Shown: in pieces, positions 1-64,000 of the stretch
Layout of the letters: each line of letters opens with the position of its first letter
Position numbering within the stretch: the stretch's first letter is position 1
DNA from: an uncultured Planctomycetota bacterium
Lineage (GTDB): Bacteria > Planctomycetota > Brocadiia > CAIUPP01
DNA length: 64,000 nucleotides
Direction: 5' to 3'
Assembly: GCA_903901045.1 (NCBI GenBank)
Contig: CAIUPP010000060.1
Coordinates: 6,661-70,660 of the forward strand
Program-made: the position numbers and the translations under genes
The notes under the pieces: generated by a model
The model's database searches: none
What the model was told of the DNA's origin: nothing
Seen by the model: only the letters and a program-made list of their open reading frames with translations

Positions 1-22
1 GGATCAGAGCGACGACGAGGCC

Positions 23-496
23 ATGAGCTGTTTCGATCAGCGTCTGGCAGCCATGTTTACCCGCGCCGAACTGGCCCGTGCGGTGAAACGGCTCTCGGAA
101 GCTCACGAGGCGAAAGTCCTCTACATGCCCACCGAGTACCATTGGCTCATTCTCGCCGACCTCCTGGAAACCGGCATCGAGTTGCACAATCAAGCAGCGG
201 ACGCGTTCGGGCCAAGAAGGGTGGGGAGCGTCCTCTTGGGGGAAATCGACTTCGACGTGGTGGCCGACATCTACTTTTGGGACACGGATTTCCTCATCGA
301 CGCCAAGGCGTTCAACACGATGGATGCCGAGGCCAAGAGGCAGATGGAGTTCAGCGAAGGCGTCTTCGGCGCGGTGAACCGGTTGAAGCCGCACCCGGCA
401 GACCTGGAGATGGCGCTCTGGCCTACCGACGGTTGGCAGTCGGAGAAAGGGCTATACCGGAAAGGCCGCAGCTACCCCCAGCGCCAGCAGTCATAG
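23..496 (+). CDS. hypothetical protein (frame is open to the window edge, so possibly 5'-partial)
   Basis: 157-aa ORF with balanced, protein-like composition and no recognisable motif. The reading frame stays open upstream to position 2. Confidence 0.4.
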   Translation: MSCFDQRLAAMFTRAELARAVKRLSEAHEAKVLYMPTEYHWLILADLLETGIELHNQAADAFGPRRVGSVLLGEIDFDVVADIYFWDTDFLIDAKAFNTMDAEAKRQMEFSEGVFGAVNRLKPHPADLEMALWPTDGWQSEKGLYRKGRSYPQRQQS

Positions 497-820
497 ATGG
501 GTGTTGTCCTCGACCTTGCCCCGTTGGTTGAACGACAATAGCCGGGACAGCGGTGCCGGCGATATAGGCCGCCGCATATAGGTAGTTCGACCCGGCATTC
601 TCCGCACATTGTTGAGAGCTGGGGCGCGATCTCAAAGCGGCGGTCGGTGTCCCCGGCCGCTGCCATTCTCCAACAGGAATATCTACTTGCTCTTTCTTGC
701 CAGTCGAATCTTTTTGATCTTGCCTTCTACAACCGTTTCAAAACCCTGCTTTGATCAATGCATGGCAATTCCCACAGAACCAACAATCAGAACTATCGTT
801 CCACAACTGTTTCGAAAAGA

Positions 821-1732
821 TTATAGAAAGACTAAACGTTGAGAGTCTTTGTGGCACAGCAGGGGGGTGGAAGCGAAAGTGGCGCCAAGTTCCCTGGCGA
901 CCTGTTCAAGACCAATCGCTTCGGTGGCGTAGTGGCCCAGTTCAATCCAGTCCATGCCTGATTCGCGATAATACTCAAGGGCATACTCGTCCACTTCGCC
1001 GCCGATGATGACTTCTGCGCCATGCTGTCGCAGAAGTTCCATGTATTGCAGGTTTGCCGAGAGGCTGACGCCGCCCCATCCGAGGCCCACCCGGCGTACC
1101 GTTCGCCGCCCGTCCCCCGCGCTCAGGCGGATGGCGGGGAGTTTCATTTTTTCCTTCACTTGTCGCGCCAGTTGCTCGAAGGGGGTCGGTTCGAGGTCAT
1201 AGACCAGCGTAAACTCATAACCTTTATGCCCTTCATGCACCGACGGAGGCGGAAAGCCCAGGTGCGCCCCCACCGCGCGCGGGATGCAGAATGCATCCAG
1301 GGTCCTGTGATACCTGGCCACGGCAATGCCATGGTTGTCATAGAATGCTGCGGTCTGTTTGTTGGCCAGCCAGTCCGCAGGAGGCGGACAACCCGGGTCG
1401 CGGGAGGGGGTTTCAAAGAAAGGCGTTTCGTGGGTGACGATCAGGTTCAAGTTATGCCGCAGGGCGGCTTCGCGCGCTCCCGCGTTGGCGAACCAGCACA
1501 GCAATATTCCCGTCAGTGGAGTTGACGGTGATCCACGGTACAGGCCGTCCTCAGGATAGGAGTCCCTGGCGAGGCTGGACAACCAGCGCAGGACGTCGCC
1601 TATAGTCGTTTGCGCCTTCGACCCCCTCGTTTGGGAGGAGGCTTCGACTGTGCGGGAAGCTCCGCGCGGCTTTTCGGGACAGCCAACTGGGGCCAATGGA
1701 CCTGTCCGGCTAACTCGATGGTGGGCTACCAT
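821..1732 (-). CDS. Nif3-like dinuclear metal centre protein (GTP cyclohydrolase 1 type 2 family)
   Basis: C-terminal '...EVIIGGEVDEYALEYYRESGMDWIELGHYATE' and central 'LIVTHETPFF' match the Nif3 signature. The tracked ORF reaches 1867 but overlaps the next gene, so an internal Met (aa 46) is the likelier start. The true start is uncertain. Confidence 0.55.
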   Translation of the reverse strand: MVAHHRVSRTGPLAPVGCPEKPRGASRTVEASSQTRGSKAQTTIGDVLRWLSSLARDSYPEDGLYRGSPSTPLTGILLCWFANAGAREAALRHNLNLIVTHETPFFETPSRDPGCPPPADWLANKQTAAFYDNHGIAVARYHRTLDAFCIPRAVGAHLGFPPPSVHEGHKGYEFTLVYDLEPTPFEQLARQVKEKMKLPAIRLSAGDGRRTVRRVGLGWGGVSLSANLQYMELLRQHGAEVIIGGEVDEYALEYYRESGMDWIELGHYATEAIGLEQVARELGATFASTPLLCHKDSQRLVFL

Positions 1733-1742
1733 TTCGGTTCTC

Positions 1743-2954
1743 TCATCGGTACGGAAATGGTTTCGGGTCGAGCCAGTCGGCCAGTTCTTTGCGAATGGCT
1801 TGAGCAAACCAGAAGTTGCCGTAGGGATTATAGTGGCCGAAGACCTGCGCGCCGGCGCGGCCCACATGCAGGCGGTTCAGGAACGCATCCAGCGACATTC
1901 GCCAGTTCTCGTATTCCTCCGACAGTTTGGGGAGGGTGTCCACGTATGTGAACCGGTTCTGCTTAAGGAAGGGGACAATCTCCGCGTCGAACCGTTCCCC
2001 CCTTTGGATATAGCCCCGCACGGTGGGGACGTCGTAGCTCAACAGCACCATGAGCCTGCGGTGGTTCTTCTCGCACCAGGAGCGGAGTTTCGTGCAGATG
2101 AACATGGAGGAACGCACACCGTAGGCGTAGTGGAGGCGGCGCGCATCGGCCGCGCGCGTCTTGCGGTTGCGCAGGTTGACCTTCAGACCGAAGGCTTCGG
2201 CCAGTTGTTCCAAGAACTCCACCGGCGCTTCGCCTCCCTCGCGCAGGGTGTATAGGGCGGCCACATGGTCGTCCTTGAAGGCGTTGTAGTAATTATCCTT
2301 TCCCACGAGCCAGCGCAGTTCTTCGGCGTTGCGGCACAGGCCGGGCAGTTCGACGAAGTCCCCCTTGGTGAGGTCATAGCGCACATGCGCCCATGGGAAA
2401 CCATGCACGGGGTAGCTGTCCTTCTTCCCGCGCGGGATATCCCGGATCATCCAACCCACGCGGATCCACCGTGCCGCGTCAATGTTACGCATGTGGTCGT
2501 CGTCCCAGATATTCAAGACAAGGTAGGGGGCGGCCAGGTTCTTGATTGCCTCGGTGCGCATGGCGCGGCGGTAGGCCTGATAGACCCCGTAACCACCCAC
2601 CCCGAAGTTGCGGATCGGCTCGTTGAAATGCGCCGCGAGTATCTCCTGCCACGTTTCGCCGCTGGCCACCTGCGCACATTGGGTGTAGCTGTCGCCGTAG
2701 GTATTGATCCGGCAGGGGCGGCCGGCGAAGTTGACCATCTTGCGGTGCCCGCCGTGCGGTTCATAGACGTAGGAATTGAGCGTGCCGTCCATGCCGTCGC
2801 GGAAAATGTAATCGCGTAAGAGGTAACCCAGCACCGGGTCGAATTCGATGAATGCCGGGTGCTTCTTGTCCAGAATGCGGTCAATCTCCGGCTTCGTGTA
2901 CGCGGCGACGTGAAGAAGGTGCTTGACGTCACGCAAACGGTCATTCTTACCCAT
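1743..2954 (-). CDS. putative SGNH/GDSL-type hydrolase
   Basis: 403-aa ORF. A 'YGDSYTQ' block resembles GDSL block I. Composition is aromatic-rich and enzyme-like. Confidence 0.5.
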   Translation of the reverse strand: MGKNDRLRDVKHLLHVAAYTKPEIDRILDKKHPAFIEFDPVLGYLLRDYIFRDGMDGTLNSYVYEPHGGHRKMVNFAGRPCRINTYGDSYTQCAQVASGETWQEILAAHFNEPIRNFGVGGYGVYQAYRRAMRTEAIKNLAAPYLVLNIWDDDHMRNIDAARWIRVGWMIRDIPRGKKDSYPVHGFPWAHVRYDLTKGDFVELPGLCRNAEELRWLVGKDNYYNAFKDDHVAALYTLREGGEAPVEFLEQLAEAFGLKVNLRNRKTRAADARRLHYAYGVRSSMFICTKLRSWCEKNHRRLMVLLSYDVPTVRGYIQRGERFDAEIVPFLKQNRFTYVDTLPKLSEEYENWRMSLDAFLNRLHVGRAGAQVFGHYNPYGNFWFAQAIRKELADWLDPKPFPYR

Positions 2955-2981
2955 ACGCCATTCTCCATGAAAGGGTCTTGT

Positions 2982-4061
2982 TCAGGAGGAAACCGTGGAC
3001 ATCCTCCGTACGCGTTCGAGCCAGGAACGCGCCTCCTCCGGCGCCGCGCCGGAGAGGACGAAAATGAAACGCGTCTCTTGTGGCGCATGGGACAAGAGGC
3101 GCTGGATATCCTCCTCTGTAATCCACGCGAGCACATGGATCGGCGCATCTTTTCCGGCGAAGTGATCCAGAATGGTCTGGTACCCGCGTTGTCCGGCGAC
3201 GCGGTTGAAAGCATAGAAACCGGGGATGCGCTTGAAGGACTCGAACTGGTGCTCTGCTTCCGCGCAGCAATGCATGCCCAAGCCGCAAAAAGTTTCCGCC
3301 AGATCAACTAACTCCGGCAGGCAGAACTCTTCGAATAAGGGCGTGCCGAAACTCCCACACTCGTCATTGGAGACCCACGGCCCCATCTCCGGCGGCGCCC
3401 AAACGGTGGGACAATGGCATGGACTGCATTGAGGAAACTCCTTGCGAAACTCCCGCAGGAAGGTCTTCAATAGATGGGTGCATTTGTGCACCAGTCGTTT
3501 GACGGCGGCCTTGCCTTCGGGGTCCATCATTGCGCAAAGAAAGTCTTCCTTGTTCCAGATCAAAGCGGCCGTGTCAAATCCGCTCTGCATGTCCGGGGGG
3601 GACAGGCACACGTTGGGTCCCAGGCGGTGTTGGACAGCGTGAGCCAGTTCGAATACTCGGTAGAGCGTAGGGGACTTCCAGATATCCGGCGCCGGAAGTT
3701 GGTCTGCTTCCTGTGCGGTGTGAACACGCGGCAGCGCGCAGGGGCTGCTGCCTTCCATGCATTTGGCCTCGCAGCCGAAAGCGCTGGCGAAGAGATGCGT
3801 TCCGGTCTCCAGCCGGGCACACGGGACGCTATGGTCGCCGAGGTGGGCGACGGAGCGAACCTGCCGTTCATAGTTCTCCACCACCCAGGGTACCCATGTG
3901 TCGACCGGCTTGGCCGACAGCGTGTAGTCGTAATCGGGGTGTTCTGATATCTGAACCAGCGGCGGCACACAGCAGAAAGCATGGCCCTGGAAGGGACCTT
4001 TGCTGTAGAGGTTGCGAAGGAACGCTTCATTACGATCTATCAGGGGAACGACATTTGACAT
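2982..4061 (-). CDS. uroporphyrinogen decarboxylase (URO-D)/MtaA-like family protein
   Basis: 359 aa. 'ETFCGLGMHCCAEAEHQFESFKRIPGF' resembles the URO-D/MtaA TIM-barrel family and contains a His-Cys-Cys cluster. Paralogous to the ORFs at 15440 and 26482. Confidence 0.6.
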   Translation of the reverse strand: MSNVVPLIDRNEAFLRNLYSKGPFQGHAFCCVPPLVQISEHPDYDYTLSAKPVDTWVPWVVENYERQVRSVAHLGDHSVPCARLETGTHLFASAFGCEAKCMEGSSPCALPRVHTAQEADQLPAPDIWKSPTLYRVFELAHAVQHRLGPNVCLSPPDMQSGFDTAALIWNKEDFLCAMMDPEGKAAVKRLVHKCTHLLKTFLREFRKEFPQCSPCHCPTVWAPPEMGPWVSNDECGSFGTPLFEEFCLPELVDLAETFCGLGMHCCAEAEHQFESFKRIPGFYAFNRVAGQRGYQTILDHFAGKDAPIHVLAWITEEDIQRLLSHAPQETRFIFVLSGAAPEEARSWLERVRRMSTVSS

Positions 4062-4109
4062 GTCCGAGTTGGCCTCCTCTTTGGTATTGGCGGGATTCTT
4101 CTTCGGGGA

Positions 4110-7106
4110 CTACTTCTTCAGCAAGTGATTTCGCAGTTCAATAACGCTCTTTCCAATTGGGATAGCATGAACGTGGCGCGCACCCGCCCAATCAATCAGT
4201 GCATAATAGCGGTGGAAACCGGGATCTCCCGGTACATGCGGAGGCGGTGCGGTTTCGAGAACTAGGCGATCACCGTCAACCTCGGATCCCAACACGGTGG
4301 CAAACGTGCGGCAGAGGCGTGGTTCCTCCGCGGCCCCATATTGCCAGCACAATTCGTAGTCGCTGGCTCGGTTGGGCATGAAGACCGTCAAATCGTTGGC
4401 ATATAGCCATGGTTTCCCATCCAGCCGCATACGAGCCGGAGCGGCCCGCAGCCTCACCCGCGGAGCGAAGAGGAATGGCGTGGTGGTGGCCACGCGCACG
4501 CGCGCCGTGTACCACCCATCGCGCTCCCGAATGTCAGAGATTAGAACGGTATGCTGAGAACCCCAGCCCCAGGTAATCTCGCCGCCAATGAGGCTGTCCC
4601 GGGAAATGGTGGCCTCTTCGCCGGGGTAATGGAGGACTTTCAGGTAGTCGCGGTTAGGATGCCTTATGGACTCCGTTACGCCGCGGTAATGCCACCATCC
4701 CCGCTCCCGAACCCGGCAAGCGACGTCAGCGGCGGGCTTAAGAGCAATTACTGCCGAGACGGCAATGGGGTACGACGACGCGACATGGACCAGCGCTTCG
4801 GAACCTTCGAGATTGTATATTCGGGGCTCAAACAGACCTAAGAGATCTGCCAGTTGCTTCGCGCTCTGCCCTTGTAGGTGCCCGGAGGCTAGGAGCAATT
4901 CCACCGTGACTTTGTGAGACTCTCCGATCGCTGTATGAAAACTAATTCCGGGCCGTAATTTAAGGTCTTCAATCTCGGCCCCCTCAACAGAGACGCGCAG
5001 CAGGACTTCAGGCAGCAGCCCGTCTTTATCGTGCAACGCAAACTGAACCTCCGAGGCGTTCTGCGCCAACACGACGAATTCGTAATGCTCGTCCGGGCAG
5101 ATGTAGTTTGCGACTCGCCTGGGCTTTGCAGCGGGCGCGAGGGCTTGCCGCGTCACCTCCAAACGCAACCCGGGCAGGTCACTGAGCAGGCGAAGATGGC
5201 GCGTCTCCCGACGCTCCCCTTCATGTTCACGTACGTTGAGCACTTGCGCCACTTCGGCTAGTGCGCCTCCCGGCTCGAGTACTTGGTATATTTCGTCGCA
5301 CGCTCCCACTTCGTTGGTCATGGCTGGAGCTGCGAAGAATGGCGCGAAGATTTGAACGAGGTTGCCATTGCCGTAGAACTTCGCCGAGCGGGAGAGGTCC
5401 AAGTTCAGGACATTGAAATCCTTCCCCGGGAAGAACAGCATCTCCAATTCCTGGTTTCGGACGAAGCGTGTGTCGTCAGGCCAGGCGTGGCGAGGCAAAA
5501 GGCGGGTCAGTTCCTGAGGCGGTTGTTTCTTGAGCATACGCTTCAGGTCAATCGTGCCGCCTCGCCCGGTGTCCTTGAGCGTTCCAGTCAGGCAGGATCT
5601 GATCGGGTCCTGGGAAACCGCGTATACAGCGCGCTTTGTCTCGGGAGGACATACGCCATCGTCCACCGCCTCCCAGCAGAGTGCGGATGCCACGGTGTCT
5701 GATTCGTCCCGCCAACGTCGCTGCGCGAAAGCGAGAATCTGCGAGTATATCCAGTCCGGAGCAGCGGAGCGAGCGGGAATACCTTTGTGCGCATACTCGT
5801 CGCGAACGCAGCTATCCTCGCAAGGCCGCCGACTTTCTGCGCAGCCTTGGAGGTAATAGAAAGCGATCTCCTTGTTCCGGCGGTAGAAGTCCCTTGGATA
5901 CGGCGCAGCGGGAAACAGCCAATCGTAGCCGGTGTGGTGCGCATCGGACCCCACCCAGTGCGCCACGTAATTCGCGAACCCGGCGGAGTAACCATTGTTT
6001 TTGAGTTCCATTGCCGTGCCCGTGATGCCGCCGGATACCATCTGCATCACTCCGGGGTTGCACTGCCAAGCCTCGTCGGTCTCCCGAGGGGCGTCGTGGG
6101 GGAACATTTCGTAAATCGCCCCATCAACTGCGCCGGGGAGTTGCTCCACCCCGCCGACGCAACCGAACATTTCATTGACCGTCCGGTAGAAGAGCAGAAT
6201 CTGCTCGGAGGTCATGGCATCCAGAATTGCGCAATCGTCCAAAGAGAAAAGGAACAATTCCGCAAGCATGCCGTTCTTGTGCGCTAGGGCAAAGAGGCAC
6301 CGCAGGTCGCTGACCGTCCAGCGCGTATCTGTGGCCCTGCCGATCCCGGGCAGAGGCTTGCCATTTTCTCGAACATCCAGAAAATGTCCACCCGCAACGG
6401 CCGGGTTTACTTCGATCAGGTTCGCTCCCCACTTCCGCGCCTTGCGGACGGCCTGCTCCGCAATCTCCTCCCAAGACGCTTCCAGTCCCTGTGGGTTATC
6501 GAAGTTGATGTACGCCATCCAACCCCATGCGTCCAGCATCGGAAGGCCGGGATTTCTGCGCGAGAAGGTGTCTGGGGCCCGTCGAGTGTCCCTGAGGAGT
6601 TCAAGACCTAGAACTTCCACGCCGTCCCCTGCGTAGAACAACGGTCCGCAGCGGTCGCCGTTGCTGTTACGCAACTCCATTTCTACCTTCCGCTCCTCGT
6701 TCACGACGAATGAGGTCTCAAGCACCCATTCAGCCCTCTCGGCCAGTCGCCTTTCGTACAGGGCAGCGAGTTGATACCTGTCTTTGACTCCTTGCGTGAA
6801 CGCAAGCTTCTCGTTCGTCACGCCGTCACGTCGGGATCCCGGCCAGTTGTCATCGCTGTCCCCGGCGAAGGGGACGCCCAAGGCATCTACCGGGTGACCA
6901 TTAAGGTGGACCGTGAGCAGTTGATTATGCACTGCTTCACGAATGCGGATTCTTAAGCGATAGGCTCCCCGCTCCAACTGTCCGTTAAGGAAGAGGGCAG
7001 CAGGACCAGGGCTCGGGGAATGATCGCCACGAAGCCTAATAGGATAGCTGGCTTCGATTTTTCCCTCGTTCAGGCTGAGTTGTATCGATTTTGGGATGCC
7101 GTTCAT
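4110..7106 (-). CDS. large cytoplasmic hypothetical protein (998 aa), possibly a TIM-barrel glycosidase-like enzyme
   Basis: Long ORF without a signal peptide. Transcribed divergently from the GntR-type regulator. Contains 'DAWGWMAYINFDNPQG...GANLIEVNP'-type segments. Confidence 0.7.
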   Translation of the reverse strand: MNGIPKSIQLSLNEGKIEASYPIRLRGDHSPSPGPAALFLNGQLERGAYRLRIRIREAVHNQLLTVHLNGHPVDALGVPFAGDSDDNWPGSRRDGVTNEKLAFTQGVKDRYQLAALYERRLAERAEWVLETSFVVNEERKVEMELRNSNGDRCGPLFYAGDGVEVLGLELLRDTRRAPDTFSRRNPGLPMLDAWGWMAYINFDNPQGLEASWEEIAEQAVRKARKWGANLIEVNPAVAGGHFLDVRENGKPLPGIGRATDTRWTVSDLRCLFALAHKNGMLAELFLFSLDDCAILDAMTSEQILLFYRTVNEMFGCVGGVEQLPGAVDGAIYEMFPHDAPRETDEAWQCNPGVMQMVSGGITGTAMELKNNGYSAGFANYVAHWVGSDAHHTGYDWLFPAAPYPRDFYRRNKEIAFYYLQGCAESRRPCEDSCVRDEYAHKGIPARSAAPDWIYSQILAFAQRRWRDESDTVASALCWEAVDDGVCPPETKRAVYAVSQDPIRSCLTGTLKDTGRGGTIDLKRMLKKQPPQELTRLLPRHAWPDDTRFVRNQELEMLFFPGKDFNVLNLDLSRSAKFYGNGNLVQIFAPFFAAPAMTNEVGACDEIYQVLEPGGALAEVAQVLNVREHEGERRETRHLRLLSDLPGLRLEVTRQALAPAAKPRRVANYICPDEHYEFVVLAQNASEVQFALHDKDGLLPEVLLRVSVEGAEIEDLKLRPGISFHTAIGESHKVTVELLLASGHLQGQSAKQLADLLGLFEPRIYNLEGSEALVHVASSYPIAVSAVIALKPAADVACRVRERGWWHYRGVTESIRHPNRDYLKVLHYPGEEATISRDSLIGGEITWGWGSQHTVLISDIRERDGWYTARVRVATTTPFLFAPRVRLRAAPARMRLDGKPWLYANDLTVFMPNRASDYELCWQYGAAEEPRLCRTFATVLGSEVDGDRLVLETAPPPHVPGDPGFHRYYALIDWAGARHVHAIPIGKSVIELRNHLLKK

Positions 7107-7173
7107 TTCTGACTAACACTCAAAGGTGAAGGCTTCTTGCCAACGAGAATGCAGAAAATTGTTAGAATTGCCC

Positions 7174-7202
7174 TTGACAAATGAGATGCTACCATTTATT
7201 AT
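7174..7202 (+). promoter_or_regulatory. sigma70-like promoter (TTGACA-17 nt-TATTAT) for the GntR-type regulator, followed by an AGTAA-N5-AGTAA direct repeat and an AGGAGG RBS
   Basis: Consensus -35 TTGACA at 7174-7179, a 17-nt spacer, then TATTAT at 7197-7202. AGGAGG lies at 7223-7228 and a GTG start at 7236. Confidence 0.45.
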
Positions 7203-7235
7203 CAGTAACGTCAAGTAATGTAAGGAGGCGTCCGA

Positions 7236-8369
7236 GTGCAACAATGCCTTTCGAAGCTTCGGATAAACCCCAGCGGAGCTTCAGCCACGCATACTCAGAT
7301 ACGAGAGTTCCTCGAAGACAATATCCGCGATGGATGTCTGAGTCCTGGCAATCGTCTCCCTTCCACCGCCGAACTCGCCGAAATGTGGCGCGTAAGCCCC
7401 GTGTCAGTCCAGAAGGCCATGACGGAGTTGAAGGCGCACGGGTTCATCGAGCGCCGAATGCCCTACGGTACGTTTGTCCGCAGTGTGGAGCGGGATACGA
7501 CGATTGCCATCCTCGCAGGCAATCGGCTCATAAATGAAACGGCGTATTACCAGCGGATGCTCGTGGCATGCCTGTTCGAGGAACTTGCCGGCCGTTCCTG
7601 GAAGTCCATCTTGTACGACGGCTTCGATGTGGGCAATAGTTCAGAGGAAGTTCAGACCCTTTCGCGAAATCGGTTCATCGCCGATGCGAAGAGGCACCTC
7701 TTTTCTGGCTTGGTGATGATCGGCATGGGGTCGCCCGACTTCGAAGACATGGCTCCGCAAACGGGCCTACCGACGGTGCGCATCAGCACCGTGCTGAAAT
7801 TCTCGGATGTGACTTATGATGGCTATCAGTTCGGTTGGGACGTTATGGAATGGGCCAGCCGTAACGGGTTCCGCCGGGTGGCCTGCATGGGCATGAATGA
7901 AGACCAGCGCGGGGTGGGGGTGCAGGCAGGAGCGGCGCGGTTCAACCTTTTGGTGTCACATACCGACATGGGTGGAGTAGTCCTGGACAAAGTCGTCTAC
8001 GATCAAACAATGGCGATGATTGATGACTGGGCCCGTCGTAATGAGTATCCCGAGGCGCTGGTAGTGCGCGATGACGTGGCCATGCGCAGCGTGGCGCTGG
8101 CGTTGGCGCACCGGCAAGTCCAGGTGCCTCAGCAGTTGAAAGTCCTGACGTTGGCCACCAAGGGAACGCAAATCCATTACGGCATTCCTGTTACGAGATA
8201 TCAATTCTCTCCACAAGAGGAAGCCAGCGTGGCCATGTCCATCCTGTGGAAGAGGATTTTGCACGAAGCCCCCCCGCAAGTGCCGGTTCTGTTGCGGGGA
8301 AAGATCATTGAGGATCAGTTCAGTGGAGGAGGACCCGGACAGACAACGTCGGTCGGCGCGCTCGTGTGA
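7236..8369 (+). CDS. GntR-family HTH transcriptional regulator with a periplasmic-binding-protein-like (LacI-type) sugar-binding domain
   Basis: N-terminal 'IREFLEDNIRDGCLSPGNRLPSTAELAEMWRVSPVSVQKAMTELKAHGFIERRMPYGTFV' is a GntR-type winged HTH. The C-terminal ~270 aa looks like a PBP type-I fold. Confidence 0.8.
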   Translation: MQQCLSKLRINPSGASATHTQIREFLEDNIRDGCLSPGNRLPSTAELAEMWRVSPVSVQKAMTELKAHGFIERRMPYGTFVRSVERDTTIAILAGNRLINETAYYQRMLVACLFEELAGRSWKSILYDGFDVGNSSEEVQTLSRNRFIADAKRHLFSGLVMIGMGSPDFEDMAPQTGLPTVRISTVLKFSDVTYDGYQFGWDVMEWASRNGFRRVACMGMNEDQRGVGVQAGAARFNLLVSHTDMGGVVLDKVVYDQTMAMIDDWARRNEYPEALVVRDDVAMRSVALALAHRQVQVPQQLKVLTLATKGTQIHYGIPVTRYQFSPQEEASVAMSILWKRILHEAPPQVPVLLRGKIIEDQFSGGGPGQTTSVGALV

Positions 8370-8412
8370 CAGCTCCTAACAGGTGGTTTTTTGTGGATGA
8401 AGGGAGTCTATT

Positions 8413-9735
8413 ATGAAGCACTCGCTATGGACACGGTTGTCTGGCGCATTTACGTTGATCGAACTCCTCGTGGTAATCGCCATTATCGCCATTTTGGCCG
8501 GGCTGCTTTTGCCGGCGCTGGCGGCGGCACGCGAAAAGGCGCGCCGTACGACCTGCATCAACAACCTGAGCCAATTCTCCAAGGCGCTGGAAAGCTATTG
8601 CAGCGACTATTCCAGCTATTTCCCTTCCTCGCACCAGTATGGCGGCCAATGGATGGACGACAGCACCGCGGGGGCGGAAAAGATGCTGGTCTGTGGAGCG
8701 TATTCGGCGCGCACCCCCAGCAGCGGGACACAGACGATCAACACCATTGACCCTGAGAATTACCAGACCGTGGGCTACCCGACGTATATCGCCAGGGCAC
8801 AGCCGATTCAATACCTCCGGTGCATCTTCGCAGGCAAGCTTCCGGGCACCAAAGGCTATGATTCCGTCGCCCGCCCGGCCGGCCAACTCAACCTGGGTCC
8901 CGTGGGCCTGGGCATGCTCCTGACGGCTGGATACCTCGGCGATGCAAAGACCTTCTACTGCGCTTCCCATAATGTTTCTTCCTCCTTGGATGAGCAGAAG
9001 ATTACGCTGATCGGAAACAGCCGCGCCGACTACCGCTGGACGTATGCGTGCAGCCAGGGACAATGGAAGACGGCCGGCGGATTTGACGCCGCCACAGCGA
9101 TGACGGGCAACTGGGGCGCCGCCGTGACACCGTGGGAGTACCAGCCCTGGGGCCACTATGCGTTCGGCGGACGCGCGGTTTTCAGCTCCTATGCGTACCG
9201 CAACATGCCGGTGCTGACGTTGTACAGCGGCACCCAGGACCTGTCGGGCATGCTGGGCGTCACGTTGCGGGGCGGAAAGATGCGCGTCGCGTATGCTAAG
9301 CCGTTCGTCGAGCAATCTCTGAATGCGCCCGCCTTTAAGACGCAGAAACTGCTTGCCGGGCGCGCTATTGTATCTGATATGTTCGGAAAGGCTACTTGGA
9401 ATGATTCCAGTTGCAGCCCTATCAACAATCCAGGCGAAGGACTTCTGCACCACCGAGATGGCTATAACGTGCTCTATGGCGATTGGAGCGCCAAATGGTA
9501 CGGCGATCCGCAGCAGAGACTCATTTACTGGCCCAACAATGCTACGGAGTGTTACAGGAACGATACGTATTCGAGTGTGACGACGGACTGGGGACATTGG
9601 GGCAGCCCATCGTACTATGATCAAATCTCAGTGTACGCGACTCAATATGCTAGTGCGCAACATGTCGAGGGCAGTACGGGCGTGTGGCATATGTTTGACG
9701 TGAACGCGGGCACGGATGCCGATTCGCAGCCGTAA
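8413..9735 (+). CDS. DUF1559 / H-X9-DG protein with a prepilin-type N-terminal cleavage/methylation domain
   Basis: '[42 protein letters not shown]' is the classic type IV pilin-like N-methylation motif. The C-terminal '[14 protein letters not shown]' matches the H-X9-DG signature. The family is typical of PVC bacteria. Confidence 0.85.
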
Positions 9736-9772
9736 GTCTCAGGCATCGCCGACAGCGTAGTGAGTTCCTGAT

Positions 9773-9812
9773 AACGCCCCGCCAGGTCGCGAGGCTTGGC
9801 GGGGCGTTTTGT
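9773..9812 (+). terminator. rho-independent terminator
   Basis: 'AACGCCCCGCC-aggtcgcgaggctt-GGCGGGGCGTT' stem-loop followed by TTTTGTT, 38 nt after the DUF1559 stop. Confidence 0.6.
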
Positions 9813-9919
9813 TCATCGCCGTGTCGCTAACCCACTGTTTGATCCGTGTTTCCCAATTCAAGTCCTTGTGGACTCATCTGGTCGTGCGCCACTATTGACT
9901 CCAATCAGGAGGCCGCCTG

Positions 9920-12900
9920 ATGAAGACGCGAATATTGACGGGCTTGAGGACTCTTGGTGCTGTGATCGCGCTGTTGGCGCTTGCCACAGTAGCGCAGGCC
10001 GCCAACGGAACGTGGAATGTTGACGCCAACGGAAACTGGGGCACGACAGGCAACTGGGCCAGCAGCGTCATTGCTAATGGGTCCGGGTACACGGCAAACT
10101 TCACGAACAATATCACCGCCGACCGAACGGTCAATCTCGACAGCAACCGGACGATAGGCAGCATGATATTCAGTGACAATGGGACGAACGGCAGCGCCTG
10201 GATCCTGAGTTCGTCGGGTAATTCCACGCTCACGATGAGCGGGGGGAGTCCGACCATCGCGGTACGGACGCCGGCCACGATCTCCCTGAAACTTGCGAAC
10301 TCATCTGGCAGCAATATCGTGCTGACTGACGGCGGTTATGGCCAGGAGTTGACTCTGTCCGGCAGCAACGCCTTTGCCGGCAGCGTGACTCTTCAATCGG
10401 GCGTGGTGAACATCACGGGCGATAACCACGGCTCAGCGGGGAGCTTCTATGCCGTTCCTAACGGCGCCGGCGTGCAGTCGACGTTGAAGCTGCAAAGGTC
10501 AGATGCATATTGCCTGCCGACCGGCGTGTTCAAGTTGGACGGACGCACTTCCGGCAGCCTTCTGCGGCTGTACGACAACGACAACGCGACCGTGAAGACG
10601 TATCCAAACAATCTGCAGTTGGGCGGCGATATCTACTGCTATTTCAGGAACCTCAAGTTCAACGGTACAGTGTCATTGCTGGGGAACACCACCCTGCGCG
10701 GATGTACGGACGCCGGGTCCTGCCTGACGCTGCCGGGCGTCATCAGCGGCAGTGGATACAAACTGGACGTTCAGTCGCCCGGCTCCTCCGGCACGGTGGA
10801 CCTGCATCTCTCCGGAAACAATACTTTTAGCGGCGGCACATCGCTCATGCGCTCCAGCCTGTATCTCGGGTCCAATACGGCGCTGGGCACGGGAACTCTC
10901 ACCATAAACCAGCATCCCGTCTATCCATTCAGCCCCTGCCTTTACTCGGAAAACGGCGCGCGTTCGCTCTCCAACGCCATGACCCTCAATTGCAGCGTGA
11001 AAGTGGACGGCTCGTCCAACCTGACCTTCACCGGTCAGGGTACGATGACCGACAATGTCACCGTGACCGTAGCCGGCGGCAGCTATCTGTGCCTGGCCGG
11101 CGGGATGAACGATCCGAACGGTAAGACGCTGACAAAGGAGGATGCCGGCGAACTGGGCGCCAAAGGAACATTCAATTGCGATATTTCCGTCAATCACGGG
11201 TCGCTCCAGAGCGCCGGGACGCTCAGCGTTGCCGGGAGCGACATTGGCACGTTGACGGTCAACGGAAATGTCAACTTCGCTGATGACAATGATGGTCAAG
11301 GGACCTTCTCGGTTGATCTCAACGGGACCAGTGCAGGGACCACCTACGACCAGATGGTCGTCAATGGCACCGTCACCCTTGGCAACGGGTCGTACTATCC
11401 CCACTTGAACGCTGTCCTGAAGACCACGTCGCTGGGCCTTAACGATACTCTCACCATTATTCAAAATGACGGCACCGATCCGATCGTGGGCCGTTTTGAT
11501 GCCGAAGAAGGCTCGTTGGTGCAACTCAACGTCCAGTGCGGCGGGGGAGTGCAATATGCGACGGCGAAGATCAGCTACGTCGGGGGCACAGGCAACGACG
11601 TAACGCTCACCCATTTCAGAACGTCCACCACCCAAAGCTATTTGCCGCGCCGGTGGGAGTACCAATTGGACCTGAAGAATTGGCTCGCCACGCTGGTGAC
11701 GTCGGACTTCAACGTGATGCTCTCCAATATGACCTACAACGACAACTACTTCGCCAATAACGATATGGTGCATGCCGAATGGCTGCTCTTTGACAGTTAC
11801 GGGGAACAGGTGCCTAACCACCGTCTGCTGCGCACACCCTCTTCGGCATTTGCTCTCAGCAGCATTGACCCCCTCGACGGCACAATCTATATGCCGAACT
11901 GGGATAACATCGAGCGGCCCGCCGCGACCGACCCTCGCGCCAATATATGGTGGGCCGGTTGGAACTACAGCGGCAATCCACACAAGGCCTCCGCCAACGC
12001 GACGGCGATCAAGAAACGCGCGCTGGTACAGGTGGCGGTGGACATGATGGAACAGGATGAAGATCACTTCAATAATGTTTACAACAGGCGTTCGGACTAC
12101 CTGGGTGATCAGTTGTGCGGTTGGGCGTACACCTACAAGAAAGGCAAGGACGTTCTTGATGCCGGCACAAAGGCAGCGTTTGAGGCCGGGCTGAAGAGAA
12201 TGTTCACGAAGATTGAAACCTGGGGAATCGAAGGCTTTTATGCCGACATGGACGCCCGCGCGTTGCTCGGGATGTGGTACACCGCCGAGGCGCTCAATGA
12301 CAATGATTTACGGACCCGGTACGCCAGTTTCCGTGACAATGAGTTCATTGCCGGTGAATGGAACTCCGCCGGTTACCTGACGCATGGTGAGGCATTTGAC
12401 GCGGGCTACCAGGGCATTAGTTTCTACTACCTCACATGGCTCGCGCTGGAGTCCAACGACACGACGATTAAGAACCTCGTCGCAGCCAGCAGCAAGTTGA
12501 AGGCCTATCTGACCTTGCCGGAAAACGACGGCGCCTGGTTCTTCGGTCCGAGTCATTTTAACACGGCGACGGACGCCTGCTCGGCGAACGATGAGTGGTA
12601 CACCTATCGTCGCGACGTCGGCACCGGGATGATTACCGACGAGGCGAAGTACCTGGTCTGGACGGGACGGGCGCGAGTGGCGGCGTACTTACATGGCGAT
12701 CTGCTCTCTGTCGCAGACATGAAGACGGAAATCAACACGAATACAGGGAAACTGAACAGTTACACCGGCGGTACAAATGACTACGCTTTCACACAGGCCT
12801 ACAACGGCACGCATACGCCTTGGCACTCTGTGTACTGGGGCACTTGTTGGATGCCCTTCGCGGGAGATGACTTCTACCCCACGGGCTACTACGATTCCCT

Positions 12901-15373
12901 CGTGGCCCTGAAGAACTCCGATTCGCCCCTCACGAAGGTGCCAGCCGCGCGAAGTGCCGACTACGTGGAGAACTTCAACAACGTGTTCCTCTGCGCCAAG
13001 CTTGGACCTTACAGCGTGATTGTTCATACCGGGAATCTGTCGAATTGGAACGACCTCGGTCTCTCCGGTTTCAGCGGTGGAAGCCTGAGCGCTTTCTGGA
13101 CGCAGGCGGCCGGTCCAGCGATTCTCGGCAGGGCGGCCGGGTACCAGAATCCGAATAACGACACTTGGAGCGACTGGAACAAGTGGCCCGTCCATGCCCT
13201 GAGCGGCGTGGCCTCCGGGAACAAGCCATTCTCCTCGTCGCGGCAGAAGAACCCGACTTCAAGCTATACGACCAGTTCTTCCAGCGCGACCGTACAGGTC
13301 GGTGGCGCCTTGGCGGATACTTATGCATCTCCCAACAACGCCCTTGTCGGGAATGTCACCTACAGCCGCACATTTGGATTCACGTCGTCCGGTCTGACCG
13401 TGACCTCCTCCATCACGAGAGACCCCAATCAGACCAATACGGTGACCGAACTGTGGGAGATGATCCCCGTATTTCTGGGAAACACCACAGGAGGCCCGAC
13501 GGTCTCGATTTCGTTCTGGACCGGGTCGCAATGGGTTGCGGCTGGGACATCGGAGACGGCGGGAGTCACCTGCGTGAAGGTCCAACGCGGGAGCGGGGCC
13601 ATCTATATCCACTTCGCCTCCGCACAATCCATCAAGCTATCTCCGAGCGTGTGGTCAGCGGACTTCGTGTTGGCGGTCAGCGAGCGGAATCTCATGATCA
13701 ACCTCCTCCCGGGCGGCACTGGTCCGTTGCCGTCCGTAAGTGTGCAGTACTCGATAGACAACATTTCTCCGGACGGAGGCGATGGAACATGGGGTGTGGA
13801 CGCCGGCGGAAACTGGAGTACGGCAAGCAACTGGGTCAGCAACGTCATTGCCGATGGGGCCGGCCACACCGCGAACTTCACATGGAACATCACGGCTGAC
13901 CGGACGGTAAACCTCGACACCAACCGGACGATTGGCAGCATGAACTTCACCGACAATGGGGGCAACGGCAGCGCCTGGACTCTCGGATCGTCGGGCAATT
14001 ACACGCTCACGATGAGCGGGGGGACTCCGACAATCAGCGTGCGGACGCCGGCCACGATCTCCCTGAAGCTTGCCAACGCATTTGGCGACAATATCGTGAC
14101 GACCGACGGTGGCTACGGTCAGGAACTGACCCTGTCGGGCAACAACGCATTTGCCGGCAGCGTGACACTCAAGTCCGGTGTGCTGAATCTAACGGGTGAT
14201 AACAGCAGCTCGATGGGAAGTATTCTCGCAGTCCCCTACGCCTCTGGCGTGCAGGCGGCTCTAAAGTTAAAGAGTGCGAATTGCCTGCCTACCGGTATAT
14301 TCACGGTGGACGGACGCATCTCCGGCAGCCTCGCGCGGCTGTACGATGACGACAATGCCACAAAGAAGACGTATGCCAACGAGCTGCATTTGGGCGGCCC
14401 GATCAGCTGCTACTTCAGGAACCTCCAGTTTAACGGCAAGGTGTCATTGATGGGGGATACGACGCTGAGCGGCTACACCGATGTCGGGTCTTGCTTGACT
14501 CTGCCGGGCAATATCAGCGGCAGCGCATACAAGCTTGACGTTCAGTCGCCGAATTCCTCCGGCACGTTGGACCTGCATCTTTCCGGAGACAACGCCTTCA
14601 GTGGTGGCACATCGCTTATGCGCTCCAGCCTGTATTTCGGGTCCGATACGGCGTTGGGGACGGGAACTCTTACCATAAACCAGCACCCGTACTACCCTTG
14701 GAGCCCGCACCTATATTCGGAAAACGGCACGCGTTCGCTCTCCAACGCCATTACCTTCAATTGCGGCATACAAGTAGGTAGCTCATCCGACCTGACCTTC
14801 ACGGGCCAGGGCACGCTCAACGACAATGCGACCATGACGGTAGATGGCGGGAGCTACCTGTGTCTGGCCGGCGGGATGAACGACCCCAATACCAAGACGC
14901 TGACCAAGGCCGGCTCCGGCGAACTGGGCGCCGCGGGAACGTACAATCCAGACATAGTCATTGGCGCCGGGACACTGAGCGTAGCCGGGAAGAACATTGG
15001 TGCGCTGACAGTCAACGGAAATATCAGTTTTACCGATAGCAATAGCACCTTTGCCGTCGATCTCAATGGAACCAACGCAGGGACCACCTACGACCAGATG
15101 GCCGTCAATGGCACCGTCACCCTCGGCAGTGGAGGATACTATCCTACACTGAAAGCAGTCCTCAAGACCGCGTCGCTCGGCTCAGGGGACACGCTTGCCA
15201 TCATCGTGAATGATGGGACGGATGCCGTGTCTGGGCACTTTAACGGCCTGACGGAAGGCTCAACCGTGACGCTGGTAGTTGATGTTGCGGGTGTAACATC
15301 GGCGACGGCGAGTATCAGCTACGTCGGCGGGACCGGGAACGACGTGACACTCTACAACTTCGATATTCACTGA
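9920..15373 (+). CDS. giant secreted surface protein (1817 aa). Two autotransporter-associated beta-strand-repeat modules flank a central aromatic-rich putative carbohydrate-active domain.
   Basis: Signal peptide 'MKTRILTGLRTLGAVIALLALATVAQA'. 'GSNAFAGSVTLQSGVVNITGDN'-type beta-helix repeats. AGGAGG RBS at 9907-9912. Confidence 0.85.
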   Translation: MKTRILTGLRTLGAVIALLALATVAQAANGTWNVDANGNWGTTGNWASSVIANGSGYTANFTNNITADRTVNLDSNRTIGSMIFSDNGTNGSAWILSSSGNSTLTMSGGSPTIAVRTPATISLKLANSSGSNIVLTDGGYGQELTLSGSNAFAGSVTLQSGVVNITGDNHGSAGSFYAVPNGAGVQSTLKLQRSDAYCLPTGVFKLDGRTSGSLLRLYDNDNATVKTYPNNLQLGGDIYCYFRNLKFNGTVSLLGNTTLRGCTDAGSCLTLPGVISGSGYKLDVQSPGSSGTVDLHLSGNNTFSGGTSLMRSSLYLGSNTALGTGTLTINQHPVYPFSPCLYSENGARSLSNAMTLNCSVKVDGSSNLTFTGQGTMTDNVTVTVAGGSYLCLAGGMNDPNGKTLTKEDAGELGAKGTFNCDISVNHGSLQSAGTLSVAGSDIGTLTVNGNVNFADDNDGQGTFSVDLNGTSAGTTYDQMVVNGTVTLGNGSYYPHLNAVLKTTSLGLNDTLTIIQNDGTDPIVGRFDAEEGSLVQLNVQCGGGVQYATAKISYVGGTGNDVTLTHFRTSTTQSYLPRRWEYQLDLKNWLATLVTSDFNVMLSNMTYNDNYFANNDMVHAEWLLFDSYGEQVPNHRLLRTPSSAFALSSIDPLDGTIYMPNWDNIERPAATDPRANIWWAGWNYSGNPHKASANATAIKKRALVQVAVDMMEQDEDHFNNVYNRRSDYLGDQLCGWAYTYKKGKDVLDAGTKAAFEAGLKRMFTKIETWGIEGFYADMDARALLGMWYTAEALNDNDLRTRYASFRDNEFIAGEWNSAGYLTHGEAFDAGYQGISFYYLTWLALESNDTTIKNLVAASSKLKAYLTLPENDGAWFFGPSHFNTATDACSANDEWYTYRRDVGTGMITDEAKYLVWTGRARVAAYLHGDLLSVADMKTEINTNTGKLNSYTGGTNDYAFTQAYNGTHTPWHSVYWGTCWMPFAGDDFYPTGYYDSLVALKNSDSPLTKVPAARSADYVENFNNVFLCAKLGPYSVIVHTGNLSNWNDLGLSGFSGGSLSAFWTQAAGPAILGRAAGYQNPNNDTWSDWNKWPVHALSGVASGNKPFSSSRQKNPTSSYTTSSSSATVQVGGALADTYASPNNALVGNVTYSRTFGFTSSGLTVTSSITRDPNQTNTVTELWEMIPVFLGNTTGGPTVSISFWTGSQWVAAGTSETAGVTCVKVQRGSGAIYIHFASAQSIKLSPSVWSADFVLAVSERNLMINLLPGGTGPLPSVSVQYSIDNISPDGGDGTWGVDAGGNWSTASNWVSNVIADGAGHTANFTWNITADRTVNLDTNRTIGSMNFTDNGGNGSAWTLGSSGNYTLTMSGGTPTISVRTPATISLKLANAFGDNIVTTDGGYGQELTLSGNNAFAGSVTLKSGVLNLTGDNSSSMGSILAVPYASGVQAALKLKSANCLPTGIFTVDGRISGSLARLYDDDNATKKTYANELHLGGPISCYFRNLQFNGKVSLMGDTTLSGYTDVGSCLTLPGNISGSAYKLDVQSPNSSGTLDLHLSGDNAFSGGTSLMRSSLYFGSDTALGTGTLTINQHPYYPWSPHLYSENGTRSLSNAITFNCGIQVGSSSDLTFTGQGTLNDNATMTVDGGSYLCLAGGMNDPNTKTLTKAGSGELGAAGTYNPDIVIGAGTLSVAGKNIGALTVNGNISFTDSNSTFAVDLNGTNAGTTYDQMAVNGTVTLGSGGYYPTLKAVLKTASLGSGDTLAIIVNDGTDAVSGHFNGLTEGSTVTLVVDVAGVTSATASISYVGGTGNDVTLYNFDIH
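10008..11618 (+). repeat. intragenic direct repeat, copy 1 (~1.6 kb, N-terminal beta-helix module)
   Basis: About 80 % nucleotide identity to 13785-15355. The protein modules 'NGTWNVDANGNW...ISYVGGTGNDVTLTHF' and 'DGTWGVDAGGNW...ISYVGGTGNDVTLYNF' are collinear. Confidence 0.8.
13785..15355 (+). repeat. intragenic direct repeat, copy 2
   Basis: See copy 1. Confidence 0.8.
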
Positions 15374-15439
15374 CAGGAATATTTCAGGAATTGGATGCTC
15401 AACGTGGATCAAGTCATGGTTGACGGTGCGCAGTGAATT

Positions 15440-16597
15440 ATGAAGCATTCGATATTGCGAAAAGCGACATCACACGTGACCAGCAGAGACCGTCTGCTGG
15501 TCACGTGGTCGTTCCGTGAGCCTGACCGCGTGCCCGTCGAGTTGGAGAACACCGAAGAAGTGCGCCGGCATCCGGCGACTCGGCGATTATGTGAATTCGC
15601 AGATCGGGAGGCGGATAACTTCATCTTTGTCGCTGCGGCGGATTGGGGATTCTTCGGGCTTCAGGCGGTGTCGGCGGAAGAAGTCATCGAGGAGGCGCGG
15701 GGACGGTTTGTCCGCAAGCGGCTGACGTACCGGACCTCAGTCGGAGACTTCTGCCGCATTACGCGGCATCCGTGTGATGTGGCTGACCCGGCGGATTTCT
15801 ATTGGGAACAGCGGTTCATTCGGACCCGTGAGGACATGGACCGGTTGGCTAGTGCGCCAAAAAGCGCCCTTCGTGTGCTTCATCGGGAGTATGCAGAGGC
15901 GGATGCCCGGGTTGGCAGTCGGGGAGTCCCAATTAGCGGGCTGGCGCACCCGTTGGGCAGTTTGGTTCGCATGGCCGATACGGAGTCGGTCTACGGTTGG
16001 CTGGCGACGGAGCCGGCGCTGATCCATAGGTTTCTTGATCGCTGCTATGGGCAGCAGGTAGCAGTCATTGAAGAAATGGGACGTGTCGGGATGCGGCCCT
16101 CATTTATCACGTGGGCACATGAAATGCTCATCCCTCCGTGGATGAGTCCGAGGATGTTTGACGAGTTTGTCTTCCCTTACGACAAGCGGCTCAACGATGC
16201 CATTCATCGGATTGGCGGACGCATGCGCATGCATTGCCACGGCTCCTGCATGAACTTTCTGGAGAAGTTTGCGGATATGGGTGTGGATTCCATCGAGCCG
16301 CTGGAACCGTCCCCATACGGCGATGTAGACTTGGCGGACGCCAAGCGGCGGGTGGGGGATCGAATGCTTCTTTCGGGTAACATCCCTTCCCAGAAGTTTC
16401 CATTCATGTCGCGAAAAGAAGTCCAGGAGTGCGTGAAGGAGGCTATCGCGGCGGCGGCAGGCCACGGTGGGTTCACCCTGCGTACCACAGGGGGCGGACT
16501 CGGAGCGGGAGACTTGGCGGAACCGGCGCTGGCAGGCAAAATGATTGAGAACTACGAGGCGTTCATCGATGCCGCGCTGGAATATGGCACCTATTGA
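15440..16597 (+). CDS. URO-D/MtaA-like family protein (possible Zn-dependent methyltransferase-like)
   Basis: N-terminal '...DRVPV' and 'MRMHCHGSCMNFLEKFADMGVDSIEPLEP' with a His-x-Cys motif, as in the MtaA/URO-D family. Confidence 0.7.
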   Translation: MKHSILRKATSHVTSRDRLLVTWSFREPDRVPVELENTEEVRRHPATRRLCEFADREADNFIFVAAADWGFFGLQAVSAEEVIEEARGRFVRKRLTYRTSVGDFCRITRHPCDVADPADFYWEQRFIRTREDMDRLASAPKSALRVLHREYAEADARVGSRGVPISGLAHPLGSLVRMADTESVYGWLATEPALIHRFLDRCYGQQVAVIEEMGRVGMRPSFITWAHEMLIPPWMSPRMFDEFVFPYDKRLNDAIHRIGGRMRMHCHGSCMNFLEKFADMGVDSIEPLEPSPYGDVDLADAKRRVGDRMLLSGNIPSQKFPFMSRKEVQECVKEAIAAAAGHGGFTLRTTGGGLGAGDLAEPALAGKMIENYEAFIDAALEYGTY

Positions 16598-16612
16598 TGG
16601 GAGTAGTGAAAA

Positions 16613-18019
16613 GTGAAGCGAGTGAAGATCGTCTTCATCGGAGCAGGGTCGGTCGTCTTTGGTCGCAATGTCCTTGCCGACATTCTTTGGCATCCGGCGT
16701 TGAAGGAAGCCGACCTTGTCCTGGTGGATATTGACGCTGAGCGTCTTAGCACTGCTGAGAGAATGACTCACATTGTGAACGAGCAGTTGGGCGCTGGGGC
16801 CCGCATCACCGCCACTAAGAATCGCCGCCTTGCCTTGGAAGGGGCGGATTTTGTAATCAATGCCATCGGGGTTGGCGGGCACGCGGCAGCGAAGATTGAC
16901 TTGGAACTTCCCGCGCGCTTTGGGGTTAGACAGATTGTCGGCGACACCCTTGGCGTCGGCGGCATCTTTCGCGCCGTCCGTTCCGTTCCCGAACTCCTGG
17001 CAATCTGTTCGGATATGGAGGAACTGTGCCCGCGCGCGTTGTTGCTGAATTGCAGCAATCCCATGGCTATGCACTGTCTGGCCGTTGAGCGCACTACAAA
17101 GGTCAGACATGTGGGGCTATGCCACGGCGTGCAGAACACCGCACAGACCATGCGTCTGATCATTGCAATGGCACAGGAACCTGCCGCCGCAGTCCGTCGG
17201 CACTTCCAACGTCCATGGAATTCCCCCGAAAGGGTCCGGGAGTGGCAGGCGTGGTTGAAGAAGAGCTTCGATCCTGGCTTGAGCTATACGTGCGCCGGGA
17301 TCAACCACATGGGTTTCTTCCTTCGATTCCGGTCGAAGGGCAGAGACCTCTACCCGCTCTTGTGGAAAGCCATGGACATCCCTCATATCTGGCGTTTTGA
17401 CCCCGTGCGCTTTGAGTTGTTCAAACGTTTCGGGTACTTCATGACTGAAACCAGTGGCCACATGGCCGAGTATGTCCCGTATTTCCTGAAGAATGAACGT
17501 GAGATCCGTCGCTGCTGCCTGCGTCCTGCGGTGTACCTTGAGACTTGTCGGCGACAGGACAAGGAATACTGCAACCTACGCCGCTTGATGAAGAGCGGAC
17601 AACCCATCGTGCCAATGCCGTACGAACCGAGCGTCGAATATGCCGCACGCATTATCAATGCCTCCGTCGAGAATGTGCCATATGTGTTCAACGGAAACGT
17701 GCATAATGAGGGCGGGCGCTGGCTCCCCAACTTGCCCGGCGACTGCTGCGTGGAAGTTCCCTGCGTGGTGGACAAGAAGGGGCCTCGGCCGCTTGCGCCC
17801 ATTGATCTGCCCCCGCAGTGTGCCGCGCTGATTCGCACCAATGTGAACGTGCAGGACCTTGCCGTTCGAGGCATTCTGGAAGGGGACCGGCGTTACATTC
17901 ACCAAGCGATAATGCTCGATCCGAACACCGCCAGTTCCCTTACCTTGCCAGAGATTGACCGGGTCGTGGAGGCGATGTTCAAGGCGCATGCAAAGCGGTT
18001 GCCGCGCAATCTGCGATAA
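16613..18019 (+). CDS. glycoside hydrolase family 4 (NAD+/Mn2+-dependent glycosidase)
   Basis: 'MKRVKIVFIGAGSVVFG' Rossmann N-terminus plus the 'HVGLCHGVQN' GH4 catalytic motif. GTG start with a GGAG RBS. Confidence 0.8.
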   Translation: MKRVKIVFIGAGSVVFGRNVLADILWHPALKEADLVLVDIDAERLSTAERMTHIVNEQLGAGARITATKNRRLALEGADFVINAIGVGGHAAAKIDLELPARFGVRQIVGDTLGVGGIFRAVRSVPELLAICSDMEELCPRALLLNCSNPMAMHCLAVERTTKVRHVGLCHGVQNTAQTMRLIIAMAQEPAAAVRRHFQRPWNSPERVREWQAWLKKSFDPGLSYTCAGINHMGFFLRFRSKGRDLYPLLWKAMDIPHIWRFDPVRFELFKRFGYFMTETSGHMAEYVPYFLKNEREIRRCCLRPAVYLETCRRQDKEYCNLRRLMKSGQPIVPMPYEPSVEYAARIINASVENVPYVFNGNVHNEGGRWLPNLPGDCCVEVPCVVDKKGPRPLAPIDLPPQCAALIRTNVNVQDLAVRGILEGDRRYIHQAIMLDPNTASSLTLPEIDRVVEAMFKAHAKRLPRNLR

Positions 18020-18048
18020 CAACCATGACAAGGAAGCGAGACGAAATC

Positions 18049-20418
18049 ATGAAGGCAGTCCTCACCCTGTGCGGCGTAGTGCTTCTCTGCGGCGCTTGCT
18101 CCATCTCGAAACCTGCTCTTGCCGCGGTGGCACCCGTCAACAGCGATCTGAACCCCGTCTCTTTCCATGAGGCGCCTCAGCACCCTCCCGTGGCGCTCAT
18201 CGGTCCCGGTGGGACGGTCAAAATCGTCTTGTTGCCTGGCGCATCTCACACTTTGCTCGCGGCCGTCAATGATTTGGCCGATTGTGTCCAGAAAGCCACT
18301 GGAGCGCGAGCGGAAATCTCGGCCGGTCCGGTCAAAGGTCCGGCCATCTTTGTAGGCGATAGCGCGGAGGCGATGGGGGCAGGCTTGGTTGGTTCGAAGA
18401 TGCCCATCGAGGGGTTTGCAATCAAGACCGCTACGGACCGTGTATACATCGTGGGCAATGACAGCCTGATCGACCCGGCGGCCGACCTGCGGTCTGAAGG
18501 AACGGCTTGGGGAATTTACGAGTTCTGTGAGCGATTTCTGGACGTGCGTTGGTACTGGCCGGACGCACTTGGCGTCAGTATTTCGAAACGCGCCGATCTG
18601 ACCATCGCACCAGTATGGCTGAGTGACGCACCGGTCTTCCGGAAGCGCGAAATGTGGCCCTCGGGCGGCAGACGCGTGGCGCCTGCCGATGTGGAGTCTC
18701 TGCACCGCCGGCTGCGCTCGGTGGACACTTGGCCAATTCACCTGCGTGTCCATGCGCCACACGATTGGTCCACTCTGTATAAAGACACCCGGCCTGGAAT
18801 TTTCCAGAAGCGCTCGGACGGCAAGCGAGACTTCGACATGCTTTGCTACGGCAATCCGCAGACGCTGCAAACCTATCTGGAACAGATTGAACGGCAGTCC
18901 AAACCCGGAGTGCAGGTGGATGAGAACGAGCGCATTGTGGACGGGCATGCGGTCACGGTATCGCCGAACGACATGTCCGTTGCATGCACATGCGAATATT
19001 GCCGCGCTCTTTGGGACAAGGACGGAGGGCAATACGGTACGGCGTCGCGGGGTATGGCCACGTTCGTTGCGAAGCTGGCCGGCGAGGTCAAGAAGCGCTG
19101 GCCGGACATGACCATTATTTACCTGCCCTATAAGAACTACACAAAAGCCCCTGCGGGCATCACCTTTCCTGACAATGTTGAAGTGCAAATATGCGGCATG
19201 CCCGGTCTGGCACAGTATAAGGAACCCGCCATCAATGCCTCCGAGCAAGCGAACATTGACGCATGGAAGAACCTGAGCAGGAGGAAGATCCAGAACTGGC
19301 ACTATTCCTGCTGGCCGGAGGATCAAACGGACGCGGTATACCTGTTCCCGCACACGATACAGGCGCACTACCTCGCCAATCGAGACAAGACGACCGGCTC
19401 GTTCGTCAACGGCGTTGCGAATCACTGGCCCCGGCAGCATATCAGTTTGTATGTCTGGCTCAAGGTCTTGTGGAACCCCGATTTCAACGTGGACTTTGCG
19501 ATTGATGAATACTGCCGGCGGATGTATGGCCCGGCCGCGGGGACTATGCGCGAACTGGCCCGCATGCAGATTGACGGATGGGAAAACAGCCGCTGGCCCG
19601 GCGGCGTATTCTCGGCCAGGGGGGTCTATGAAAGCAGCTATCCGCGCGAGCAGGTTGTTCGGATGGAAGAGCTGCTCAAGAAGGCCCGAGTTGAAGCGGC
19701 GGGGGACTCGCTGGCGACTGAGCGGATAGAGTACTACGCGACTCCGTTTCCAGCCTTTTTCAAAGAGTCGAAAGACTACGCAGAAGGTACGGGTCGAAGA
19801 ACCCTTAGCGCGTACCAAGTGGCCGAAGACCCGGTGTTGGACGGACGTTTGGACAAGCCTTGCTGGCAGGGCATAGAGCCTTTGCTTTTCGTGAAGGCGC
19901 TGGACCAGCAGGATCCGCAACCCAAGTATCCGACGGAGTTGAAAGCCGTCTGGTCGCGGCAGGGGATCACATTCGGGTTCCGTATGTCGGAGCCGACGCC
20001 TGAGAAGCTCGCGCGCGACATCGGAGCGGACAGCCGCGACGCGTCACTGATCTGGTGGAACGACAATGTGGAACTGTTCCTCGACGTGGTCGGGGAACGC
20101 ACGGACTACTATCAGTTCATCGTTAACCCCAACGGCGCCATCTATGACAGCCACGGGAAGGAGATTAGCTGGACGGCGGAAGGGGCGAAGTCAGCCATCT
20201 ATCTTGGCAAGGACTTCTGGTCAATGGAAGTGTTCATCCCCTACAAGGCGTTTAACCGGGTGACACTCCCGGCGACGGGCATCCAGTGGTTCGGCAATTT
20301 TACGCGTCACCGCGTAACAGACCGAAGTGATCGCGAGATGCAACGGCTCAACACCACTTTCGCTGGACCGAGTAATAACCCCAACGCCTTCGGTCCCATC
20401 CGGTTTGTCGAGCGCTAA
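18049..20418 (+). CDS. DUF4838-like secreted lipoprotein with a C-terminal CBM9/DOMON-like carbohydrate-binding domain
   Basis: Signal/lipobox 'MKAVLTLCGVVLLCGAC'. The C-terminal 'DGRLDKPCWQGIEPLLF...WWNDNVELFLD' is CBM9-like. Second ATG chosen as start because it has an AGGAAG RBS. Confidence 0.7.
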   Translation: MKAVLTLCGVVLLCGACSISKPALAAVAPVNSDLNPVSFHEAPQHPPVALIGPGGTVKIVLLPGASHTLLAAVNDLADCVQKATGARAEISAGPVKGPAIFVGDSAEAMGAGLVGSKMPIEGFAIKTATDRVYIVGNDSLIDPAADLRSEGTAWGIYEFCERFLDVRWYWPDALGVSISKRADLTIAPVWLSDAPVFRKREMWPSGGRRVAPADVESLHRRLRSVDTWPIHLRVHAPHDWSTLYKDTRPGIFQKRSDGKRDFDMLCYGNPQTLQTYLEQIERQSKPGVQVDENERIVDGHAVTVSPNDMSVACTCEYCRALWDKDGGQYGTASRGMATFVAKLAGEVKKRWPDMTIIYLPYKNYTKAPAGITFPDNVEVQICGMPGLAQYKEPAINASEQANIDAWKNLSRRKIQNWHYSCWPEDQTDAVYLFPHTIQAHYLANRDKTTGSFVNGVANHWPRQHISLYVWLKVLWNPDFNVDFAIDEYCRRMYGPAAGTMRELARMQIDGWENSRWPGGVFSARGVYESSYPREQVVRMEELLKKARVEAAGDSLATERIEYYATPFPAFFKESKDYAEGTGRRTLSAYQVAEDPVLDGRLDKPCWQGIEPLLFVKALDQQDPQPKYPTELKAVWSRQGITFGFRMSEPTPEKLARDIGADSRDASLIWWNDNVELFLDVVGERTDYYQFIVNPNGAIYDSHGKEISWTAEGAKSAIYLGKDFWSMEVFIPYKAFNRVTLPATGIQWFGNFTRHRVTDRSDREMQRLNTTFAGPSNNPNAFGPIRFVER

Positions 20419-20429
20419 GGAATAACCAC

Positions 20430-21563
20430 ATGAGACGTATAAGAGTTGGGCACATCGGCTGGCTTTCCTGGGATGAAGGTCCGGAGTGCGAAACCGTTGC
20501 ATGGTGCGACGCAAACCAGCATAAGCTGAAACAGTCCGTGGCGGAACATCCCCAAGTGGCCACTTACACCGATTACCGCGACATGTTGCGTCACGCAGGC
20601 ATGGACGCCGTCGTCATCTCCACCCCCAACGAATTTCACGCCGAGCAGGCAATAGCTTTCCTCGACGCGGGGGTGGACGTCTTTCTTGAGAAGCCGATGG
20701 GCGTCAACAAGGCGGAGTGCGATGCTATCCTCCAGGCGGCTGCGCGAAGCGGACGGACGCTGGTCATAGACTTCGAGTTGCGTATCTCCCTTTTCTGCCG
20801 GCGCGTCCGGGCGTTGATCGAAAGCGGGGCCTACGGTGAACTGCGGCGCATTGAGTTCTTCCACCACCGCGGATGCTGGCTTGAGGAAGGGAATGGATGT
20901 TGGCGCGTCCGCCCGGAAAAGAGCGGCGGATTCTACTTCATGGAACCGATTCATGAGGTAGACCTCTTCCGTCTTTTGGGAGGTGAAGTCCGCGCTGTCC
21001 AAAGCACGTCCGGTTCCAACGTGCTGCCGCAGTATCAGTTCGAAGACAATGTCTGTTCGCATTTCTTCTTCGAAGGGGGCGCGCTCGGGACGATTGTCAC
21101 ATCGCATACCCACAGTGCATGGGCAGACAAAACGAGTAAATGGGGGGATTTGGGACATGACATGGCTCTGATAGTGACGCTCACCCAGGGATCCATCGGC
21201 GTGGACTTCATCCGACAGCGCATTCTGGTCAACCGGTTTGAGACGTATCCCGCCGGCACTGAGGGTGTGCGGGTGGTATTGGACCATGTCGAGGATCACG
21301 CCGCCGCTGGCTATATGGAATTCTGCCACGATATCGATGGCATGCGCCGCGAGTTCATTCGCCGCCTGGCGGAAGGTCTCCAGCCGGTGCAGGACGCGTT
21401 AGGCGCTTGGCGTACCCATCGGGTGTGTCTGGCCGCCGAACAGTCGCTCAAGGAGGACTTCCGCCGCGTCGCGGTGGATTATACTTTGCCTGAAGGATGT
21501 GAGAGTCTGTCAGCGCCTGCACCTGCGGCGCACACGCTTCTTTTTGGGAGGAAATCGCGATGA
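20430..21563 (+). CDS. Gfo/Idh/MocA family NAD(P)-dependent oxidoreductase
   Basis: 'IRVGHIGWLS...DAVVISTPNEFHAEQAIAFLDAGVDVFLEKPMG' Rossmann block typical of the Gfo/Idh/MocA family. Confidence 0.8.
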   Translation: MRRIRVGHIGWLSWDEGPECETVAWCDANQHKLKQSVAEHPQVATYTDYRDMLRHAGMDAVVISTPNEFHAEQAIAFLDAGVDVFLEKPMGVNKAECDAILQAAARSGRTLVIDFELRISLFCRRVRALIESGAYGELRRIEFFHHRGCWLEEGNGCWRVRPEKSGGFYFMEPIHEVDLFRLLGGEVRAVQSTSGSNVLPQYQFEDNVCSHFFFEGGALGTIVTSHTHSAWADKTSKWGDLGHDMALIVTLTQGSIGVDFIRQRILVNRFETYPAGTEGVRVVLDHVEDHAAAGYMEFCHDIDGMRREFIRRLAEGLQPVQDALGAWRTHRVCLAAEQSLKEDFRRVAVDYTLPEGCESLSAPAPAAHTLLFGRKSR

Positions 21564-22906
21564 GACGAGAATGGGCGGTCTGCATGGCGCTGGCGGGCGC
21601 ATTCCTTCTGAGTGCGGCCATTCCTGCGGCCAGGGCGCAGGGCGTTTCCGAAAAGGACCTCTGGCTGGCCTTCGATTTCGAGAATAGCATTGAACCCTCA
21701 GGCGGTAGCGCTAAGGGTCAGATGACAGTAACCTTCTCTCGTGAGACTCGCGGCGTCAGCCCGGAGGGCACGGAGTGCGCCGCGAACGGGCCACGTTTCG
21801 TGAAGGGATTCCAGGGGCGCGGCCTATATATGGGAGGGGAGTCTCGCAATCTCCTCAAGCCCGAGTTGGCCGACATGGAATTCCCAGCGGGTAAGGTTGA
21901 AGGCGTTGATGTGCTTGAGGGGGCAGCCATCGAACAGGTCAAGACCGACGACGCGTGGTTCGGCGAAACATGCTTGAAGGTGCAGTCCAGCAAGAAGCTC
22001 GGCAGCGGCGTCTCGTTCCCAATCACCGTTTCCGGCGGCGGTTTCTACGTGTTCTCGCTCCATGTGCGCGGACAGGGGCAACTGGCGCTGAGGGTCGTCA
22101 AACCTGAAGGCGCCGCCTGGACCGTCGGACCGGAGAAGTCCGTTTCCTGTTCCAGCAATTGGTCGCGCCATGCGGTGTGGGTCTATGCCACCGATACGGT
22201 CTCCACCAGTGTCACTCTGGCCACCAATGCTGGCGAACGCAGCGAGTTCTTTGTGGACGGAGTCCAGTTGGAGAAGCGAGAAAAGGTAATGGGTTTCGCT
22301 TTCCCAGAAAAGAATGAGTACCCCTATGGCAAGGAATTGTCCCCGGGACCGTGGACGCCGGGGCGTCAGAAGAGCGCGGGGGATTTCTTCTGCGTTCGTT
22401 GGGACCAGAAGTTCATGTTTCCTATCGCCGAGGGCAGCTACAGCCTCTGGTTTAAACCTTGTTTTGCCCGAGGAGACTGCGAGTACCACTCAATCATCGA
22501 GCGCTACTATCAGTGGAGCAATCTGGCCTGCTGGCCCTATTGCCAACTCAATTTCTTTCGCGGGAAGAACTCTGCCGAACACGACCAGCGCAGCGACATG
22601 GGCCAGGTGGAAGTTCGGCGGCCGGAAGCGTTTGCTCAGGACCAATGGTGTTTGCTGACGGTGACGTGGAGCAACGCCGAGCGGAAGTCCGCTCTCTATT
22701 TCAACGGCGAGTTGATCGGCCAAACTCTCAGCATGTGTGACAGCACGTATGCGAATGGCTTCATGGGCATCGGTAATGACGGCACGAGTCCATCCAACAC
22801 CAATGGAGTCCTTGACAACATCCGAATATACTCCCGCGCACTGGCGGCCGATGAGATCAAGAAGGAATACGAAGCCGGCATGACACGTTTGAAAGAGGGG
22901 AAATGA
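21560..22906 (+). CDS. secreted concanavalin-A-like lectin / LamG-domain protein
   Basis: Signal peptide 'MRREWAVCMALAGAFLLSAAIPAARAQG'. The C-terminal 'GVLDNIRIYSRALAADEIKKEY' is a LamG-type motif. ATGA start/stop overlap with the upstream gene. Confidence 0.7.
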   Translation: MRREWAVCMALAGAFLLSAAIPAARAQGVSEKDLWLAFDFENSIEPSGGSAKGQMTVTFSRETRGVSPEGTECAANGPRFVKGFQGRGLYMGGESRNLLKPELADMEFPAGKVEGVDVLEGAAIEQVKTDDAWFGETCLKVQSSKKLGSGVSFPITVSGGGFYVFSLHVRGQGQLALRVVKPEGAAWTVGPEKSVSCSSNWSRHAVWVYATDTVSTSVTLATNAGERSEFFVDGVQLEKREKVMGFAFPEKNEYPYGKELSPGPWTPGRQKSAGDFFCVRWDQKFMFPIAEGSYSLWFKPCFARGDCEYHSIIERYYQWSNLACWPYCQLNFFRGKNSAEHDQRSDMGQVEVRRPEAFAQDQWCLLTVTWSNAERKSALYFNGELIGQTLSMCDSTYANGFMGIGNDGTSPSNTNGVLDNIRIYSRALAADEIKKEYEAGMTRLKEGK

Positions 22907-22909
22907 GCA

Positions 22910-25900
22910 ATGAGGAATGCGCGGGTATTCCTGACTGTGTTGTGCCTTGTGTTCATGTCGGCAGGGGTTCCGGCCGCCGAACCGATGGGGGATCCCTCAG
23001 GTTATCTTCACGTCCTGGAAAAGGGCATTGTCACTCCGCATCGCATCATTGCCCAGCAATATGCCAAGGGCGGCCTCAAGGCGCTTTGTATTGTGCCCTT
23101 TAAGCTGGGGGCGCGTGAGGTGCTGGAAGTGGCCGAGCGGTTTCCATTCGAGTTTGAAGTCGTCACTGCCGCATCTCACGACAACATTGACTTCTCCACC
23201 GTTCACCATTTCAGTGAAACCGCCCAAGGGATGGGTGGAAGCCTGAAGGAAAAGAGGGAAGAACTTAAGCTTAAGCTCAAAGCTGACTACGACCTGATTG
23301 CTATTGGCAATTTTCAGTGGGAAACCTTGCCGGACGACGTTGTAAGCCTCATTCTCCAGAAGGTGGAGAATGGCACCGGGTTGGTCGTGACATATGATCC
23401 CGTGATTCCCGCTCCGGGTGACGGGCTGATCGTGTCCGACTTTGCCAATCAGCAGGACGACTATATTCTGAAAGAAACGCCCCTCGCGCATCTGGACGCG
23501 TTTCGCACCAGGAAGGCCGAGGAGATTGCGGGGCTCGTCCGGTGTTACAAGCTTGGCAAAGGAAGGATTCTATTCCTCCGCATCGGCAAGCCCTTCGCCT
23601 ACAATGGAGGCCACGCCTTTACTCCGATGGACGAACCTTCCTGTTTTGATCGGTGGGCCAACAACTACGAGTACTACATCTCCTTCTTTCTGAAAAGCGC
23701 GCTGTTTGCCGCGCGAAAAGAACCCGACGTGTTGTTCGACAAGCCGGAGATCAATGTATCCACTGGCGCGGCGCGCCTGCCGGTCTCGATCAAGGGCGAC
23801 GCGGCATTCCCGCTGGAGTGGACGCTGGTGGTTCGGGACGCTGAAGGCCGGCAAGAATCCACGGCCTCCGGGAAGTTGGCCTCTAAAGAGGACCGCGTTA
23901 TTGAGTACAAGTTGCCGCTGCTCACAATCGGCACCCATTTCCTTGACGTCACGCTCGTTCATGGGCGGCAGGTCGTGAATTGGGCGGGGTTTGGATTTGC
24001 CGTAGCGGGCGATTCACCCATCAGGGAGCTTGCGCTTGCCCGTGAACGGTTCGCTCCAGGGGAGGTCGTGACGGGCAAGCTTGTCTTCACTCAACGGCCC
24101 GAGACGTGCGTGGTTGAATTGGTGGACAACTGGGGCAGAATTGTTGCGCGCCAGTCGGATGCCGACCTTCGGAAGAACGGGGAATCTTTCGTCCTTGAGC
24201 CGGGGAACAACCCCTCTCTGCGATACCGTGTCCGCGCCCTGGCCGTGAACCCGAATCAAAAGGCGGAGAGCACCAAGTCCTTCTTCGTTAGCGACAACGG
24301 CCGCGGACGTTTTCAATCCTTGTACTGGGGGTCTTACCCGCCATGCTACCTTGGCGCCCTAGCAGCGCGGCGGCTCTATGATGCCGGCTGGCACGTTCGT
24401 TTCGGAGGGGCCGGCTGGATGTCGAACGCTTACACTGTCACAGAACCTGCGTGCCTGTTCGAGTTTGAACAGTTCGACGCGGACGCCAAAGTGGCGGAAA
24501 TGAAGGCGTCCGTTCGCCAGAAGATGAAGGAAACCGCCGGCGCACCTGCCTTCGCCTACTTCCTGGGAGATGAAACGATCATCGGTCGCACACTCGACTC
24601 CGGCATCAACTCGCCGGCACTGGCAAAGTTTCCGGCATACGTGGAGAGCCTCTACGGAAATATCGCCTCGCTCAACCAGCGGTGGGGAACGAAATATACA
24701 ACCTTTGCCGAGGTGAAGCCGAGTTGTCTGTCCGATGCCGTGGCGGCCGGCGCTCCGGGCCGATGGGTGGTCTTCCGCAAGTTCCTGTCCGAGGAGTTCT
24801 TCAAGGTGCACCTGGCTGCGCGAGATACGATTCGCGAATCCGATCCATCGGCACCGACCGGCATTGAGGGAACCTATCAGATTGAACCCGGGCAATGGTA
24901 CAACCCGCTCTCCCTCTATCGCGATTTGGGATTGTGGGGGCCATACCCGGATTGGCTTTGCAGTATGGTGCTTAAGTCCACGCGCGATCCCAGCAAACCA
25001 TACGGCTATTGGTTCGGCGGCTATCGCGACCGCTATAGCGGCGGAACGTACTACGGCCGGACCGCAGGGGAATACGTCTATTATCCCTGGAAACACATGA
25101 TGGATGGGGCCAATAGCCTGTGGTGGTTCTCCGAAGGTGGTATAGAGGGCATGCTGGACCTGAACCTGGATTTCACGCCTTACTACAAGGCATACAAGGA
25201 CGATGTGGAACTGGTTACCTATAGTCTCGGTCCGGCACTGATGGGGGCGCGGGCGCAACTCGACTCGGTCGCCGTGATCTACTCTCCGAGTTCAGTTATC
25301 GCCGCAGCCGCCGTGCTCCGGAACCAGGACGTTTACCAAACTCTCGGAGTGGATCTGGTCCATACGATGCAAGGGTGCGGCATTCAGCCGGCCATCGTGG
25401 ATGAGCAGGATGCTGCCACAGGCAAGGCCGACCTGCGCCAGTACAAAGTCATTGTCCTGCCTTACAACACGGCCATGTCCGACGCGCTCATCGGCAAACT
25501 GTCCGAAGCGGTTGAGAACGGCGGCACGCTGGTCGGAAGCATGGACGTCGGCTTCATGAACGAAAACGGAGACTATCGTACTCAGAGCCACCTCAACGAG
25601 ATTTTCGGCGTTACGCGTGACATCAATCCGGCTTGCCCTTCCAAGAAGACGCCTCTCAAGTGGCAAGGGGACCTCTGGGGTACGAACGTCCAATTGAACA
25701 TCCCGGAAGCAGTCGTCGGGGAGAGCATCAAGCTGACCACCGGCAAAGCGGTGATCGCCACCGGGCCGGTCTTCATCGCGAACCGCATCGGCAAGGGTGA
25801 GGCCATTCTCCTAAATTGCGTGCTGGGCGTGGGAGACCCGCGAAAACCCGACTCAACCGCTGCTGTCACGGTTTGGAAGGCTTTGTTCCGCCACGCCGGC

Positions 25901-26485
25901 GTTCAACCGCCGGTGAGCTTCGCCAAGGAGCCTGGAGACCGATCTTTGATTGAATTGTCCACATTCCAGAGCGGCGACGTGCTTATCGTAGGCCTTCAGA
26001 AGAACAAGCATTGGGACTTGGACAAGGAGTGCAGACTGAAGGTGGCCCTGGGACAGGCGTACACTGTGCGGAATCTGCTGACCGGCGAGAACCTTGGAGA
26101 GCGCGATCACTTGGATCCGACACTCCGTGGTCTTCGTGGTGCCTTTTTTGCGATGTTTCCGAAGCCGGAACTGGATCCCGAGATAAGCCTGGAACCCGTG
26201 AGCGTGAAACCGGGCCAGACGCTGCATGTGATGATTAGGAGTCAGCAGCAAAACGCCTTTCCTGACAGATACTCCGTACGCGTCTATCGCGTGGGCGACG
26301 CAGCCACGGCCGACTCCAACCATGGTGTGTGCAGTTTCTGGACATCTGCGGCGGTCAAGACTGGTCCCGAATGCAGCATGGCGGTGCCGGTGGCCTATAA
26401 CGACGCCCCTGGCCAGTACCGCCTCGTTCTTCGGCGGGACATGACCGGAGTGGAAAAAGAGTTCACGTTTGTGATCGCGCCGTGA
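22910..26485 (+). CDS. large secreted hypothetical protein (1191 aa) with a GH42-type trimerisation / class-I glutamine-amidotransferase-like domain; putative glycosidase
   Basis: Signal peptide 'MRNARVFLTVLCLVFMSAGVPAAEP'. 'QYKVIVLPYNTAMSDALIGKLSEAVENGGTLVG' resembles the beta-galactosidase trimerisation domain. Confidence 0.65.
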   Translation: MRNARVFLTVLCLVFMSAGVPAAEPMGDPSGYLHVLEKGIVTPHRIIAQQYAKGGLKALCIVPFKLGAREVLEVAERFPFEFEVVTAASHDNIDFSTVHHFSETAQGMGGSLKEKREELKLKLKADYDLIAIGNFQWETLPDDVVSLILQKVENGTGLVVTYDPVIPAPGDGLIVSDFANQQDDYILKETPLAHLDAFRTRKAEEIAGLVRCYKLGKGRILFLRIGKPFAYNGGHAFTPMDEPSCFDRWANNYEYYISFFLKSALFAARKEPDVLFDKPEINVSTGAARLPVSIKGDAAFPLEWTLVVRDAEGRQESTASGKLASKEDRVIEYKLPLLTIGTHFLDVTLVHGRQVVNWAGFGFAVAGDSPIRELALARERFAPGEVVTGKLVFTQRPETCVVELVDNWGRIVARQSDADLRKNGESFVLEPGNNPSLRYRVRALAVNPNQKAESTKSFFVSDNGRGRFQSLYWGSYPPCYLGALAARRLYDAGWHVRFGGAGWMSNAYTVTEPACLFEFEQFDADAKVAEMKASVRQKMKETAGAPAFAYFLGDETIIGRTLDSGINSPALAKFPAYVESLYGNIASLNQRWGTKYTTFAEVKPSCLSDAVAAGAPGRWVVFRKFLSEEFFKVHLAARDTIRESDPSAPTGIEGTYQIEPGQWYNPLSLYRDLGLWGPYPDWLCSMVLKSTRDPSKPYGYWFGGYRDRYSGGTYYGRTAGEYVYYPWKHMMDGANSLWWFSEGGIEGMLDLNLDFTPYYKAYKDDVELVTYSLGPALMGARAQLDSVAVIYSPSSVIAAAAVLRNQDVYQTLGVDLVHTMQGCGIQPAIVDEQDAATGKADLRQYKVIVLPYNTAMSDALIGKLSEAVENGGTLVGSMDVGFMNENGDYRTQSHLNEIFGVTRDINPACPSKKTPLKWQGDLWGTNVQLNIPEAVVGESIKLTTGKAVIATGPVFIANRIGKGEAILLNCVLGVGDPRKPDSTAAVTVWKALFRHAGVQPPVSFAKEPGDRSLIELSTFQSGDVLIVGLQKNKHWDLDKECRLKVALGQAYTVRNLLTGENLGERDHLDPTLRGLRGAFFAMFPKPELDPEISLEPVSVKPGQTLHVMIRSQQQNAFPDRYSVRVYRVGDAATADSNHGVCSFWTSAAVKTGPECSMAVPVAYNDAPGQYRLVLRRDMTGVEKEFTFVIAP

Positions 26486-27648
26486 GAGATGGTTCTGTGG
26501 GGAGCCCGTCCGTGCCCTTGACGCCAAAACAGCGCATGCTCAATGCCTACCGCGGCCTTCCTGTGGACGTTCGCCCGGTGGCCCCGGAGTTCTGGTACTA
26601 TTATCCAGCCAAAGTGCTTAGGGTGGATATGATTCAACTCCAACGCGAAGTTCCGTTCTGGTTCGCGTTGAAAACCACCTTCGAGAAATTCGGTTGTGAG
26701 GGATGGGGTACGGTGTGGTGCGGTCGTGAACAACCCAAACCGGCTTCGGAAACACACGAGTTCATTCAGGTCGCAGCGGATTCCTATGAACTGCGCTCGT
26801 GTGAGAGTTTCGCGGGCAGGACTTTCCGTTCCACGAGCCGCTATAGCAAGGCGGAGCCATCTTGGCAGGTCGAGTACCCCGTGAAGGACCCTTTTACGGA
26901 ACTCGACTGCTATTTCGACATGCGGGTTCAGCATGGTTGCACTCTGACTCAGGCAAAGGCCCTTGAGGCTCGCAACGCCGTTGGCGAGGCATTCCTTCTT
27001 GAATGCGTCCTGCCCGGTCAGTTCACGGACTTCCTGGCCTCAGCCATGGGGTTCGAAATGGCAGTCCAATACCTCATGACCGAGGAATCGGCTAAGTTGG
27101 AGAGTTACCAGAAACGCTACCGTGATTACGTATCGGAGACGACCGGTCTCTTGGCGGCCACGTTGCCGTTTGAGTCGTATTTCATGGGCTGCTCCTACTC
27201 CTGCGCGTCGCTTATGGGGCCACGATTGTGGCGGCAATGGGACGTGCCTATTGTGGCCGCCGCTGCGAGCGCGATCCACCGACACGGGAAATTAATGCAC
27301 CTGCACTATCACGGCAAGTCGTTGGAGAATGCTGCTGATCTCGCCAGCACAGGGGTGGATTGCGTTTGCCCATTCGAGCGTCCGCCCGGTGGCGATGTGG
27401 ACGGGCTGGAAGGCTTGCAGAGAACCCGGGCTCTGATTGGGGAAAAGCTCACATTCAACGGGAATGTGCATACGGTGGCGACGCTCATTCGTGGCACGCG
27501 CAATGATGTTCGGCGTGAAGTCGGTCAGATAAAGTCCGCCTTTGCCGATTCCCACCGGCTCATCATCGGTACGGGTGACCAAGTCGGACGCGAGACGCCT
27601 GAGGAGAATCTTCACGTGATGGTTGAGGCGGGCCATGAAGCTTCGTGA
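26482..27648 (+). CDS. URO-D/MtaA-like family protein
   Basis: 'LTPKQRMLNAYRGLPVDVRPVAP' N-terminus plus 'LMHLHYHGKSLENAADLASTGVDCVCPFERPP'. GTGA overlap with the upstream gene. Confidence 0.7.
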   Translation: MRDGSVGSPSVPLTPKQRMLNAYRGLPVDVRPVAPEFWYYYPAKVLRVDMIQLQREVPFWFALKTTFEKFGCEGWGTVWCGREQPKPASETHEFIQVAADSYELRSCESFAGRTFRSTSRYSKAEPSWQVEYPVKDPFTELDCYFDMRVQHGCTLTQAKALEARNAVGEAFLLECVLPGQFTDFLASAMGFEMAVQYLMTEESAKLESYQKRYRDYVSETTGLLAATLPFESYFMGCSYSCASLMGPRLWRQWDVPIVAAAASAIHRHGKLMHLHYHGKSLENAADLASTGVDCVCPFERPPGGDVDGLEGLQRTRALIGEKLTFNGNVHTVATLIRGTRNDVRREVGQIKSAFADSHRLIIGTGDQVGRETPEENLHVMVEAGHEAS

Positions 27649-27711
27649 GGGTCTGCTCCGGGCAGTTCGGCCCAATGACGGAGCGAGAGGACGCGCCAAA
27701 GGAGGCAAGAT

Positions 27712-28587
27712 ATGAAACTTGGTGTCAGTTCGTACAGTTTCAGCGGTGCGGTGCGCGCTGGAACGATGAAATTCATTGACGTCCCCGCAAAAGCCAGGGA
27801 GATGGGCTTTGACGTGGTGGAGTTCTCAACGTTGCGGCCGCCCGATGGGGAAACGTCGCTGAACTTCGCTCCGAAACTGCGCGAGGCAGCGGACAGGGCG
27901 GGGATCACGGTGGCGAACTACACTATCGGGGCCGACTTCATCAACGGCTCGGGTGGCGACTGGGCCAAAGAGGCAGAGCGGTTGAAGGATGAACTGCGCG
28001 TGGCCAAAATTCTCGGTGCGCCCAGCATGCGCCACGACGCCACGTCCGGATACTCCGCCGGCGATAAGGGAGCCAAAGGTTTCGATAATGCCCTGCCCAT
28101 TCTCATCAATGGCTGCCGCGCTGTCACTGAGTTCGCTGCCGATATGGGGATTCGGACGATGGTGGAGAACCACGGTTTCTTCTGCCAGGACAGTGAACGC
28201 GTAGAGAAGCTCATGAACGGCGTGAACCATCCCAACTTCGGCTGGCTGGTCGACATGGGCAACTTCTTGTGTGCCGACGAGAATCCAGCCCTCGCGGTCG
28301 GCCGCGCCATGCCCTATGCCTTCCATGTCCACGTCAAGGACTTCCACGTGAAGTCCGGTTGCCTTCCTGACCCCGGTCAGGGCTGGTTCCAATCGCGCGG
28401 GGGCAATTACCTGCGTGGTGCGATCATCGGCCATGGAGACGTGCCCATCATCCAGTGCCTCAAGGTCATGAAAAAGATCGGCTATGGTGGCGTGCTATCC
28501 ATCGAATTCGAGGGGATCGAAGAGACGCTGAAGGGGATACAGATCGGATTGGAGAACCTGCGGCGCTTCATTGCGACGGTCAACTAG
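27712..28587 (+). CDS. sugar phosphate isomerase/epimerase (xylose-isomerase-like TIM barrel)
   Basis: 'GFDVVEF', 'MVENHGFFCQDSERVEKLMNGVNHPNFGWLVDMGNF' and 'HVHVKDF' are hallmark AP-endonuclease-2/xylose-isomerase-like TIM-barrel motifs. Confidence 0.8.
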   Translation: MKLGVSSYSFSGAVRAGTMKFIDVPAKAREMGFDVVEFSTLRPPDGETSLNFAPKLREAADRAGITVANYTIGADFINGSGGDWAKEAERLKDELRVAKILGAPSMRHDATSGYSAGDKGAKGFDNALPILINGCRAVTEFAADMGIRTMVENHGFFCQDSERVEKLMNGVNHPNFGWLVDMGNFLCADENPALAVGRAMPYAFHVHVKDFHVKSGCLPDPGQGWFQSRGGNYLRGAIIGHGDVPIIQCLKVMKKIGYGGVLSIEFEGIEETLKGIQIGLENLRRFIATVN

Positions 28588-28744
28588 GTATGCAGCACGG
28601 TCGTTCGGCGTGGCGGCAACGTTCGTGAACATATGATCGGTGAAGCAGCGAAGGTACGCTAATAGGAGCGCGTGGGAAACATCGTTCCCATCGGGCCGGG
28701 CTTTCCGCACTTTGTCGGTGAAGTTTACCGAGGCAACACGCCCC

Positions 28745-29719
28745 ATGAGCAGCCGAGCGCAGACGATTACTTTCCGGACGCAGGAGTATGTCTCGAAACA
28801 ACATGGCGATGACCGCATTGACATGTATGTAACGGAGCCTGCCGGCGGCGTGAGACAAACGACCGGCTTCATGCTGCTGATCCATGGATGGGGAAACGAT
28901 GGGCGCGAGGACTATGCCGCGGAAAGTGAATGGTACGCCGATCGTTACGACCTCGTCGTGACGCGCGTGGAATACAGGCACTCTGGTCGCGAGGCGCACC
29001 ACCCGGCGGAAGGTCAGTCGTGGGACGTGCCATACGACTGGTCGAAACTGCAAACGATAGACTGCCTGCGGGCGGCCTGGAATACCCTGCTGCGCTATCC
29101 GGGATTGGACCGTTCGCGATTGTACCTCTGGGGCGGGTCGCAGGGGGGGCAGTTGGGGGCGCAGTGCATGATATTCGCGCCGCATCTTTGGGCGGCCACG
29201 GTGCTTGTCAGCGGGCTGTATATCCCCATGCCCCATACGGAGGCAGAACGGCTCGGATTCGCCATGGATGGCCGGGAAACAGGCCAACCGACAATGCATT
29301 GGGCCTGCGGCGATGGTCCCGAGATCACCGGGGCGGAACTCGACATACGCAATCCGTATCGGAACGCCCACCTTTTGCCGAAAGCGGTTCCTGTAACTCT
29401 TATCCACGGGACGATGGACTTGACCGTGGACATCAAGCACTCTATCTTCTTCTATGCCCGCCTGAAGGGGATGGGACGGAATGTGAGCTTCTTTGCCGTT
29501 CACGGCGGCGGCCATAGTCTCAGTGGCGCGGAATTTGAGGATGAGAACAACCGGTTCAAGGCGACAGTCAAATATGCCGACGTACTCTTGCGTGACGCGC
29601 GCCGTACACGGGTGGAGGTTCTGCCAGCCAAGCCGGTGCGCATCCCCGTTACGCGTGGGATTTATGAAGTGGCGTTCACTCAGGACGGGCCGACGCTGTC
29701 ATCCTTACTGCCCAATTGA
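28745..29719 (+). CDS. alpha/beta hydrolase, putative carbohydrate (acetyl) esterase
   Basis: 'LWGGSQGGQLG' nucleophile elbow (GxSxG) in an alpha/beta-hydrolase context. ATG at 28745 preferred over the upstream GTG at 28640. Confidence 0.65.
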   Translation: MSSRAQTITFRTQEYVSKQHGDDRIDMYVTEPAGGVRQTTGFMLLIHGWGNDGREDYAAESEWYADRYDLVVTRVEYRHSGREAHHPAEGQSWDVPYDWSKLQTIDCLRAAWNTLLRYPGLDRSRLYLWGGSQGGQLGAQCMIFAPHLWAATVLVSGLYIPMPHTEAERLGFAMDGRETGQPTMHWACGDGPEITGAELDIRNPYRNAHLLPKAVPVTLIHGTMDLTVDIKHSIFFYARLKGMGRNVSFFAVHGGGHSLSGAEFEDENNRFKATVKYADVLLRDARRTRVEVLPAKPVRIPVTRGIYEVAFTQDGPTLSSLLPN

Positions 29720-30527
29720 TGGGACACCGTCGAGCTATTGCAGCAAGTAGATGGTCATTTTGTGCTTGCATGACCCAGACATTGCCCTTCTCCGTGGTGC
29801 GGGGTTAGTTTCCTTATTCCTGCAGCGAAATGTCCGGCGTTCAATGTGTAGGCACATACCGATGGCGTCGGCCTGGCTGGCAATGTAGAGCGGCACGGTG
29901 ATTTGATGAGAGCTTTCTAGTTCGTTTGTGAAAGATTTGTGAAAGAATTGACCCGAATGCCGATGATCGTGGATGACATAGAATGACATAGGATGACAAC
30001 GAGTGATGATTGAACCATCAACGACAGAAGGCTTTACGATATATCTGCATAGAGGGCAAGAAGTTGTGAAGAACGCCATCCTCGAATCCCGCCCTCTCCG
30101 CCATATCCAGCGTATCACTGGAGAAGGGGCGGAGTGTTCGCCAGTGAGTCGAAGGCTGCCGGAATTCGGCTCATAGCACGATAGGCACTGCACCCCAGTA
30201 CCTCAAAGAAGAACCTCCTTCCCCCACGATCTCACACCCGCTGGCGTCGGCGGACGTTGGCGGTGCGGCATGTCATTCCACTGTTGCGAAAGCCGAGTAG
30301 TGTATCACTTGCGCGCGAAGTCATTCTGAGTCCGCCCGTTGGCGGACGAAGAATCTTTCGACAGGCGAACGGTTAGCGCTCCGAAAGACCCTTCGCTGCG
30401 AAAGTGATTCACTGCCGAAGTCAGGGATTGAATTTGCCGGCGCGTTTGATATGCTACGATGCGTCGCGACGGATATCCTCGAACGGGATACGGCGCCGTT
30501 CCACCGGGGTTTATGAAGGAGAGGACC
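29720..30527 (+). other. ~800-bp lower-GC non-coding region with tandem decamers and an extended hairpin (candidate regulatory region / structured 5' leader)
   Basis: Tandem 'TTGTGAAAGA' x2 (~29930-29955). Three tandem '(G)ATGACAYA' units (~29975-30005). Imperfect 12-bp hairpin 'ATTCTgaGTCCGCC-cgtt-GGCGGACgaAGAAT' (~30323-30358). Repeated 'CGAAAG' and 'GAAGTCA' units. No credible ORF. Confidence 0.4.
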
Positions 30528-30995
30528 ATGACTGCGCGTTCAGGACACACCAGGATGGCCGCGGCGTTGGTTTGCCTTGCGTTGACCTGGGGATCGGTCG
30601 CGATGGCCGCCAAACTCCCGCCGACGATTGACGATTTGGATGGCGTGGTGCTCGTCGTCGTCTCGAAACAGACGCAATATGACCTGAGCAACGGCGATTC
30701 CGGCACCGGCATGCCGGCGGTGAACTGGACGTTCACCAAGGTGGACTCCACCACCCTTAACATTCACGAAACCGGCTCGACCCGTCCCGACTTCAAGGCG
30801 CACTACGAAAACGGCACCCTGGTCACCGGGACGGTGGATGCCTCATCGCTCGCGACGCAGTCCTCCTTCACCCGGATGCAACTGTCGGGCGCGCCGGGCA
30901 AGATATCCGGCAAGGGGGAGTACATGAACTTCGATACGGTCGGCGCGCGATTGCTATGGATGGGCACCATGACCGCCAAGCAACTCAATTCCTGA
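30528..30995 (+). CDS. small secreted protein, paralog A (hypothetical)
   Basis: Signal peptide 'MTARSGHTRMAAALVCLALTWGSVAMA'. GAAGGAGAGG RBS. Mature ~130 aa with 'SGAPGKISGKGEY'. Confidence 0.6.
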   Translation: MTARSGHTRMAAALVCLALTWGSVAMAAKLPPTIDDLDGVVLVVVSKQTQYDLSNGDSGTGMPAVNWTFTKVDSTTLNIHETGSTRPDFKAHYENGTLVTGTVDASSLATQSSFTRMQLSGAPGKISGKGEYMNFDTVGARLLWMGTMTAKQLNS

Positions 30996-31037
30996 GGCTC
31001 GCGCCCCCCGATCCTGTTCCATGGCAAGGAGACCAAT

Positions 31038-31502
31038 ATGAAAGCAGTGAACTGCCCGGCAGCGATTGCAGCGGTTCTTATGGCGGTGATCCTCTCATGC
31101 GCAGTCCCGGCCCGCGCCGCCGTTCCCCCTCCACTGAACATCGACGACGTCGTCGGCACCTATGCGGTATCCGATAGTTGGGTGACGTATGATTTTACTT
31201 CCCCCGTGAGCAGTGGGAAGTCCAAGGACTCGTTCGTCATCAGCAAGACGGGCGACACCCAGTTGCATCTCGTCTGGAATGCCGGCGGCAGCGCGTGGAA
31301 CTATGACGGGTACTACTACAATGGCGTGTTCATCGTGGGAATGGGCACCACCGGCGATGCGCCGACCCCGTACATGGAGTCCATGTATGTTTTGTTCAGC
31401 GGAACGCCGGGCAAGGTGAAGATGCGCGGAAAGTACTTCTACTACGAGCAAGCCGTTGGCACGACCGATGTCGAGACCTATTCCGGCAAACGGGTTCCAT
31501 GA
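31038..31502 (+). CDS. small secreted protein, paralog B (hypothetical)
   Basis: Signal peptide 'MKAVNCPAAIAAVLMAVILSCAVPARA'. Collinear with paralog A ('PPLNIDDV' vs 'PPTIDDL'; 'SGTPGKVKMRGKY' vs 'SGAPGKISGKGEY'). Confidence 0.6.
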   Translation: MKAVNCPAAIAAVLMAVILSCAVPARAAVPPPLNIDDVVGTYAVSDSWVTYDFTSPVSSGKSKDSFVISKTGDTQLHLVWNAGGSAWNYDGYYYNGVFIVGMGTTGDAPTPYMESMYVLFSGTPGKVKMRGKYFYYEQAVGTTDVETYSGKRVP

Positions 31503-31671
31503 ACTGAACCGGAGCGGGAAGAGGACAGGGAAGGACTCCAAGTTTGACAAGAGTGGCGTCTCTCCGGCGATTGGCGGGCAGCAATAAGTCTGCTTGACGG
31601 AAGAGGTCTCAGTCGACACAATATGAACTCGCAGAGTGACTACGGCATTTTTGTCCAATAGGAGGGCTGAC

Positions 31672-32412
31672 ATGCGCAGACAATTGAAGGCTGTCGTTGT
31701 CGTACTTGCCGCATTCGCGCTTGGCGTGCCGGGCATTCGGGCGGCGGAGAAGGACGCGAGCCTGCTCGTGCAGTATGATTTTGACGAAGGCGCGGGCGCC
31801 GTCGCCAAAGATAACAGCGGCAACGGCCTCAACGGCCAGATACTCAAGGCCGATTATGTCAAGCACGGCGACGGGTTTGCCCTGGAGTTCAAAGGGGCAG
31901 GGTGCGTTCTGGCTCCCGCGAATGCCGCGCTCGACGCGCTCGGGAAGCCCGGCAAGAGCTACACCGTCGAATTCTGGTTCAAGAGCCCCGGCGCGGAGAA
32001 TCCTTCGATGAGCGAGAAGTGGCCGTCCGGCTCCAACTACCCCTGGGCCATCCGTGGGCCGTACGCCTCCGACAACCATATCGAATTCGCCGTCTACGAT
32101 GCCAAGAATAACAAGGCCGCCGGCGCCGTGGTCCCCGACCCGGCGTTCAAGGACAACGCGTGGCATCATCTCGCCGCCGAACGGGACGCGGTGAAGGGGC
32201 ACTTGATGCTCTTCATCGACGGCGTCCTGCGCGGCGATGTGGTGGATAACTTGAAGGATGTTGACCTTTCCAATGCCGGGAGCGTCTGCATCGGGGCGCG
32301 GAGTTGCGCTGATGCGGCGGTCAGTTACGGGTTTGTCGGGCAGCTCGACGGTTTCCGCGTCTACAGCCGCGTCCTCAGCGAGGCGGAAGTCAAAGCCCAC
32401 GCCGGCAAGTAG
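31672..32412 (+). CDS. secreted LamG / concanavalin-A-like lectin domain protein
   Basis: Signal peptide 'MRRQLKAVVVVLAAFALGVPGIRA'. 'LVQYDFDEGAGAVAKDNSGNGLNGQ' and 'LDGFRVYSRVLSEAEV' are LamG-type motifs. AGGAGGG RBS. Confidence 0.7.
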   Translation: MRRQLKAVVVVLAAFALGVPGIRAAEKDASLLVQYDFDEGAGAVAKDNSGNGLNGQILKADYVKHGDGFALEFKGAGCVLAPANAALDALGKPGKSYTVEFWFKSPGAENPSMSEKWPSGSNYPWAIRGPYASDNHIEFAVYDAKNNKAAGAVVPDPAFKDNAWHHLAAERDAVKGHLMLFIDGVLRGDVVDNLKDVDLSNAGSVCIGARSCADAAVSYGFVGQLDGFRVYSRVLSEAEVKAHAGK

Positions 32413-32428
32413 CCTGGAGAACTCGCGG

Positions 32429-33268
32429 ATGACAGTGCGCGACCGGATCGGCGTGATGGCGGGGCTGAAAGCCGGCCAGCCCTCCCTCGCGCCGGTATCC
32501 GCCTTCGGACTGCGGGTTTGCCAACTCACGGCCTGGAACGAGGCGGAACTGACGGCGGAGGAGGCGGCGGCCATCCGCGAGGAGTCCCGCAGGACGGGAG
32601 TGCGGATTTCGGCGCTCTGGGCCGGCTGGCCGGGGCCCGCCGTCTGGGACCTGATCGAAGGGCCGCGCACCCTGGGACTGGTGCCGAAGGCCTACCGCGC
32701 CGCGCGCGTCGAGGCGCTGCGCAAGGCCGCCCTCTTTGCCGCCCGCGCCGGACTCCCCGCAGTGATTACGCACCTGGGTTTCATCCCCGAGGAGCCCGCC
32801 AATCCGCTCTTTCAGGAAGTCGTTGTAGTCGTGCGCGGCCTCGCGCTGGAGATGGAGCGGCTCGGCCTTCAATTCTGGTTCGAGACGGGGCAGGAAACGC
32901 CGGTGACGATGCTTCGCCTGATCCAAGCCGTCGGAACGCACAATCTCGGCATCAACCTCGATCCGGCCAACCTCATCCTCTACGGCAAAGCCAACCCCAT
33001 CGACGCGCTGGAGGTCTTCGGACAGCACGTCAAGAACGTGCATGCCAAGGATGCCTGCTACCCGACGGACCCGATGAAGCTGGGGATGGAGATGAAAGTG
33101 GGGGAGGGGCGCGTTCGTTTTCCGGAACTGGTCCGCCGCCTCGCGCAGATCGGCTTCGCCGGCGAGTTCATCATCGAACGCGAGATCACCGGCGAGCAGC
33201 AGGCCAGGGATATCCGGGAAACGGTGGCATATCTTGAGGCGCTGCTTTCCAGTGGAAGCGTCCATTGA
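32429..33268 (+). CDS. sugar phosphate isomerase/epimerase (xylose-isomerase-like TIM barrel), second copy
   Basis: 'LQFWFETGQETP', 'NLGINLDPANLILYG' and 'HVKNVHAKD' TIM-barrel motifs. Start chosen after the upstream gene's stop. Confidence 0.7.
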   Translation: MTVRDRIGVMAGLKAGQPSLAPVSAFGLRVCQLTAWNEAELTAEEAAAIREESRRTGVRISALWAGWPGPAVWDLIEGPRTLGLVPKAYRAARVEALRKAALFAARAGLPAVITHLGFIPEEPANPLFQEVVVVVRGLALEMERLGLQFWFETGQETPVTMLRLIQAVGTHNLGINLDPANLILYGKANPIDALEVFGQHVKNVHAKDACYPTDPMKLGMEMKVGEGRVRFPELVRRLAQIGFAGEFIIEREITGEQQARDIRETVAYLEALLSSGSVH

Positions 33269-33301
33269 GGCGTTCAACTGGATTCGCGTGCGGACTGTCA
33301 G

Positions 33302-33805
33302 CTACATATGGTCGGCCAGGTCGCCCCAGGTCGTCTGGAGGTAGTCGATCTGCGCGGCGTGGTTGTCCATGTGCCTGCCCGGCAGATGCATCCAGACCGC
33401 GATGGGCAGCGGACCGAACGGGCTGTTTGCCGAACCGGCAAAACGCTCCGGGGTCATCGTTCCGAGCGCCGCGATGACCTCCTTCCACGAAGCCTCGAAT
33501 TGCCGGAGGGCATCGGCGCGCTCCGTTATGGTCGCCTCAAACTTCCGCGAGGAATCGGTGACCTGCTCGGGGGTCGGCATGGGCGAAATCGGTTCGCCCC
33601 GGATCACCTTGGCGAACATCCGGTTGGCCAGAACGCAGTGGGCTGCGATGGCAATCGCGGAACGGGCCGTCTTCGCCGGGGAGCTCTTCAGCTTGACGTC
33701 GGGCACGAATGACAAGGTCTTGACGAACCGGCCCGCAGCCGCTTCGACCCGGGCCTGGCAATCGGCGACGTTCTCCTTGAAGCAATCAGGCTTGGTGGCG
33801 CCCAT
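33302..33805 (-). CDS. DinB/YfiT-like family protein
   Basis: 'WMHLPGRHMDNHAAQIDYL' plus helix-bundle composition typical of the DinB_2 family. Start uncertain. Confidence 0.5.
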   Translation of the reverse strand: MGATKPDCFKENVADCQARVEAAAGRFVKTLSFVPDVKLKSSPAKTARSAIAIAAHCVLANRMFAKVIRGEPISPMPTPEQVTDSSRKFEATITERADALRQFEASWKEVIAALGTMTPERFAGSANSPFGPLPIAVWMHLPGRHMDNHAAQIDYLQTTWGDLADHM

Positions 33806-33952
33806 ACGTGTTCCTCCTTCCGAATGAACTGCGCTTTCAAGGGACTTCTGACGCACACGGGAGATACTTTCGCATGAAGTCCCACCCGTGGCAGTCTACC
33901 ATCTCCGGAGTTCGAGTCCAGCGGAATCGTTTCCCCGGCGCGCAATACAACA

Positions 33953-35983
33953 CTACTTCCGGCTGGGGACGAACTCCGCCGGGCGCAGCGCTCGGGTGAA
34001 CAGCCGCAGCGACGCGCGCTTTCCCTGCAACCGGAAGGCGGCCTGCGCCCAGGCCGAAAGGGCGGGGCTTACGCCGCCGATGGTGAGCGGGGACGTCGGG
34101 CCGAGGGCCACCGCGCCGCGCACGTCACCCAGTTTGCGGCTGGAGGGGTGGTACATCTCGCCCATCCAGAACGCGTCCTCATCGACCTTGCATCCTTTCA
34201 AGTCCGCTGCAACGCCTTCCAGATCGCCGGCCAGCGGCCGCGCCAGCAGCGCCGCCACAGCGCCGACGCCGGTTCCCATCAGGTACGGGCGTTTCGCGCC
34301 GTCCAACTGCCGGAGCGCGGCCAGGGCGGCGAGAATTTCCTGCACCCGCAGCGCGGTCAGGCTGGGGTTGAAGGCATGGAAAAGCCTGTCCTGCCGATCG
34401 ACGCGCTCCGCCTCAAGCAGCGGCGCCGTCTCCCCCTTGCCGAGCAGGTCGATAGCCAGCACCCGCACCCCGGCGTTCAGAAGTCTCTGGAGGAGCGGCC
34501 CGGGCCGATCACCCTTGAACAACTCCTTTTTCCCGGTTCCGCAGCAGATCAACGCGGCGGGAGAACGTTTGTCCGCGCCGGTGGGAACGATCCAGAGCGC
34601 GGGGGTCATCTCGCCGCGTCCGTACCGTCCGATGCTGCGCCCGCTGATCTTGTACCGGGAGGTCACAGCGTTTGCCGACGGGCTCCCGACGCTGACGGGT
34701 TCCTCCACGGCTTCCGCGCCGAGCACCTCGCGATAGGTGTTCGCCCAGACCCCCTTCAACTTGCGCAACGCGGCTTGCGTTTTCGGCGGGCGGCTGAACG
34801 CCGCCGCTTCCCTGTCGATCAATTGCTGGAGCAGGGCGTTTCCGCGCTTGAACCGCGCGGGGGGGCGGCCCTCCGGGAAGAGCCGGGATTTCTGTAGATC
34901 GGGAACCGTCAGCGGGCCTTCCTTGATGCGTGCGCCCACGCTCTTGTCGCCGGCGAGCCATTTCATGAACCAGGCGTACACATGCTCGCGCGTGTCCTTG
35001 TTGTAGTTGTGCGGGGCGGCGAAATGCACGTTTCCGACGCGGTCGGCGGCATCGTAGAAACCGTAGATGCGCTTGACCGCCGGGACGTCAACCCCGGGGT
35101 TCTGGTTCGTCCAGTCCCGCGTGACGGAGGGGAGCAGCACCGGCCTCGGCGCGAGCGCCGCGACCACCTCCACGGTGCTCAGATCGCCCAGGTGCAGCAG
35201 CGGCGCCTCCTCGCAGGTGCAGCCGCCTTGGTAATGCGAAGACATCATGCAAACCGGGATGGCCACGCGGATGCGCGGGTCGACCAGCGCGAGATAATAG
35301 GTCTGCGTGCCGCCGCCGGAGGCGCCGGTGCAGCCGATGCGTCCGGCATCCACATCAGGCAGGCTCGTCAGGAAGTCGGTGGCTCGAATGCTGTTCCACA
35401 ACTGAAGCCCGAACGGCCCGATGCCGTACAGAAGGCTGCGCCTCAGCCCATCCTTTGACCAGCGGCTTTCGACGGGCCCGGTCTTCATGTCGTCGCGATG
35501 GTCCAACTGGCAACTGTCGTTATAGCCGATCATGTCGTAGCTGAAGACCACGAAGCCGAGGCGCGCCATCATTTCGCTGCGGCCCTGGATCGCGGAGAGG
35601 TCGGTATGCTCCAGTCGGCCATTATTCCAGTGGCCGTGGGCGCTGAGGATGGCCGGGCGTTTTCCTTTGGCGTGGAGGGGGCGGAAGAGGTTGCCGGTCA
35701 CCAGGAATCCCGGACGGCTCTCAAAGCACACTTTCTCGATGGAGCAGCCGTTGAGCATGCTCCGCCCGAAGATGCGGGCGTTCAAGGGAGTCCGAGGGGG
35801 CTCGGGAGAGAGCCCCGCGGCGATGAGGACTCGCCGCCGAAGCCATTGGACGCGCTCTTCCCACTCCGCGCGCGAAGCCGGATTCGGCACGGGATAGGCG
35901 TAATTTGCGTATCGCATGCTGGAAAGGCGCGAATCCAGGAGCTTGTAGTGGCTGCCGAACACATCGATATTCAATTTGGGCAT
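33953..35983 (-). CDS. acetyl-xylan-esterase-like alpha/beta hydrolase (carbohydrate esterase)
   Basis: 'GCTGASGGGTQT' nucleophile elbow in AXE1/prolyl-oligopeptidase-like architecture. AAAGGGAG RBS before 'MPKLNID'. Confidence 0.7.
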   Translation of the reverse strand: MPKLNIDVFGSHYKLLDSRLSSMRYANYAYPVPNPASRAEWEERVQWLRRRVLIAAGLSPEPPRTPLNARIFGRSMLNGCSIEKVCFESRPGFLVTGNLFRPLHAKGKRPAILSAHGHWNNGRLEHTDLSAIQGRSEMMARLGFVVFSYDMIGYNDSCQLDHRDDMKTGPVESRWSKDGLRRSLLYGIGPFGLQLWNSIRATDFLTSLPDVDAGRIGCTGASGGGTQTYYLALVDPRIRVAIPVCMMSSHYQGGCTCEEAPLLHLGDLSTVEVVAALAPRPVLLPSVTRDWTNQNPGVDVPAVKRIYGFYDAADRVGNVHFAAPHNYNKDTREHVYAWFMKWLAGDKSVGARIKEGPLTVPDLQKSRLFPEGRPPARFKRGNALLQQLIDREAAAFSRPPKTQAALRKLKGVWANTYREVLGAEAVEEPVSVGSPSANAVTSRYKISGRSIGRYGRGEMTPALWIVPTGADKRSPAALICCGTGKKELFKGDRPGPLLQRLLNAGVRVLAIDLLGKGETAPLLEAERVDRQDRLFHAFNPSLTALRVQEILAALAALRQLDGAKRPYLMGTGVGAVAALLARPLAGDLEGVAADLKGCKVDEDAFWMGEMYHPSSRKLGDVRGAVALGPTSPLTIGGVSPALSAWAQAAFRLQGKRASLRLFTRALRPAEFVPSRK

Positions 35984-36164
35984 CGTCAGATAACTCCCTT
36001 TATCCCAGAAAAGAGCGACTCCTTCGCGACGGTCGATGCGCAACTGTCGTTATCCCGCGAACCAATATCCTACGTTCCCTGAAAGAAAATGCAAACGAGG
36101 CTCCTGCAGGACTCGGCTTGGCCGTGTGTGGCGGGACTGGCGCAACTTTTCTTCTGGTGGCACA

Positions 36165-36192
36165 TTGCACCGGGCCGCAACCTGTGTATACT
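36165..36192 (+). promoter_or_regulatory. sigma70-like promoter (TTGCAC-16 nt-TATACT) for the RND efflux operon, followed by a GC hairpin in the leader
   Basis: -35 TTGCAC at 36165-36170 and -10 TATACT at 36187-36192. 'GCCCGCC...GGCGGGC' hairpin at ~36227-36252. Confidence 0.4.
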
Positions 36193-36278
36193 GCACTGAA
36201 GGCGTGAGTTAGGACGCGAACCATGTCGCCCGCCCGTTGCGCGCGCGGCGGGCCGCATTTGGCATGAAAGGAAGTTGC

Positions 36279-37622
36279 ATGTCCACGAGAACCCGACCCA
36301 ACTCCGCCCTGGTCCTTGCGTTGGCGCTGCTCATCGCCATTGCGGGGGGGGCCGGTTATTGCGTTTGGACAGAAAGCGCCCTGGCTGCTGAGAATGCTGC
36401 GCCCGCGAAACTCTACTACTGCCCGATGCACCCCAGCTATACTTCCAACAAACCGGGGCAATGCCCCATCTGCAATATGGACCTTGTGCCGGTCGTGGAG
36501 AAGGGGGCCGCTCCCGCGGGGAAGGGCGAGCCCGCCGGGCATACCGCGATCATGCTGGATTTGCATCAGCGCCAGATGATCGGCGTGCAAATCGGAACGG
36601 TCGAGAAACGGCAGGTATCCAAAACGATTCGCGCTGTGGGGCGGGTGGATTATGACGAGCGGACGCTCTCCGTGGTGAGCCTGAAGTTCGGCGGCTGGGT
36701 GGAGGAGCTGATGGTTAAATCCGTCGGCGAGCCCGTCGCCAAAGGGCAGCCGCTTTTCTCCATATACAGCCCGGAATTGCTGGAGGCGCAGCGGAATTAC
36801 CTGCTGGCGCGCGATTCGGCGCGCATCCTCGGCGAGAAGGCTTCCGCCGATACGAAGGGGATGGCGGACGAGGCGCTGCGCGGCGCGCGCGAACGGTTGC
36901 TCCTGTGGGACTTCAGCGAGGCGCAACTCAAACAGATTGAGGAAAAGGGGGAGCCGCAGAAGCGAGTGACCATCTGCGCCCGGACGGAGGGGGTGGTCAC
37001 TGCGCGCAACATCCTCCTGGGCGCGTACGTCGAAGCGGGCAAGGAGTTGTACACCATCGCCGACCTGCGGACGGTCTGGATGAACGCCGATATCTATGAA
37101 GATGAATTGCCGCTGGTGAGCGTGGGGCAGAAGGCGCAGGTGCTGCTCTCCTCCATGCCCGGCGCTCCGCTGGCCGGCAAGGTGGCGTATATCTACCCCT
37201 ACCTCAACGATCAATCCCGGACGGTGCGCGTGCGCATGGAATTCCCCAACCCCGACGGCAAGCTCAAGCCGGGGATGTACTCCACGGTCCTGCTGGCCAC
37301 GGACATCGGGGAGCAACTCGTGGTGGATGAGAATGCCGTGCTGTTCGCCGGGGAGCACAACATCGTGTTCGTGGACAAGGGGGAGGGAGTCCTGGAGCCG
37401 CGCGAGGTGACCATCGGCGTGGCGGCCGAGGGGATGCGGGTGATCCTGGCGGGGTTGACCGAGGGAGAGAAGGTGGTGACCAGCGGCAACTTCCTGGTGG
37501 ACTCGGAAAGCCGGCTGAAGGCGGCCATCGCTCAGAGCGCAACGAAGATGGCCGCGCCTCAGGAGGTCGGGCCGCAGCCGCAAGAACCGGCCTCAGGCAT
37601 GCCGCCAATGCCGGGAATGTAA
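36279..37622 (+). CDS. efflux RND periplasmic adaptor subunit, CusB/CzcB-like, with an N-terminal Cys/Met/His metal-binding motif
   Basis: 'YYCPMHPSYTSNKPGQCPICNMDLVPV' heavy-metal-binding domain, followed by membrane-fusion-protein barrel-sandwich hairpin regions. Confidence 0.85.
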   Translation: MSTRTRPNSALVLALALLIAIAGGAGYCVWTESALAAENAAPAKLYYCPMHPSYTSNKPGQCPICNMDLVPVVEKGAAPAGKGEPAGHTAIMLDLHQRQMIGVQIGTVEKRQVSKTIRAVGRVDYDERTLSVVSLKFGGWVEELMVKSVGEPVAKGQPLFSIYSPELLEAQRNYLLARDSARILGEKASADTKGMADEALRGARERLLLWDFSEAQLKQIEEKGEPQKRVTICARTEGVVTARNILLGAYVEAGKELYTIADLRTVWMNADIYEDELPLVSVGQKAQVLLSSMPGAPLAGKVAYIYPYLNDQSRTVRVRMEFPNPDGKLKPGMYSTVLLATDIGEQLVVDENAVLFAGEHNIVFVDKGEGVLEPREVTIGVAAEGMRVILAGLTEGEKVVTSGNFLVDSESRLKAAIAQSATKMAAPQEVGPQPQEPASGMPPMPGM

Positions 37623-37647
37623 TCCAGCCGCGTTATCGAGGGCGTTC

Positions 37648-40600
37648 ATGATTGAGCGAGTCATCGAGTTCTGCGCGCGCAACAAGTACCTGGTGATCAT
37701 CCTCGCCGCGGTGGCGGTGGTCATCGGGATCTACTGCGTGCGGCACATTCCGCTCGACGCGATCCCCGACCTGTCCGACACACAGGTGATCGTCTACTCC
37801 CGGTGGGACCGCAGCCCGGACATCCTCGAAGACCAGGTCACCTACCCCATCGTCTCTTCGCTGCTGGGCGTGCCGAAGGTCAAGGCCGTCCGCGGTTTCT
37901 CCGACTTCGGCTACTCCTTCGTCTACGTCATCTTCCAGGACGGGACGGACATTTACTGGGCGCGCAGCCGCGTGCTGGAGTACCTGAGCAAGATTCAGCC
38001 CAGCCTGCCGGAGGGGGTGCGCACGGAACTGGGGCCGGACGCCACCTCGGTCGGATGGGTGTATCAATACGCCCTCGTGGACAAGAGCGGCAAGCAGAAC
38101 CTGGGGGACCTGCGCAGTTTCCAGGACTGGACGCTACGATACTGGCTGCGCGAAGTGCCGGGCGTCGCCGAGGTGGCCTCTGTCGGCGGCTTCCAGAAGC
38201 AGTACGAGGTCAACATCGATCCCAATGCCCTGCTGGCCTACAACGTCCCCATCGGTAAAGTGGTGGAGGCGATTCGCGCCGGGAACAACGACGTGGGGGG
38301 GCGGCTGGTCGAGTTCCACGGCGCGGAGTACATGGTGCGCGGGCGCGGCTACGCGAAATCCATCAAGGACATCGAGGAAATCAGCGTCGGCGTTGACAAA
38401 AACGGCACCCCCATCCTTGTGAAGAACCTGGGGCACGTGGTGCTGGGGCCGGACATCCGGCGCGGCGTCGCCGACCTGGACGGCATCGGGGACACCGCAG
38501 GCGGCATCGTGATCATGCGCCAGGGCGAGAATGCGCTCAACGTCATCCAACGCGTCAAGGCGAAGATTGAAGAGATCAAACCCTCCCTGCCGCCGGGGGT
38601 GGAGATTGTGACCACCTACGACCGCTCGACGCTCATCAAGGAATCCATCGGCACGCTCAGGCATGAACTGATCGCGGCGCTCGTGATCGTCAGCCTCACC
38701 ATTCTGCTCTTCCTCTGGCACATTCCCTCCGCCATCGTGCCGATTGTCACCATCCCCATCTCCGTCCTGCTGGCGTTCATCCCGATGTACCTGCTGGGGG
38801 TGAACGCGAACATCATGTCCATCTCCGGCATCGCCATCTCCATAGGCGTTCTGGTAGATGGCGCCATTGTCGAGGTGGAGAACGCGTACAAGAAACTGGA
38901 ACTGTGGCAGTCGGGGGGGCGCGTGGGGGATTTCCACGAAGTCCGGCTGCGCGCGCTCAAGGAGGTCGGCCCCTCCGTCTTCTTCTCGCTCCTCGTGATC
39001 GCCGTGGCGTTCATCCCCATCTTCGCCCTCGAAGAGCAGGAAGGGCGGCTCTTCAAACCGCTGGCGTACACCAAGAACCTTGTCATGGCTATCGCCGCCG
39101 TGCTGGCGGTGACGCTCGACCCCGCCGTGCGGATGCTCTTCGCGCGGATGGAATGGAAGCATTTCCGCCCGCGCCCGCTCTCCTGGCTCTGGAACCAGAT
39201 CAGCGTCGGCAAGTACTATCCCGAAGAGAAGCATCCCATAAGTCGCATTCTGTTCTGGCTTTACGAGCGACCGTGCCGCTTCGTCATCCGCCACCGGACC
39301 ATCGTGGTCGTGGCCGCGCTGCTGCTCGTGCTGACCACGATCCCGGTCTACCTTCACCTCGGCAGGGAGTTCATGCCGCCGCTGTGGGAAGGGGATATCC
39401 TGTATATGCCCACCACCATGCCGGGGCTCTCGGTGACCGAGGCGCGCGACCTGATGCAGCGGATGGACCAGGTGCTGATGACCGTGCCGGAAGTGGAGCG
39501 CGTCTTCGGCAAGGCCGGGCGCTCCGATACGGCAACGGACCCCGCCCCCTTCTCGATGATGGAGACGACCGTCCTGCTCAAGCCCCCCTCGCAATGGCGG
39601 ACGAAGGAGCGATGGTACTCCAATTGGCCGGGCTGGACTCATGGCCTGTTCCGGCCGATCTGGTCGGACCGACTCAACAAGGATGAGCTGATTGCGGAAC
39701 TCGACCGCAAGATGCAATTCGCCGGGGTGGCCAACGCCTGGACGATGCCGATCCGGGCGCGCATCGATATGCTCACCACCGGCGTCCGCACGCCGATAGG
39801 GATCAAGATTCTCGGGGAGGACCTTGCCAAGACCGAGGAGATCGGCGCGCAACTGGAAGCCATCATCCGAGAGCAGCCCGGCACGCGCAGCGTCTTCGCG
39901 GAGCGCACGGCGGGGGGGTACTTCCTCGACTTCGACCTGAAACGCGAGCAACTGGCCCGCTATGGGTTGACCGTCGACGAGGCGCAGACCGTGATCCTCA
40001 CCGCGATCGGCGGGGAGCCGGTGACGACGACCGTCGAGGGGCGCGCGCGGTACACCGTGAGTGTCCGCTACGCGCGGGACTTCCGCAGCGACTTGAACGA
40101 CCTGCGGCGCGTGCTCGTGCCCACCGCTTCGGGCGCGCAGATTCCGCTGGGGGAGCTGGCGGAGATCAAAATGACCCTCGGCCCGGGGATGATCCGCGAC
40201 GAGAACGGCATGCTGGCCGGATATGTGTACGTGGATACGGCCGAAAGCGACATCGGCGGGTATGTCGCCCGCGCCAAGGCGGCGGTTCAGAAGCAGGTGC
40301 AATTGCCCGCCGGCTATGCGCTTCAGTGGAGTGGGCAATATGAAAGCATGATCCGCGTCAAGGAACGGCTGAAGGTGGTCGTCCCGATCACGCTCTTCAT
40401 CGTCGCCATTCTGCTCTACATGAACACGAAATCGGCGGTCAAAACCACCATCATCCTGCTGGCGGTGCCGTTCTCCGCCATTGGGGCGATCTGGCTGCTG
40501 TACTTCCTCGGGTACAACATCTCGATTGCGGTCTGGGTGGGGCTTATCGCCCTGATGGGGCTGGACGCCGAGACGGGGGTGTTCATGCTCCTGTTCCTCG

Positions 40601-40938
40601 ACCTCTCGTATTATGAGCGCGTGCGCGAGGGAAAGATGAAGACCTTCGAGGACCTGACCGAGGCGGTGGTGCATGGCGCGGTCAAGCGCATCCGGCCCAA
40701 GATGATGACGGTCTGCGCGGCGTTCATCGGGCTGATGCCGATCATGTGGTCGATGAGCGCCGGCTCGGACATGATGAAGCGCGTGGCTGCGCCGATGGTG
40801 GGCGGACTCGTGACCAGTTTCATCCTGGAGCTTCTGATCTACCCGGCGGTCTATACGGCATGGAAATGGCGCTTCGAGATGAAGCGCGGCACGGTGGACG
40901 TGAGCACGCTGCCGTCGCCGCATTTGAGAGGGCATTAG
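37648..40938 (+). CDS. heavy-metal efflux RND permease, CusA/CzcA family (HME-RND)
   Basis: 1096 aa. Start 'MIERVIEFCARNKYLVIILAAVAVVIGI' typical of CusA/CzcA. 12-TM architecture with large periplasmic loops. Confidence 0.9.
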   Translation: MIERVIEFCARNKYLVIILAAVAVVIGIYCVRHIPLDAIPDLSDTQVIVYSRWDRSPDILEDQVTYPIVSSLLGVPKVKAVRGFSDFGYSFVYVIFQDGTDIYWARSRVLEYLSKIQPSLPEGVRTELGPDATSVGWVYQYALVDKSGKQNLGDLRSFQDWTLRYWLREVPGVAEVASVGGFQKQYEVNIDPNALLAYNVPIGKVVEAIRAGNNDVGGRLVEFHGAEYMVRGRGYAKSIKDIEEISVGVDKNGTPILVKNLGHVVLGPDIRRGVADLDGIGDTAGGIVIMRQGENALNVIQRVKAKIEEIKPSLPPGVEIVTTYDRSTLIKESIGTLRHELIAALVIVSLTILLFLWHIPSAIVPIVTIPISVLLAFIPMYLLGVNANIMSISGIAISIGVLVDGAIVEVENAYKKLELWQSGGRVGDFHEVRLRALKEVGPSVFFSLLVIAVAFIPIFALEEQEGRLFKPLAYTKNLVMAIAAVLAVTLDPAVRMLFARMEWKHFRPRPLSWLWNQISVGKYYPEEKHPISRILFWLYERPCRFVIRHRTIVVVAALLLVLTTIPVYLHLGREFMPPLWEGDILYMPTTMPGLSVTEARDLMQRMDQVLMTVPEVERVFGKAGRSDTATDPAPFSMMETTVLLKPPSQWRTKERWYSNWPGWTHGLFRPIWSDRLNKDELIAELDRKMQFAGVANAWTMPIRARIDMLTTGVRTPIGIKILGEDLAKTEEIGAQLEAIIREQPGTRSVFAERTAGGYFLDFDLKREQLARYGLTVDEAQTVILTAIGGEPVTTTVEGRARYTVSVRYARDFRSDLNDLRRVLVPTASGAQIPLGELAEIKMTLGPGMIRDENGMLAGYVYVDTAESDIGGYVARAKAAVQKQVQLPAGYALQWSGQYESMIRVKERLKVVVPITLFIVAILLYMNTKSAVKTTIILLAVPFSAIGAIWLLYFLGYNISIAVWVGLIALMGLDAETGVFMLLFLDLSYYERVREGKMKTFEDLTEAVVHGAVKRIRPKMMTVCAAFIGLMPIMWSMSAGSDMMKRVAAPMVGGLVTSFILELLIYPAVYTAWKWRFEMKRGTVDVSTLPSPHLRGH

Positions 40939-40939
40939 G

Positions 40940-42310
40940 ATGGCGGGAATGCGCACAGGCGTCCTGGCGGCCGGCGTGATCGCGATGCTCATCCTGGCGA
41001 CCGGCTGTCCCGCGCTTCGTCCGAAGGGCGAGAAGGAGGAGCGCAACCGCATGATGGAAGCGGGCAGGGACTACGTCAAGCCGATCGAAATCCCCGCGCT
41101 CTCGGCAGTCCCCGCTCCGGAGGAGTACGTGCGGCTCGCATTTGTCACCAACTCGAACCTGCAGGCGCGCTACTGGGAATGGCGTTCCGCCATCGAACGC
41201 GTGCCCGTGGTATCCAGTTGGCCCAATGTGGCCGTGCCCTTCAGCCTGCTGCTCGGAGCAGGGGGGGGCGGGCTGTGGGACCGCACCACGCTGGGGCTTG
41301 CCAACGACCCGATGACCGACATCCCGTATCCCACCAAGCTCACCTCGGCGGGGCGCAGGTCGCTGCAGGAGGCGCGCGCGGTGGGGCTGCGCTTCGAGGC
41401 CGCCCGTTTCGAGTTGCAGCGGGCCGTGCTGACCACCTGCTATGACCTGGCGCTGCTGGGTGAATCGCTGCGAATACAGGAGGAGAATGTCTCGCTGCTG
41501 CGCCTGACCGTCCGGCAAATGGCGAGTCGCGTGGGAACGGCGGGGGGGGCGCAGCAGGAACTGCTCAAAGCCCAGACCGATCTCGATCTGGCCGAAAATG
41601 AACTGGCCAACCTCCAGTCGCAGCAGGCGCCGCTGGCGGCGAAGATGAACGCGCTCATCGGGCGCGCGGCATCCGAGCCGGTTCCGCTGCCGCCGGCGCT
41701 CCCGGCGCCGCGGACGCTCCCGCTGGCAGACGACCAGCTGATCCAACTCGGGGCGGAGCGCAACCAGGAACTGGCCGCGCTGGCGCGCGACGTCGCCGGC
41801 AAGAGGGAGGCCCTGACCTTGGCGAAGCGCCAGCGCCTGCCCGATTTCAGTCTTTCGGCAAGCCTGACGGGGGGCGTTACGGGAGCCCTCGGCGGGATGG
41901 TTGTCCTGCCGACGCGGCGCGAGGCGATTCAGGCCGGGATCAAGCAAGCGCGCGCTGAACTTCAGACCGCCAGGGCGGCGCAGGCGCAATATCAGCGCGA
42001 CCTCGCAACCAGCTTCGTGCTGAACCTGGTGCTGCTGCGGAATAACGAGCGCCAGATAGCGCTCTTCCAGGATGCCATCATCCCTCGCGCGCGGCAGATC
42101 ACCAGGGTTGTTCAATCCGCCTACGCTTCGGGCGGGGCGCGGTACACGGAACTGCTGGACGCGCAGCGGACGCTCCTGGAAGCGCGGCTGACCGTCGCGC
42201 AACTGCAAATGGAAAGAGAGAAAGCGTTGGCTTCCATTGAGGCCACCGCGGCAGTGGATGTGGCCGCTATGAAATCGCCATGTGAGTCAGAACATGCGTC
42301 TAGTCAGTGA
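40940..42310 (+). CDS. TolC-family outer-membrane efflux factor (CusC-like)
   Basis: Lipoprotein-type N-terminus 'LILATGCPAL'. Duplicated alpha-helical/beta-barrel repeats. Confidence 0.8.
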   Translation: MAGMRTGVLAAGVIAMLILATGCPALRPKGEKEERNRMMEAGRDYVKPIEIPALSAVPAPEEYVRLAFVTNSNLQARYWEWRSAIERVPVVSSWPNVAVPFSLLLGAGGGGLWDRTTLGLANDPMTDIPYPTKLTSAGRRSLQEARAVGLRFEAARFELQRAVLTTCYDLALLGESLRIQEENVSLLRLTVRQMASRVGTAGGAQQELLKAQTDLDLAENELANLQSQQAPLAAKMNALIGRAASEPVPLPPALPAPRTLPLADDQLIQLGAERNQELAALARDVAGKREALTLAKRQRLPDFSLSASLTGGVTGALGGMVVLPTRREAIQAGIKQARAELQTARAAQAQYQRDLATSFVLNLVLLRNNERQIALFQDAIIPRARQITRVVQSAYASGGARYTELLDAQRTLLEARLTVAQLQMEREKALASIEATAAVDVAAMKSPCESEHASSQ

Positions 42311-42470
42311 CATACGGCGTAGTCGTGGTGTGAGGCCGGAAGAGGCGTGTTCTAGCAAGACCGCAAAGAGAGATTCCTAAGTACGTTTTACTTGCGCGGG
42401 CGTGCGCGGGGTGATATGCTTTGTGCTGCGTGAAGCGAATTCCGGTGACGTTCTTGCAGGAGGATTCTCA

Positions 42471-43778
42471 ATGCAAAGTTTGAATCGTCTTTTCCTGGTC
42501 TCCCTGGTTGTCGTTGGCATCGTGTGCGCGCTCTCCGTATCCGCAGCGGTTCCCGCCCCGGCAGCACGCGGGCACGCGCCGGCCCTGTTTGGGACCATTG
42601 TGAGCGTGGACGCCGTCGCGGGCAACGTGGTGATCGCCACCGCCGCCCGGCATTCCACTCCCAGCCAGCAGGTGACCGTCGCCACTGACGCGAACACGGT
42701 TATTACCCTTGACGGCCAGCCCGCGACGCTGGCGGCGCTTGTGGCGGGCATGCTGGTGAAAGTGCAGCCCACCACCGGCACGGCGACGCTCATCGCAGCC
42801 CGCACGCCTCCTCCTCCGCCTCCGCTGCGCGGCGTGATTGTGAGCGTTGACACGACGACCGGCGACGTGCAGGTGGCCGTCGATGCCAGGCACAGCGAGC
42901 CAACCCTCCTCGTGACCGTCCCCACCGACGCGAACACGGTCGTTACCCTCGATGGCCAGCCCTCGACCCTGGCGGCGCTTGCCGCTGGGATGTTCGTCAA
43001 AGTGCAGCCTTCGACCGGCGTGGCGGTCAGCATCGACGCGCGCACGCCTCCTGCCCCTGCGCCGCTCGAAGGAGTCATCGTGAACGTGGACAGCGCAACG
43101 GGCGACGTTGTGGTCGCGACCCGAGGCCGGCATAGCGGCCCGGACGTTCAGGTGACCGTGTTCACCGACTCGAACACCCTGGTCACCATTGACGGCAACG
43201 CCGCCACAGTGCCCGACCTGCAGGCCGGGATGTTCGTCAAGGTTCAGCCGCCGAGCGGCACCGCCACAAGCATCGAGGCGCGCACGCCGCCGCCCCCGCC
43301 GCCTCTGGTGGGCGTGATCGTGAGTGTGGATGCCGCGACGGGGAACGTCGTGGTCGCCACGGGGGGAGGGCGCCATGATCCCGCTCAGCAGGTGACCGTG
43401 GCAACTGACGCGAATACGGTGGTCACCATCGACGGCAACGCCGCCACGGTGGCCGCGCTCCTGCCCGGCATGTCCGTCAAAGTTCAGCCGCGGTCCGGCA
43501 CGGCGGCGAGCATCGAGGCTCAAACGCAGCCGTTGCTCGGCATCGTCGTCAGCGTGGACACCGTCACCGGCAATGTGGTGGTTGCCTCGCGAAACAATCG
43601 CATGACCCCTGTCCAGCAGGTCACCGTAGCCACGGATGCGAACACCGTGGTCACCATTGACGGCAACGCCGCCACGGTGGCTGACCTGAAGGCCGGGATG
43701 TTCGTCAAGATCAGTCCTTCCACCGGCACCGCGGCCACCATCGTCGCGCACACGGTGCCCGGTCCGCATTCGATGTAA
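42471..43778 (+). CDS. secreted protein composed of five tandem DUF5666-like ~80-aa repeats
   Basis: Signal peptide 'MQSLNRLFLVSLVVVGIVCALSVSAA'. Repeat unit 'PPPPLxGVIVSVDxxTGNVVVATxxRHxxPxQQVTVATDANTVVTIDGNAATVAALxAGMFVKVQPxTGTAxSIEARTP' x5. Confidence 0.8.
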   Translation: MQSLNRLFLVSLVVVGIVCALSVSAAVPAPAARGHAPALFGTIVSVDAVAGNVVIATAARHSTPSQQVTVATDANTVITLDGQPATLAALVAGMLVKVQPTTGTATLIAARTPPPPPPLRGVIVSVDTTTGDVQVAVDARHSEPTLLVTVPTDANTVVTLDGQPSTLAALAAGMFVKVQPSTGVAVSIDARTPPAPAPLEGVIVNVDSATGDVVVATRGRHSGPDVQVTVFTDSNTLVTIDGNAATVPDLQAGMFVKVQPPSGTATSIEARTPPPPPPLVGVIVSVDAATGNVVVATGGGRHDPAQQVTVATDANTVVTIDGNAATVAALLPGMSVKVQPRSGTAASIEAQTQPLLGIVVSVDTVTGNVVVASRNNRMTPVQQVTVATDANTVVTIDGNAATVADLKAGMFVKISPSTGTAATIVAHTVPGPHSM

Positions 43779-43801
43779 GCGGAGTAGCGTATCGCATGAC
43801 T

Positions 43802-43841
43802 TGGAGACCTGCCGTCAGTGGGCGGCAGGTCTCCTTTGTTT
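43802..43841 (+). terminator. rho-independent terminator
   Basis: 'GGAGACCTGCCG-tcagtggg-CGGCAGGTCTCC' stem-loop followed by TTTGTTTT, ~25 nt after the stop. Confidence 0.7.
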
Positions 43842-43979
43842 TCAGGGGCGCGTTGGCCGCCGGGGTGTTTCATGGTTTTGCGCGTTGGCGCTCTTTCCAA
43901 AGCGGGTTCAGGAGTGTAATATCGCATCCTGCGCATGAGCGAATCGCCCGACGAAGGCCGGTGATTTGGAGAGGACTCC

Positions 43980-45230
43980 ATGAAGGTATCGGCAAAAGAG
44001 CGTGCCATCCTGCGCGAATGCGCCAGGCAGATCGCTGAAATCGCCGCGCTCCCCGTTCAGAAGGAGAAGGCGGAACTCTGGCGCAGGCTCAACGACCTCG
44101 AGCGCGTCCGCCCGATGGTCTGGCTCAACGAGCACCCCTGGCATGAACTGAACGTGAACGACGAACTGACCTTGCGCTGCGAAAGCGAATGGGCGCGCGG
44201 CCTCGAGCAGGAGTTCCGCCAGCTTCTTTACAATTGGAACCACCTGCGGGTGGACATGATCGTCAGCGACTACCTCCCTTCCCCTCTCCTCCTGCAAGGC
44301 GCGGACTTCGGCATCTCCGAGGAGGTGGACGTCGTTCGCACCGATTCGGCCAGCACGGTCGTCTCGCGCCACTTCCACCCGCAGATTGTCGAGCCCGGCG
44401 ATATCGAGAAAATCCGCATGCCCAAAGTGACACTCGACGCGGCGGCCACGGCCCTGGAGTTCGACACGCGGAGCGAGCTTTTCGACGGCATCATGCCCGT
44501 GCGCAAGGTCGGCTTGAAGGGGTATTGGTTCACCCCCTGGGACAACCTCATCCGCTTCTGGGGCGTGGAGCAGGCGATGATGGACCTGGTGCTGCGCCCG
44601 GAGATGGTCAACGCGGCGGTATCGCGCTGGGTGGATGCCAGCCTGAGCCTGATCGAGCAGGTGGAGAAGCTGAACGCCCTGGCGCTCAACAGCGATAACA
44701 CGCGCGTCGGCAGCGGCGGCTACGGCTATACGAAGTCGCTCCCCGCCGCGGACGCGACGCCCGGTCGCGCCCGGCTTCGCGACTTGTGGGGCTGCTCCAA
44801 CGCGCAGATCTTCTCCGAAGTCTCCCCCGCGATGCACTGGGAATTCGCCCTCCGGCATGAAATGCGCTGGCTGGAGCGATGGGGCCTCACCTACTACGGT
44901 TGCTGCGAGCCGCTGGACCGAAAGATGGACATACTCCGCCGCATTCCGAACCTGCGCAAGATCTCCATGAGCCCCAAGGCCGACCCGGCGCGCGCGGCCG
45001 AGGCCCTGGGCCGGCAGTACGTCTTTTCCATGAAGCCGAATCCCGCCATTCTGGCCGAAGACACCTGGCGTCCCGAAAGGGCGCGCCAGGAGTTGGAGGA
45101 GGCGCTCGGCAAAGCCCGCCACTGCAACGTCGAGATCATCATGAAGGACGTCTCCACGGTCCGCTATGAGCCGCAGCGCCTGTGGGAATGGGCGCGCATG
45201 GCGGTCGAGGTGGCGCAGTCGCTTGACTGA
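43980..45230 (+). CDS. hypothetical protein, possibly a divergent URO-D-like TIM barrel
   Basis: N-terminal 'SAKERAILREC...VRPMVWLNEHP' resembles the URO-D-family N-terminus. 'YYGCCEPLDRKMDILRRIPNLRKISMSP' resembles the C-terminal region. The assignment is weak. Confidence 0.6.
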   Translation: MKVSAKERAILRECARQIAEIAALPVQKEKAELWRRLNDLERVRPMVWLNEHPWHELNVNDELTLRCESEWARGLEQEFRQLLYNWNHLRVDMIVSDYLPSPLLLQGADFGISEEVDVVRTDSASTVVSRHFHPQIVEPGDIEKIRMPKVTLDAAATALEFDTRSELFDGIMPVRKVGLKGYWFTPWDNLIRFWGVEQAMMDLVLRPEMVNAAVSRWVDASLSLIEQVEKLNALALNSDNTRVGSGGYGYTKSLPAADATPGRARLRDLWGCSNAQIFSEVSPAMHWEFALRHEMRWLERWGLTYYGCCEPLDRKMDILRRIPNLRKISMSPKADPARAAEALGRQYVFSMKPNPAILAEDTWRPERARQELEEALGKARHCNVEIIMKDVSTVRYEPQRLWEWARMAVEVAQSLD

Positions 45231-45324
45231 GCTTGCGGCTGGCCGTAGACTCTGACGACCGTCGTCGCCGGCCGGCGCTGAAAGCGCGATCCGTCAGTCC
45301 GGAACTCCCCAGAAAGGTGAACGC

Positions 45325-47334
45325 ATGGAAAAGCTCGGATGGCACTTTGATTTTCACAGCCACAAATCCGTCCGCATCGGCCATGACCCGGATTTTGCGG
45401 GGACCGCGGCCGCGCTGAAGGATGCGGGGGTGGATGAGGTGATCACCTTCGCCAAATGCCACACCGGTTTCAGCTATTTCCCCACGAAGGTCGGCACGCC
45501 GCACCCGCGCATGAAGGCCGACGTGCTCGGCGGGATGATCAAGGCTTGCCGGAAAGAAGGGATTCGCGTCTTCGCCTATCTGAGCTTCGGCATCGACGGC
45601 GAAGCGGGGCGCAAGCGCCGGGAATGGGCGCAGGTCTATGCCGATGGCGCCGATTACTCTGATCAGTCGTTCATCAACGTCTGTCCCTTCACCGGCTACA
45701 CCGACGAATTGATGTTGCCGCACATTGACGAGATCGCCCGGAAGTACCGCCCCGACGGCTTCTGGTTCGACACGATGGGCGCGCTGGGCGTTTGTTACTG
45801 CGAATGCTGCCAGCGGGAGTTCCGGGAAAAGCACGGCCTTGAAATTCCGCGTGCGCAGAAGGAGTCGAGTTGGCCGATTTACGGAGCGTTCCGGCGCGAG
45901 CGCGGGCTGGCACTGCTGGAACGCGTCGGCCGCTTCATCCATCAGCGTATTCCCAAGGCGGTGGTGGGATTCAACCAGATCGGCAGCGCGCCGTACCCCG
46001 AGAAGATGCCCAGGGACATCACCCGCCTGACGCTTGACCCGGCCACCTACGGCCACCAGTCGCGCGGGATGGGGTTCTGCGCGGCGTACGCCGCCAACGC
46101 GGACCGTCCCGCCGAGGTCATGCCGACCATCTTCAACCAGGGCTGGGGCGATTGGTCGGTCTCCACCGCTCAGCGAATGGAAAAGGTCGCCGCCGCCTGC
46201 TGGGCGCACAAAGTGCGCCTGTTCATGGGGGACCGGCTCCGCCCCGAGGGCCGGCTTGACGGCGCGACGCTCCAGGCGGTGAAGTCGTTCACGGAATTGC
46301 GGCAGCGCCTCACGCCGCTCTTTCCGCCCGATGCATCGAAGGCGGATGACGAGGTGCTGGTGGTCCATAGCAAGAGCGTCGTCTACGGCGAGGATATGCG
46401 CGAGTTCGCCATGGACCCGCGCGTGCGCCTGGGGCCGCTGCAGGGGGCGCACTCGATCCTTGTGGACTGTGGCGCAAGTTTCAGCATCGTCAGCGATCTC
46501 TTCCTGAATGCGAAACTCAAAAGGGCGGGGCTGGTCGTGCTTCCCGAACTGCCCGCCATCGAGCCTCAAGCGCACGCCGCCCTCAAGCGCTACGTGAAGG
46601 GGGGCGGGAAGCTGCTGGTGGTTGGGCGCATTCCGAACGTCCGGGGGAAGCCGATGGACTGGCTCGGCGTCTCGCGCGCCGCGAAGCCGTGGCAGGATCA
46701 CATCTGGCTGTCGGCCTGGCCCGGAATGTCCCAGGAACTGCCGGTGCTCGTGCGCGGGGAGTTCCGAAAAGTGACGTTGCGCGGCGCGCAGACAATGGTG
46801 AGAGCCATCCAGCCGTACGACCTGGCATACGGAATCCGCTTCGGCTGGGGGATCGGGCCGGCGTCGAAAAGGCCGAGCAAACAGGCCGCCCTTGCCATGC
46901 GGAAGTTCGGCAAGGGGGAAGTCTGGTACCTCGAAGCGCCGCTCTTCAGCGATTATTTCAGCGGCGGCAACTGGCAGCAGATCGAATGGATGTACGGCCT
47001 TCTGGAGCAGATACAACCGAAGGCGCGCGCGCGCCTGCATCAGCCCGCCGGGAACGTGGAACTCGTTATGCGGCGCTCCCCCAAGTCCACCTGGGCGGTC
47101 CTGGTGAACCATGGCGGCGAAGAATTCGCCGCCGGCAAGCTCCCCTGGAGCCGCGCTCTGGCCCCGTCGCCGGCATATCCTGTGACGGTTGAATTGCGCG
47201 ACCGCCGCAGCCCGAAACGCGTCACCTGCAACGGCGCGGAATGTCCGTTCGAGCGGCGCGGAGCGGTTCTCCACGTTCCTCTTGCGATGGACGCGGCATG
47301 GAAAGTCGTGCGCGTGGACTGGGATGATGCGTAG
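45325..47334 (+). CDS. putative glycoside hydrolase (alpha-L-fucosidase-like TIM barrel + GH42-type trimerisation domain)
   Basis: 'DEVITFAKCHTGFSYFPTKVG' resembles the GH29 'TAKHHDGFCLWPS'. 'GLVVLPELPAIEPQAHAALKRYVKGGGKLLVVG' is a trimerisation-like domain. No signal peptide. Confidence 0.55.
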   Translation: MEKLGWHFDFHSHKSVRIGHDPDFAGTAAALKDAGVDEVITFAKCHTGFSYFPTKVGTPHPRMKADVLGGMIKACRKEGIRVFAYLSFGIDGEAGRKRREWAQVYADGADYSDQSFINVCPFTGYTDELMLPHIDEIARKYRPDGFWFDTMGALGVCYCECCQREFREKHGLEIPRAQKESSWPIYGAFRRERGLALLERVGRFIHQRIPKAVVGFNQIGSAPYPEKMPRDITRLTLDPATYGHQSRGMGFCAAYAANADRPAEVMPTIFNQGWGDWSVSTAQRMEKVAAACWAHKVRLFMGDRLRPEGRLDGATLQAVKSFTELRQRLTPLFPPDASKADDEVLVVHSKSVVYGEDMREFAMDPRVRLGPLQGAHSILVDCGASFSIVSDLFLNAKLKRAGLVVLPELPAIEPQAHAALKRYVKGGGKLLVVGRIPNVRGKPMDWLGVSRAAKPWQDHIWLSAWPGMSQELPVLVRGEFRKVTLRGAQTMVRAIQPYDLAYGIRFGWGIGPASKRPSKQAALAMRKFGKGEVWYLEAPLFSDYFSGGNWQQIEWMYGLLEQIQPKARARLHQPAGNVELVMRRSPKSTWAVLVNHGGEEFAAGKLPWSRALAPSPAYPVTVELRDRRSPKRVTCNGAECPFERRGAVLHVPLAMDAAWKVVRVDWDDA

Positions 47335-47375
47335 GACCGGCTCTGACCGTCATTCGGATCTAATGGAGGCGTGAG

Positions 47376-48329
47376 ATGAATATCGTTGTGCTGGATGGAC
47401 ATACGCTGAACCCCGGGGACCTGGCGTGGGATGAGTTGAAGGCGCTGGGATCCTGCCAGATATATGACCGCACCCCCGCCGGACAAGTCGTCGCGCGCGC
47501 CAGGGATGCCGACGCGGTCCTGACCAACAAGACGGTTCTGGACAAGGAGACGATCTCGCGCTTGCAGAAGCTTCGCTATATCGGCGTGCTGGCAACCGGC
47601 TACAACGTGGTGGACATCCAGGCGGCGCGGGAACGCGGCATTCCCGTGACGAACATCCCCACGTATGGCACCGCCTCCGTCGCGCAGATGGCCTTCGCCC
47701 TGCTCCTGGAACTGACCCAGCACGTCGCGCACCACGCGGCCACCGTGCGAGAAGGGCGCTGGTGCCGCTCCGAGGATTTCTGCTACTGGGACTTCCCCCT
47801 GATCGAACTCAACGGCCTGACCCTGGGCATCGTGGGATATGGGCGGATCGGCCGCGAGACGGGAAAGATCGCCCGGGCCTTCGGGATGAAGACGCTGGCG
47901 CACGATGTTTTCGCGAAGGGGGAGGAGTGCCGCGAAGCCGAGTTGGTCTCTTTGGATGAGCTTTTCCGGCGCAGCGACGTGGTCAGCCTGCACTGCCCGC
48001 TGACCGCGGAGAACAAGGGGATGGTGAACGCGTCGAGGCTGGCGCTGATGAAGAGCACGGCCTTCTTGATCAACACGAGCCGCGGGCCGCTGGTGGAGGA
48101 GTCGGCGCTGGCCGATGCGCTCAACAGCGGGCGGATCGCCGGCGCAGGGCTGGACGTCCTGACCGTCGAGCCGCCGCGCCCGGATAACCCGCTGCTGAAG
48201 GCGAAGAACTGCCTCATCACCCCCCATATCTCCTGGGCGACCCGGTCTGCGCGCGCGCGCCTCATGAAATGCGCCGTGGAAAACGTCCGCGCTTATCTGG
48301 CCGGTGAAAAGCAGAACGTCGTCAACTAA
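47376..48329 (+). CDS. D-isomer-specific 2-hydroxyacid dehydrogenase (glycerate/hydroxypyruvate reductase-like)
   Basis: 'LGIVGYGRIGRETGKIARAFGMKTLAHD' NAD-binding motif. Collinear with the GhrA/HprA family. Confidence 0.85.
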   Translation: MNIVVLDGHTLNPGDLAWDELKALGSCQIYDRTPAGQVVARARDADAVLTNKTVLDKETISRLQKLRYIGVLATGYNVVDIQAARERGIPVTNIPTYGTASVAQMAFALLLELTQHVAHHAATVREGRWCRSEDFCYWDFPLIELNGLTLGIVGYGRIGRETGKIARAFGMKTLAHDVFAKGEECREAELVSLDELFRRSDVVSLHCPLTAENKGMVNASRLALMKSTAFLINTSRGPLVEESALADALNSGRIAGAGLDVLTVEPPRPDNPLLKAKNCLITPHISWATRSARARLMKCAVENVRAYLAGEKQNVVN

Positions 48330-48461
48330 TGAGCGATGCGCAATCAGCTTGACACGCGGGTAGGGGCAAGTCATGCCTTGCCCCTACTAACTCTGGCCCT
48401 ATTGCTCGCAAGCGGAAGACCGAACGTCAAGCTAATTATGTGGCGAGTAATAGCGCTCCTG

Positions 48462-49856
48462 CTACGCCTGCATGGCGGGCGGCGGAAGCTGGCGGTGTAT
48501 TTCCGCGATCCGATAGCCAAATCCGGGGCCGGTCACGGTGGACACATCCAGCACTCCATTGCGGCGCAGGTACAAGCCGGGGTGGACTTTCGACTCGGGC
48601 CCGGAGGCGGCCGGGGCGAACTGCATACCGTTGCTCTCCACCCCCATGATGGTTCCGGCGTGCGCGGCGAGTTGCACGTGCGTGAGCTGCGCCAGCATCG
48701 CGTTGGTCAGGTCCTGCACCATCAGCGTCATGCCGTGCGCCCTCGCCCAGGAGAGGCTCAGCAGCGCGCCGGTCTGGGTCTTGCACGTCTTGAGGGCGAC
48801 CCCCGTCCAGCCCAATTCCCGTCCGATCTTGACGAACTTCCAGTCGTGCGCACTCTCATCCATGAACAGCGGCTTGCGCGCCGACAAGCTGTGCACGTCG
48901 ATGCGGTTCGCTTCCAGGTCGTACGGGAACGGCTGCTCGACGTACAGGATCATGCCGTAGATGCGCGGGTGCTCGGCCATGAGCCGGTCGAGGATGTCGT
49001 TGACGTAAGCGGGTTCCTGAACCATGCAATTGAAGTCCGGCTGAAGCCAGGTAACGTTCTCCTCGACGGCGATGTGTCCCACGCGCACGACGCGCTCGTA
49101 ATCCCAGGCCGCGTCGTTTCCGCGCAATTTGATCTTCAGGCAATTCAGGCCGTCGGTGCGGATCCATTCGCGCAGCACCACCGGGTACCCGTCCTTCGGC
49201 TCCGAGCCGGTGCGCTCACTGTCCTCCAGAAGGTCCTTGCCCCCCACGAGGTGCCAGACCGGCACGCGCTCCTTGCGCGGCAGGGCCAGGAAGTCGGCGG
49301 GGTAGCGCCCGGCGAAGGAGACCGCCGCGCCCGAGGCGGGCGTCAGGTAGTGCGAAAGGTCCTGGTTCATGTACTGTGCCGTATAGGTCTGATAGGTCGG
49401 CACGCCGTGGAGAATGCCGTACGCGTCGTGCAGGGCGAGATCGAAAAGCGAGCAGCAGACCAGCGCCGCCAGATGCGGCATCGGCTCCTTGCGCTTCTGG
49501 TTGAACTCCCGGAGCATTGCGTCGAGATGCTTGTCGTGGAAGGCGTGGCCGATCTCCATCGGATGGCCGGCGTCGGGCAGCTTCGCCCATGCCTTGCCCA
49601 GGAGCAGACAGAACTGCTGCATCGCCTCTTCCCGTTCGGCGTGGGGGAGAGTGCCGGGCCAGGACCATGCGGCGGCCATGGGGGTCTCGCCCCATCCCTC
49701 GGCGGAGCGGCCGCGGCCATCCTCCACGCGCAACTTCACGCGGGCGCAGATCATCGACGAGATAGTCTGCGAGCCGAATTTCAGAGGCAGGCGCATGGGG
49801 TTGGAGATGAAATAGAGCGTTGCGCCCTTGATACGAACGTCGGTGCTTTTGGACAT
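48462..49856 (-). CDS. enolase-superfamily (mandelate racemase/muconate lactonizing enzyme family) sugar-acid dehydratase
   Basis: 464 aa. 'LNCLKIKLRGNDAAWDYERVVRVGHIA', 'FMDESAH' (metal ligand) and 'GVALKTCKTQTG' are MR/MLE-family hallmarks. Confidence 0.75.
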   Translation of the reverse strand: MSKSTDVRIKGATLYFISNPMRLPLKFGSQTISSMICARVKLRVEDGRGRSAEGWGETPMAAAWSWPGTLPHAEREEAMQQFCLLLGKAWAKLPDAGHPMEIGHAFHDKHLDAMLREFNQKRKEPMPHLAALVCCSLFDLALHDAYGILHGVPTYQTYTAQYMNQDLSHYLTPASGAAVSFAGRYPADFLALPRKERVPVWHLVGGKDLLEDSERTGSEPKDGYPVVLREWIRTDGLNCLKIKLRGNDAAWDYERVVRVGHIAVEENVTWLQPDFNCMVQEPAYVNDILDRLMAEHPRIYGMILYVEQPFPYDLEANRIDVHSLSARKPLFMDESAHDWKFVKIGRELGWTGVALKTCKTQTGALLSLSWARAHGMTLMVQDLTNAMLAQLTHVQLAAHAGTIMGVESNGMQFAPAASGPESKVHPGLYLRRNGVLDVSTVTGPGFGYRIAEIHRQLPPPAMQA

Positions 49857-49877
49857 GGTTATGCCTTTCCCTATTCG

Positions 49878-50981
49878 TCAAACATGCAGCAGGTCAGCGA
49901 CCAGGTTGGCCAGGAAGACGCGGTTATCGCAGCAGAAATAGCGCACATCGTCCGAGAGACGATGGAATGACTTGCAGAAACGCAGGTAGTAGGCCGGGCT
50001 TTCCTTGGGCGGCTCCCCCTGCGACCAGTCCCATCCGCCGTCGCTTTGCATGTCGACGATGGCGATCTGGTGCCCCTGGATGAAAGGGCGCTTCTTCTGC
50101 GCCAGGACGTTGTTTGCCGCGCTGAAAGCCTTCTCGAAGACCTGCGGGCTCATGATGGCCGAGCCGATGGAGAGGTAGACGCCGCCGGAGAGCTCCAGCA
50201 TGCCGGCCGCCATGACGCGGGCATCCGTGCCGCTGGTGCGGCCCAGCGCCCCGCCATGGAACATGGGATGGTTGACGAAGATGTCATAGCCGATCCCCAG
50301 GTGAATCGTCATGGGCACTTTGTGGCGGTAAGCACAGGCGAGGACGGAGTGCTGCTTGTGCTCGTGGCGCAGCTCGTGCCGCCCGGCGCGCAACTTGAAC
50401 TGCCGCATCGCCGCCAGCAGGTCCGCCCGAGCGCCGGTGAGCGGGTCCGCCGGTGCGCGGGATATCTGCTCTTCCAGCAGCGCCGGCTCCGGCAGGGTGA
50501 CGCCATCTTCCTCGATGAACCTGCCGATCCCTTCCCCCAGCCCGATCCCTTCCGCTGCGGCGCAGAGCGCGGAAAGGTTGATGGCCCGGCCCGTCTCCTC
50601 CCACGCCCCGAAGCGCCCGACGCGCGCATTGTCGCGCACCGACTCGCTCGAAACGCCCTTGAATGCGAACTCCCAGTCGTGGATCATCCCCGCGCCGTGC
50701 GTCGCCACGTGCGTCACGAAACCCTTCTCGATCAGGGCGTTCACCAACGGCCCTGCGCCGTTCTTGATCAGGTGGGCGCCGTAGGTCAGCACCACGGCGG
50801 CTTTGCGTTTCCTTGCCTGACGGATCCGTTCGGCGAGTTGTGCGATGGGGGATTTCATCGCGCCGGCATCGGGAGGGGGGTCGGTCGGCAGAATTCGCTC
50901 CTCCTCAATCCGGATGAAGCTCTTCCGCTCGGCCAGCGAGAATACGTTCAGTTGCGTCGCATCGATTCGGCTATAGGGCAT
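49878..50981 (-). CDS. deoxyhypusine-synthase-like (DHS-like NAD/FAD-binding fold) protein
   Basis: 'AAVVLTYGAHLIKNGAGPLVNALIEKGFVTHVATHGAGMIHD' resembles the DHS '[38 protein letters not shown]' block. Low-confidence family call. Confidence 0.45.
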   Translation of the reverse strand: MPYSRIDATQLNVFSLAERKSFIRIEEERILPTDPPPDAGAMKSPIAQLAERIRQARKRKAAVVLTYGAHLIKNGAGPLVNALIEKGFVTHVATHGAGMIHDWEFAFKGVSSESVRDNARVGRFGAWEETGRAINLSALCAAAEGIGLGEGIGRFIEEDGVTLPEPALLEEQISRAPADPLTGARADLLAAMRQFKLRAGRHELRHEHKQHSVLACAYRHKVPMTIHLGIGYDIFVNHPMFHGGALGRTSGTDARVMAAGMLELSGGVYLSIGSAIMSPQVFEKAFSAANNVLAQKKRPFIQGHQIAIVDMQSDGGWDWSQGEPPKESPAYYLRFCKSFHRLSDDVRYFCCDNRVFLANLVADLLHV

Positions 50982-51043
50982 CTGCGTGCCGTCCTCTCAT
51001 GTCGGAATGGAAAAGCTGTCCGACGCCTCTTCCGCTCCCCGCG

Positions 51044-51478
51044 TCATATCCACTTGTTGTAGCTGCGAAGGAGGAGGAAGGTCTCGGTCTTGAGGAGCCC
51101 CTCAACGGCGGCCAGTTCCTCGGTCAGGAACCGGATCAGCCCCTGGTTCGAGTCCACCAGCACCTCGATGATGAGGTCGTATTGGCCGGACAGGATGGAG
51201 ACCGACAGGACGTGGTCGAGCTTGGAGATTTCCTGCGCTTTGATGTCCAGCAGGCGCGGTTCGCTGACGTTAACCGTCACGAGCGCCAATTGCTGGTTCT
51301 GAAGGAGGTTGGGGTCGCGCAGCGCCTTGATCTTGACGATGCCGCGGGCTTGCAGCCGCTTGAGGCGCTGACGAATCGTCCCCTCGGAGACGCCCAGCTT
51401 GCGGGCGATCTCCGTATTGGTCATATGCCGCTCGGAGAGCATATGAATGATCTTCCAGTCGGTCTTGTCAGGCTGCAT
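51044..51478 (-). CDS. Lrp/AsnC-family transcriptional regulator
   Basis: 'DKTDWKIIHMLSERHMTNTEIARKLGVSEGTIRQRLKRLQARGIV' HTH plus a C-terminal RAM domain. Adjacent to ald. Confidence 0.85.
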   Translation of the reverse strand: MQPDKTDWKIIHMLSERHMTNTEIARKLGVSEGTIRQRLKRLQARGIVKIKALRDPNLLQNQQLALVTVNVSEPRLLDIKAQEISKLDHVLSVSILSGQYDLIIEVLVDSNQGLIRFLTEELAAVEGLLKTETFLLLRSYNKWI

Positions 51479-51572
51479 AAGCCTCACCCGAGGCGCCGGC
51501 GCCGCGAAGCGCAAAGCGCCCACCCTTGCAGGGGCCGGGCATGCCCGGCCCCCACGAAGGGACAGGCTCGCC

Positions 51573-52688
<1,116 letters not shown>

Positions 52689-52978
52689 CTGGTATCTCCT
52701 AAAACCGTAGAATAACTTTAACAATATCACGAATATCGTATAAATGCAACCCAATAGCGCCGAATGTGCGGGCCTGCTTGTGAAGTCCGGGGAAGGCGCG
52801 TTTGGCCCTTTGCAGCAGTGGTTGGCACGTGGAGAACCCTGCGAAGGTCAGACAAACCTTCGCAGGGTTTGTTCTTTCCGGGCCCGCCGCCGCCCCTTTC
52901 GGCGCTTGTGCAAGGGGGCGCTGTTCTGCTAACTTGATAGTCGTTCATACCTTTTGCCCGCATGGCGAGGAGCGGCCG

Positions 52979-54262
52979 ATGGATCGCAGGATTGCGGTCG
53001 TGGGGTTGGGTTACGTTGGGCTTCCCCTGACGGTGGCGTTCGGCAAGAAGCGGCCGGTGATCGGCTTCGACATCGGCGTTGCGCGCGTGAAAGAGCTTCA
53101 GCGCGGCTGCGACCGGACCGGCGAGGTTTCCAGCGCCGAACTGGCGGCGGCCCGCGTGGAATACAGCAGCGACCCGGCGGCGCTCGAACGCGCGGACTTC
53201 ATCATCGTCGCGGTCCCGACACCCATTGACGAGGTCAAACGTCCCGACCTTTCCTGCCTGGTGAGCGCAAGCGAGACCATCGGCGCGCATCTGCGCAAAG
53301 GGACGATCGTGGTGTACGAGTCCACCGTCTACCCCGGCGTCACGGAGGAGATTTGCGCGCCGATCCTGGAGCGCGTCTCCGGCCTCACCTGCGGCAAAGA
53401 GTTCAAGGTGGGCTATTCCCCCGAGCGCATCAACCCCGGAGACAGGGAGCACACGCTGGAGCGCGTGGTGAAGGTCGTCTCCGGCATGGATGCGGAGACG
53501 CTGGAAGTCGTGGCGCAGGTCTACGGGAGCGTGGCCGCCGCCGGCGTCTATCGCGCGCCGAGCATTCGGACGGCCGAGGCGGCCAAGGTGATCGAGAACA
53601 CCCAGCGTGACTTGAACATCGCGCTGATGAACGAACTGGCGATGATCTTCCACCGGATGGGCCTCGACACCAGCGAAGTCCTGGCCGCGGCCGGGACCAA
53701 GTGGAATTTCCTCCCCTTCAAGCCCGGCCTGGTGGGGGGGCACTGCATCGGCGTGGACCCGTACTACCTGACCGAAAAAGCGGAGAGCCTCGGCTATCAT
53801 CCGCAGGTGATCCTTGCGGGGCGGCGGATCAACGACGGGATGGGGAAGTACGTGGCGGAGCAGGCCATCAAGCTCCTTGCGCGGCAGGGGGTGAACGCCG
53901 GGCAGGCCCGCGTGGCGGTGCTGGGGATGACTTTCAAGGAGAACGTGCCGGATATCCGCAACTCGCGCGTGGTGGACATCGTGCGCGAACTGGCCGAGTA
54001 CGGCATCACCGCCAGTGTGCACGATCCGCTCGCCGCGCCGGATGATGCCGAGCGGGAATACGGCGTGAAGCTGAAGCCTGCGGAGGAACTGACCGGCTGC
54101 TGCGACGCAGTGATCCTGGCCGTGGCGCACAAGGCGTACCTGGAGAAGGGGGCCGCCTGGATCCGTTCGCTGCTGCGCCAGCCCGACAAAGGCGTGCTGC
54201 TGGACATCAAGTCCGCCCTGCGGCCCGAGGATTTCCGCGAGCAGACCTATTGGCGGCTGTGA
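52979..54262 (+). CDS. nucleotide-sugar dehydrogenase (UDP-GlcNAc/UDP-ManNAc 6-dehydrogenase-like, TviB/WbpA family)
   Basis: 'RRIAVVGLGYVGLPLTVAFG', 'GYSPERINPGD' and 'KPGLVGGHCIGVDPYYL' (catalytic Cys). GAGGAG RBS. Confidence 0.85.
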   Translation: MDRRIAVVGLGYVGLPLTVAFGKKRPVIGFDIGVARVKELQRGCDRTGEVSSAELAAARVEYSSDPAALERADFIIVAVPTPIDEVKRPDLSCLVSASETIGAHLRKGTIVVYESTVYPGVTEEICAPILERVSGLTCGKEFKVGYSPERINPGDREHTLERVVKVVSGMDAETLEVVAQVYGSVAAAGVYRAPSIRTAEAAKVIENTQRDLNIALMNELAMIFHRMGLDTSEVLAAAGTKWNFLPFKPGLVGGHCIGVDPYYLTEKAESLGYHPQVILAGRRINDGMGKYVAEQAIKLLARQGVNAGQARVAVLGMTFKENVPDIRNSRVVDIVRELAEYGITASVHDPLAAPDDAEREYGVKLKPAEELTGCCDAVILAVAHKAYLEKGAAWIRSLLRQPDKGVLLDIKSALRPEDFREQTYWRL

Positions 54263-54331
54263 ACAAAAACGCGCGGGGCGGAAGGCCCTCCTGGCCGCTC
54301 CGCCCCGCGATACGTCCAGCCTCTGCGCTCT

Positions 54332-55348
54332 TTACGGCGCGGCGACGATCTTGATGGCGTCTGCCACGACGCGCGTATCCCACCAGGTGGTCCGGCTGTT
54401 GCCGATCACGACCCGGACTCCCGTGGAGTCGAAGTCGTAAACCCCCAGCGAATTCCACGTCCCGCCGTTGGCGGCCTGGTTCACGCGAACCGTTGTGGAA
54501 ACGCCGCTATGGTAGATCACGTACGGCACGTTTCCGGCCATGCGCTCGCGAAGAATCGGCCACCAGGCGAACACTTCATATCGGCCCGGCGGAAGCGATG
54601 AGCATGTCCATTGCGCACTGGGACCGACGGAGACGGCTGGGCTGGCGGACCGTTCGCCGTTCGACGCGCGGACATCGTCGCGCTCGCTGTTGTTGTCAGC
54701 GCTGCTGTTGGTGCGGCTGTCGGTCCAGCGGTAACTGGCGTTGCGGTCCGTGAGGGGCCAGATGCTCCTGCCCGTGCTGGAAACTCTCCAATTCCCGCTG
54801 AGAACGCGGAAGCTCACCGCACTGCCGGCGCCTGCCTTGTCATCGACAACGACTCCACTGGCGGGAAGCGTGGTCGTCGTGGTGGCGCCCGCAATAGTAG
54901 TGGTGGTCGAGGAACTCGTCGTTGTCGTCGGCGGAAGCGTCGTAGTGGTCGGCGGCAGCGTGGTTGTCGTCGGCGGAAGCGTCGTGGTGGTCGGAGGCAA
55001 GGTGGTTGTTGTCGGCGGAAGCGTCGTGGTAGTCGGAGGCAACGTAGTTGTCGTCGGCCGAAGCGTGGTAGTTGTCGGGGGCAGCGTCGTTGTAGTCGGG
55101 GGGAGTGTCGTTGTGGTCGGACGAAGCGTTGTGGTAGTCGGAGGCAGCGTGGTCGTCGTCGGTGGAAGCGTTGTGGTCGTCGGCGGCAATGTGGTCGTGG
55201 TTGGAGGAAGCGTAGTAGTGGTCGGAGTCGCTGCCGTCACGGCGTCAAGCGGCGCGGCCAGTCCTACAGGTGTGCCGGGGAGAGCCAAGGTCATGAGGAC
55301 GAACGACAGGAAGATGCTCACGAACGCCGTCGACCACCCGTTACGCAT
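54332..55348 (-). CDS. secreted protein: signal peptide, 15x perfect TTTTLPP repeats, and a golvesin-C-terminal-like carbohydrate-binding domain
   Basis: 'MRNGWSTAFVSIFLSFVLMTLALPG' signal peptide. C-terminal 'YEVFAWWPILRERMAGNVPYVIYHSGVSTTVRVNQAANGGTWNSLGVYDF' resembles the golvesin/Xly C-terminal domain. Confidence 0.75.
   Translation of the reverse strand: MRNGWSTAFVSIFLSFVLMTLALPGTPVGLAAPLDAVTAATPTTTTLPPTTTTLPPTTTTLPPTTTTLPPTTTTLRPTTTTLPPTTTTLPPTTTTLRPTTTTLPPTTTTLPPTTTTLPPTTTTLPPTTTTLPPTTTTLPPTTTTSSSTTTTIAGATTTTTLPASGVVVDDKAGAGSAVSFRVLSGNWRVSSTGRSIWPLTDRNASYRWTDSRTNSSADNNSERDDVRASNGERSASPAVSVGPSAQWTCSSLPPGRYEVFAWWPILRERMAGNVPYVIYHSGVSTTVRVNQAANGGTWNSLGVYDFDSTGVRVVIGNSRTTWWDTRVVADAIKIVAAP
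54899..55222 (-). repeat. 21-bp tandem coding repeat (15 units) with synonymous-codon diversification
   Basis: Each unit encodes exactly TTTTLPP (two units have LRP). Thr (ACN), Leu (TTG/CTN) and Pro (CCN) codons vary between units. Confidence 0.85.
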
Positions 55349-55587
55349 GACTCACCTCCAAGCGAAAGACTGCTAAGAACTACGAAATAGGAAATATTAG
55401 CTACATAGTTCAATATACTTGGTCTGCATCTAAAGGTCAATACCCTGTTCCATAAGTACACATAAATTCGTATCACATTATAGCAACGGATGTTACGCCG
55501 TGGATATTTCCCGGAATGGAAAAGAAATGCGCACCTTGGGAAGCGGCGGGTCGTCGGAAAGGAGGATTGCGGGTCGTTTGGGTGGCC

Positions 55588-58500
55588 TTAGGGTGGCCAC
55601 TGCACCTCTAGTTGAGGCCATTGAGTCCGCGGGCAAAGAAGGACAATCACGCGGTCGCCTTGTTCCGCTTGATAGCGCATGGAATGCATGACGACGGCGC
55701 GGTAGATGCTCATAGTCCGCGACACCGGATCGGGAGGGGCGGAGAAGCCGCCGGCCGCGAGCGCGGGGAAGGTGTCGGCGCGCAGTCCGCGGTCGAGTTC
55801 ATGACAGCGGCGCTCGGCATCCACCACCACGCAGACCAGGCGCGCGTTCCCGCGCTGAACGATCGCCACCTGTGCGCGGCCCTTTCCCGCAACGCGTTCC
55901 ACCGCGGCGGCGATCTCGCCGTTGAGTCCTTTGCGTGAGAATTCCATCTTGGACGATTCGGTCGCGGGGCGTGCCGCCATGACGGGGGGCATACTCCCTT
56001 GCGCGCTTGGCTCCGGAGCAAGCTGACTCGGGAGCCCCTCGGCTGGCTCAGGGCAGGGGACCAGCTCCGTCGTCGGTTCAATCCGGCATGCGATGTCGGC
56101 TCTGGTCAGCGTCGGGATGCTGATCTGCAAAACACCTGCCGCGGAGGCGGCGGAAGCGGTGGCGATGGGCACTGCGCCGCTGCTCCAAACATCGTACCAG
56201 CCGACGCTGTAACTGCCGTCGGCAAGTCCGGAGAAGGTCAGGTGCTGACCGCCCATTGTCCCGCTCGTGTTTTGCACCCATGCGAAGGCGCGGCCATCCC
56301 GGGCCATCCCCCAGCCGCGGCAGGAGGAACTGTCCAGCGAGAGAGAAGCCGGGCTGCCGGTGGAGTCCGCAAGGTAATCCAGCCCGGAAATGAAATCCGC
56401 CAGGGATTTCAAGTGGTTGCTCATCTCCGGGGTCAGCATGGGATAGTTCCCGGCGTCGCACCAGAGCAACGGCGTCATCGCCGCGCCCGACGCGACGCCG
56501 GCCCAGAGACCGTTGTGGAGATGCGCCGGCTGCGTTGCGCCGTTGACCACATCGCCGCCAAATTCCGTATGGAACCCCGGCAGGCCGCTTGCTCGCAGGG
56601 TGGTCGTTTGCGAGGCGATGGTCGCCGCAACCGCGACGTTATTGTTCTTCTGCTGATACGTGTCCGCCACCCGCATATCCTGGCCGCTGTTCCATGAGGG
56701 CTGGTCCATCTTGCTCACAGTTATCGGGTATTGGCCGCCGCCGTTGTTCCGGAACGGGTCCAGTTGGCGGAAGCACTCGCGCGCGGAGGCGCACCAAGCC
56801 TCGGACTGCGCGCGGTTCTGCACGTAGCCGGAGGTGCCTTCGAGCTCGCACAGCAGCACCCATCCCGCGATGGCGCGGCTCGACCCCCAGCGCGCATTCA
56901 CGTAGCGGAAGAAGTTCTTCTGGTAGCGCCACTGCGGCGTATCGCTGCCGTACGCGGTCGTCTTGAAAAAATCGCTCGCCGAGCAGATGGATTTGTACGC
57001 GTTGTTCGACCACCATCCCTGGCCCCAGGGGTGGCCGGTGTCGCGAAGCTGGCCGTGCGACCAGATCGTCGGGAGGAGGCTGATTCCCGCCGCCTCGGCG
57101 CGCGACACGACGCCGTCGATGTACGCGCATGCGGCCTGATTATAGTTGCCGATGCCCTGTTCCGTGTTCTCGATGGGGGCGCGCTCGGCCGGGGAGGGAT
57201 CCTCCGGCGACGCCCAGGAAGGCTGATCCCAGGGAGCCGCAAGCCAGAAGCTCAGCAGGTTCTCCCGCGACGCGGTCATGTTCGCGAAGGCCGGCTGCTC
57301 GACATCCGCCTGCCAGCCGGTGTTGTGGCCGACGGCGAAGAAGGACTGCCCGCTCGCGAAGCGCAGGTTGCGGCCCGAAATGCGCGCCCAACCCGGGCTG
57401 CTCGATGCCGCGCACGTGAAGGCCCCAGCGCTCCATGTCGCCGCGCCACTCTTGTCCCGGGCGCGGACGCTGAACGTCCAGTCGCCCACCTCGCCGGGCG
57501 CGAAGCGGACCAGCCAGTGCTGCCCGTCGTAGAACCCGTTGATGCTCCAGACCGACTCGCCGGGGCTCGTGAAGGTTGCCGACAAGTCCAGGCCATCCGC
57601 GGCGGGGTCCGGCTCGTAGAACTTCGTGGCGGCGACGTTGGAGAGCGTGACAAGCAGCTCCAGCGTGGCGTATTTCGGAACCGCGGCGCCCGGCGGCTCG
57701 GAGATCGCGACATTCGCTATGGCGAGCGTGGCGGGGGGCTGGGTTGTGGTCGTGGTTGACGTGGTCGTGGTGGTCGTCGTTGTAGACGTAGTGCTGCTGG
57801 TCGTTGTCGTCGTGGAGGTGGTCGGCGGCACAGTCGTCGTAATGGTGCTGGTCGTAGTGGTTGTGGTGGTAGAGGACGACGAGGTGGTTGTAGAGGTCGT
57901 AGATGTGGTTGAGGTCGTTGGCGGCAGCGTCGTGCTTGTGGTGGTCGTACTTGTCGTGTCAGACGTTGTCGTCGTAGTCGTAGTCGAGGAGGAAGAGGTT
58001 GTCGTGGTCGTCGATTCTGAGGAAGTCGTGCTGCTTGTCGTCGTCGTGGTTGTGGTTGTTGTCGTGGTTGTTGTTGACTCCGTTGTGGTTGTCGTGGAGG
58101 TGGTCGGAGCCAGCGTCGTCGTAGTCGTGCTTGTCGTCGAAGTGGTGGTCGTAGTGGTGGACGGCAGGGTCGTGGTTGTGGTGGTCGTTGTCGTGGTCGG
58201 CGGCAGAGTGGTTGTGGTCGTGGTCGACGTGGTCGTCGTGCTGGTCGTAGTCGTGGTGGAAGTCGTTGTTGTGGTCGGCGGTTCTTTCGTGATGGTGACT
58301 TCATATCCGGCCGACAGCGCGGATCTCCCTTTGCCGTATTCCGCAACGATCATGCAGCGCTGGTCTGAGGGGACGGACTTCGCCGCGAGCCGCCCGCTTT
58401 TGTCCATCCGGGCGAATGAGGAGAACGCCCTCCATCGGGCCTCGCCCGTGACCTCCGCCGTCGTTCCGACGTCGTACTGCGCGATGCAGTGGTATTGCGC

Positions 58501-58935
58501 CGAGTTCTGCTGCTGGAGTTCCCCGGGGCCGGTCACGCTGATGGAGGCCGGCGTCCCGATGGCAAAGGCATGATCGCTGAAATCCTCCACGGCGTCATCC
58601 GGCGTGCTCACGCGAATCCGGTAGCCGACCCCTTTCGCGTAGGCCGCTTGCCCCGGCGAGCTCCATTTCCCAACCTCCCAGAGCCAGTGGTTCCTGCCCT
58701 TGACGATGGCGAGGTCCCAATGGTTTCCCCTGGAATCGTAGAGCCCGACCTTCACCTTGTCATTGTTCGGCAGGTTGTTCGCCCACTGGACGTCGTATTT
58801 CTGCCCCCATTCGACGGTCAGGCCCGGTTGGGAGGGTTGCACCACCTGCAGGGCGCGGGAAAGATCGGGAGCGGCGATGGCAGCGTTGCCCGCTGAGAGG
58901 AGGAGAAGAAGGAAGGCTGCGGCGATGCGGAACAT
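55588..58935 (-). CDS. secreted multidomain protein: Kre9/KNH-like N-terminal domain pair, ~230-aa Thr/Ser-rich linker, TIM-barrel glycoside-hydrolase-like domain (DUF4038/GH5-like). The C-terminal ~120 aa may be a separate ORF.
   Basis: Signal peptide 'MFRIAAAFLLLLLSAGNAAIAAPD'. 'LRFASGQSFFAVGHNTGW...AACAYIDGVVSRAEAAGISLLPTIWSHG' is GH-like. The tail 'MEFSRKGLNGEIAAAVERVAG...' (55588-55947) has a different composition. Confidence 0.65.
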   Translation of the reverse strand: MFRIAAAFLLLLLSAGNAAIAAPDLSRALQVVQPSQPGLTVEWGQKYDVQWANNLPNNDKVKVGLYDSRGNHWDLAIVKGRNHWLWEVGKWSSPGQAAYAKGVGYRIRVSTPDDAVEDFSDHAFAIGTPASISVTGPGELQQQNSAQYHCIAQYDVGTTAEVTGEARWRAFSSFARMDKSGRLAAKSVPSDQRCMIVAEYGKGRSALSAGYEVTITKEPPTTTTTSTTTTTSTTTTSTTTTTTLPPTTTTTTTTTTLPSTTTTTTSTTSTTTTTLAPTTSTTTTTESTTTTTTTTTTTTTSSTTSSESTTTTTSSSSTTTTTTTSDTTSTTTTSTTLPPTTSTTSTTSTTTSSSSTTTTTTTSTITTTVPPTTSTTTTTSSTTSTTTTTTTTSTTTTTQPPATLAIANVAISEPPGAAVPKYATLELLVTLSNVAATKFYEPDPAADGLDLSATFTSPGESVWSINGFYDGQHWLVRFAPGEVGDWTFSVRARDKSGAATWSAGAFTCAASSSPGWARISGRNLRFASGQSFFAVGHNTGWQADVEQPAFANMTASRENLLSFWLAAPWDQPSWASPEDPSPAERAPIENTEQGIGNYNQAACAYIDGVVSRAEAAGISLLPTIWSHGQLRDTGHPWGQGWWSNNAYKSICSASDFFKTTAYGSDTPQWRYQKNFFRYVNARWGSSRAIAGWVLLCELEGTSGYVQNRAQSEAWCASARECFRQLDPFRNNGGGQYPITVSKMDQPSWNSGQDMRVADTYQQKNNNVAVAATIASQTTTLRASGLPGFHTEFGGDVVNGATQPAHLHNGLWAGVASGAAMTPLLWCDAGNYPMLTPEMSNHLKSLADFISGLDYLADSTGSPASLSLDSSSCRGWGMARDGRAFAWVQNTSGTMGGQHLTFSGLADGSYSVGWYDVWSSGAVPIATASAASAAGVLQISIPTLTRADIACRIEPTTELVPCPEPAEGLPSQLAPEPSAQGSMPPVMAARPATESSKMEFSRKGLNGEIAAAVERVAGKGRAQVAIVQRGNARLVCVVVDAERRCHELDRGLRADTFPALAAGGFSAPPDPVSRTMSIYRAVVMHSMRYQAEQGDRVIVLLCPRTQWPQLEVQWPP
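57725..58290 (-). repeat. low-complexity Thr/Ser-rich linker coding region (ACN/TCN codon runs)
   Basis: The plus strand shows a (GTCGTGGTNGTN)n-like periodicity. The protein has ~230 aa of T/S with sparse LPP/E/D. Confidence 0.8.
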
Positions 58936-59115
58936 CTCAGTCCCTGCCTTGGTCACAACGAAGATCGGTCGGCGCGTCGCTCGATAGCCTAGCAGAACGG
59001 CGGGCAAAGTCAACGCGACAGGGCGAAAAAGAAGCAACGCAAGAGAAGAGATGAAACATCCCTCCGTCTTGCGTTGCCCTTGCATCGTGCGAAACGAAAT
59101 CAGTGTGCGTTCGGG

Positions 59116-59508
59116 TTAGTAGCGCGATCCGCCGCGTCCGCCGCCACCACCGAATCCGCCACGGCCGCCACCACCACCGCCACCGCCACGGCCGCCGCCG
59201 AATCCGCCACGTCCGCCACCGCCGCCGCCGAATCCGCCGCCACCGCCACGGCCGCCTTCAGGACGGGGCCGGGCTTCGTTGACGACAACGGCGCGTCCGT
59301 CAACTTCCTTACCGTTCATTCCGGCGATCGCCGCCTGGGCTTCTTCGTCTGTGCTCATCTCGACGAAGCCGAACCCCTTGCTGCGGCCGGTTTCTTTGTC
59401 CATGATGACGTCCGCGCTGGCCACCGTACCGAACGCGGCGAACTGCTTCTGCAGCTCTGCGCTACTCACATTGTAGCTCAGGCTCCCGACATACAATTTC
59501 TTACCCAT
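59116..59508 (-). CDS. RRM-domain RNA-binding protein with a C-terminal Gly/Arg-rich tail
   Basis: 'KLYVGSLSYNVSSAELQKQFAAFG' (RNP2) and 'RSKGFGFVEM' (RNP1), then '(GGRGG)n'. AGGAGA RBS. Confidence 0.9.
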   Translation of the reverse strand: MGKKLYVGSLSYNVSSAELQKQFAAFGTVASADVIMDKETGRSKGFGFVEMSTDEEAQAAIAGMNGKEVDGRAVVVNEARPRPEGGRGGGGGFGGGGGGRGGFGGGRGGGGGGGGRGGFGGGGGRGGSRY

Positions 59509-59847
59509 TCCGACTCTCCTGACCAAGAGCACGCATGGCTCTTACGCTTCCGGGACGCCTGAAGGGCCGCCGTTGCGTCCAACGGGGTCCCGAGTCCCGC
59601 TGGAAAGCCCACAACGTGCCTGAAAGAGTATCGCATGTTAGGGGGTTGGAAGCAATAGGGAGGGAAACAATGGTCAATGGGCATCGGTCAATGGCCAATT
59701 GGCAACGGTTTGGCGGGTTTTGCCGGACCGGTTCAACTGACGCTTGCCCCGCTCCCCCTGCATTTGCAGCGCTGTTGGCGGCGCGGATACAATGCGGGGG
59801 AAGGAATATCCCGTCGCCCCCTTATCGCTCAGGAGACCCTGCTGGCC

Positions 59848-61653
59848 ATGTCGTTGCTGCTGAACGCTCAGTCCCTGACCAAACGGTACGACTCGCACAC
59901 CCTCTTCCGCGATATCTCGCTCACGTTCCAGGAAGGGGAGCGGGTGGGATTGATCGGTCCCAACGGCGCGGGGAAATCCACGCTGCTGAAAATCCTCGCG
60001 GGCATCGAGCACGCCGACAAGGGCAAGGTGGAGCCGGCGCGCAACGCGCGCATCGCCTACCTGGCGCAGGAGGATGCCTTTGCTGCGGGCAGCACGGTGG
60101 AAGGGACGCTGCTGGACGCCCTGCGCGACAGCCAACTCGAGGAGCATCAGCGGCACACCCGCGCGCAGGTGCTCATGGGCAAGCTGGGGTTCGACCAAGG
60201 AGATGCCCGCGCCGAGACGCTCTCCGGCGGCTGGCGCAAACGGCTGGCCATCGGGCGGCAGATCATCCTGGAGCCCGACCTGCTGCTGATGGATGAACCC
60301 ACCAACCACCTCGACCTCGGCGGCATCCTCTGGCTGGAACGCTTCCTCGCCAAGTGCAACTTCGCCTTCGTGCTGATCAGCCACGACCGCTATTTTCTGG
60401 AAAGCGTCACGAACCGCGTCATTGAACTTAACGCGCGGTACGCCGACGGCTTCTTCAGCGTCCGGGGGAAGTACAGCGACTTCCTGGAAAAGCGCGAGGA
60501 GTATCTGGAAGCGCAGGAGAAGCAGGAGCAGGCGCTCTCCATCGTGGTCCGGCGCGAGGTGGAATGGCTGCGCCGCGGCCCGGCGGCGCGCACCACGAAG
60601 GCGGGGGCGCGGATCGATGAGGCGCAGAGGAAAATCGAGAACCTCTCCGAGTTGCGCCGCCGCACGGGACAGGAAGAGGCCATCGGCCTCAATTTCAACG
60701 CCAGCGGCCGCCGGACCAACATGCTGGTCATCGCGAAATCCCTCGCAAAGTCGCTGGGGGGCAAGCGGCTCTTCGGCGGACTGGAATTTGAACTATGCCC
60801 CGGCACGAGGCTGGGAATCGTCGGCAATAACGGGAGCGGAAAGACCACGCTCCTGCGCCTCCTGGCGGCCGCGCTGCCGCCGGACGAAGGGGAGGTGCGG
60901 CATGCGCCAAGCCTGCGCCTGGCGCTGTTCGATCAGGACCGCGCCCAACTGGACCGCGCTCAAACCCTGAGGCGCGCTCTCTCTCCGAACGGCGATACCG
61001 TGATGTTTCGCGACCAGCCCGTGCACGTCGTCGCCTGGGCGCAACGGTTCCTGTTCAAGCCGGACCAGCTCGATAACGTCGTCGGCAGCCTCTCAGGCGG
61101 CGAGCAGGCGCGCGTGATGATCGCCCGGATGATGCAGCAGTCGGCCGACCTGATCCTGCTCGACGAGCCGACGAACGACCTGGATATCCCCTCGCTGGAG
61201 GTGCTGGAGAGGGGGCTGCTGGAGTTCCCCGGCGCGATTGTGCTGATCACCCACGACCGGCACATGCTCGACGCCGTCTGCACGCTGCTGGTGGGCCTGC
61301 ACGGCAACGGGGAGTGCGGCATCTACGCAAGCTTTGCGCAATGGGAGGCGGCGGAGGAGCGTCTGGCGCAGGCCGCCGCGAAGGAAATTCCCGTCGCGCC
61401 CAAAGCGCCGCGCCGGGAGAGTGCGCCCAGCCGTCCGCGGCTGACCCACACGGAGAAGAAGGAGCTCAACGGCATCGAGAAGAAGATTCAGCAAGCGGAG
61501 GCCGAAGTCGAGCGCCTCAAGAAAGCGATCGAAGACCCCGCCCTCTGCTCCGATCACGTCCGCATGGGAGAGGAATGCCAGCGGCTGCATGACGCGCAAA
61601 TGCTGGCGGACCAGCTCTATGAGCGCTGGCATGAATTGGAAGGAAAGCGGTAA
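59848..61653 (+). CDS. ABC-F family ATPase (two ABC ATPase domains, no TMD; Uup/EttA-like)
   Basis: Two Walker A motifs ('GPNGAGKST', 'GNNGSGKTT'). Signatures 'LSGGWRKRLAI' and 'LSGGEQARVMIA'. Interdomain linker and C-terminal coiled coil. Confidence 0.85.
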   Translation: MSLLLNAQSLTKRYDSHTLFRDISLTFQEGERVGLIGPNGAGKSTLLKILAGIEHADKGKVEPARNARIAYLAQEDAFAAGSTVEGTLLDALRDSQLEEHQRHTRAQVLMGKLGFDQGDARAETLSGGWRKRLAIGRQIILEPDLLLMDEPTNHLDLGGILWLERFLAKCNFAFVLISHDRYFLESVTNRVIELNARYADGFFSVRGKYSDFLEKREEYLEAQEKQEQALSIVVRREVEWLRRGPAARTTKAGARIDEAQRKIENLSELRRRTGQEEAIGLNFNASGRRTNMLVIAKSLAKSLGGKRLFGGLEFELCPGTRLGIVGNNGSGKTTLLRLLAAALPPDEGEVRHAPSLRLALFDQDRAQLDRAQTLRRALSPNGDTVMFRDQPVHVVAWAQRFLFKPDQLDNVVGSLSGGEQARVMIARMMQQSADLILLDEPTNDLDIPSLEVLERGLLEFPGAIVLITHDRHMLDAVCTLLVGLHGNGECGIYASFAQWEAAEERLAQAAAKEIPVAPKAPRRESAPSRPRLTHTEKKELNGIEKKIQQAEAEVERLKKAIEDPALCSDHVRMGEECQRLHDAQMLADQLYERWHELEGKR

Positions 61654-61662
61654 GAGCGCGCA

Positions 61663-63831
61663 TCACGGCGTTATGGTCACATCGAGCGCCCCTGCGAACG
61701 CTGACTTTCCCTTTCCGTACATGGCTTGCAGTGTAAACTGCGTGGGGGCCGGAACGGGCGTCGTGGACAGAACTCCCGCCCTGCGCAACTGCGCGTAGAC
61801 GGTCGGGAGGCATTTCCACTTCGCATCGCTGGACCGGGTGACCCCTTCCGGAAAAACGTCATAGAAGGCCGTGCAGACATATTGGACGGAGTCGGACCCT
61901 CCCTTGACGGCGGACGGTCCTTTGAGGCTCACACCGGTCAGTCGGGCGACTGCAAATTGCGCCGCACTCTCGCCTGTCGCCTTGCCGTCAATTGTGCAGA
62001 CTCGTATCTTGTAGTCAATTCCGCTGTTGTATGACCGCCCGAACTTCGGGTCCCATTTGCCGACCCGCCATCGATATTTCCCGGTATTCTTTACCGCAGG
62101 GGCAATGACGCAAGCGGTTCCGGCTGCATTGCATAACTCAATTCGGACGCGCGCATTGCTTGCCAGACCGGCCGATCTCCATTGGATTGTGCAGTCCTGC
62201 CCGACTTCCATTATGTTGCCGGCCTCGGAAGGGGAGAGCACGGTTATGCCCATGCATTCCGGAGTGCCGAGGAAGTACTCTGCCAGGAAGACGTCGCTCA
62301 GGCCGGCGTTCTCCAAAATCACCGATTCGCCATAGCTGTCATTCAACGTTGCTGTTCCCCAAAAGGAGCCGCCGACAAACAGCGTGCCGTCTGAGAATGC
62401 GATGGAAGGGGCGAAAAGAAGTTTTCCATTGGCGACGCGCTACGCTCCGGCCAGGGCGCCGTTGCCGCTATAGATTGCCAGGAAGATGCTATTTTCTCCC
62501 GCCGCGCTGAGAGTCGTTTCATTCGCCTCGCCCGGGCCGAATGTTATTGAGCCTTCAAAGGTGCCCGTCACAAGGATGGAATCGCCGGAAAGCGCCGCGA
62601 TCCCCGTGCCCCTTTCATCCTTGGAGCCGCCGGCGCGCTTTGCCCACGCTAGGGAACCATCACTGTTGTACTTTGCCAGGAAGAGATCGTATCCCCCCTC
62701 GGCCGAAAGGACGGTCTCGTTCGCTTCGGCCGCCCCGAACGTAACCGCTCCCATGAACCCGCCAGTCAGCATGAACGCTCCGTCTGGCAGCGTCCCAACG
62801 TGGAAGTAGGCGCCGCGCTGAGTGTCTCCGGCGAAGAGGTCCAGCGACTTGACCCAGGCCAGAGAGCCCTCGGCGTTGTACTTCGCCAGGAAGATGGCGT
62901 TCGTGGGAATGGACGGCAGCGTCGTCTCGTTCGGTTCCCCTTCGCCGAATACTACGGGGGGAGAATAGGAACCACACACGATGGCGCCGCCATCGGAAAG
63001 CGCGGCGGCAATTTTTCCGCACGAGCCGCCGTATCCTCCGGCTTGACGCGCCCAGGCGAGCGTGCCGTCGGAGTTGTACCTAGCTGCGAAGACGAACGGG
63101 CGAGAGGGGGAGATAGCCAGAGTCGTCTCGTTCGCCTCGCCTTTGCCGAATGTCGCCGCGCCATCGCACCAGCCGGTTACGAGGATGCCTCCCTCTGCGA
63201 GCGCCGCCAGGGCTTGACCCGTGCATTGTTGCCGTACGTTGCGTGGATCATCGGTTGCGGCATGCGATGCTTTCGCCCAGGCCAATGTCCCATCCGGGTT
63301 ATACTTGGCGACGAACATCCTGATTAGTAACGAGGACGGATAGTCCTCGTCGAACGCCGTCTCATTTGCCTCGCCTTGCCCGAAAAGCGCCCGTCCCCTA
63401 AAGCTGCCCGTCACAACGGATGAGCCGTCAGAAAGCGCGGCGACCGCGAAACTGTAGTCCTCTTCGGGTGAGCCGGCGCGCTTTGCCCACGCCAGGGAAC
63501 TATCCGTATTGTACTTCGCCACGAAGATATCACACTCCCCGGCCGCCACGAGGACTGTCTCATTCAATCCCCCATGGCCGAACGTCGCGATGTCCCTGAA
63601 CGTGCCGCTCACGACAGCGCCTCCCCCCGCAAGCGCAGCGACAGTCTGCGGACAACCCCAGCCGGATCCCGATTGGCTTGGTGAACCCAAATGATCCTCG
63701 CTTGTTCCCCCGGCGGACTTCGCCCATACGAGTTGCGCCTCCGGCTCTTCGGCTTGCGCCGTTACCTGGGTGACAACTGCAAACAATGGGATGCAGAACA
63801 CGAGGAAAATGGCCGTCTTATACATCTTCAT
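61663..63831 (-). pseudogene. SBBP beta-propeller-repeat + Kre9/KNH-like domain secreted protein, interrupted by a single in-frame TAG (plus-strand 62440-62442). Pseudogene, sequencing error or stop-codon readthrough.
   Basis: Signal peptide 'MKMYKTAIFLVFCIPLFAVVTQVTAQA'. 'FLAKYNSDGSLAWAKRAGG' repeats of ~50 aa. The same frame continues after the TAG with the repeat periodicity ('...LAGA*RVANGKLLFAPSIAFSDGTLFVGGSF...'), and the KNH-like domains follow. Confidence 0.5.
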
Positions 63832-64000
63832 GCCTCCTTAGAAACCGCACCTTCCCAAGCTGCATGCGGTTTCATCCCCCTGGAACCCACCCAACGGCAT
63901 CCTATGCCTTAAATCCGCCAATAGCAAGCCACGTCGGGATGAATTGGATAATGCGGAACATTGCCCCGGTGTTGGCGCAGTCGGTGGCGTAGAATGTGCC

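Follow-up and report, generated by a model that had tools for sequence, protein, structure and literature searches.

Genes of the locus

The window (the whole 64,000-nucleotide stretch of Planctomycetota DNA analysed here) contains four open reading frames, 2982-4061 on the minus strand and 15440-16597, 26482-27648 and 43980-45230 on the plus strand, that an earlier, sequence-only reading had grouped as URO-D/MtaA-like paralogues among carbohydrate-active genes. All four were found at these positions. They are designated FamA to FamD after the families that they represent, and are listed below with their neighbours and the source of each assignment.

2982-4061, minus strand: FamC, 359-aa UROD/MtaA-fold protein (alignment A3, AF2, Foldseek)
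7236-8369, plus strand: GntR-HTH / periplasmic-binding-protein-type regulator, heading the plus-strand gene run (Pfam GntR, Peripla_BP_3)
8413-9735, plus strand: DUF1559 / N-terminal methylation-motif (prepilin-like) protein (Pfam SBP_bac_10, N_methyl)
9920-15373, plus strand: 1817-aa protein directly upstream of FamA (no Pfam match)
15440-16597, plus strand: FamA, 385-aa UROD/MtaA-fold protein (Pfam URO-D, family alignment)
16613-18019, plus strand: GH4 NAD+/metal-dependent glycosidase, alpha-galactosidase subfamily (Pfam Glyco_hydro_4, 4C)
18025-20418, plus strand: DUF4838 protein (Pfam DUF4838)
20430-21563, plus strand: GFO/IDH/MocA NAD(P) oxidoreductase (Pfam)
21560-22906, plus strand: Laminin_G_3 / concanavalin-like lectin-glucanase domain protein (Pfam)
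22910-26485, plus strand: 1191-aa GH42-like protein, beta-galactosidase catalytic fragment and trimerisation domain (Pfam Glyco_hydro_42, 42M)
26512-27648, plus strand: FamB, 378-aa UROD-fold protein (Pfam URO-D, alignment A2, profile vs PDB)
27712-28587, plus strand: xylose-isomerase-like TIM barrel (AP_endonuc_2), downstream of FamB (Pfam)
28640-29719, plus strand: alpha/beta-hydrolase, esterase-type (Pfam Peptidase_S9, Abhydrolase_2)
43980-45230, plus strand: FamD, 416-aa protein (representatives search, alignment A4)
45325-47334, plus strand: GHL6 / fucosidase-like glycosidase directly downstream of FamD (Pfam GHL6, Alpha_L_fucos)

The carbohydrate context is confirmed by Pfam and NCBIfam (GH4 of the alpha-galactosidase subfamily, DUF4838, GH42-like, GFO/IDH/MocA, LamG, esterases and GHL6), and also holds two xylose-isomerase-like barrels. 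The GH4 protein scores 514 bits against NCBIfam NF011657 (cutoff 486), and the barrel downstream of FamB is weakly IolE-like (TIGR04379, 29 bits, far under the cutoff). The GH4 gene begins 15 nt past the FamA stop, an adjacency unseen in other FamA loci. The FamB frame opens with GTG at 26482, where the GH42-like gene ends; the GTG at 26512, with GGGGAG 7 nt upstream, is the likelier start. No signal peptide was seen at the four N-termini, read directly from the sequence.

Superfamily membership and fold

FamA and FamB score 61.6 and 54.5 bits, respectively, against the Pfam URO-D model (gathering cutoff 23.9). FamC, at 22.7 bits, is slightly under this cutoff and is assigned by its fold: its AlphaFold model (pLDDT 95) matches UROD at TM 0.6 and MtaA at TM 0.66-0.69 in Foldseek. 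The AF2 models have pLDDT values of 92 and 95 (95 being FamC), and those of FamA and FamC share their top Foldseek matches, of UROD/MtaA-type fold. FamA and FamB keep the UROD/MtaA barrel with an extra beta-meander insert (about residues 60-124 in FamA), and their profiles (A1 vs A2) align with an hhalign probability of 99.4%.

FamD has no Pfam or NCBIfam match. Its profile aligns with that of FamC (A4 vs A3) over 294 columns with an hhalign probability of 75% (E 2.6e-5), and 3/36 of its homologues match URO-D weakly; judged from these profiles, it is probably a fourth, very divergent member of the UROD superfamily. The proposed URO-D membership thus stands for three proteins and is probable, rather than proven, for the fourth. 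The N-terminal pattern 'T.K.R...DR.PV', attributed to the first three, is present in FamA and FamB and not clear in FamC. Profile searches over all window ORFs yielded no further URO-D-type copies.

To call these genes an expansion of paralogues is misleading, since each copy has nearer relatives in other phyla than within the window. Each falls into a separate orthologous group; identity is 50-68% inside a group across many phyla, and between groups the sequences are barely alignable. The families range far beyond PVC bacteria; FamC members are mostly from Lentisphaerota, and FamD is a large family of 2286 representative clusters. Each family has 50-67 columns that are invariant across phyla; strand-end His, Cys, Asp, Glu, Asn and Arg predominate among them. 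The papers searched describe no characterised relative. The four proteins stand for as many clades of the UROD/MtaA/MetE TIM-barrel superfamily, all of them ancient, conserved separately and uncharacterised. In some public records, homologues are named 'uroporphyrinogen-III decarboxylase'.

Comparison with haem-pathway UroD

UroD is metal-free and works with Arg37, Arg41, Asp86, Tyr164 and His339. When the FamA profile (A1) was aligned by hhalign with human UROD (comparison sequence checked against 1R3Q), the C-terminal half alone aligned: Tyr164 falls in a gap, His339 is lost and the region of Arg37, Arg41 and Asp86 is unaligned. In contrast to UroD/HemE (PDB 1URO, 1J93, 4EXQ), the window proteins have not retained these five residues, and the position of the MtaA metal site is taken by conserved clusters of His/Cys/Glu/Asp. 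The insert of FamA and FamB is a further difference, and the setting is one of glycan catabolism, not tetrapyrrole synthesis. No match to the NCBIfam hemE models was found. The earlier statement that these are not haem-pathway enzymes is therefore upheld by the lost catalytic residues and unmatched models. The notion of ordinary HemE paralogues in tetrapyrrole biosynthesis, to which the two scores above the Pfam cutoff and the naming of some homologues would lend themselves, is effectively refuted by these same results, by a structure-based identity of only about 15-19% and by the absence of tetrapyrrole genes from the window and every neighbourhood examined.

Residues at the positions of the MtaA metal site

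Invariance in FamA and FamB was judged on 32-sequence alignments covering many phyla. Invariant in FamA are R263-x-H265-C266-H267 (HCH at nt 16232-16240), E286-P-L-E289 (nt 16295-16306) and H170, H196, E228, D248 and N314. The motif 'MHCHGSC', which had been taken for a His-x-Cys zinc pattern, is present at nt 16229-16249. This interpretation is wrong because the MtaA-equivalent position holds His-x-His plus Glu: the H-x-C of MtaA aligns with H265-x-H267, C266 being the middle residue and C270 unconserved, and in the profile alignment the MtaA ligand positions correspond to H265/H267/E289, with no fourth conserved ligand.

FamB has invariant H263-x-H265-x-H267 (nt 27298-27312), C-P-F-E289 (nt 27367-27378) and G-T-G-D356-Q (nt 27568-27582). 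In the comparison of its profile with PDB entries, MtaA H240/C242/E263/C319 correspond to H265/H267/~E289/D356, a His-x-His plus Glu plus Asp set; for both FamA and FamB the alignment of the Glu with MtaA E263 is offset by one residue.

FamC is the sole copy that keeps His-x-Cys. Its 'MHCC' is present as described, within the invariant M-H264-C265-C266-A (HCC at nt 3264-3272, minus strand), and S-N-D-E-C235-G, D157/Q159/D163 and N286-R287 are invariant too, with C97, C194 and H216-C217 near-invariant. The conserved Y-G-C308-C309-E310 of FamD (nt 44895-44909) aligns with the M-H-C-C-A of FamC.

The alignments show that family-specific invariant sets of ligand-type residues stand at the predicted strand C-termini where MtaA and MetE bind zinc. 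The suggested MtaA-type zinc site is thus retained as to position and not as to composition: FamA and FamB have His/His/Glu(/Asp) in place of the His/Cys/Cys thiolate set of MtaA (PDB 4AY7) and its MtaA/MtbA/MtsA/CmuA branch. MetE (PDB 1T7L, 3RPD) is far more distant; it is a double-barrel enzyme with thiolate ligands and belongs to a folate or homocysteine context. In the UroD superfamily, replacement of Cys ligands by carboxylates favours the binding of an oxygen atom over sulfur (PMC10418091). Some methyltransferases of the superfamily, such as CdmB, act without zinc (PMC13222342); therefore the conserved ligands are not the sole determinant of chemistry.

Gene neighbourhoods of the homologues

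Surveys of homologue loci bear out the link with sugar catabolism, which is seen repeatedly in different phyla. For FamB, a GFO/IDH/MocA gene lies directly upstream in 13/49 loci, the stop and start often overlapping, and on the same strand within 6 kb in 17/49; a Zn-ADH gene is found in 10/49. Clustering of the FamB loci (n=55) also revealed GH38 (9), SDR (8) and PfkB (4). The best NCBIfam models for the FamB partners are IolG, IolM and IolC, each below cutoff. The window FamB does not adjoin its usual dehydrogenase partner. The oxidoreductase at 20430-21563 was considered as an orthologue of that partner and rejected, as BLASTP against the partner cluster representative covers the Rossmann part only.

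Among 74 FamA loci, DUF4838 is the commonest neighbour (12), followed by Amidohydro_2 (11, often adjacent), beta-helix (10), sulfatase (9), heparinase-like (8), GFO (8), DegT (7) and FamD (5), the last directly upstream of FamA in L037, L041 and L064. Homologues of the GHL6 protein occur near FamA in three loci and those of the 8413-9735 protein in five; DUF1559/prepilin-like proteins are typical of PVC bacteria. The 1817-aa protein has no homologue across the 74 loci. FamC is often paired solely with a divergent AraC regulator (L011, L173). Conservation is partial: no FamA partner is present at more than 16% of loci, and about 27-35% of FamB loci have the dehydrogenase pair.

Corrinoid-dependent methyl transfer, an unlikely alternative

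With a MetH B12-domain query over 74 FamA and 55 FamB loci, a corrinoid protein, the partner implied by the proposed methylcobamide methyltransferase branch, was found at 0/74 FamA and 1/55 FamB loci; none of the 11 Pfam-annotated contexts holds one, and neither does the window. The single match (L095), which doubles as a positive control, stands beside a different, H-x-D paralogue just downstream of the FamB gene. No cobalamin riboswitch was found, and all scores against NCBIfam MtaA/CmuA models are far under cutoff (TIGR01463 and other MtaA models 4- to 30-fold below).

The proteins might nevertheless be corrinoid-dependent MT I enzymes (OdmB/VdmB/MtvB/MtoB-like) that O-demethylate methyl-ether sugars (2-O-Me-fucose or 2-O-Me-xylose, 4-O-Me-glucuronate, 6-O-Me-galactose), with corrinoid protein, methyl-THF methyltransferase and activating enzyme encoded elsewhere in the genome; we regard this as unlikely. 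The L095 arrangement speaks for it, as does FamC, which keeps H-x-C and, in L171 and L172, has GH141-like, GH95 and apiosidase-type genes around it; these enzyme families are active on RG-II, a glycan that bears 2-O-methyl sugars. The superfamily is common to all known MT I enzymes (PMC10418091, PMC13222342), a single genome can hold several paralogues of them, and OdmB, VdmB, MtvB, MtoB and CdmB (PDB 9RUI) have variable or carboxylate ligand sets favouring O-donor substrates; superfamily O-methyltransferases swap Cys ligands for Asp/Glu (PMC10418091), which the His/His/Asp/Glu of FamB and the nearby H-x-D paralogues (37/54) resemble. CdmB likewise has insertions between the first barrel strands (PMC13222342), but its sequence relation is marginal (E 0.57). 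Known systems, however, encode MT I, the corrinoid protein, MT II and an activator, three or four components in all, in one syntenic group (PMC13222342), whereas the B12-binding domain is missing at 74/74 FamA and 54/55 FamB loci, the riboswitch is absent, the model scores are low, and the genes that accompany the families here encode dehydrogenases, kinases, glycosidases, esterases and sulfatases. That FamB is tightly coupled to NAD(P) dehydrogenases and a kinase is foreign to methyltransferase systems. Unlike the MtaA branch, moreover, the hosts are not methanogens and no thiol acceptor pathway is evident. FamA-FamD fall outside both the haem enzymes and the typical B12-dependent methyltransferases; their families are widespread and uncharacterised, and occur in gene clusters for sugar breakdown in uncultured bacteria.

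Putative function

Our best reading, to which we give about even chances, is that they are cytoplasmic metallo-TIM-barrel enzymes that need no corrinoid, were recruited to the catabolism of complex glycans and convert oxidised or acidic sugar intermediates by a putative chemistry. Judging from the conserved residues, a bound metal is probably used to process the sugar-derived intermediates. FamA and FamB would hold one divalent metal (Zn, Fe, Mn or Co) by N/O ligands, the metal binding substrate oxygens (hydroxyl, carbonyl, carboxylate) as a Lewis acid, and would work without a corrinoid protein. The thiol-rich motifs of FamC and FamD suit this picture less well.

FamB may work beside NAD(P) dehydrogenases (IolG-like GFO/IDH/MocA, IolM-like Zn-ADH) and a PfkB kinase; because of these adjacent genes its substrate is most likely an oxidised (keto/diketo) sugar or cyclitol, and the reaction could be isomerisation, ring-opening C-C hydrolysis or beta-elimination. 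Its role would be analogous to the one that metal-dependent TIM barrels play in the pathways for inositol, levoglucosan and 3-keto-glycosides. Those enzymes (IolE/IolO, LgdB, DgpB/C, AL1 3-keto-glucoside lyase) are of another superfamily (AP_endonuc_2), and the analogy is drawn from gene context, with no specific structural or sequence relationship.

FamA appears to serve acidic/sulfated-glycan loci (Amidohydro_2, DUF4838, beta-helix, heparinase-like, sulfatases, SDR), and a product of uronate or keto-acid type is its probable substrate. The same loci, rich in uronate/sulfated-glycan enzymes (heparinase II/III-like, beta-helix lyase-like, sulfatases, SDR, Amidohydro_2), would also fit non-oxidative decarboxylases of uronates or beta-keto sugar acids that keep the UroD fold and reaction class, for example after oxidation by a neighbouring dehydrogenase and with the metal stabilising the enolate; FamB-adjacent dehydrogenases could make beta-keto acids. 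This seems quite improbable, as the substrate-binding and protonating residues of UroD are lost, the neighbourhoods carry no sign specific to CO2 loss, and the FamB module (IolG-, IolM-, IolC-like) resembles a polyol/cyclitol rather than a uronate route.

Finally, the proteins could descend from enzymes but lack catalytic activity, serving to bind sugars, as sensors or as scaffolds; this would agree with the lack of a known activity, the variable neighbours and the frequent pairing of FamC with the AraC regulator alone. We consider this very unlikely: the number of invariant columns and the polar residues at strand ends are typical of active sites, and FamB is operonic, often translationally coupled, between catabolic enzymes.

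Four URO-D-like genes in the window

The window (61% G+C) contains the four URO-D-like ORFs that a sequence-only reading had named. Each of them belongs to an orthologous group of its own, called FamA to FamD here.

URO-D-like ORFs of the window and their scores against the Pfam model URO-D (PF01208; gathering cutoff 23.9 bits).
2982-4061, minus strand: FamC (359 aa), 22.7 bits, slightly under the cutoff
15440-16597, plus strand: FamA (385 aa), 61.6 bits
26482-27648, plus strand: FamB (378 aa from the likely start at 26512), 54.5 bits
43980-45230, plus strand: FamD (416 aa), no match

FamA and FamB also match TIGR01463, the NCBIfam model for MtaA/CmuA, with 54.4 and 35.5 bits, both far under its cutoff of 235 bits; FamC and FamD have no match to this model. 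No further copies were found among all window ORFs searched with the four family profiles, and signal peptides are absent from FamA–FamD. The FamB ORF opens with the GTG at 26482, overlapping the stop codon (26485) of the preceding GH42-like gene. The true start is most likely the GTG at 26512, because GGGGAG lies 7 nt upstream and this is where the homologues, like the gene in the public record, start.

Distribution of the families and their fold

Relatives 50–68% identical to each copy number in the hundreds and occur in Planctomycetota, Lentisphaerota (including Victivallis vadensis, a named organism with FamA), Kiritimatiellia, Verrucomicrobiota, Armatimonadota, Omnitrophota, KSB1, Chloroflexota, Bacillota, Sumerlaeota, WS1, Spirochaetota and others. 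Almost all are metagenome-assembled genomes, and the fullest label is ‘UroD family protein’; public records mislabel some of these proteins ‘uroporphyrinogen-III decarboxylase’, a misleading name that the present results correct. Each of the four clades is strongly conserved over more than 12 phyla, mostly of uncultured glycan degraders. For FamD, the representative clusters number 2286 at E ≤ 0.001 (more than 2000, defined at 50% identity). Our literature searches turned up no description of these clades.

FamA and FamB are about 20% identical and have an N-terminal beta-meander insert in common; their profiles align over the full length (hhalign probability 99.4%). The FamC profile (A3) gave no significant hhalign alignment with FamA, human UROD or an MtaA fragment. 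Between the FamD and FamC profiles the probability is 75% (E = 2.6e-5), a value reached only with the family profile of FamD, its single sequence giving insignificant results against the FamB and FamC alignments (A2 and A3). Since the families are mutually very distant and have old, widespread relatives, what had been taken for an expansion of paralogues is the co-residence of four ancient subfamilies.

AlphaFold models were obtained with a pLDDT of 92 for FamA and 95 for FamC. In Foldseek comparisons, the FamC barrel specifically resembles the structures of UROD (TM about 0.6) and MtaA (TM 0.66–0.69). FamA, FamB and FamC are members of the UROD/MtaA/MetE barrel superfamily, and FamD is probably one; for FamC the assignment rests on the predicted structure, because its hhalign comparisons were not significant. 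Single-sequence searches of the PDB returned marginal UroD matches for FamA and none for FamB, so that profiles were needed; the FamD profile matched nothing in the PDB. The nearest known proteins are UroD and MtaA, from which FamA is equally distant; the O-demethylases and dehalogenases of the MT I type come next, and MetE follows. The window proteins differ from MetE, having neither its double barrel nor its His-Cys-Glu-Cys zinc site, nor a close structural match to it.

Comparison with uroporphyrinogen decarboxylase

The catalytic and substrate-binding residues Arg37, Arg41, Asp86, Tyr164 and His339 of human UROD were compared, using a query 100% identical to PDB 1R3Q. The FamA profile (A1) aligns with it over residues 148–353, the C-terminal half only. 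Tyr164 falls in a gap, His339 is not conserved, and the N-terminal RQAGR region with Arg37 and Arg41, as well as Asp86, lies outside the alignment. The segment of UROD Ser219/His220 corresponds in FamA to an invariant insert, A-H-E-M-L-I-P-P-W. On sequence grounds, the URO-D-like proteins of the window are not UroD, because the UroD residues are unaligned, gapped or unconserved in the FamA comparison. This agrees with the initial view that they do not belong to the haem pathway: no window protein matches the hemE model in the NCBIfam scan, and neither the window nor the annotated neighbourhoods contain haem or tetrapyrrole genes. A true HemE, with which neither the catalytic residues nor the curated model nor the gene context agree, is thus extremely improbable.

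The chemistries of the UroD superfamily comprise metal-free decarboxylation, zinc-thiolate methyl transfer (MtaA, MetE) and the corrinoid-dependent MT I reactions. Decarboxylation had been among the reactions proposed for the window proteins; with the UroD residues lost from FamA, we consider a decarboxylase quite unlikely.

Metal-ligand positions

When the FamB profile is aligned with MtaA (4AY7), H240 corresponds to FamB H265, C242 to H267, E263 to E289 (one residue off) and C319 to D356. The native MtaA numbering was read from the printed alignment and agrees with the published H240/C242/C319 site. The equivalents in FamA are H265, H267 and E289, the position of the distal Cys having no conserved residue. 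The motif MHCHGSC of the FamA protein had been read as His-x-Cys; this is a mis-registration, because the MtaA alignment places H265 and H267 there. The true equivalent is H-x-H, with Cys266 as its middle residue, and Cys270 is unconserved. The ligand-type residues of FamA and FamB are invariant in alignments of 32 sequences, and a non-catalytic role for these proteins is very unlikely.

Where the corresponding strand of FamC ends, it carries H264-x-C266, which is invariant. C235 (in SNDECG) is invariant too, and C97, C194 and H216-C217 are nearly so. Judging by strand register, FamC appears to have neither Glu nor Cys at the two remaining MtaA positions. FamD presents Y-G-C-C-E at the equivalent position. 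The complete MtaA/CmuA zinc site (His-x-Cys … Cys, with an exchangeable Glu) is found in none of FamA, FamB and FamC. Each family has its own invariant set of ligand-type residues in the place where MtaA and MetE bind their metal.

In the UroD superfamily, S-methyltransferases have His-Cys-Cys ligands, and O-methyltransferases carry carboxylates or non-ligands instead of Cys, which favours the binding of oxygen atoms (PMC10418091). Certain MT I enzymes, such as CdmB, work without zinc (PMC13222342). Among 54 other URO-D-like ORFs accompanying FamA or FamB elsewhere, the position of the MtaA H-x-C motif reads H-x-D in 37, and H-x-C is kept in 10. These ORFs, found in loci L013–L170, belong to other, shorter subfamilies of about 310–390 aa.

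Corrinoid partners

B12-binding domains were searched for with phmmer, using as query the domain of Escherichia coli MetH. They were found in 0 of 74 FamA loci, in one of 55 FamB loci and nowhere in the window; the Pfam domain PF02310 occurs in 0 of 11 Pfam-annotated contexts. The one match (locus L095) serves as positive control for the query and is its sole validation. It is a corrinoid protein of 216 aa (9392-10042) with the motif G-D-L-H-D-I-G-K-N (DxHxxG), the only corrinoid partner in roughly 140 loci. Its gene adjoins, on the downstream side, a URO-D paralogue of the H-x-D type and not FamB (region 8253-10042); this paralogue follows FamB in an ADH-GFO-PfkB-GH38-FamB cluster. Some URO-D-like paralogues may be true B12-dependent methyltransferases within sugar loci. 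Scanning the window against Rfam and for tRNAs gave no matches, so no cobalamin riboswitch was detected there.

Known MT I systems encode MT II and the activating enzyme in synteny with the corrinoid protein (PMC13222342). FamA and FamB loci differ in this from OdmB, VdmB, MtvB and CdmB: their neighbours are instead dehydrogenases, kinases, glycosidases, esterases and sulfatases. Nor do the window proteins fit the MtaA/CmuA family, of which they lack the curated score, the His-Cys-Cys site and the corrinoid partner. Placement of the two operon copies, FamA and FamB, in the His-x-Cys branch of methylcobamide methyltransferases is unsupported. Corrinoid partners are nearly absent from the neighbourhoods searched, although a shared corrinoid protein may be encoded at a distance.

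Gene context

Pfam and NCBIfam annotation bears out the carbohydrate-active surroundings first noticed in the window. FamA and FamB lie in a run of plus-strand genes.

Genes of the plus-strand run at 7236-29719, in order.
GntR/PBP regulator (first gene)
DUF1559 prepilin-like protein
9920-15373, plus strand: orphan of 1817 aa with no Pfam match, directly upstream of FamA
FamA
GH4, alpha-galactosidase subfamily (score exceeding the NCBIfam cutoff)
DUF4838 protein
20430-21563: GFO/IDH/MocA oxidoreductase
LamG-like protein
GH42-like protein, 1191 aa
FamB
27712-28587, plus strand: xylose-isomerase-like barrel (AP_endonuc_2)
Esterase (last gene)

AP_endonuc_2 barrels together with GFO/IDH/MocA oxidoreductases are typical of pathways of the 3-keto-sugar, levoglucosan and C-glycoside type. 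A second xylose-isomerase-like (AP_endonuc_2) TIM barrel is encoded at 32258-33268 on the plus strand. FamD is followed downstream by a GHL6/fucosidase-like gene and then a 2-hydroxyacid dehydrogenase.

For FamA, 78 loci were taken from species-representative genomes; in 74 of them all ORFs were clustered, the recurrent clusters annotated and their homologues counted. No universal partner emerged among the 74 loci.

Recurrent neighbours of FamA (number of loci out of 74).
DUF4838: 12, also present in the window
Amidohydro_2: 11, frequently directly adjacent
Beta-helix proteins of about 660 aa: 10, arrays common
Sulfatases: 9
Heparinase II/III-like: 8
GFO/IDH/MocA: 8
DegT-type aminotransferase: 7, frequently directly upstream
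DUF3604: 6
FamD: 5, directly upstream in L037, L041 and L064
SDR: 4
GH4: 0

The GH4 enzyme of the window, absent from all of these other loci, was accordingly rejected as a functional partner of FamA.

The FamB set comprises 80 metagenome loci, 55 of them at least 5 kb long. A recurrent module has the order Zn-ADH, GFO/IDH/MocA, PfkB (optional), GH38 (optional), FamB and a further URO-D paralogue. Where upstream DNA was sufficient, GFO/IDH/MocA lies directly upstream of FamB, frequently overlapping it, in 13 of 49 loci; in 17 of 49 it is no more than 6 kb away and has the same orientation. The best NCBIfam models for the FamB partners, all under cutoff, are IolM, IolG and IolC; these are scyllo-inosose 3-dehydrogenase, inositol 2-dehydrogenase and 5-dehydro-2-deoxygluconokinase, respectively. 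Two to four URO-D-like genes occur in 31 of the 55 FamB loci. The GFO/IDH/MocA gene of the window itself was considered as the conserved FamB partner and rejected. Among the genes of the other annotated contexts are GH38, GH95, GH3, GH32/43, GH172, GDSL esterases, Zn-ADH, GFO/IDH/MocA and AraC/GntR regulators.

FamC is found in same-strand operons in two loci, L171 (1036-15071) and L172 (4188-12122), with Pel9A-like/GH141-like beta-helix proteins, GH3, GH95, a DUF5060/apiosidase-like protein, GH36, an MFS transporter and several sulfatases. Such a combination of genes recalls the degradation of rhamnogalacturonan-II or of sulfated glycans; rhamnogalacturonan-II contains 2-O-methyl sugars. Elsewhere FamC has PfkB-GDSL-GH42 beside it (L012) or, in L011 and L173, just a divergent AraC regulator. 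FamC, with its invariant H-x-C, makes the strongest case for a corrinoid-dependent sugar O-demethylase, a function that we regard as unlikely for the window proteins in view of the missing corrinoid partners.

Possible function

The pairing of FamB with NAD(P) dehydrogenases is conserved and partly translationally coupled, and embedding in loci of glycan and sugar catabolism recurs across phyla. We give an even chance to a general model in which the families are corrinoid-independent metallo-barrel enzymes acting on sugar-derived substrates. FamA and FamB would hold a divalent metal through N/O ligands, and this metal would be the Lewis acid that acts on oxygen groups of the substrate. For FamB, this substrate would be the oxidized product of the partner dehydrogenases, and the candidate reactions are isomerization, beta-elimination and C–C hydrolysis. 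FamB may play a part like that of the metal-dependent barrels known from the inositol, levoglucosan and 3-keto-glycoside routes, an analogy that leans also on the sub-threshold Iol-like matches. The substrate of FamA may be a product of the breakdown of acidic or sulfated glycans. Of the initial proposals, metal binding and an unassigned reaction on sugars are probable, and the specific methyltransferase branch is unsupported for FamA and FamB.

What is new about these proteins is not their fold but their ligand sets, the missing corrinoid partners and the glycan-catabolic context. Should they be sugar-metabolizing enzymes, they would mark unassigned steps in how complex polysaccharides (sulfated, acidic, possibly methylated) are broken down, and a well-studied fold would gain its fourth chemistry.

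More tentatively, FamA–FamD and the H-x-D paralogues could represent a large, overlooked and corrinoid-free radiation of the UroD superfamily, in which the thiolate zinc site gave way to N/O or other metal sites in a new class of cytoplasmic carbohydrate metalloenzymes; we think this possible but rather doubtful. Such a radiation might provide a cofactor-independent removal of methyl ethers or other beta-leaving groups from oxidized sugars or, alternatively, the ring-opening of diketo-sugars or cyclitols. Either activity would fill unassigned steps of glycan catabolism in Planctomycetota, Lentisphaerota, Verrucomicrobiota, Armatimonadota and many candidate phyla. The FamB/IolG-like/IolM-like/PfkB module, the ligand residues and the FamA protein of V. 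vadensis offer experimental handles.

Other features of the window

The plus strand carries an RND efflux operon at 36237-42310. Its products are an adaptor of the CusB/HlyD type, which has a heavy-metal-binding domain at its N-terminus, a pump resembling AcrB/CusA, and an OEP outer-membrane factor. Immediately downstream of the operon follow the gene for a DUF5666-like protein (42402-43778) and FamD.

For several large ORFs Pfam gives no match; they may encode unclassified glycan-active proteins.

Large ORFs without Pfam match.
1743-2954, minus strand
4110-7106, minus strand: protein of 998 aa, directly upstream of FamC
9920-15373, plus strand: the 1817-aa orphan next to FamA
48336-49970, plus strand
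52727-54130, minus strand

The 998-aa protein was compared with the beta-helix/GH141-like neighbour of FamC in L171 and L172, and the correspondence was rejected, as the two have no similarity. A Golvesin_C-domain protein is encoded at 54332-55348 (minus strand) and a DUF5060-containing protein of 1165 aa at 55588-59085 (minus strand); because of these two, the glycan-related content of the window reaches about 59 kb.

Follow-up and report, generated by a model that had tools for sequence, protein, structure and literature searches.

A predicted lyase-like core between two duplicated PATR beta-helix modules in a planctomycete protein

What does a protein of 1817 amino acids do whose two ends are copies of each other and whose centre is of another kind? 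The gene encoding it lies on the forward strand at positions 9920–15373 of a 64,000-nucleotide stretch of DNA (the window) from an uncultured Planctomycetota bacterium. An earlier note, made without database searches, described the product as a giant surface protein in which an enzyme-like domain is bracketed by two beta-helix modules, and raised the possibility that recombination between the repeats deletes this domain, a form of phase variation. From the analysis reported here we conclude that the product is most likely a Sec-exported multidomain carbohydrate-active enzyme; its domain arrangement is unusual, yet the gene represents neither a new kind of system nor a phase-variation switch.

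The open reading frame starts with ATG, 7 nt downstream of an AGGAGG Shine-Dalgarno sequence, and encodes in this order a signal peptide, a PATR module, a lyase-like core and a second PATR module. The Sec-type signal peptide (9920–10000), as read by eye, has the cleavage site MKTRILTGLRTLGAVIALLALATVAQA/A and lacks a lipobox Cys. The N-terminal PATR beta-helix module (10004–11617; aa 29–566) begins with the N-cap 'GTWNVDANGNW..NW', continues with repeats of about 115 aa and ends with the C-cap 'TYDQ...ISYVGGTGNDVTL'. The core of 721 aa (11618–13780) consists of an alpha-helical (alpha/alpha) toroid-like domain (11618–12937; aa 567 to about 1006) and an antiparallel beta-sandwich domain (12950–13780; aa about 1011 to 1287), and is followed by the C-terminal PATR beta-helix module (13781–15361; aa 1288–1814). 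The linkers between the arms and the core are only about 8 aa long, and the protein ends 3 residues past the last C-cap with '...NFDIH*' (also given as '...GNDVTLYNFDIH'). No PEP-CTERM or sortase signal was detected at this C-terminus, in agreement with the earlier note, a search for other sorting domains was also empty, and a search of the protein for a beta-barrel translocator (PF03797) gave no match. With a Sec-type signal peptide present and no anchor of a recognised kind, the name giant surface protein is unproven.

Are the two arms true paralogs? In a local protein self-alignment aa 29–566 and aa 1288–1814 are collinear, as the earlier note had claimed, and identical in 392 of 539 columns (73%), with 13 gap positions only. 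BLASTN gave a DNA identity of 76.0% over 1610 columns, with ungapped blocks that are 75–82% identical; of the earlier estimate, about 80% for 10008–11618 versus 13785–15355, the coordinates hold within a few bases and the identity was slightly too high. A chance likeness of the arms is excluded because tblastn of the whole window with the N module yielded, besides the self-match, the C module alone (732 bits). At codon positions 1, 2 and 3 the copies are 80%, 86% and 62% identical, the typical pattern of coding divergence. From the DNA identity of 76%, a longest identical run of 26 nt, a dS of 0.78 and a dN/dS of 0.22 it follows that the duplication is old and that purifying selection keeps both copies, and that it is not a contingency repeat. 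A gene-conversion or high-identity tract between the two copies was not seen.

Two other explanations of the repeat have been considered. That it is an assembly artefact, a doubt already voiced in the earlier note, is an a priori possibility in metagenome assembly with nothing further in its favour, and its probability is close to nil: the copies differ at 24% of the bases in the manner of coding sequences, the reading frame is unbroken across 5.4 kb, and a 10,883-nt ENA contig (L001) of an assembly that was deposited separately matches positions 8835–19717 of the window with 100% identity and spans both repeats, so that an artefact can be dismissed. The other explanation, that recombination between the two copies deletes the core and the repeat so acts as a phase-variation switch, can point to two in-frame direct repeats of about 1.6 kb flanking the core. 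This idea was not borne out and we consider it very unlikely. A longest identical run of only 26 nt makes deletion-based phase variation improbable, the overall identity and the dS and dN/dS values given above argue in the same direction, as does the lack of a high-identity tract, and both assemblies carry the identical full-length form. Of the marks of a contingency locus, neither near-identical repeats nor, in these two assemblies, variant forms were found for this gene.

What are the arms? On the whole protein the PF12951 and TIGR02601 HMMs remain below threshold, with 17.1 bits (cut-off 27) and 17.0 (cut-off 19.85), both at aa 1403–1424. A phmmer search with the N module reached an E-value of 1e-48, with coverage from the N-cap through the repeats to the C-cap, and about 80 database matches carry PF12951 (down to E 9e-36). 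The model of the N arm, of moderate confidence (pLDDT 72), is all-beta and made up of short, regular strands; its best matches in Foldseek are all beta-helices, namely autotransporter passengers, one of which alone has an E-value below 1e-3 (5e-4). Homology, model and best fold matches thus uphold the earlier assignment of the arms to the autotransporter-associated beta-strand modules, and each arm is a complete PATR-type module with N-cap, repeats and C-cap. The arms appear to be promiscuous, non-catalytic accessory modules of secreted PVC-bacterial proteins. Whether they could be catalytic beta-helix lyases was also considered; PL6 folds were matched at E-values near 1 only and catalytic arms are therefore not supported. 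Literature searches on the function of PATR modules in PVC bacteria yielded little.

The core differs from the arms in composition (W 3.7%, Y 5.3% and F 4.0%, with W about 1% in the arms) and, apart from one short 34-nt pair that is probably due to chance, contains no internal repeats. The centre had been described as non-repetitive and rich in Trp, Tyr and Asn, which is correct save for that one pair and for Asn, whose content is 7.4% in the core but 8.5–9.7% in the arms. AlphaFold predicts the core with a pLDDT of 90.5 and a pTM of 0.92, with helices to about core residue 440 and strands from 449 to 714, that is, a toroid with a C-terminal beta-sandwich, the domain order of the PL fold class to which PL5, PL8, PL12, PL15, PL17, PL21, PL33, PL39 and PL40 belong. 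When the model was compared with the PDB by Foldseek, the top 26 matches were all polysaccharide lyases composed of toroid and beta-sandwich (E 3e-9 to 2e-6), among them PL15 Atu3025, PL33 BtPL33HA, GAG lyases, PL17 Alg17c, PL39 Dp0100, PL8 chondroitinase AC and PL21 heparinase II. The alignments extend over about 750–800 columns and cover both domains; the matches are distant (TM 0.40–0.47; 10–13% identity). Non-lyases appear from E 1e-5 onward and cover the beta-sandwich alone, and glycoside hydrolase (GH) folds yield only partial beta-sandwich matches or E-values near 1e-3. Model and ranking support the earlier view of the centre as an enzyme-like domain of the (alpha/alpha)-toroid type. 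Pfam and NCBIfam have no match in the core or in any of 35 members of the core family, and phmmer and a family profile found no match to the core among the PDB sequences; in these searches the core thus belongs to no defined PL family.

Within the core family, whose sequences are 21–45% identical, 20 columns are invariant, N, R, D and E among them. Conserved residues are found both on the toroid domain (N686, R700, Y819, D827, H879, D891 and W968) and on the beta-sandwich (R1011, H1036, the 'GGxLSAFW' motif with S1057 and W1060, W1089, H1092, R1108, Y1148, R1150, E1180 and R1223). They include candidates for the catalytic Tyr and His and for an Asn or Arg charge neutraliser: N686 and R700 are invariant, and conservation is at least 91% for the histidines H879, H1036 and H1092 and 83% for Y819. 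The five conserved arginines of the family would fit an anionic substrate. In PL5, PL15, PL17 and PL21 the spacing 'N-H ... ~55 residues ... Y' is typical; the conserved residues of the core family show no evident spacing of this kind. In lyases with toroid and beta-sandwich the active site is at the domain interface, where Asn acts as neutraliser, Tyr as acid and His as base (PMC12915356, the PL40 structure paper).

At 50% identity the core family falls into about 360 clusters. Most are from PVC bacteria, Rhodothermales and Balneolales are represented as well, and nearly all members are from uncultured organisms. Many paralogs occur in some MAGs, about 16 in one from Planctomycetota. Stand-alone homologs have 700–760 aa and the core spans their whole mature length. 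Often, however, the core is accompanied by dockerin, CBM6/35, LamG3, PKD or a T9SS tail; the N-terminal extensions are mostly signal peptides, low-complexity linkers and small Cys-rich or LamG-type domains. An ECF sigma factor and transmembrane segments are joined to the core in one homolog, and a few have secreted FecR-like domains, too few cases to make an anti-sigma/FecR sensor fusion a general theme of the family.

The architecture proved to be as unusual as the earlier note had supposed. About 190 proteins of the core family were sampled, the PATR arm module was present in none of them, and the closest relative of the core (43–45% identical) lacks it. A database of 5.8 billion proteins contains no ortholog, so that neither single-arm nor double-arm forms were found when looked for. 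Scanning JGI metagenome contigs with the core and the junctions detected nothing; scanning them with an arm alignment retrieved relatives that are at most 48% identical, the single exception being a match of 51 residues at 69%. The core had no match in plasmids by tblastn. Searches of the literature for a recently founded PL family that would match were mostly unproductive.

Which genes surround the large gene? Upstream lies a gene (7236–8369, forward strand) for a candidate sugar-responsive regulator in which a GntR HTH is combined with a LacI-type periplasmic-binding-like domain. A terminator-like hairpin (9773–9808, forward strand; 16-bp stem with 11 G-C pairs) behind an upstream DUF1559/prepilin-type gene implies that the large gene opens a new transcription unit. 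Downstream, on the same strand and separated by short gaps, follow a URO-D/MtaA-like gene (15440–16597), a GH4 alpha-galactosidase-type gene (16613–18019) and a DUF4838+CBM9-like gene (18025–20418), with which the large gene probably forms an operon. The cluster runs on to about 29.7 kb and also holds genes for GH42-like proteins, esterases and oxidoreductases; GH88, GH105 and Kdu-type genes for the metabolism of unsaturated uronates were not found in the window. The neighbourhoods of the homologs are heterogeneous: 106 genes flanking 40 core homologs match 192 Pfam families, none of which occurs in more than 4 genes, and precomputed Pfam assignments show the same mixture. They therefore give no hint to the substrate.

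We propose, with moderate confidence, that the gene encodes a predicted secreted lyase-like enzyme for an anionic glycan and heads a glycan-utilisation operon. The segment aa 567–1287 would be a complete representative of an enzyme family, about 700 aa in length and so far without annotation, that has the two-domain fold of toroid and beta-sandwich PLs. It would cleave an anionic, uronate-containing glycan in the interdomain cleft, most likely by beta-elimination; candidates for catalysis are Asn, Tyr, His, Asp and Arg residues that are invariant or nearly so on both domains. The second arm would stem from an old duplication within this planctomycete lineage, and the arms may bind the polymer or a surface or be rigid spacers that hold the catalytic domain. 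Since the large gene is the first in a same-strand cluster for glycan processing, its product would probably perform the first, extracellular depolymerisation step.

Could the lyase-type fold serve another chemistry, the core being a glycoside hydrolase or other glycan-modifying enzyme that acts via D827, D891 and E1180? Asp and Glu are invariant or near-invariant on both core domains, a canonical PL sequence motif or family match is lacking, the neighbours in the operon are hydrolases (GH4, GH42-like, DUF4838), and the genes for unsaturated uronates are absent from the window. We nevertheless consider this unlikely, as every match to the two-domain fold is a lyase, GH folds being partial or at E near 1e-3, and as three histidines and five arginines, all of them conserved, are suited to the binding of uronates and to elimination. 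Also, GHs that combine a toroid with a beta-sandwich usually have the latter N-terminal to the toroid, which is the reverse of the order in the core.

Clearly less probable is a non-catalytic role of the protein, as an adhesin or as a surface protein that binds glycans, with a degenerate lyase-like core for binding or sensing. The beta-helix arms resemble adhesin passengers, and the homologs with the ECF sigma factor and transmembrane segments or with FecR-like domains are in line with such a role. However, 20 invariant columns and many near-invariant polar residues have persisted at 21–45% identity, the fusions in the family are mostly those of enzymes (CBMs, dockerins, T9SS tails), and the gene heads a catabolic cluster.

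Complex acidic glycans in lakes, soils and oceans are degraded to a large extent by Planctomycetota and Verrucomicrobiota, much of whose enzyme repertoire is unannotated. The core family, with several hundred sequence clusters, escapes sequence searches of Pfam, NCBIfam and the PDB; its confident PL-like fold therefore makes it a concrete biochemical candidate and possibly a new CAZy family. A more tentative thought, which we hold possible though doubtful, is that the core is the first recognised member of a new PL family at the CAZy level, specific for an acidic glycan beyond those of the known PLs, and that the arms are a bivalent clamp. Such a family would be largely confined to uncultured PVC bacteria, with more than 10 paralogs in some genomes, and the two arms would hold the polymer across the catalytic cleft. 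The arrangement PATR-core-PATR is in any case a natural construct for asking what such beta-helix modules, very abundant but unexplained in their function, contribute to enzymes; it points to no new way of regulating genes and to no new kind of phase variation.

How does the protein compare with known systems? The passengers of type Va autotransporters (SepA, Pet, EspP, Ag43, pertactin) are the best, though weak, fold matches of the arm, but these proteins end in a 12-stranded beta-barrel translocator (PF03797), which the planctomycete protein lacks. With the PATR proteins (PF12951, TIGR02601) of Planctomycetota and Verrucomicrobiota both arms share the N-cap, the repeat of about 115 aa and the 'ISYVGGTGNDVTL' C-cap. 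In those proteins sulfatases, GH cores, LamG or peptidases are the fusion partners, and several modules can be present per protein; different here are the HMM scores below threshold and the bracketing of a catalytic-type domain by two near-complete modules, which was not found in the other proteins sampled. From the toroid and beta-sandwich PLs the core family differs in its range, mainly PVC bacteria and Rhodothermales/Balneolales, and in having no sequence similarity to them detectable with a single sequence or a profile, at TM values of 0.40–0.47. In its overall two-domain fold and domain order the core is like PL15 (3a0o), PL33 (8r72), PL17 (4nei), PL39 (6jp4), PL40 (Uly1040), PL8 (1cb8) and PL21 (2fut); as in these lyases, the members of the family are secreted and often combine several modules, CBMs among them, and the conserved polar residues are distributed over both domains, in keeping with an active site between the two.

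The large gene is a single ORF on the plus strand (9920-15373, 1817 codons) with an AGGAGG Shine-Dalgarno sequence 7 nt 5' of its ATG; its product starts with a putative Sec signal peptide (MKTRILTGLRTLGAVIALLALATVAQA, followed by A; judged by eye). The earlier note had described collinear duplicated arms around a non-repetitive, aromatic-rich centre, which protein self-alignment and composition confirmed. In the local self-alignment, residues 29-566 (N module) and 1288-1814 (C module) are collinear and identical in 392 of 539 columns (73%), with 13 gap positions, and apart from itself the N module has no match in the window but the C module. The central 721 residues (the core; nt 11618-13780) are non-repetitive and contain 3.7% Trp (~1% in the arms), 5.3% Tyr and 4.0% Phe. 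The DNA repeat (10004-11617 versus 13781-15361) likewise stood, only the figure of about 80% identity being slightly high: 76.0% was measured over 1610 columns, with 75-82% in ungapped blocks. A 30-nt motif encoding L.LSG.NN.F occurs twice per arm (10345-10374 and 10798-10827; 14122-14151 and 14569-14598) at a spacing of ~450 nt, reflecting the internal ~150-aa periodicity of the modules.

With Pfam and NCBIfam the arms gave a single, sub-threshold match, at aa 1403-1424, to the autotransporter-associated beta strand repeat (PATR; PF12951, TIGR02601). Searched against the database, the full sequence retrieved ~80 proteins, nearly all containing PF12951 (E down to 9e-36). The phmmer search with the N module resolved three parts: an N-cap (module positions 1-160, GTWNVDANGNWS..NW..A.G.G.TANFT.NITADRTV.LD), which in other proteins directly follows the signal peptide or opens internal modules; PATR repeats of ~115 aa each; and a C-cap (TYDQ...ISYVGGTGNDVTL), with which many planctomycete PATR proteins naturally end. 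Since N-cap, repeats and C-cap are all present, each arm is a complete PATR module. The AlphaFold model of the N arm (pLDDT 72) is all-beta with short regular strands, and in Foldseek it best matches right-handed beta-helices (the SepA, Pet, EspC, EspP, Ag43, Hap and pertactin passengers and phage tailspikes), of which SepA alone reaches an E-value of 5e-4. By prediction, model, matches and PF12951 homologs thus favour the proposed beta-helix arms. Inspection of the sequence and Pfam revealed neither an autotransporter barrel nor a PEP-CTERM, sortase or T9SS signal in the large protein, in agreement with the earlier note on PEP-CTERM and sortase motifs. Elsewhere PATR modules, in up to two or three copies per protein, form fusions with sulfatases, GH catalytic cores, LamG domains and peptidases; they serve the secreted proteins of PVC bacteria as promiscuous accessory modules.

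The two arms resemble each other (73% identity) much more than they resemble any other relative: full-length relatives in the database share 28-36% over long stretches and ~53% over short segments only, and JGI metagenome contigs at most 48% over the N-cap, one 51-residue match of 69% excepted. The second arm therefore arose by duplication within this lineage. An assembly artefact as the source of the repeat, which the earlier note had considered, was ruled out by an ENA contig of 10.9 kb, belonging to an assembly deposited separately, that is 100% identical to window positions 8835-19717, both repeats included; the identical 1817-aa protein is recorded from NCBI, JGI and ENA. Codon alignment of the arms (526 codon pairs) gave 80, 86 and 62% identity at positions 1, 2 and 3, and Nei-Gojobori estimates of 0.78 for dS, 0.17 for dN and 0.22 for dN/dS: the duplication is old, and purifying selection keeps both copies. 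Because 50-codon windows show an even spread of identity over the module (59-86%), there is no tract of recent gene conversion. With 76.0% DNA identity, the dS value and a longest perfectly identical run of 26 nt, the arms are a poor substrate for homologous recombination, and phase variation by recombinational deletion of the core, also proposed in the earlier note, is therefore unsupported.

Neither the core nor 35 aligned relatives have a Pfam or NCBIfam match, and neither the single sequence nor the family profile matched a PDB sequence. A 5.8-billion-protein database yielded 44 relatives that are 23-43% identical and align over 75-100% of the length (at least 95% in most cases), and when 1.84 billion cluster representatives were searched exhaustively with a profile, 364 clusters reached E ≤ 1e-30. 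Since stand-alone members (700-760 aa) consist of signal peptide plus domain, the core corresponds to a whole mature enzyme of its family; linkers of only ~8 residues join it to the arms. Other members carry dockerin, CBM6/35, PKD, LamG3, Fn3-associated, RTX, FG-GAP or T9SS sorting domains, as is usual for secreted carbohydrate-active enzymes. Among ~190 sampled members none has an arm-like module, and neither the protein database nor the JGI metagenome contigs hold an ortholog of the whole protein; the PATR-core-PATR sandwich, rightly called unusual in the earlier note, is therefore a singleton assembled from common parts, and the arrangement is lineage-specific.

In GTDB genomes, nearly all MAGs, the family occurs mostly in Planctomycetota, Verrucomicrobiota, Lentisphaerae and Kiritimatiellia and also in Rhodothermales and Balneolales. 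One Planctomycetota MAG from Lac Pavin (JAPLMQ01) has ~16 loci (L011, L021, L022, L037, L046, L049, L051, L053, L063, L064, L068-L071 and L073) and one Verrucomicrobiota MAG (CAYSLU01) has 8 on 7 contigs (L004, L005, L008, L017, L029, L056 and L074), an expansion typical of substrate-diversified CAZymes. One member, P0025 (1029 aa), joins the core to transmembrane segments and an ECF sigma factor (regions 2 and 4), and in several others (P0039, P0141, P0146, P0161) a secreted FecR-like domain precedes it; these fusions may be a sensing variant, or that of P0025 a merged gene call. Many members (P0178, P0190, P0223, P0224, P0226, P0232, P0235, P0241, P0242, P0250, P0266, P0267 and P0269) have, between signal or lipoprotein peptide and core, a small Cys-rich domain (C..PP....C..G..F.A.LGG.C...C....G.C.Y....V.CP). 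The N-termini of P0276, P0253 and P0277 partially match the GH54 ArabFuran-catal model (~70 residues, E 1e-6 to 5e-9) and may be lectin-like beta-sandwiches.

Directly 5' of the large gene lies a DUF1559 gene (8413-9735, plus strand) of a paralog family that is a PVC hallmark, its product having a prepilin-type N-terminal methylation motif. Because a strong terminator-like hairpin with a 16-bp stem (9773-9808) separates the two genes, a GntR/LacI-type regulator is encoded upstream and same-strand genes follow 3' with short gaps, the large gene appears to head a glycan-utilisation cluster. The downstream products are URO-D/MtaA-like, GH4 alpha-galactosidase-type (NF011657, 514 bits, above cut-off), DUF4838+CBM9-like, a Gfo/Idh/MocA oxidoreductase, a LamG3 protein, GH42-like, a second URO-D-like protein, a xylose-isomerase-like TIM barrel and an esterase. 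GH88, GH105 and Kdu-type genes were not found within the window, and neighbourhoods of homologs elsewhere are heterogeneous. GC content is even (~58%) across the region, and an ABC-F protein of the window has its nearest named relative (73% identity) in a MAG labelled 'Candidatus Brocadiia' at NCBI. Together with the DUF1559 gene, this relative assigns the host to the PVC group, probably as an uncultured member of the Planctomycetota. Three URO-D/MtaA-CmuA-like (methyltransferase-fold) paralogs (2982-4061, minus; 15440-16597 and 26482-27648, plus) are interspersed with the glycosidase genes; that they strip O-methyl groups from methylated sugars is speculation. A 998-aa ORF without Pfam or NCBIfam match (4110-7106, minus) adjoins the cluster. 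Downstream of the cluster lies an RND efflux operon (36237-42307, plus), which encodes a HlyD-type membrane-fusion protein that contains a heavy-metal-binding domain, together with an AcrB-family pump and an outer-membrane factor.

The AlphaFold model of the core (35-sequence alignment; pLDDT 90.5, pTM 0.92) shows two domains, an alpha-helical toroid-like one to residue ~440 and a beta-sandwich spanning ~449 to 714. In Foldseek against the PDB the first 26 places are all taken by two-domain polysaccharide lyases (E 3e-9 to 2e-6; TM 0.40-0.47; 7-13% identity), so that prediction upholds the (alpha/alpha)-toroid centre, which the earlier note had likened to a lyase or glycosidase, as lyase-like. 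We therefore somewhat favour a lyase: the large protein would be a secreted, multimodular, lyase-like enzyme with an anionic glycan as target. The main rival, a hydrolase or other enzyme built on the identical fold, is rather unlikely; non-lyase matches exist (GH38, GH2, mutarotases), and they are weaker and cover the sandwich only. As a lyase-like protein whose core belongs to a candidate unclassified PL-like family, its value lies mainly in CAZyme discovery, for which it is a target.

The lyases in these first places are PL15 Atu3025 and exoHep, PL33 BtPL33HA, GAG lyases, PL17 Alg17c, PL39 Dp0100, PL8 chondroitinase AC and PL21 heparinase II. The core-family alignment has 20 invariant columns, with conserved polar residues on both the toroid (N686, R700, Y819, D827, H879, D891) and the sandwich (R1011, H1036, S1057, W1060, H1092, R1108, Y1148, R1150, E1180, R1223); the many conserved Arg and His fit an anionic substrate. 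In this fold class (PL40/PL39) the active site is interdomain, with Asn (or Trp) as neutraliser, Tyr as acid and His as base (PMC12915356).

Follow-up and report, generated by a model that had tools for sequence, protein, structure and literature searches.

What kind of glycan chemistry is encoded by a tightly packed gene cluster of an uncultured Planctomycetota bacterium? In the window, that is, the whole 64,000-nt stretch of DNA analyzed here, positions 15440 to 29719 had been interpreted in a sequence-only reading as a system built on nonhydrolytic, oxidative chemistry and devoid of classical glycoside hydrolase (GH) families. Our analysis points to a conventional two-stage glycan-utilization operon of a Planctomycetota-like organism, extending from 7236 to 29719 and regulated by a GntR/periplasmic-binding-protein (PBP)-type sugar sensor, a reading to which we assign a probability of about 0.58.

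The block itself consists of nine co-directional plus-strand ORFs, not ten as originally counted, and their tight packing was described correctly: the successive gaps are 15, 5, 11, −4, 3, −4, 63, and 52 nt, hence below 70 nt. Two start-stop overlaps had been proposed. The ATGA at 21560, which overlaps the stop codon of the preceding oxidoreductase gene and has a GGGAGG Shine-Dalgarno sequence ∼8 nt upstream, stands, whereas the GTGA at 26482 is doubtful: gene callers place the start of this gene at 26512 (378 aa) on identical contigs, GGGGAG lies 8 nt upstream of that alternative start, and its use replaces the overlap by a 26-nt gap. GC3 is uniform among the cluster genes (0.66 to 0.76), and promoter- or terminator-like motifs within the block are no more common than in shuffled sequence.

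The co-directional run begins upstream of the block with a gene (7236..8369, plus strand) for a regulator that combines a GntR helix-turn-helix (Pfam, 3.8e-12) with a PBP-like sugar-sensor domain (Peripla_BP_3, 9.3e-10). Earlier described as divergently placed, this gene is co-directional with the cluster and diverges solely from the gene of a 998-aa protein. The latter belongs to a divergent operon, possibly of the same regulon, which also includes a 403-aa gene and URO-D3 (2982..4061, minus strand), a third weak URO-D-like paralogue just under the Pfam gathering score (5.6e-5; 22.7 versus 23.9 bits). The regulator gene is followed on the plus strand by a 440-aa DUF1559/N-terminal-methylation pseudopilin-like gene (8413..9735; Pfam SBP_bac_10 and N_methyl, GspG-like N terminus in NCBIfam), whose counterparts adjoin homologous enzymes in three other loci (L003, L005, and L079). 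This gene, together with named homologues mainly from Planctomycetota metagenome-assembled genomes (MAGs), bears out the assignment to a carbohydrate-processing operon of a PVC-type organism. Next comes a gene (9920..15373, plus strand) for a 1,817-aa β-strand-repeat protein with an N-terminal signal peptide and, apart from that, just a weak PATR/autotransporter-repeat match; it is a putative adhesin or glycan-binding scaffold, which we infer to be part of the operon from its position only.

Pfam and NCBIfam searches upheld nearly all of the earlier domain calls; the conclusion drawn from them fared differently. The gene at 18025..20418 (plus strand, start more likely at 18049) encodes a DUF4838 protein (PF16126; 4.2e-33, 115 bits) of GH163/GH185 type, GH20-like, with a C-terminal CBM9-like domain that scores below threshold (CBM9_1, 17.3 bits versus a gathering score of 23.4). 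In GH163 and GH185, the catalytic domain is DUF4838, acting by a retaining, substrate-assisted mechanism (PMC10570127), so the claim that the cluster contains no classical GH family is wrong. In the GH185 enzyme Sp_0475, the catalytic residues are Q174, H227, D309, and Y436, and in the GH163 enzyme BT1035 the catalytic domain is paired with a C-terminal carbohydrate-binding module (PMC10570127). The window protein likewise carries a C-terminal module, CBM9-like rather than F5/F8, and forms a separate family of ∼790 aa with >300 homologues, 120 listed matches of which show 51 to 64% identity. Homologues with names come mostly from Planctomycetota MAGs, and some carry N-terminal GH20b or GH67N matches.

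A second GH-type enzyme is the predicted secreted, 1,191-aa GH42-fold protein (22910..26485, plus strand), in which an N-terminal α/β domain and β-sandwiches precede a GH42-like TIM barrel, a GH42M-like domain, and C-terminal β-sandwiches. Compared with GH42 β-galactosidases and α-L-arabinopyranosidases of clan GH-A, it conserves the Glu at the acid/base position yet is secreted and nearly twice as long (∼450 extra N-terminal residues plus the extra C-terminal sandwiches), shares 13 to 16% sequence identity with solved GH42 structures, and has D-E where GH42 has N-E. Clan GH-A nucleophiles sit on β7. On the predicted β7 strand of the GH42-like family, in contrast, no acidic residue is conserved, whereas one on the strand after a long helical insert, residue 653, is. 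In addition, the window copy lacks D621 and D877, which the family otherwise conserves, so this protein may not be a canonical hydrolase. Directly upstream lies the gene (21560..22906, plus strand) of a secreted protein of 448 aa whose C-terminal domain is of the concanavalin-like LamG type (Laminin_G_3, 2.9e-16). The three large secreted proteins thus include two of GH type, and the nonhydrolytic thesis is not borne out.

Signal peptides, as read from the sequence, are present on the DUF4838, LamG, 1,191-aa, and 1,817-aa proteins and absent from the remaining six products of the block, which we infer to be cytoplasmic. Among the latter is the GH4 enzyme (16613..18019, plus strand), a member of a redox-elimination glycosidase family that depends on NAD+ and Mn2+. 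With full-length N- and C-terminal domains (Pfam GH4, 8.4e-54; GH4C, 7.9e-51), the motifs GAGS (residues 10 to 13), SNP (148 to 150), and GLCH (168 to 171), and a score of 513.8 bits against the NCBIfam α-galactosidase model PRK15076 (cutoff, 486), it is an ordinary member of the MelA-like α-galactosidase subfamily, with no notable difference. The last gene of the block (28640..29719, plus strand) encodes an S9/PHB-depolymerase-like α/β-hydrolase esterase (Peptidase_S9, 1.4e-13; Abhydrolase_2, 1.3e-10) with a GGSQGG nucleophile elbow and a PHA-depolymerase-type match in NCBIfam. Of the two esterases initially attributed to the cluster, it is the one that belongs there; the other (33953 to 36043) is on the minus strand outside the block.

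The oxidative proposal centered on a Gfo/Idh/MocA oxidoreductase and a xylose-isomerase-like TIM barrel, taken to be the pair used in 3-keto deglycosylation. The former (20430..21563, plus strand; Pfam) is NAD(P) dependent by family and carries the EKP motif, its best NCBIfam match being iolG, far under the cutoff. The TIM barrel (27712..28587, plus strand; AP_endonuc_2, 2.3e-30; weak IolE match) falls into a superfamily of metal-dependent sugar isomerases, epimerases, dehydratases, and lyases, its best PDB-sequence matches being Art22, 4ovx, MJ1311, and IolE. By our own reading of its sequence, residues in VENHG (E142), DMGN (D181), HVHVKD, and SIEFE would occupy the metal-ligand positions. 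Acting on imported oligosaccharides beside GH4, the two could in principle carry out C3 oxidation, 1,2-elimination, and hydration, as in the Gram-positive P2B11 system. We consider this unlikely. The same two superfamilies, the second annotated as "sugar phosphate isomerase," do serve the Bacteroides BT2156-2160, Alistipes AL1-5, and P2B11 clusters (bioRxiv 10.1101/2024.03.25.586180; PMC8121099), the P2B11 glucuronide-3-dehydrogenase (8tdi) is the third-best PDB match of the oxidoreductase (8e-19), and in another locus (L080), a nonorthologous Gfo-TIM pair immediately precedes a DUF4838 orthologue of 59% identity. However, the PDB matches are nondiagnostic, glucuronide-3-dehydrogenase and DgpA appearing among many unrelated Gfo enzymes of comparable score, with equal or better matches to unrelated dehydrogenases; against the NCBIfam models for glycoside- and disaccharide-3-dehydrogenases, the oxidoreductase reaches 50 and 23 bits (cutoffs, 750 and 650); and at E values up to 10, the TIM barrel shows no sequence match to the 3-keto-glucoside lyase of solved structure. 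Neither family models nor PDB sequence comparison thus groups the window proteins with the characterized enzymes. The AL and BT systems moreover include a DUF1080 protein, a second oxidoreductase, and export signals on the Gfo and TIM proteins (bioRxiv 10.1101/2024.03.25.586180), whereas in the window a single oxidoreductase is present, DUF1080 is absent, and neither the Gfo nor the TIM protein carries a Tat, Sec, or lipoprotein signal. The two genes are nonadjacent (given as six genes apart), and the 10.9 kb of the partly syntenic locus L003 contain no TIM gene. A Gfo-plus-TIM pairing is equally the IolG/IolE pattern of inositol catabolism.

Nor does a second TIM barrel (TIM2; 32429-33268, plus strand; best PDB match 3tva, 7e-41), also named in the sequence-only reading, restore the case. 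Pfam confirmed its domain and that of the second LamG protein (31636-32412, plus strand), and TIM2 weakly matches a 2-hydroxy-3-keto-glucal hydratase (2.5e-5), but both genes probably lie outside the unit because a break in composition separates them from it, with both on the GC-richer side (GC3 of 0.79 for LamG and 0.83 for TIM2).

Conservation of the gene neighborhood was partial. In one related lineage (L003), six genes recur in a different order: those of the oxidoreductase (59% identity to the window), DUF4838 (54 to 55%), GH42-like (42%), LamG (40%), and GntR/PBP (27%) proteins and a pseudopilin-like gene, with LamG again immediately upstream of the GH42-like gene. That locus covers 10.9 kb only, within which GH4, URO-D, TIM, and esterase genes are missing from the shared set. 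A further cluster (L005) contains GntR, CBM9-like, pseudopilin-like, GH42-like, GDSL esterase, and Gfo genes. The differing order might suggest that the block merely juxtaposes independent units (URO-D1-GH4; DUF4838; Gfo-LamG-GH42-like; URO-D2-TIM-esterase) in a CAZyme-rich region, as would the CAZyme-like genes scattered downstream, the failure of URO-D2 to follow the GH42-like gene in L003, L004, and L005, the mixed neighbors of URO-D1 relatives (GH4 in 0/59 loci), and the closest long-contig DUF4838 orthologue (L079), which stands without Gfo, TIM, or GH4. Against this view, which we find rather improbable, are the very tight spacing with one or two overlaps, the single sugar-sensor regulator at the head, the uniform composition with no convincing internal promoter or terminator found, and the recurrence of the Gfo, LamG, GH42-like, DUF4838, and GntR genes in the second lineage.

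Also set in a context of glycan catabolism, as opposed to heme synthesis or methanogenesis, are the URO-D/MtaA-fold TIM barrels URO-D1 (15440..16597, plus strand; Pfam URO-D) and the divergent URO-D2 (26482..27648, plus strand, probable start at 26512; Pfam URO-D, 1.3e-14), which share 33% identity over 85 residues and score far under equivalog cutoffs. URO-D1 has an extra β-meander at residues 77 to 124 and an invariant H-C-H, in contrast to the H-x-C...C zinc-thiolate motif of MtaA, and the literature searched yielded no characterized member of its subfamily. That these proteins are corrinoid-dependent methyltransferases demethylating O-methylated sugars from the glycan, making this a methyl-sugar utilization locus, is highly improbable: although their best NCBIfam matches are MtaA/CmuA models (1.2e-14 and 6.7e-9), URO-D3 has H-C-C at the aligned position, and most occurrences of the family are in MAGs from typically anaerobic lineages, the scores are far under the cutoffs (54 versus 235 bits), URO-D1 departs from the MtaA motif, and neither the window nor the top families flanking 49 relatives include a corrinoid-binding protein, activase, or methyl-acceptor gene.

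In the two-stage operon that we favor, the DUF4838-CBM9 protein, assigned with GH163 and GH185 to a GH20-like hexosaminidase superfamily, and the 1,191-aa enzyme, paired with the lectin-like LamG protein, would attack a complex glycan outside the cytoplasm, where the giant surface protein and the pseudopilin-like protein may assist. In the cytoplasm, GH4 would cleave imported α-galactosides by oxidation-elimination, the esterase would strip acyl groups, the oxidoreductase and TIM barrel would convert the freed sugars, and URO-D1 and URO-D2 would perform a sugar-modification step, probably metal dependent. With no transporter gene in 7236-33268, the gene set does not show how the two stages are connected. 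In PVC bacteria and other non-Bacteroidota, CAZyme gene clusters similarly place a sugar-sensor regulator at the head of a co-directional operon and mix secreted GH-type enzymes, lectin or carbohydrate-binding modules, an esterase, and cytoplasmic finishing enzymes. The locus differs from them in lacking a transporter and a SusC/D-type pair, in its three URO-D-fold proteins, and in drawing both large secreted enzymes from poorly characterized or uncharacterized branches. The remaining interest of the operon therefore lies in several uncharacterized enzyme families, among them the large family of ∼1,200-aa GH42-like proteins, whose predicted nucleophile strand carries no conserved acidic residue, and the conserved URO-D-like family.

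The glycan-processing block is a CAZyme gene cluster, and we favor reading it, with a probability of roughly 0.6, as part of a conventional two-stage glycan-utilization operon that a sugar-sensing GntR/PBP regulator would control. Extracellularly, two hydrolase-type enzymes (a DUF4838-CBM9 protein, and a GH42-like protein together with its LamG neighbor) and surface proteins would attack a complex glycan; a cytoplasmic set of a GH4 alpha-galactosidase, an esterase, an oxidoreductase (Gfo), a TIM-barrel protein (TIM) and URO-D-like enzymes would finish and convert the products. No transporter gene was found in the operon.

ORF listing and translation gave nine same-strand genes at 15440-29719, not the ten counted in the sequence-only reading. 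All lie on the + strand: URO-D1 (15440-16597; 385 aa), GH4 (16613-18019; 468 aa), DUF4838-CBM9 (18025-20418; 797 aa), Gfo (20430-21563; 377 aa), the LamG protein LamG448 (21560-22906; 448 aa), the GH42-like gene (22910-26485; 1191 aa), URO-D2 (26482-27648; 388 aa), TIM (27712-28587; 291 aa) and the esterase (28640-29719; 359 aa), with successive spacings of 15, 5, 11, -4, 3, -4, 63 and 52 nt. Of the two overlaps claimed in the sequence-only reading, the ATGA one at 21560 is confirmed, and a GGGAGG Shine-Dalgarno sequence precedes it. The GTGA one at 26482 is in doubt: on identical contigs, gene callers choose 26512 (378 aa), where GGGGAG lies 8 nt upstream, and no such motif occupies that place before 26482. 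Nor is the regulator divergent from the cluster, as had been thought. It is co-directional, since the co-directional run begins upstream, with the regulator itself at 7236 (+), and continues through a DUF1559/N-methyl pseudopilin-like gene (8413-9735, +) and the gene of a secreted 1817-aa repeat protein (9920, +); it is divergent only from the gene of a 998-aa protein (4110-7106, - strand). This protein and a 403-aa protein (1743-2954, - strand), both cytoplasmic and transcribed divergently from the regulator, had no Pfam, NCBIfam or PDB sequence match, and exact copies of the 998-aa protein occur in a few metagenome assemblies only.

Nearly all domain guesses (URO-D, GH4, DUF4838, CBM9-like, Gfo/Idh/MocA, LamG, TIM) were upheld by Pfam and NCBIfam, with Pfam URO-D matches of 61.6 and 54.5 bits as well as Gfo/Idh/MocA, Laminin_G_3, an AP_endonuc_2 TIM barrel, and an alpha/beta-hydrolase with a GGSQGG elbow. 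As read from the N-termini, signal peptides are present on the DUF4838, LamG448, 1191-aa and 1817-aa proteins and absent from URO-D1, URO-D2, GH4, Gfo, TIM and the esterase. Promoter-like and terminator-like motifs within the block numbered as expected from shuffled sequence, Rfam and tRNA scans of the window gave no match and no tRNA, and a repeat scan returned nothing bearing on the cluster.

Two of these proteins carry known glycoside hydrolase domains. The GH4 protein carries both Pfam domains at full length (PF02056, 182 bits; PF11975, 173 bits) and scores 513.8 bits against the NCBIfam alpha-galactosidase model NF011657 (PRK15076), above its cut-off of 486. GH4 enzymes have a GxGS dinucleotide motif near the N-terminus and a metal site formed by the Cys-His of GLCH; here, GAGS stands at residues 10-13, SNP at 148-150 and GLCH at 168-171. 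The protein is thus predicted to be an ordinary member of the MelA-like alpha-galactosidase subfamily. In the second protein, DUF4838 (PF16126) spans residues 197-508 with 115.3 bits against a gathering score of 26.6; the CBM9 match is sub-threshold in the window protein and clear in several orthologues. The view that DUF4838 was an unknown, in a cluster lacking ordinary glycoside hydrolases, does not hold, as this distantly GH20-like domain is catalytic in BT1035 (GH163, an endo-beta-N-acetylglucosaminidase acting on complex N-glycans) and in Sp_0475 (GH185, a 6-sulfo-GlcNAcase), where catalysis is retaining and substrate-assisted (PMC10570127). Many D, H, Y and Q residues are invariant among the orthologues within 200-480; in Sp_0475, the catalytic and oxazoline-stabilizing residues are Q174, H227, D309 and Y436 (PMC10570127). 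A PDB sequence search found no relative of the window protein, which is one of a large group of orthologues, ~780-800 aa long, with more than 300 homologues (51-64% identity among the 120 matches listed). Its named homologues come mostly from Planctomycetota MAGs, some with N-terminal GH20b or GH67N Pfam matches.

The 1191-aa protein had been described as of unknown fold, a description overturned by Pfam matches to GH42M (5e-12) and to part of the GH42 catalytic domain (1.6e-5), the combination of TIM barrel and GH42M domain that typifies GH42, and by a GH42-like predicted fold (AlphaFold model from ten sequences, of moderate confidence: pLDDT 72.7, pTM 0.71). Exhaustive phmmer searching retrieved 2023 cluster representatives with an E-value of 1e-3 or less, of which 410 reached 1e-30 or less; counted as 50%-identity clusters, the family numbers at least 410. 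Most representatives are 1150-1250 aa long and match over the full length, and only one is more than 30% identical to the window copy. For the catalytic pair of GH42, we looked for an acid/base Glu after beta4, in an N-E motif, and a nucleophile Glu after beta7. Across 124 aligned members, conservation of G553-D554-E555 is 91-96%, and E555 (94%) is placed at the GH42 acid/base position by the Pfam register. Position 653 is acidic in 96% of these members and lies on a strand other than the predicted beta7, and no conserved acid occurs among them on beta7 itself as placed by the moderate-confidence model (W701, G703, Y705). The window copy is also without the family-conserved D621 and D877. The predicted fold is thus GH42-like, and the protein may not be a canonical retaining enzyme of clan GH-A. 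Its N-terminal alpha/beta domain contains highly conserved residues (T-P-H at 42-44, R69, E73, R77, D128, G155 and G157), suggestive of a second functional site unrelated to the barrel. At another locus (L072, 20135-24173), a distant homologue (P0006; 21% identity) lies upstream of SIS, GatZ/KbaZ, PfkB and aldolase genes, with a DUF4832/GH42-like gene directly after it. These genes make up a tagatose/GalNAc-type catabolic set, a hint that some members of the family may use substrates of the galactose or galactosamine type.

The sequence-only reading had proposed an oxidative/eliminative depolymerization system, a proposal that found no specific support in the features of Gfo and TIM, in DUF1080, in the gene set or in export. 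Published 3-keto systems consist of a Tat-exported Gfo/Idh/MocA oxidase and a second Gfo reductase (bioRxiv 10.1101/2024.03.25.586180; PMC8121099), a "sugar phosphate isomerase" TIM-barrel 3-keto-beta-glucoside lyase and a DUF1080 lyase/hydratase (bioRxiv 10.1101/2024.03.25.586180), or, in the Gram-positive P2B11 variant, two isomerase-like genes flanking two oxidoreductases (bioRxiv 10.1101/2024.03.25.586180; PMC8121099). Whereas these systems have two oxidoreductases, there is one Gfo at 7236-33268; whereas the Gram-negative enzymes bear periplasmic export signals, Gfo and TIM have no N-terminal signal; and, unlike in the described gene sets, the two lie six genes apart. DUF1080 (PF06439) was absent from all ORFs of the window scanned with Pfam. 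Gfo scores 50.3 bits against NF058561 (cut-off 750) and 22.6 against NF058563 (cut-off 650), the NCBIfam models of BT_2158 and BT_2159, and so falls outside both glycoside 3-dehydrogenase families; its top NCBIfam match, iolG, reaches 84 bits where the model demands 355. In the PDB, a Bordetella dehydrogenase and dihydroxyphthalate dehydrogenase rank ahead of the glucuronide-3-dehydrogenase 8tdi (8e-19). We also rejected Gfo as a GH109-type NAD-glycosidase, as it shows neither a GH109 C-domain match nor a signal peptide.

TIM shares superfamily PF01261 with the 3-keto lyases. Its PDB matches are Art22, 4ovx, MJ1311 and IolE, and the solved 3-keto-glucoside lyase 8tcd, which was in the set searched, gave no match at E<=10; TIM does not group with 3-keto-glycoside 1,2-lyases of the AL1/BT1 type. 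As to C-glycoside deglycosylation (DgpA/DgpBC, CarA/CarBC), the DgpA entries match Gfo at 7.5e-13 to 4.6e-11, amid dozens of unrelated enzymes and within the generic Gfo range, and no named C-glycoside lyase, and hence no DgpB/C- or CarB/C-type partner, appeared among the PDB matches of TIM or of a second TIM barrel, TIM2 (32429-33268), which has a weak match (2.5e-5) to 2-hydroxy-3-keto-glucal hydratase. The literature on Art22 and on this hydratase added nothing informative. Since inositol catabolism likewise pairs a Gfo with a TIM barrel (IolG/IolE), the pairing is not diagnostic. A 3-keto route run by Gfo and TIM inside the cytoplasm is therefore unlikely, and on present evidence the locus adds no new oxidative depolymerization system.

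Comparison with relatives recovers part of the proposed operon. A 10.9-kb contig (L003) carries P0001, the closest relative of the 1191-aa protein (42% identity), and unites six window genes in changed order: Gfo (59%), pseudopilin-like, LamG (40%), GH42-like, GntR/PBP (27%) and DUF4838 (54%). To this extent, the expected conserved synteny was borne out. A second locus (L005) has GntR, CBM9-like, pseudopilin-like, GH42-like, an unknown gene, a GDSL esterase and Gfo (28%), and remoter GH42-like homologues have unrelated neighbors. At DUF4838 orthologues, one locus (L080) contains a tight Gfo-TIM-DUF4838 operon and another (L079) neither Gfo nor TIM; the Gfo-TIM pair of L080 was rejected as an orthologue of the window pair. 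The ~380-aa genes following GH42-like homologues in L004 and L005 likewise proved not to be URO-D2 orthologues, none of which follows the GH42-like gene in L003, L004 or L005. The compared loci thus point to a conserved core of Gfo, LamG, GH42-like, DUF4838 and GntR, and nothing in them ties GH4, URO-D1, URO-D2, TIM or the esterase to it. A GTDB genome scan with a two-sequence alignment of the 1191-aa protein found no relative, and a metagenome scan found only two short contigs resembling the L003 lineage and no further loci, so the synteny rests on few loci. That the cluster is a mere juxtaposition of independent units would suit the unlinked genes, and sits poorly with six genes held together in L003; we regard it as quite improbable. 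A pseudopilin-like gene is found beside the GH42-like or the DUF4838 gene at each of four independent loci (window, 8413-9735; L003, 1502-2209; L005, 9228-9971; L079, 7979-8974). This recurrence may reflect chance, if the DUF1559/N-methyl family is very large in such genomes, or a real association.

Three URO-D/MtaA-superfamily paralogues lie within 27 kb: URO-D3 (2982-4061, - strand), URO-D1 (15440-16597, +) and URO-D2 (26482-27648, +). URO-D2 and URO-D3 are each 23% identical to URO-D1, and at the aligned motif position URO-D1 has HCH, URO-D2 HYH and URO-D3 HCC. Members of the URO-D1 family, 50-58% identical, occur in MAGs of Planctomycetota, Armatimonadota, Lentisphaerota, Omnitrophota, KSB1, Zipacnadia, Spirochaetota, Bacillota and Chloroflexota, and share an invariant H265-C266-H267, an AHEM..PPW segment and EPLEP. 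When all window proteins were searched by tblastn against 59 URO-D1 loci, GH4 was found at 0/59, Gfo at 2/59, DUF4838 at 7/59 and TIM at 0-1/59. Pfam analysis of 86 flanking ORFs gave varied neighbors: beta-helix, DegT, Amidohydro_2, other URO-D, DUF4838, GH2, Gfo, heparinase, GH172, GH109 and sulfatase. A fixed operon partner was rejected given this heterogeneity, and URO-D1 therefore has a general glycan-catabolic context only. In a Lentisphaerae MAG (L011, JABHEG010000016.1, 10001-14700), a URO-D1-family gene stands 38 nt ahead of a gene for a 1174-aa DUF4838 protein, a URO-D/DUF4838 pairing outside the window's lineage, with PcRGLX-like and GH123 proteins and a polysaccharide deacetylase nearby. 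A literature search for a tie between URO-D-like proteins and glycan use returned nothing relevant. Motif and context suggest a metal-dependent sugar-modifying role. Corrinoid-dependent sugar demethylation, to which membership in the URO-D/MtaA superfamily might point, is highly improbable, as the scores against the MtaA/CmuA model TIGR01463, 54.4 and 35.5 bits, stay far below its cut-off of 235.4 and domain scans of the window detected no B12-binding or corrinoid protein.

A lower-GC block, at least 31 kb long and extending to the window start, contains the entire cluster and ends in a sharp break at ~31600. Every gene at 821-31502 has a GC of 0.57-0.61 and a GC3 of 0.66-0.80, against 0.62-0.67 and 0.79-0.88 for those measured at 31636-61653 (TIM2, RND efflux, UDP-glucose dehydrogenase, ABC-F and others). 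TIM2, at a GC3 of 0.83 against 0.66-0.76 in cluster genes, lies beyond the break, which could mark a genomic island or an assembly join. A gene-free, lower-GC gap of 739 nt (29720-30458) separates the esterase from two small secreted paralogues (30459-30995, 178 aa; 31038-31502, 154 aa; 29% identity) without a family match. Farther on are more carbohydrate-related genes, for an S15/AXE1-like esterase (33953-36043, - strand), a GHL6 protein with a sub-threshold GH42M match (45325-47334, +), a Golvesin_C-domain protein (54332-55348, - strand) and a 1165-aa DUF5060 protein (55588-59085, - strand), and an HlyD-family/RND/OEP efflux operon (36237-42310) with a heavy-metal-binding domain on its first gene.

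PVC bacteria, Planctomycetota among them, play an important part in degrading complex glycans, and their degradative enzymes are mostly unannotated. A tentative three-part reading, each part able to stand alone, would be that the URO-D1 family may represent a new kind of metal-dependent sugar-modifying enzyme in the glycan catabolism of uncultured bacteria, that the ~1200-aa secreted GH42-fold family may be a new glycoside hydrolase (or non-Koshland) family with a LamG partner, and that the Gfo(+TIM) genes recurring beside DUF4838-CBM9 orthologues might provide an oxidative finishing step. The locus gives genomic context to three groups: an uncharacterized, Planctomycetota-dominated DUF4838-CBM9 branch of the GH163/GH185 superfamily, the large and uncharacterized secreted family of ~1200-aa GH42-like proteins, and a strongly conserved URO-D-fold family without a known role in sugar metabolism. 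Characterizing any one of them could bring to light a new sugar-modifying activity or add a family to CAZy.
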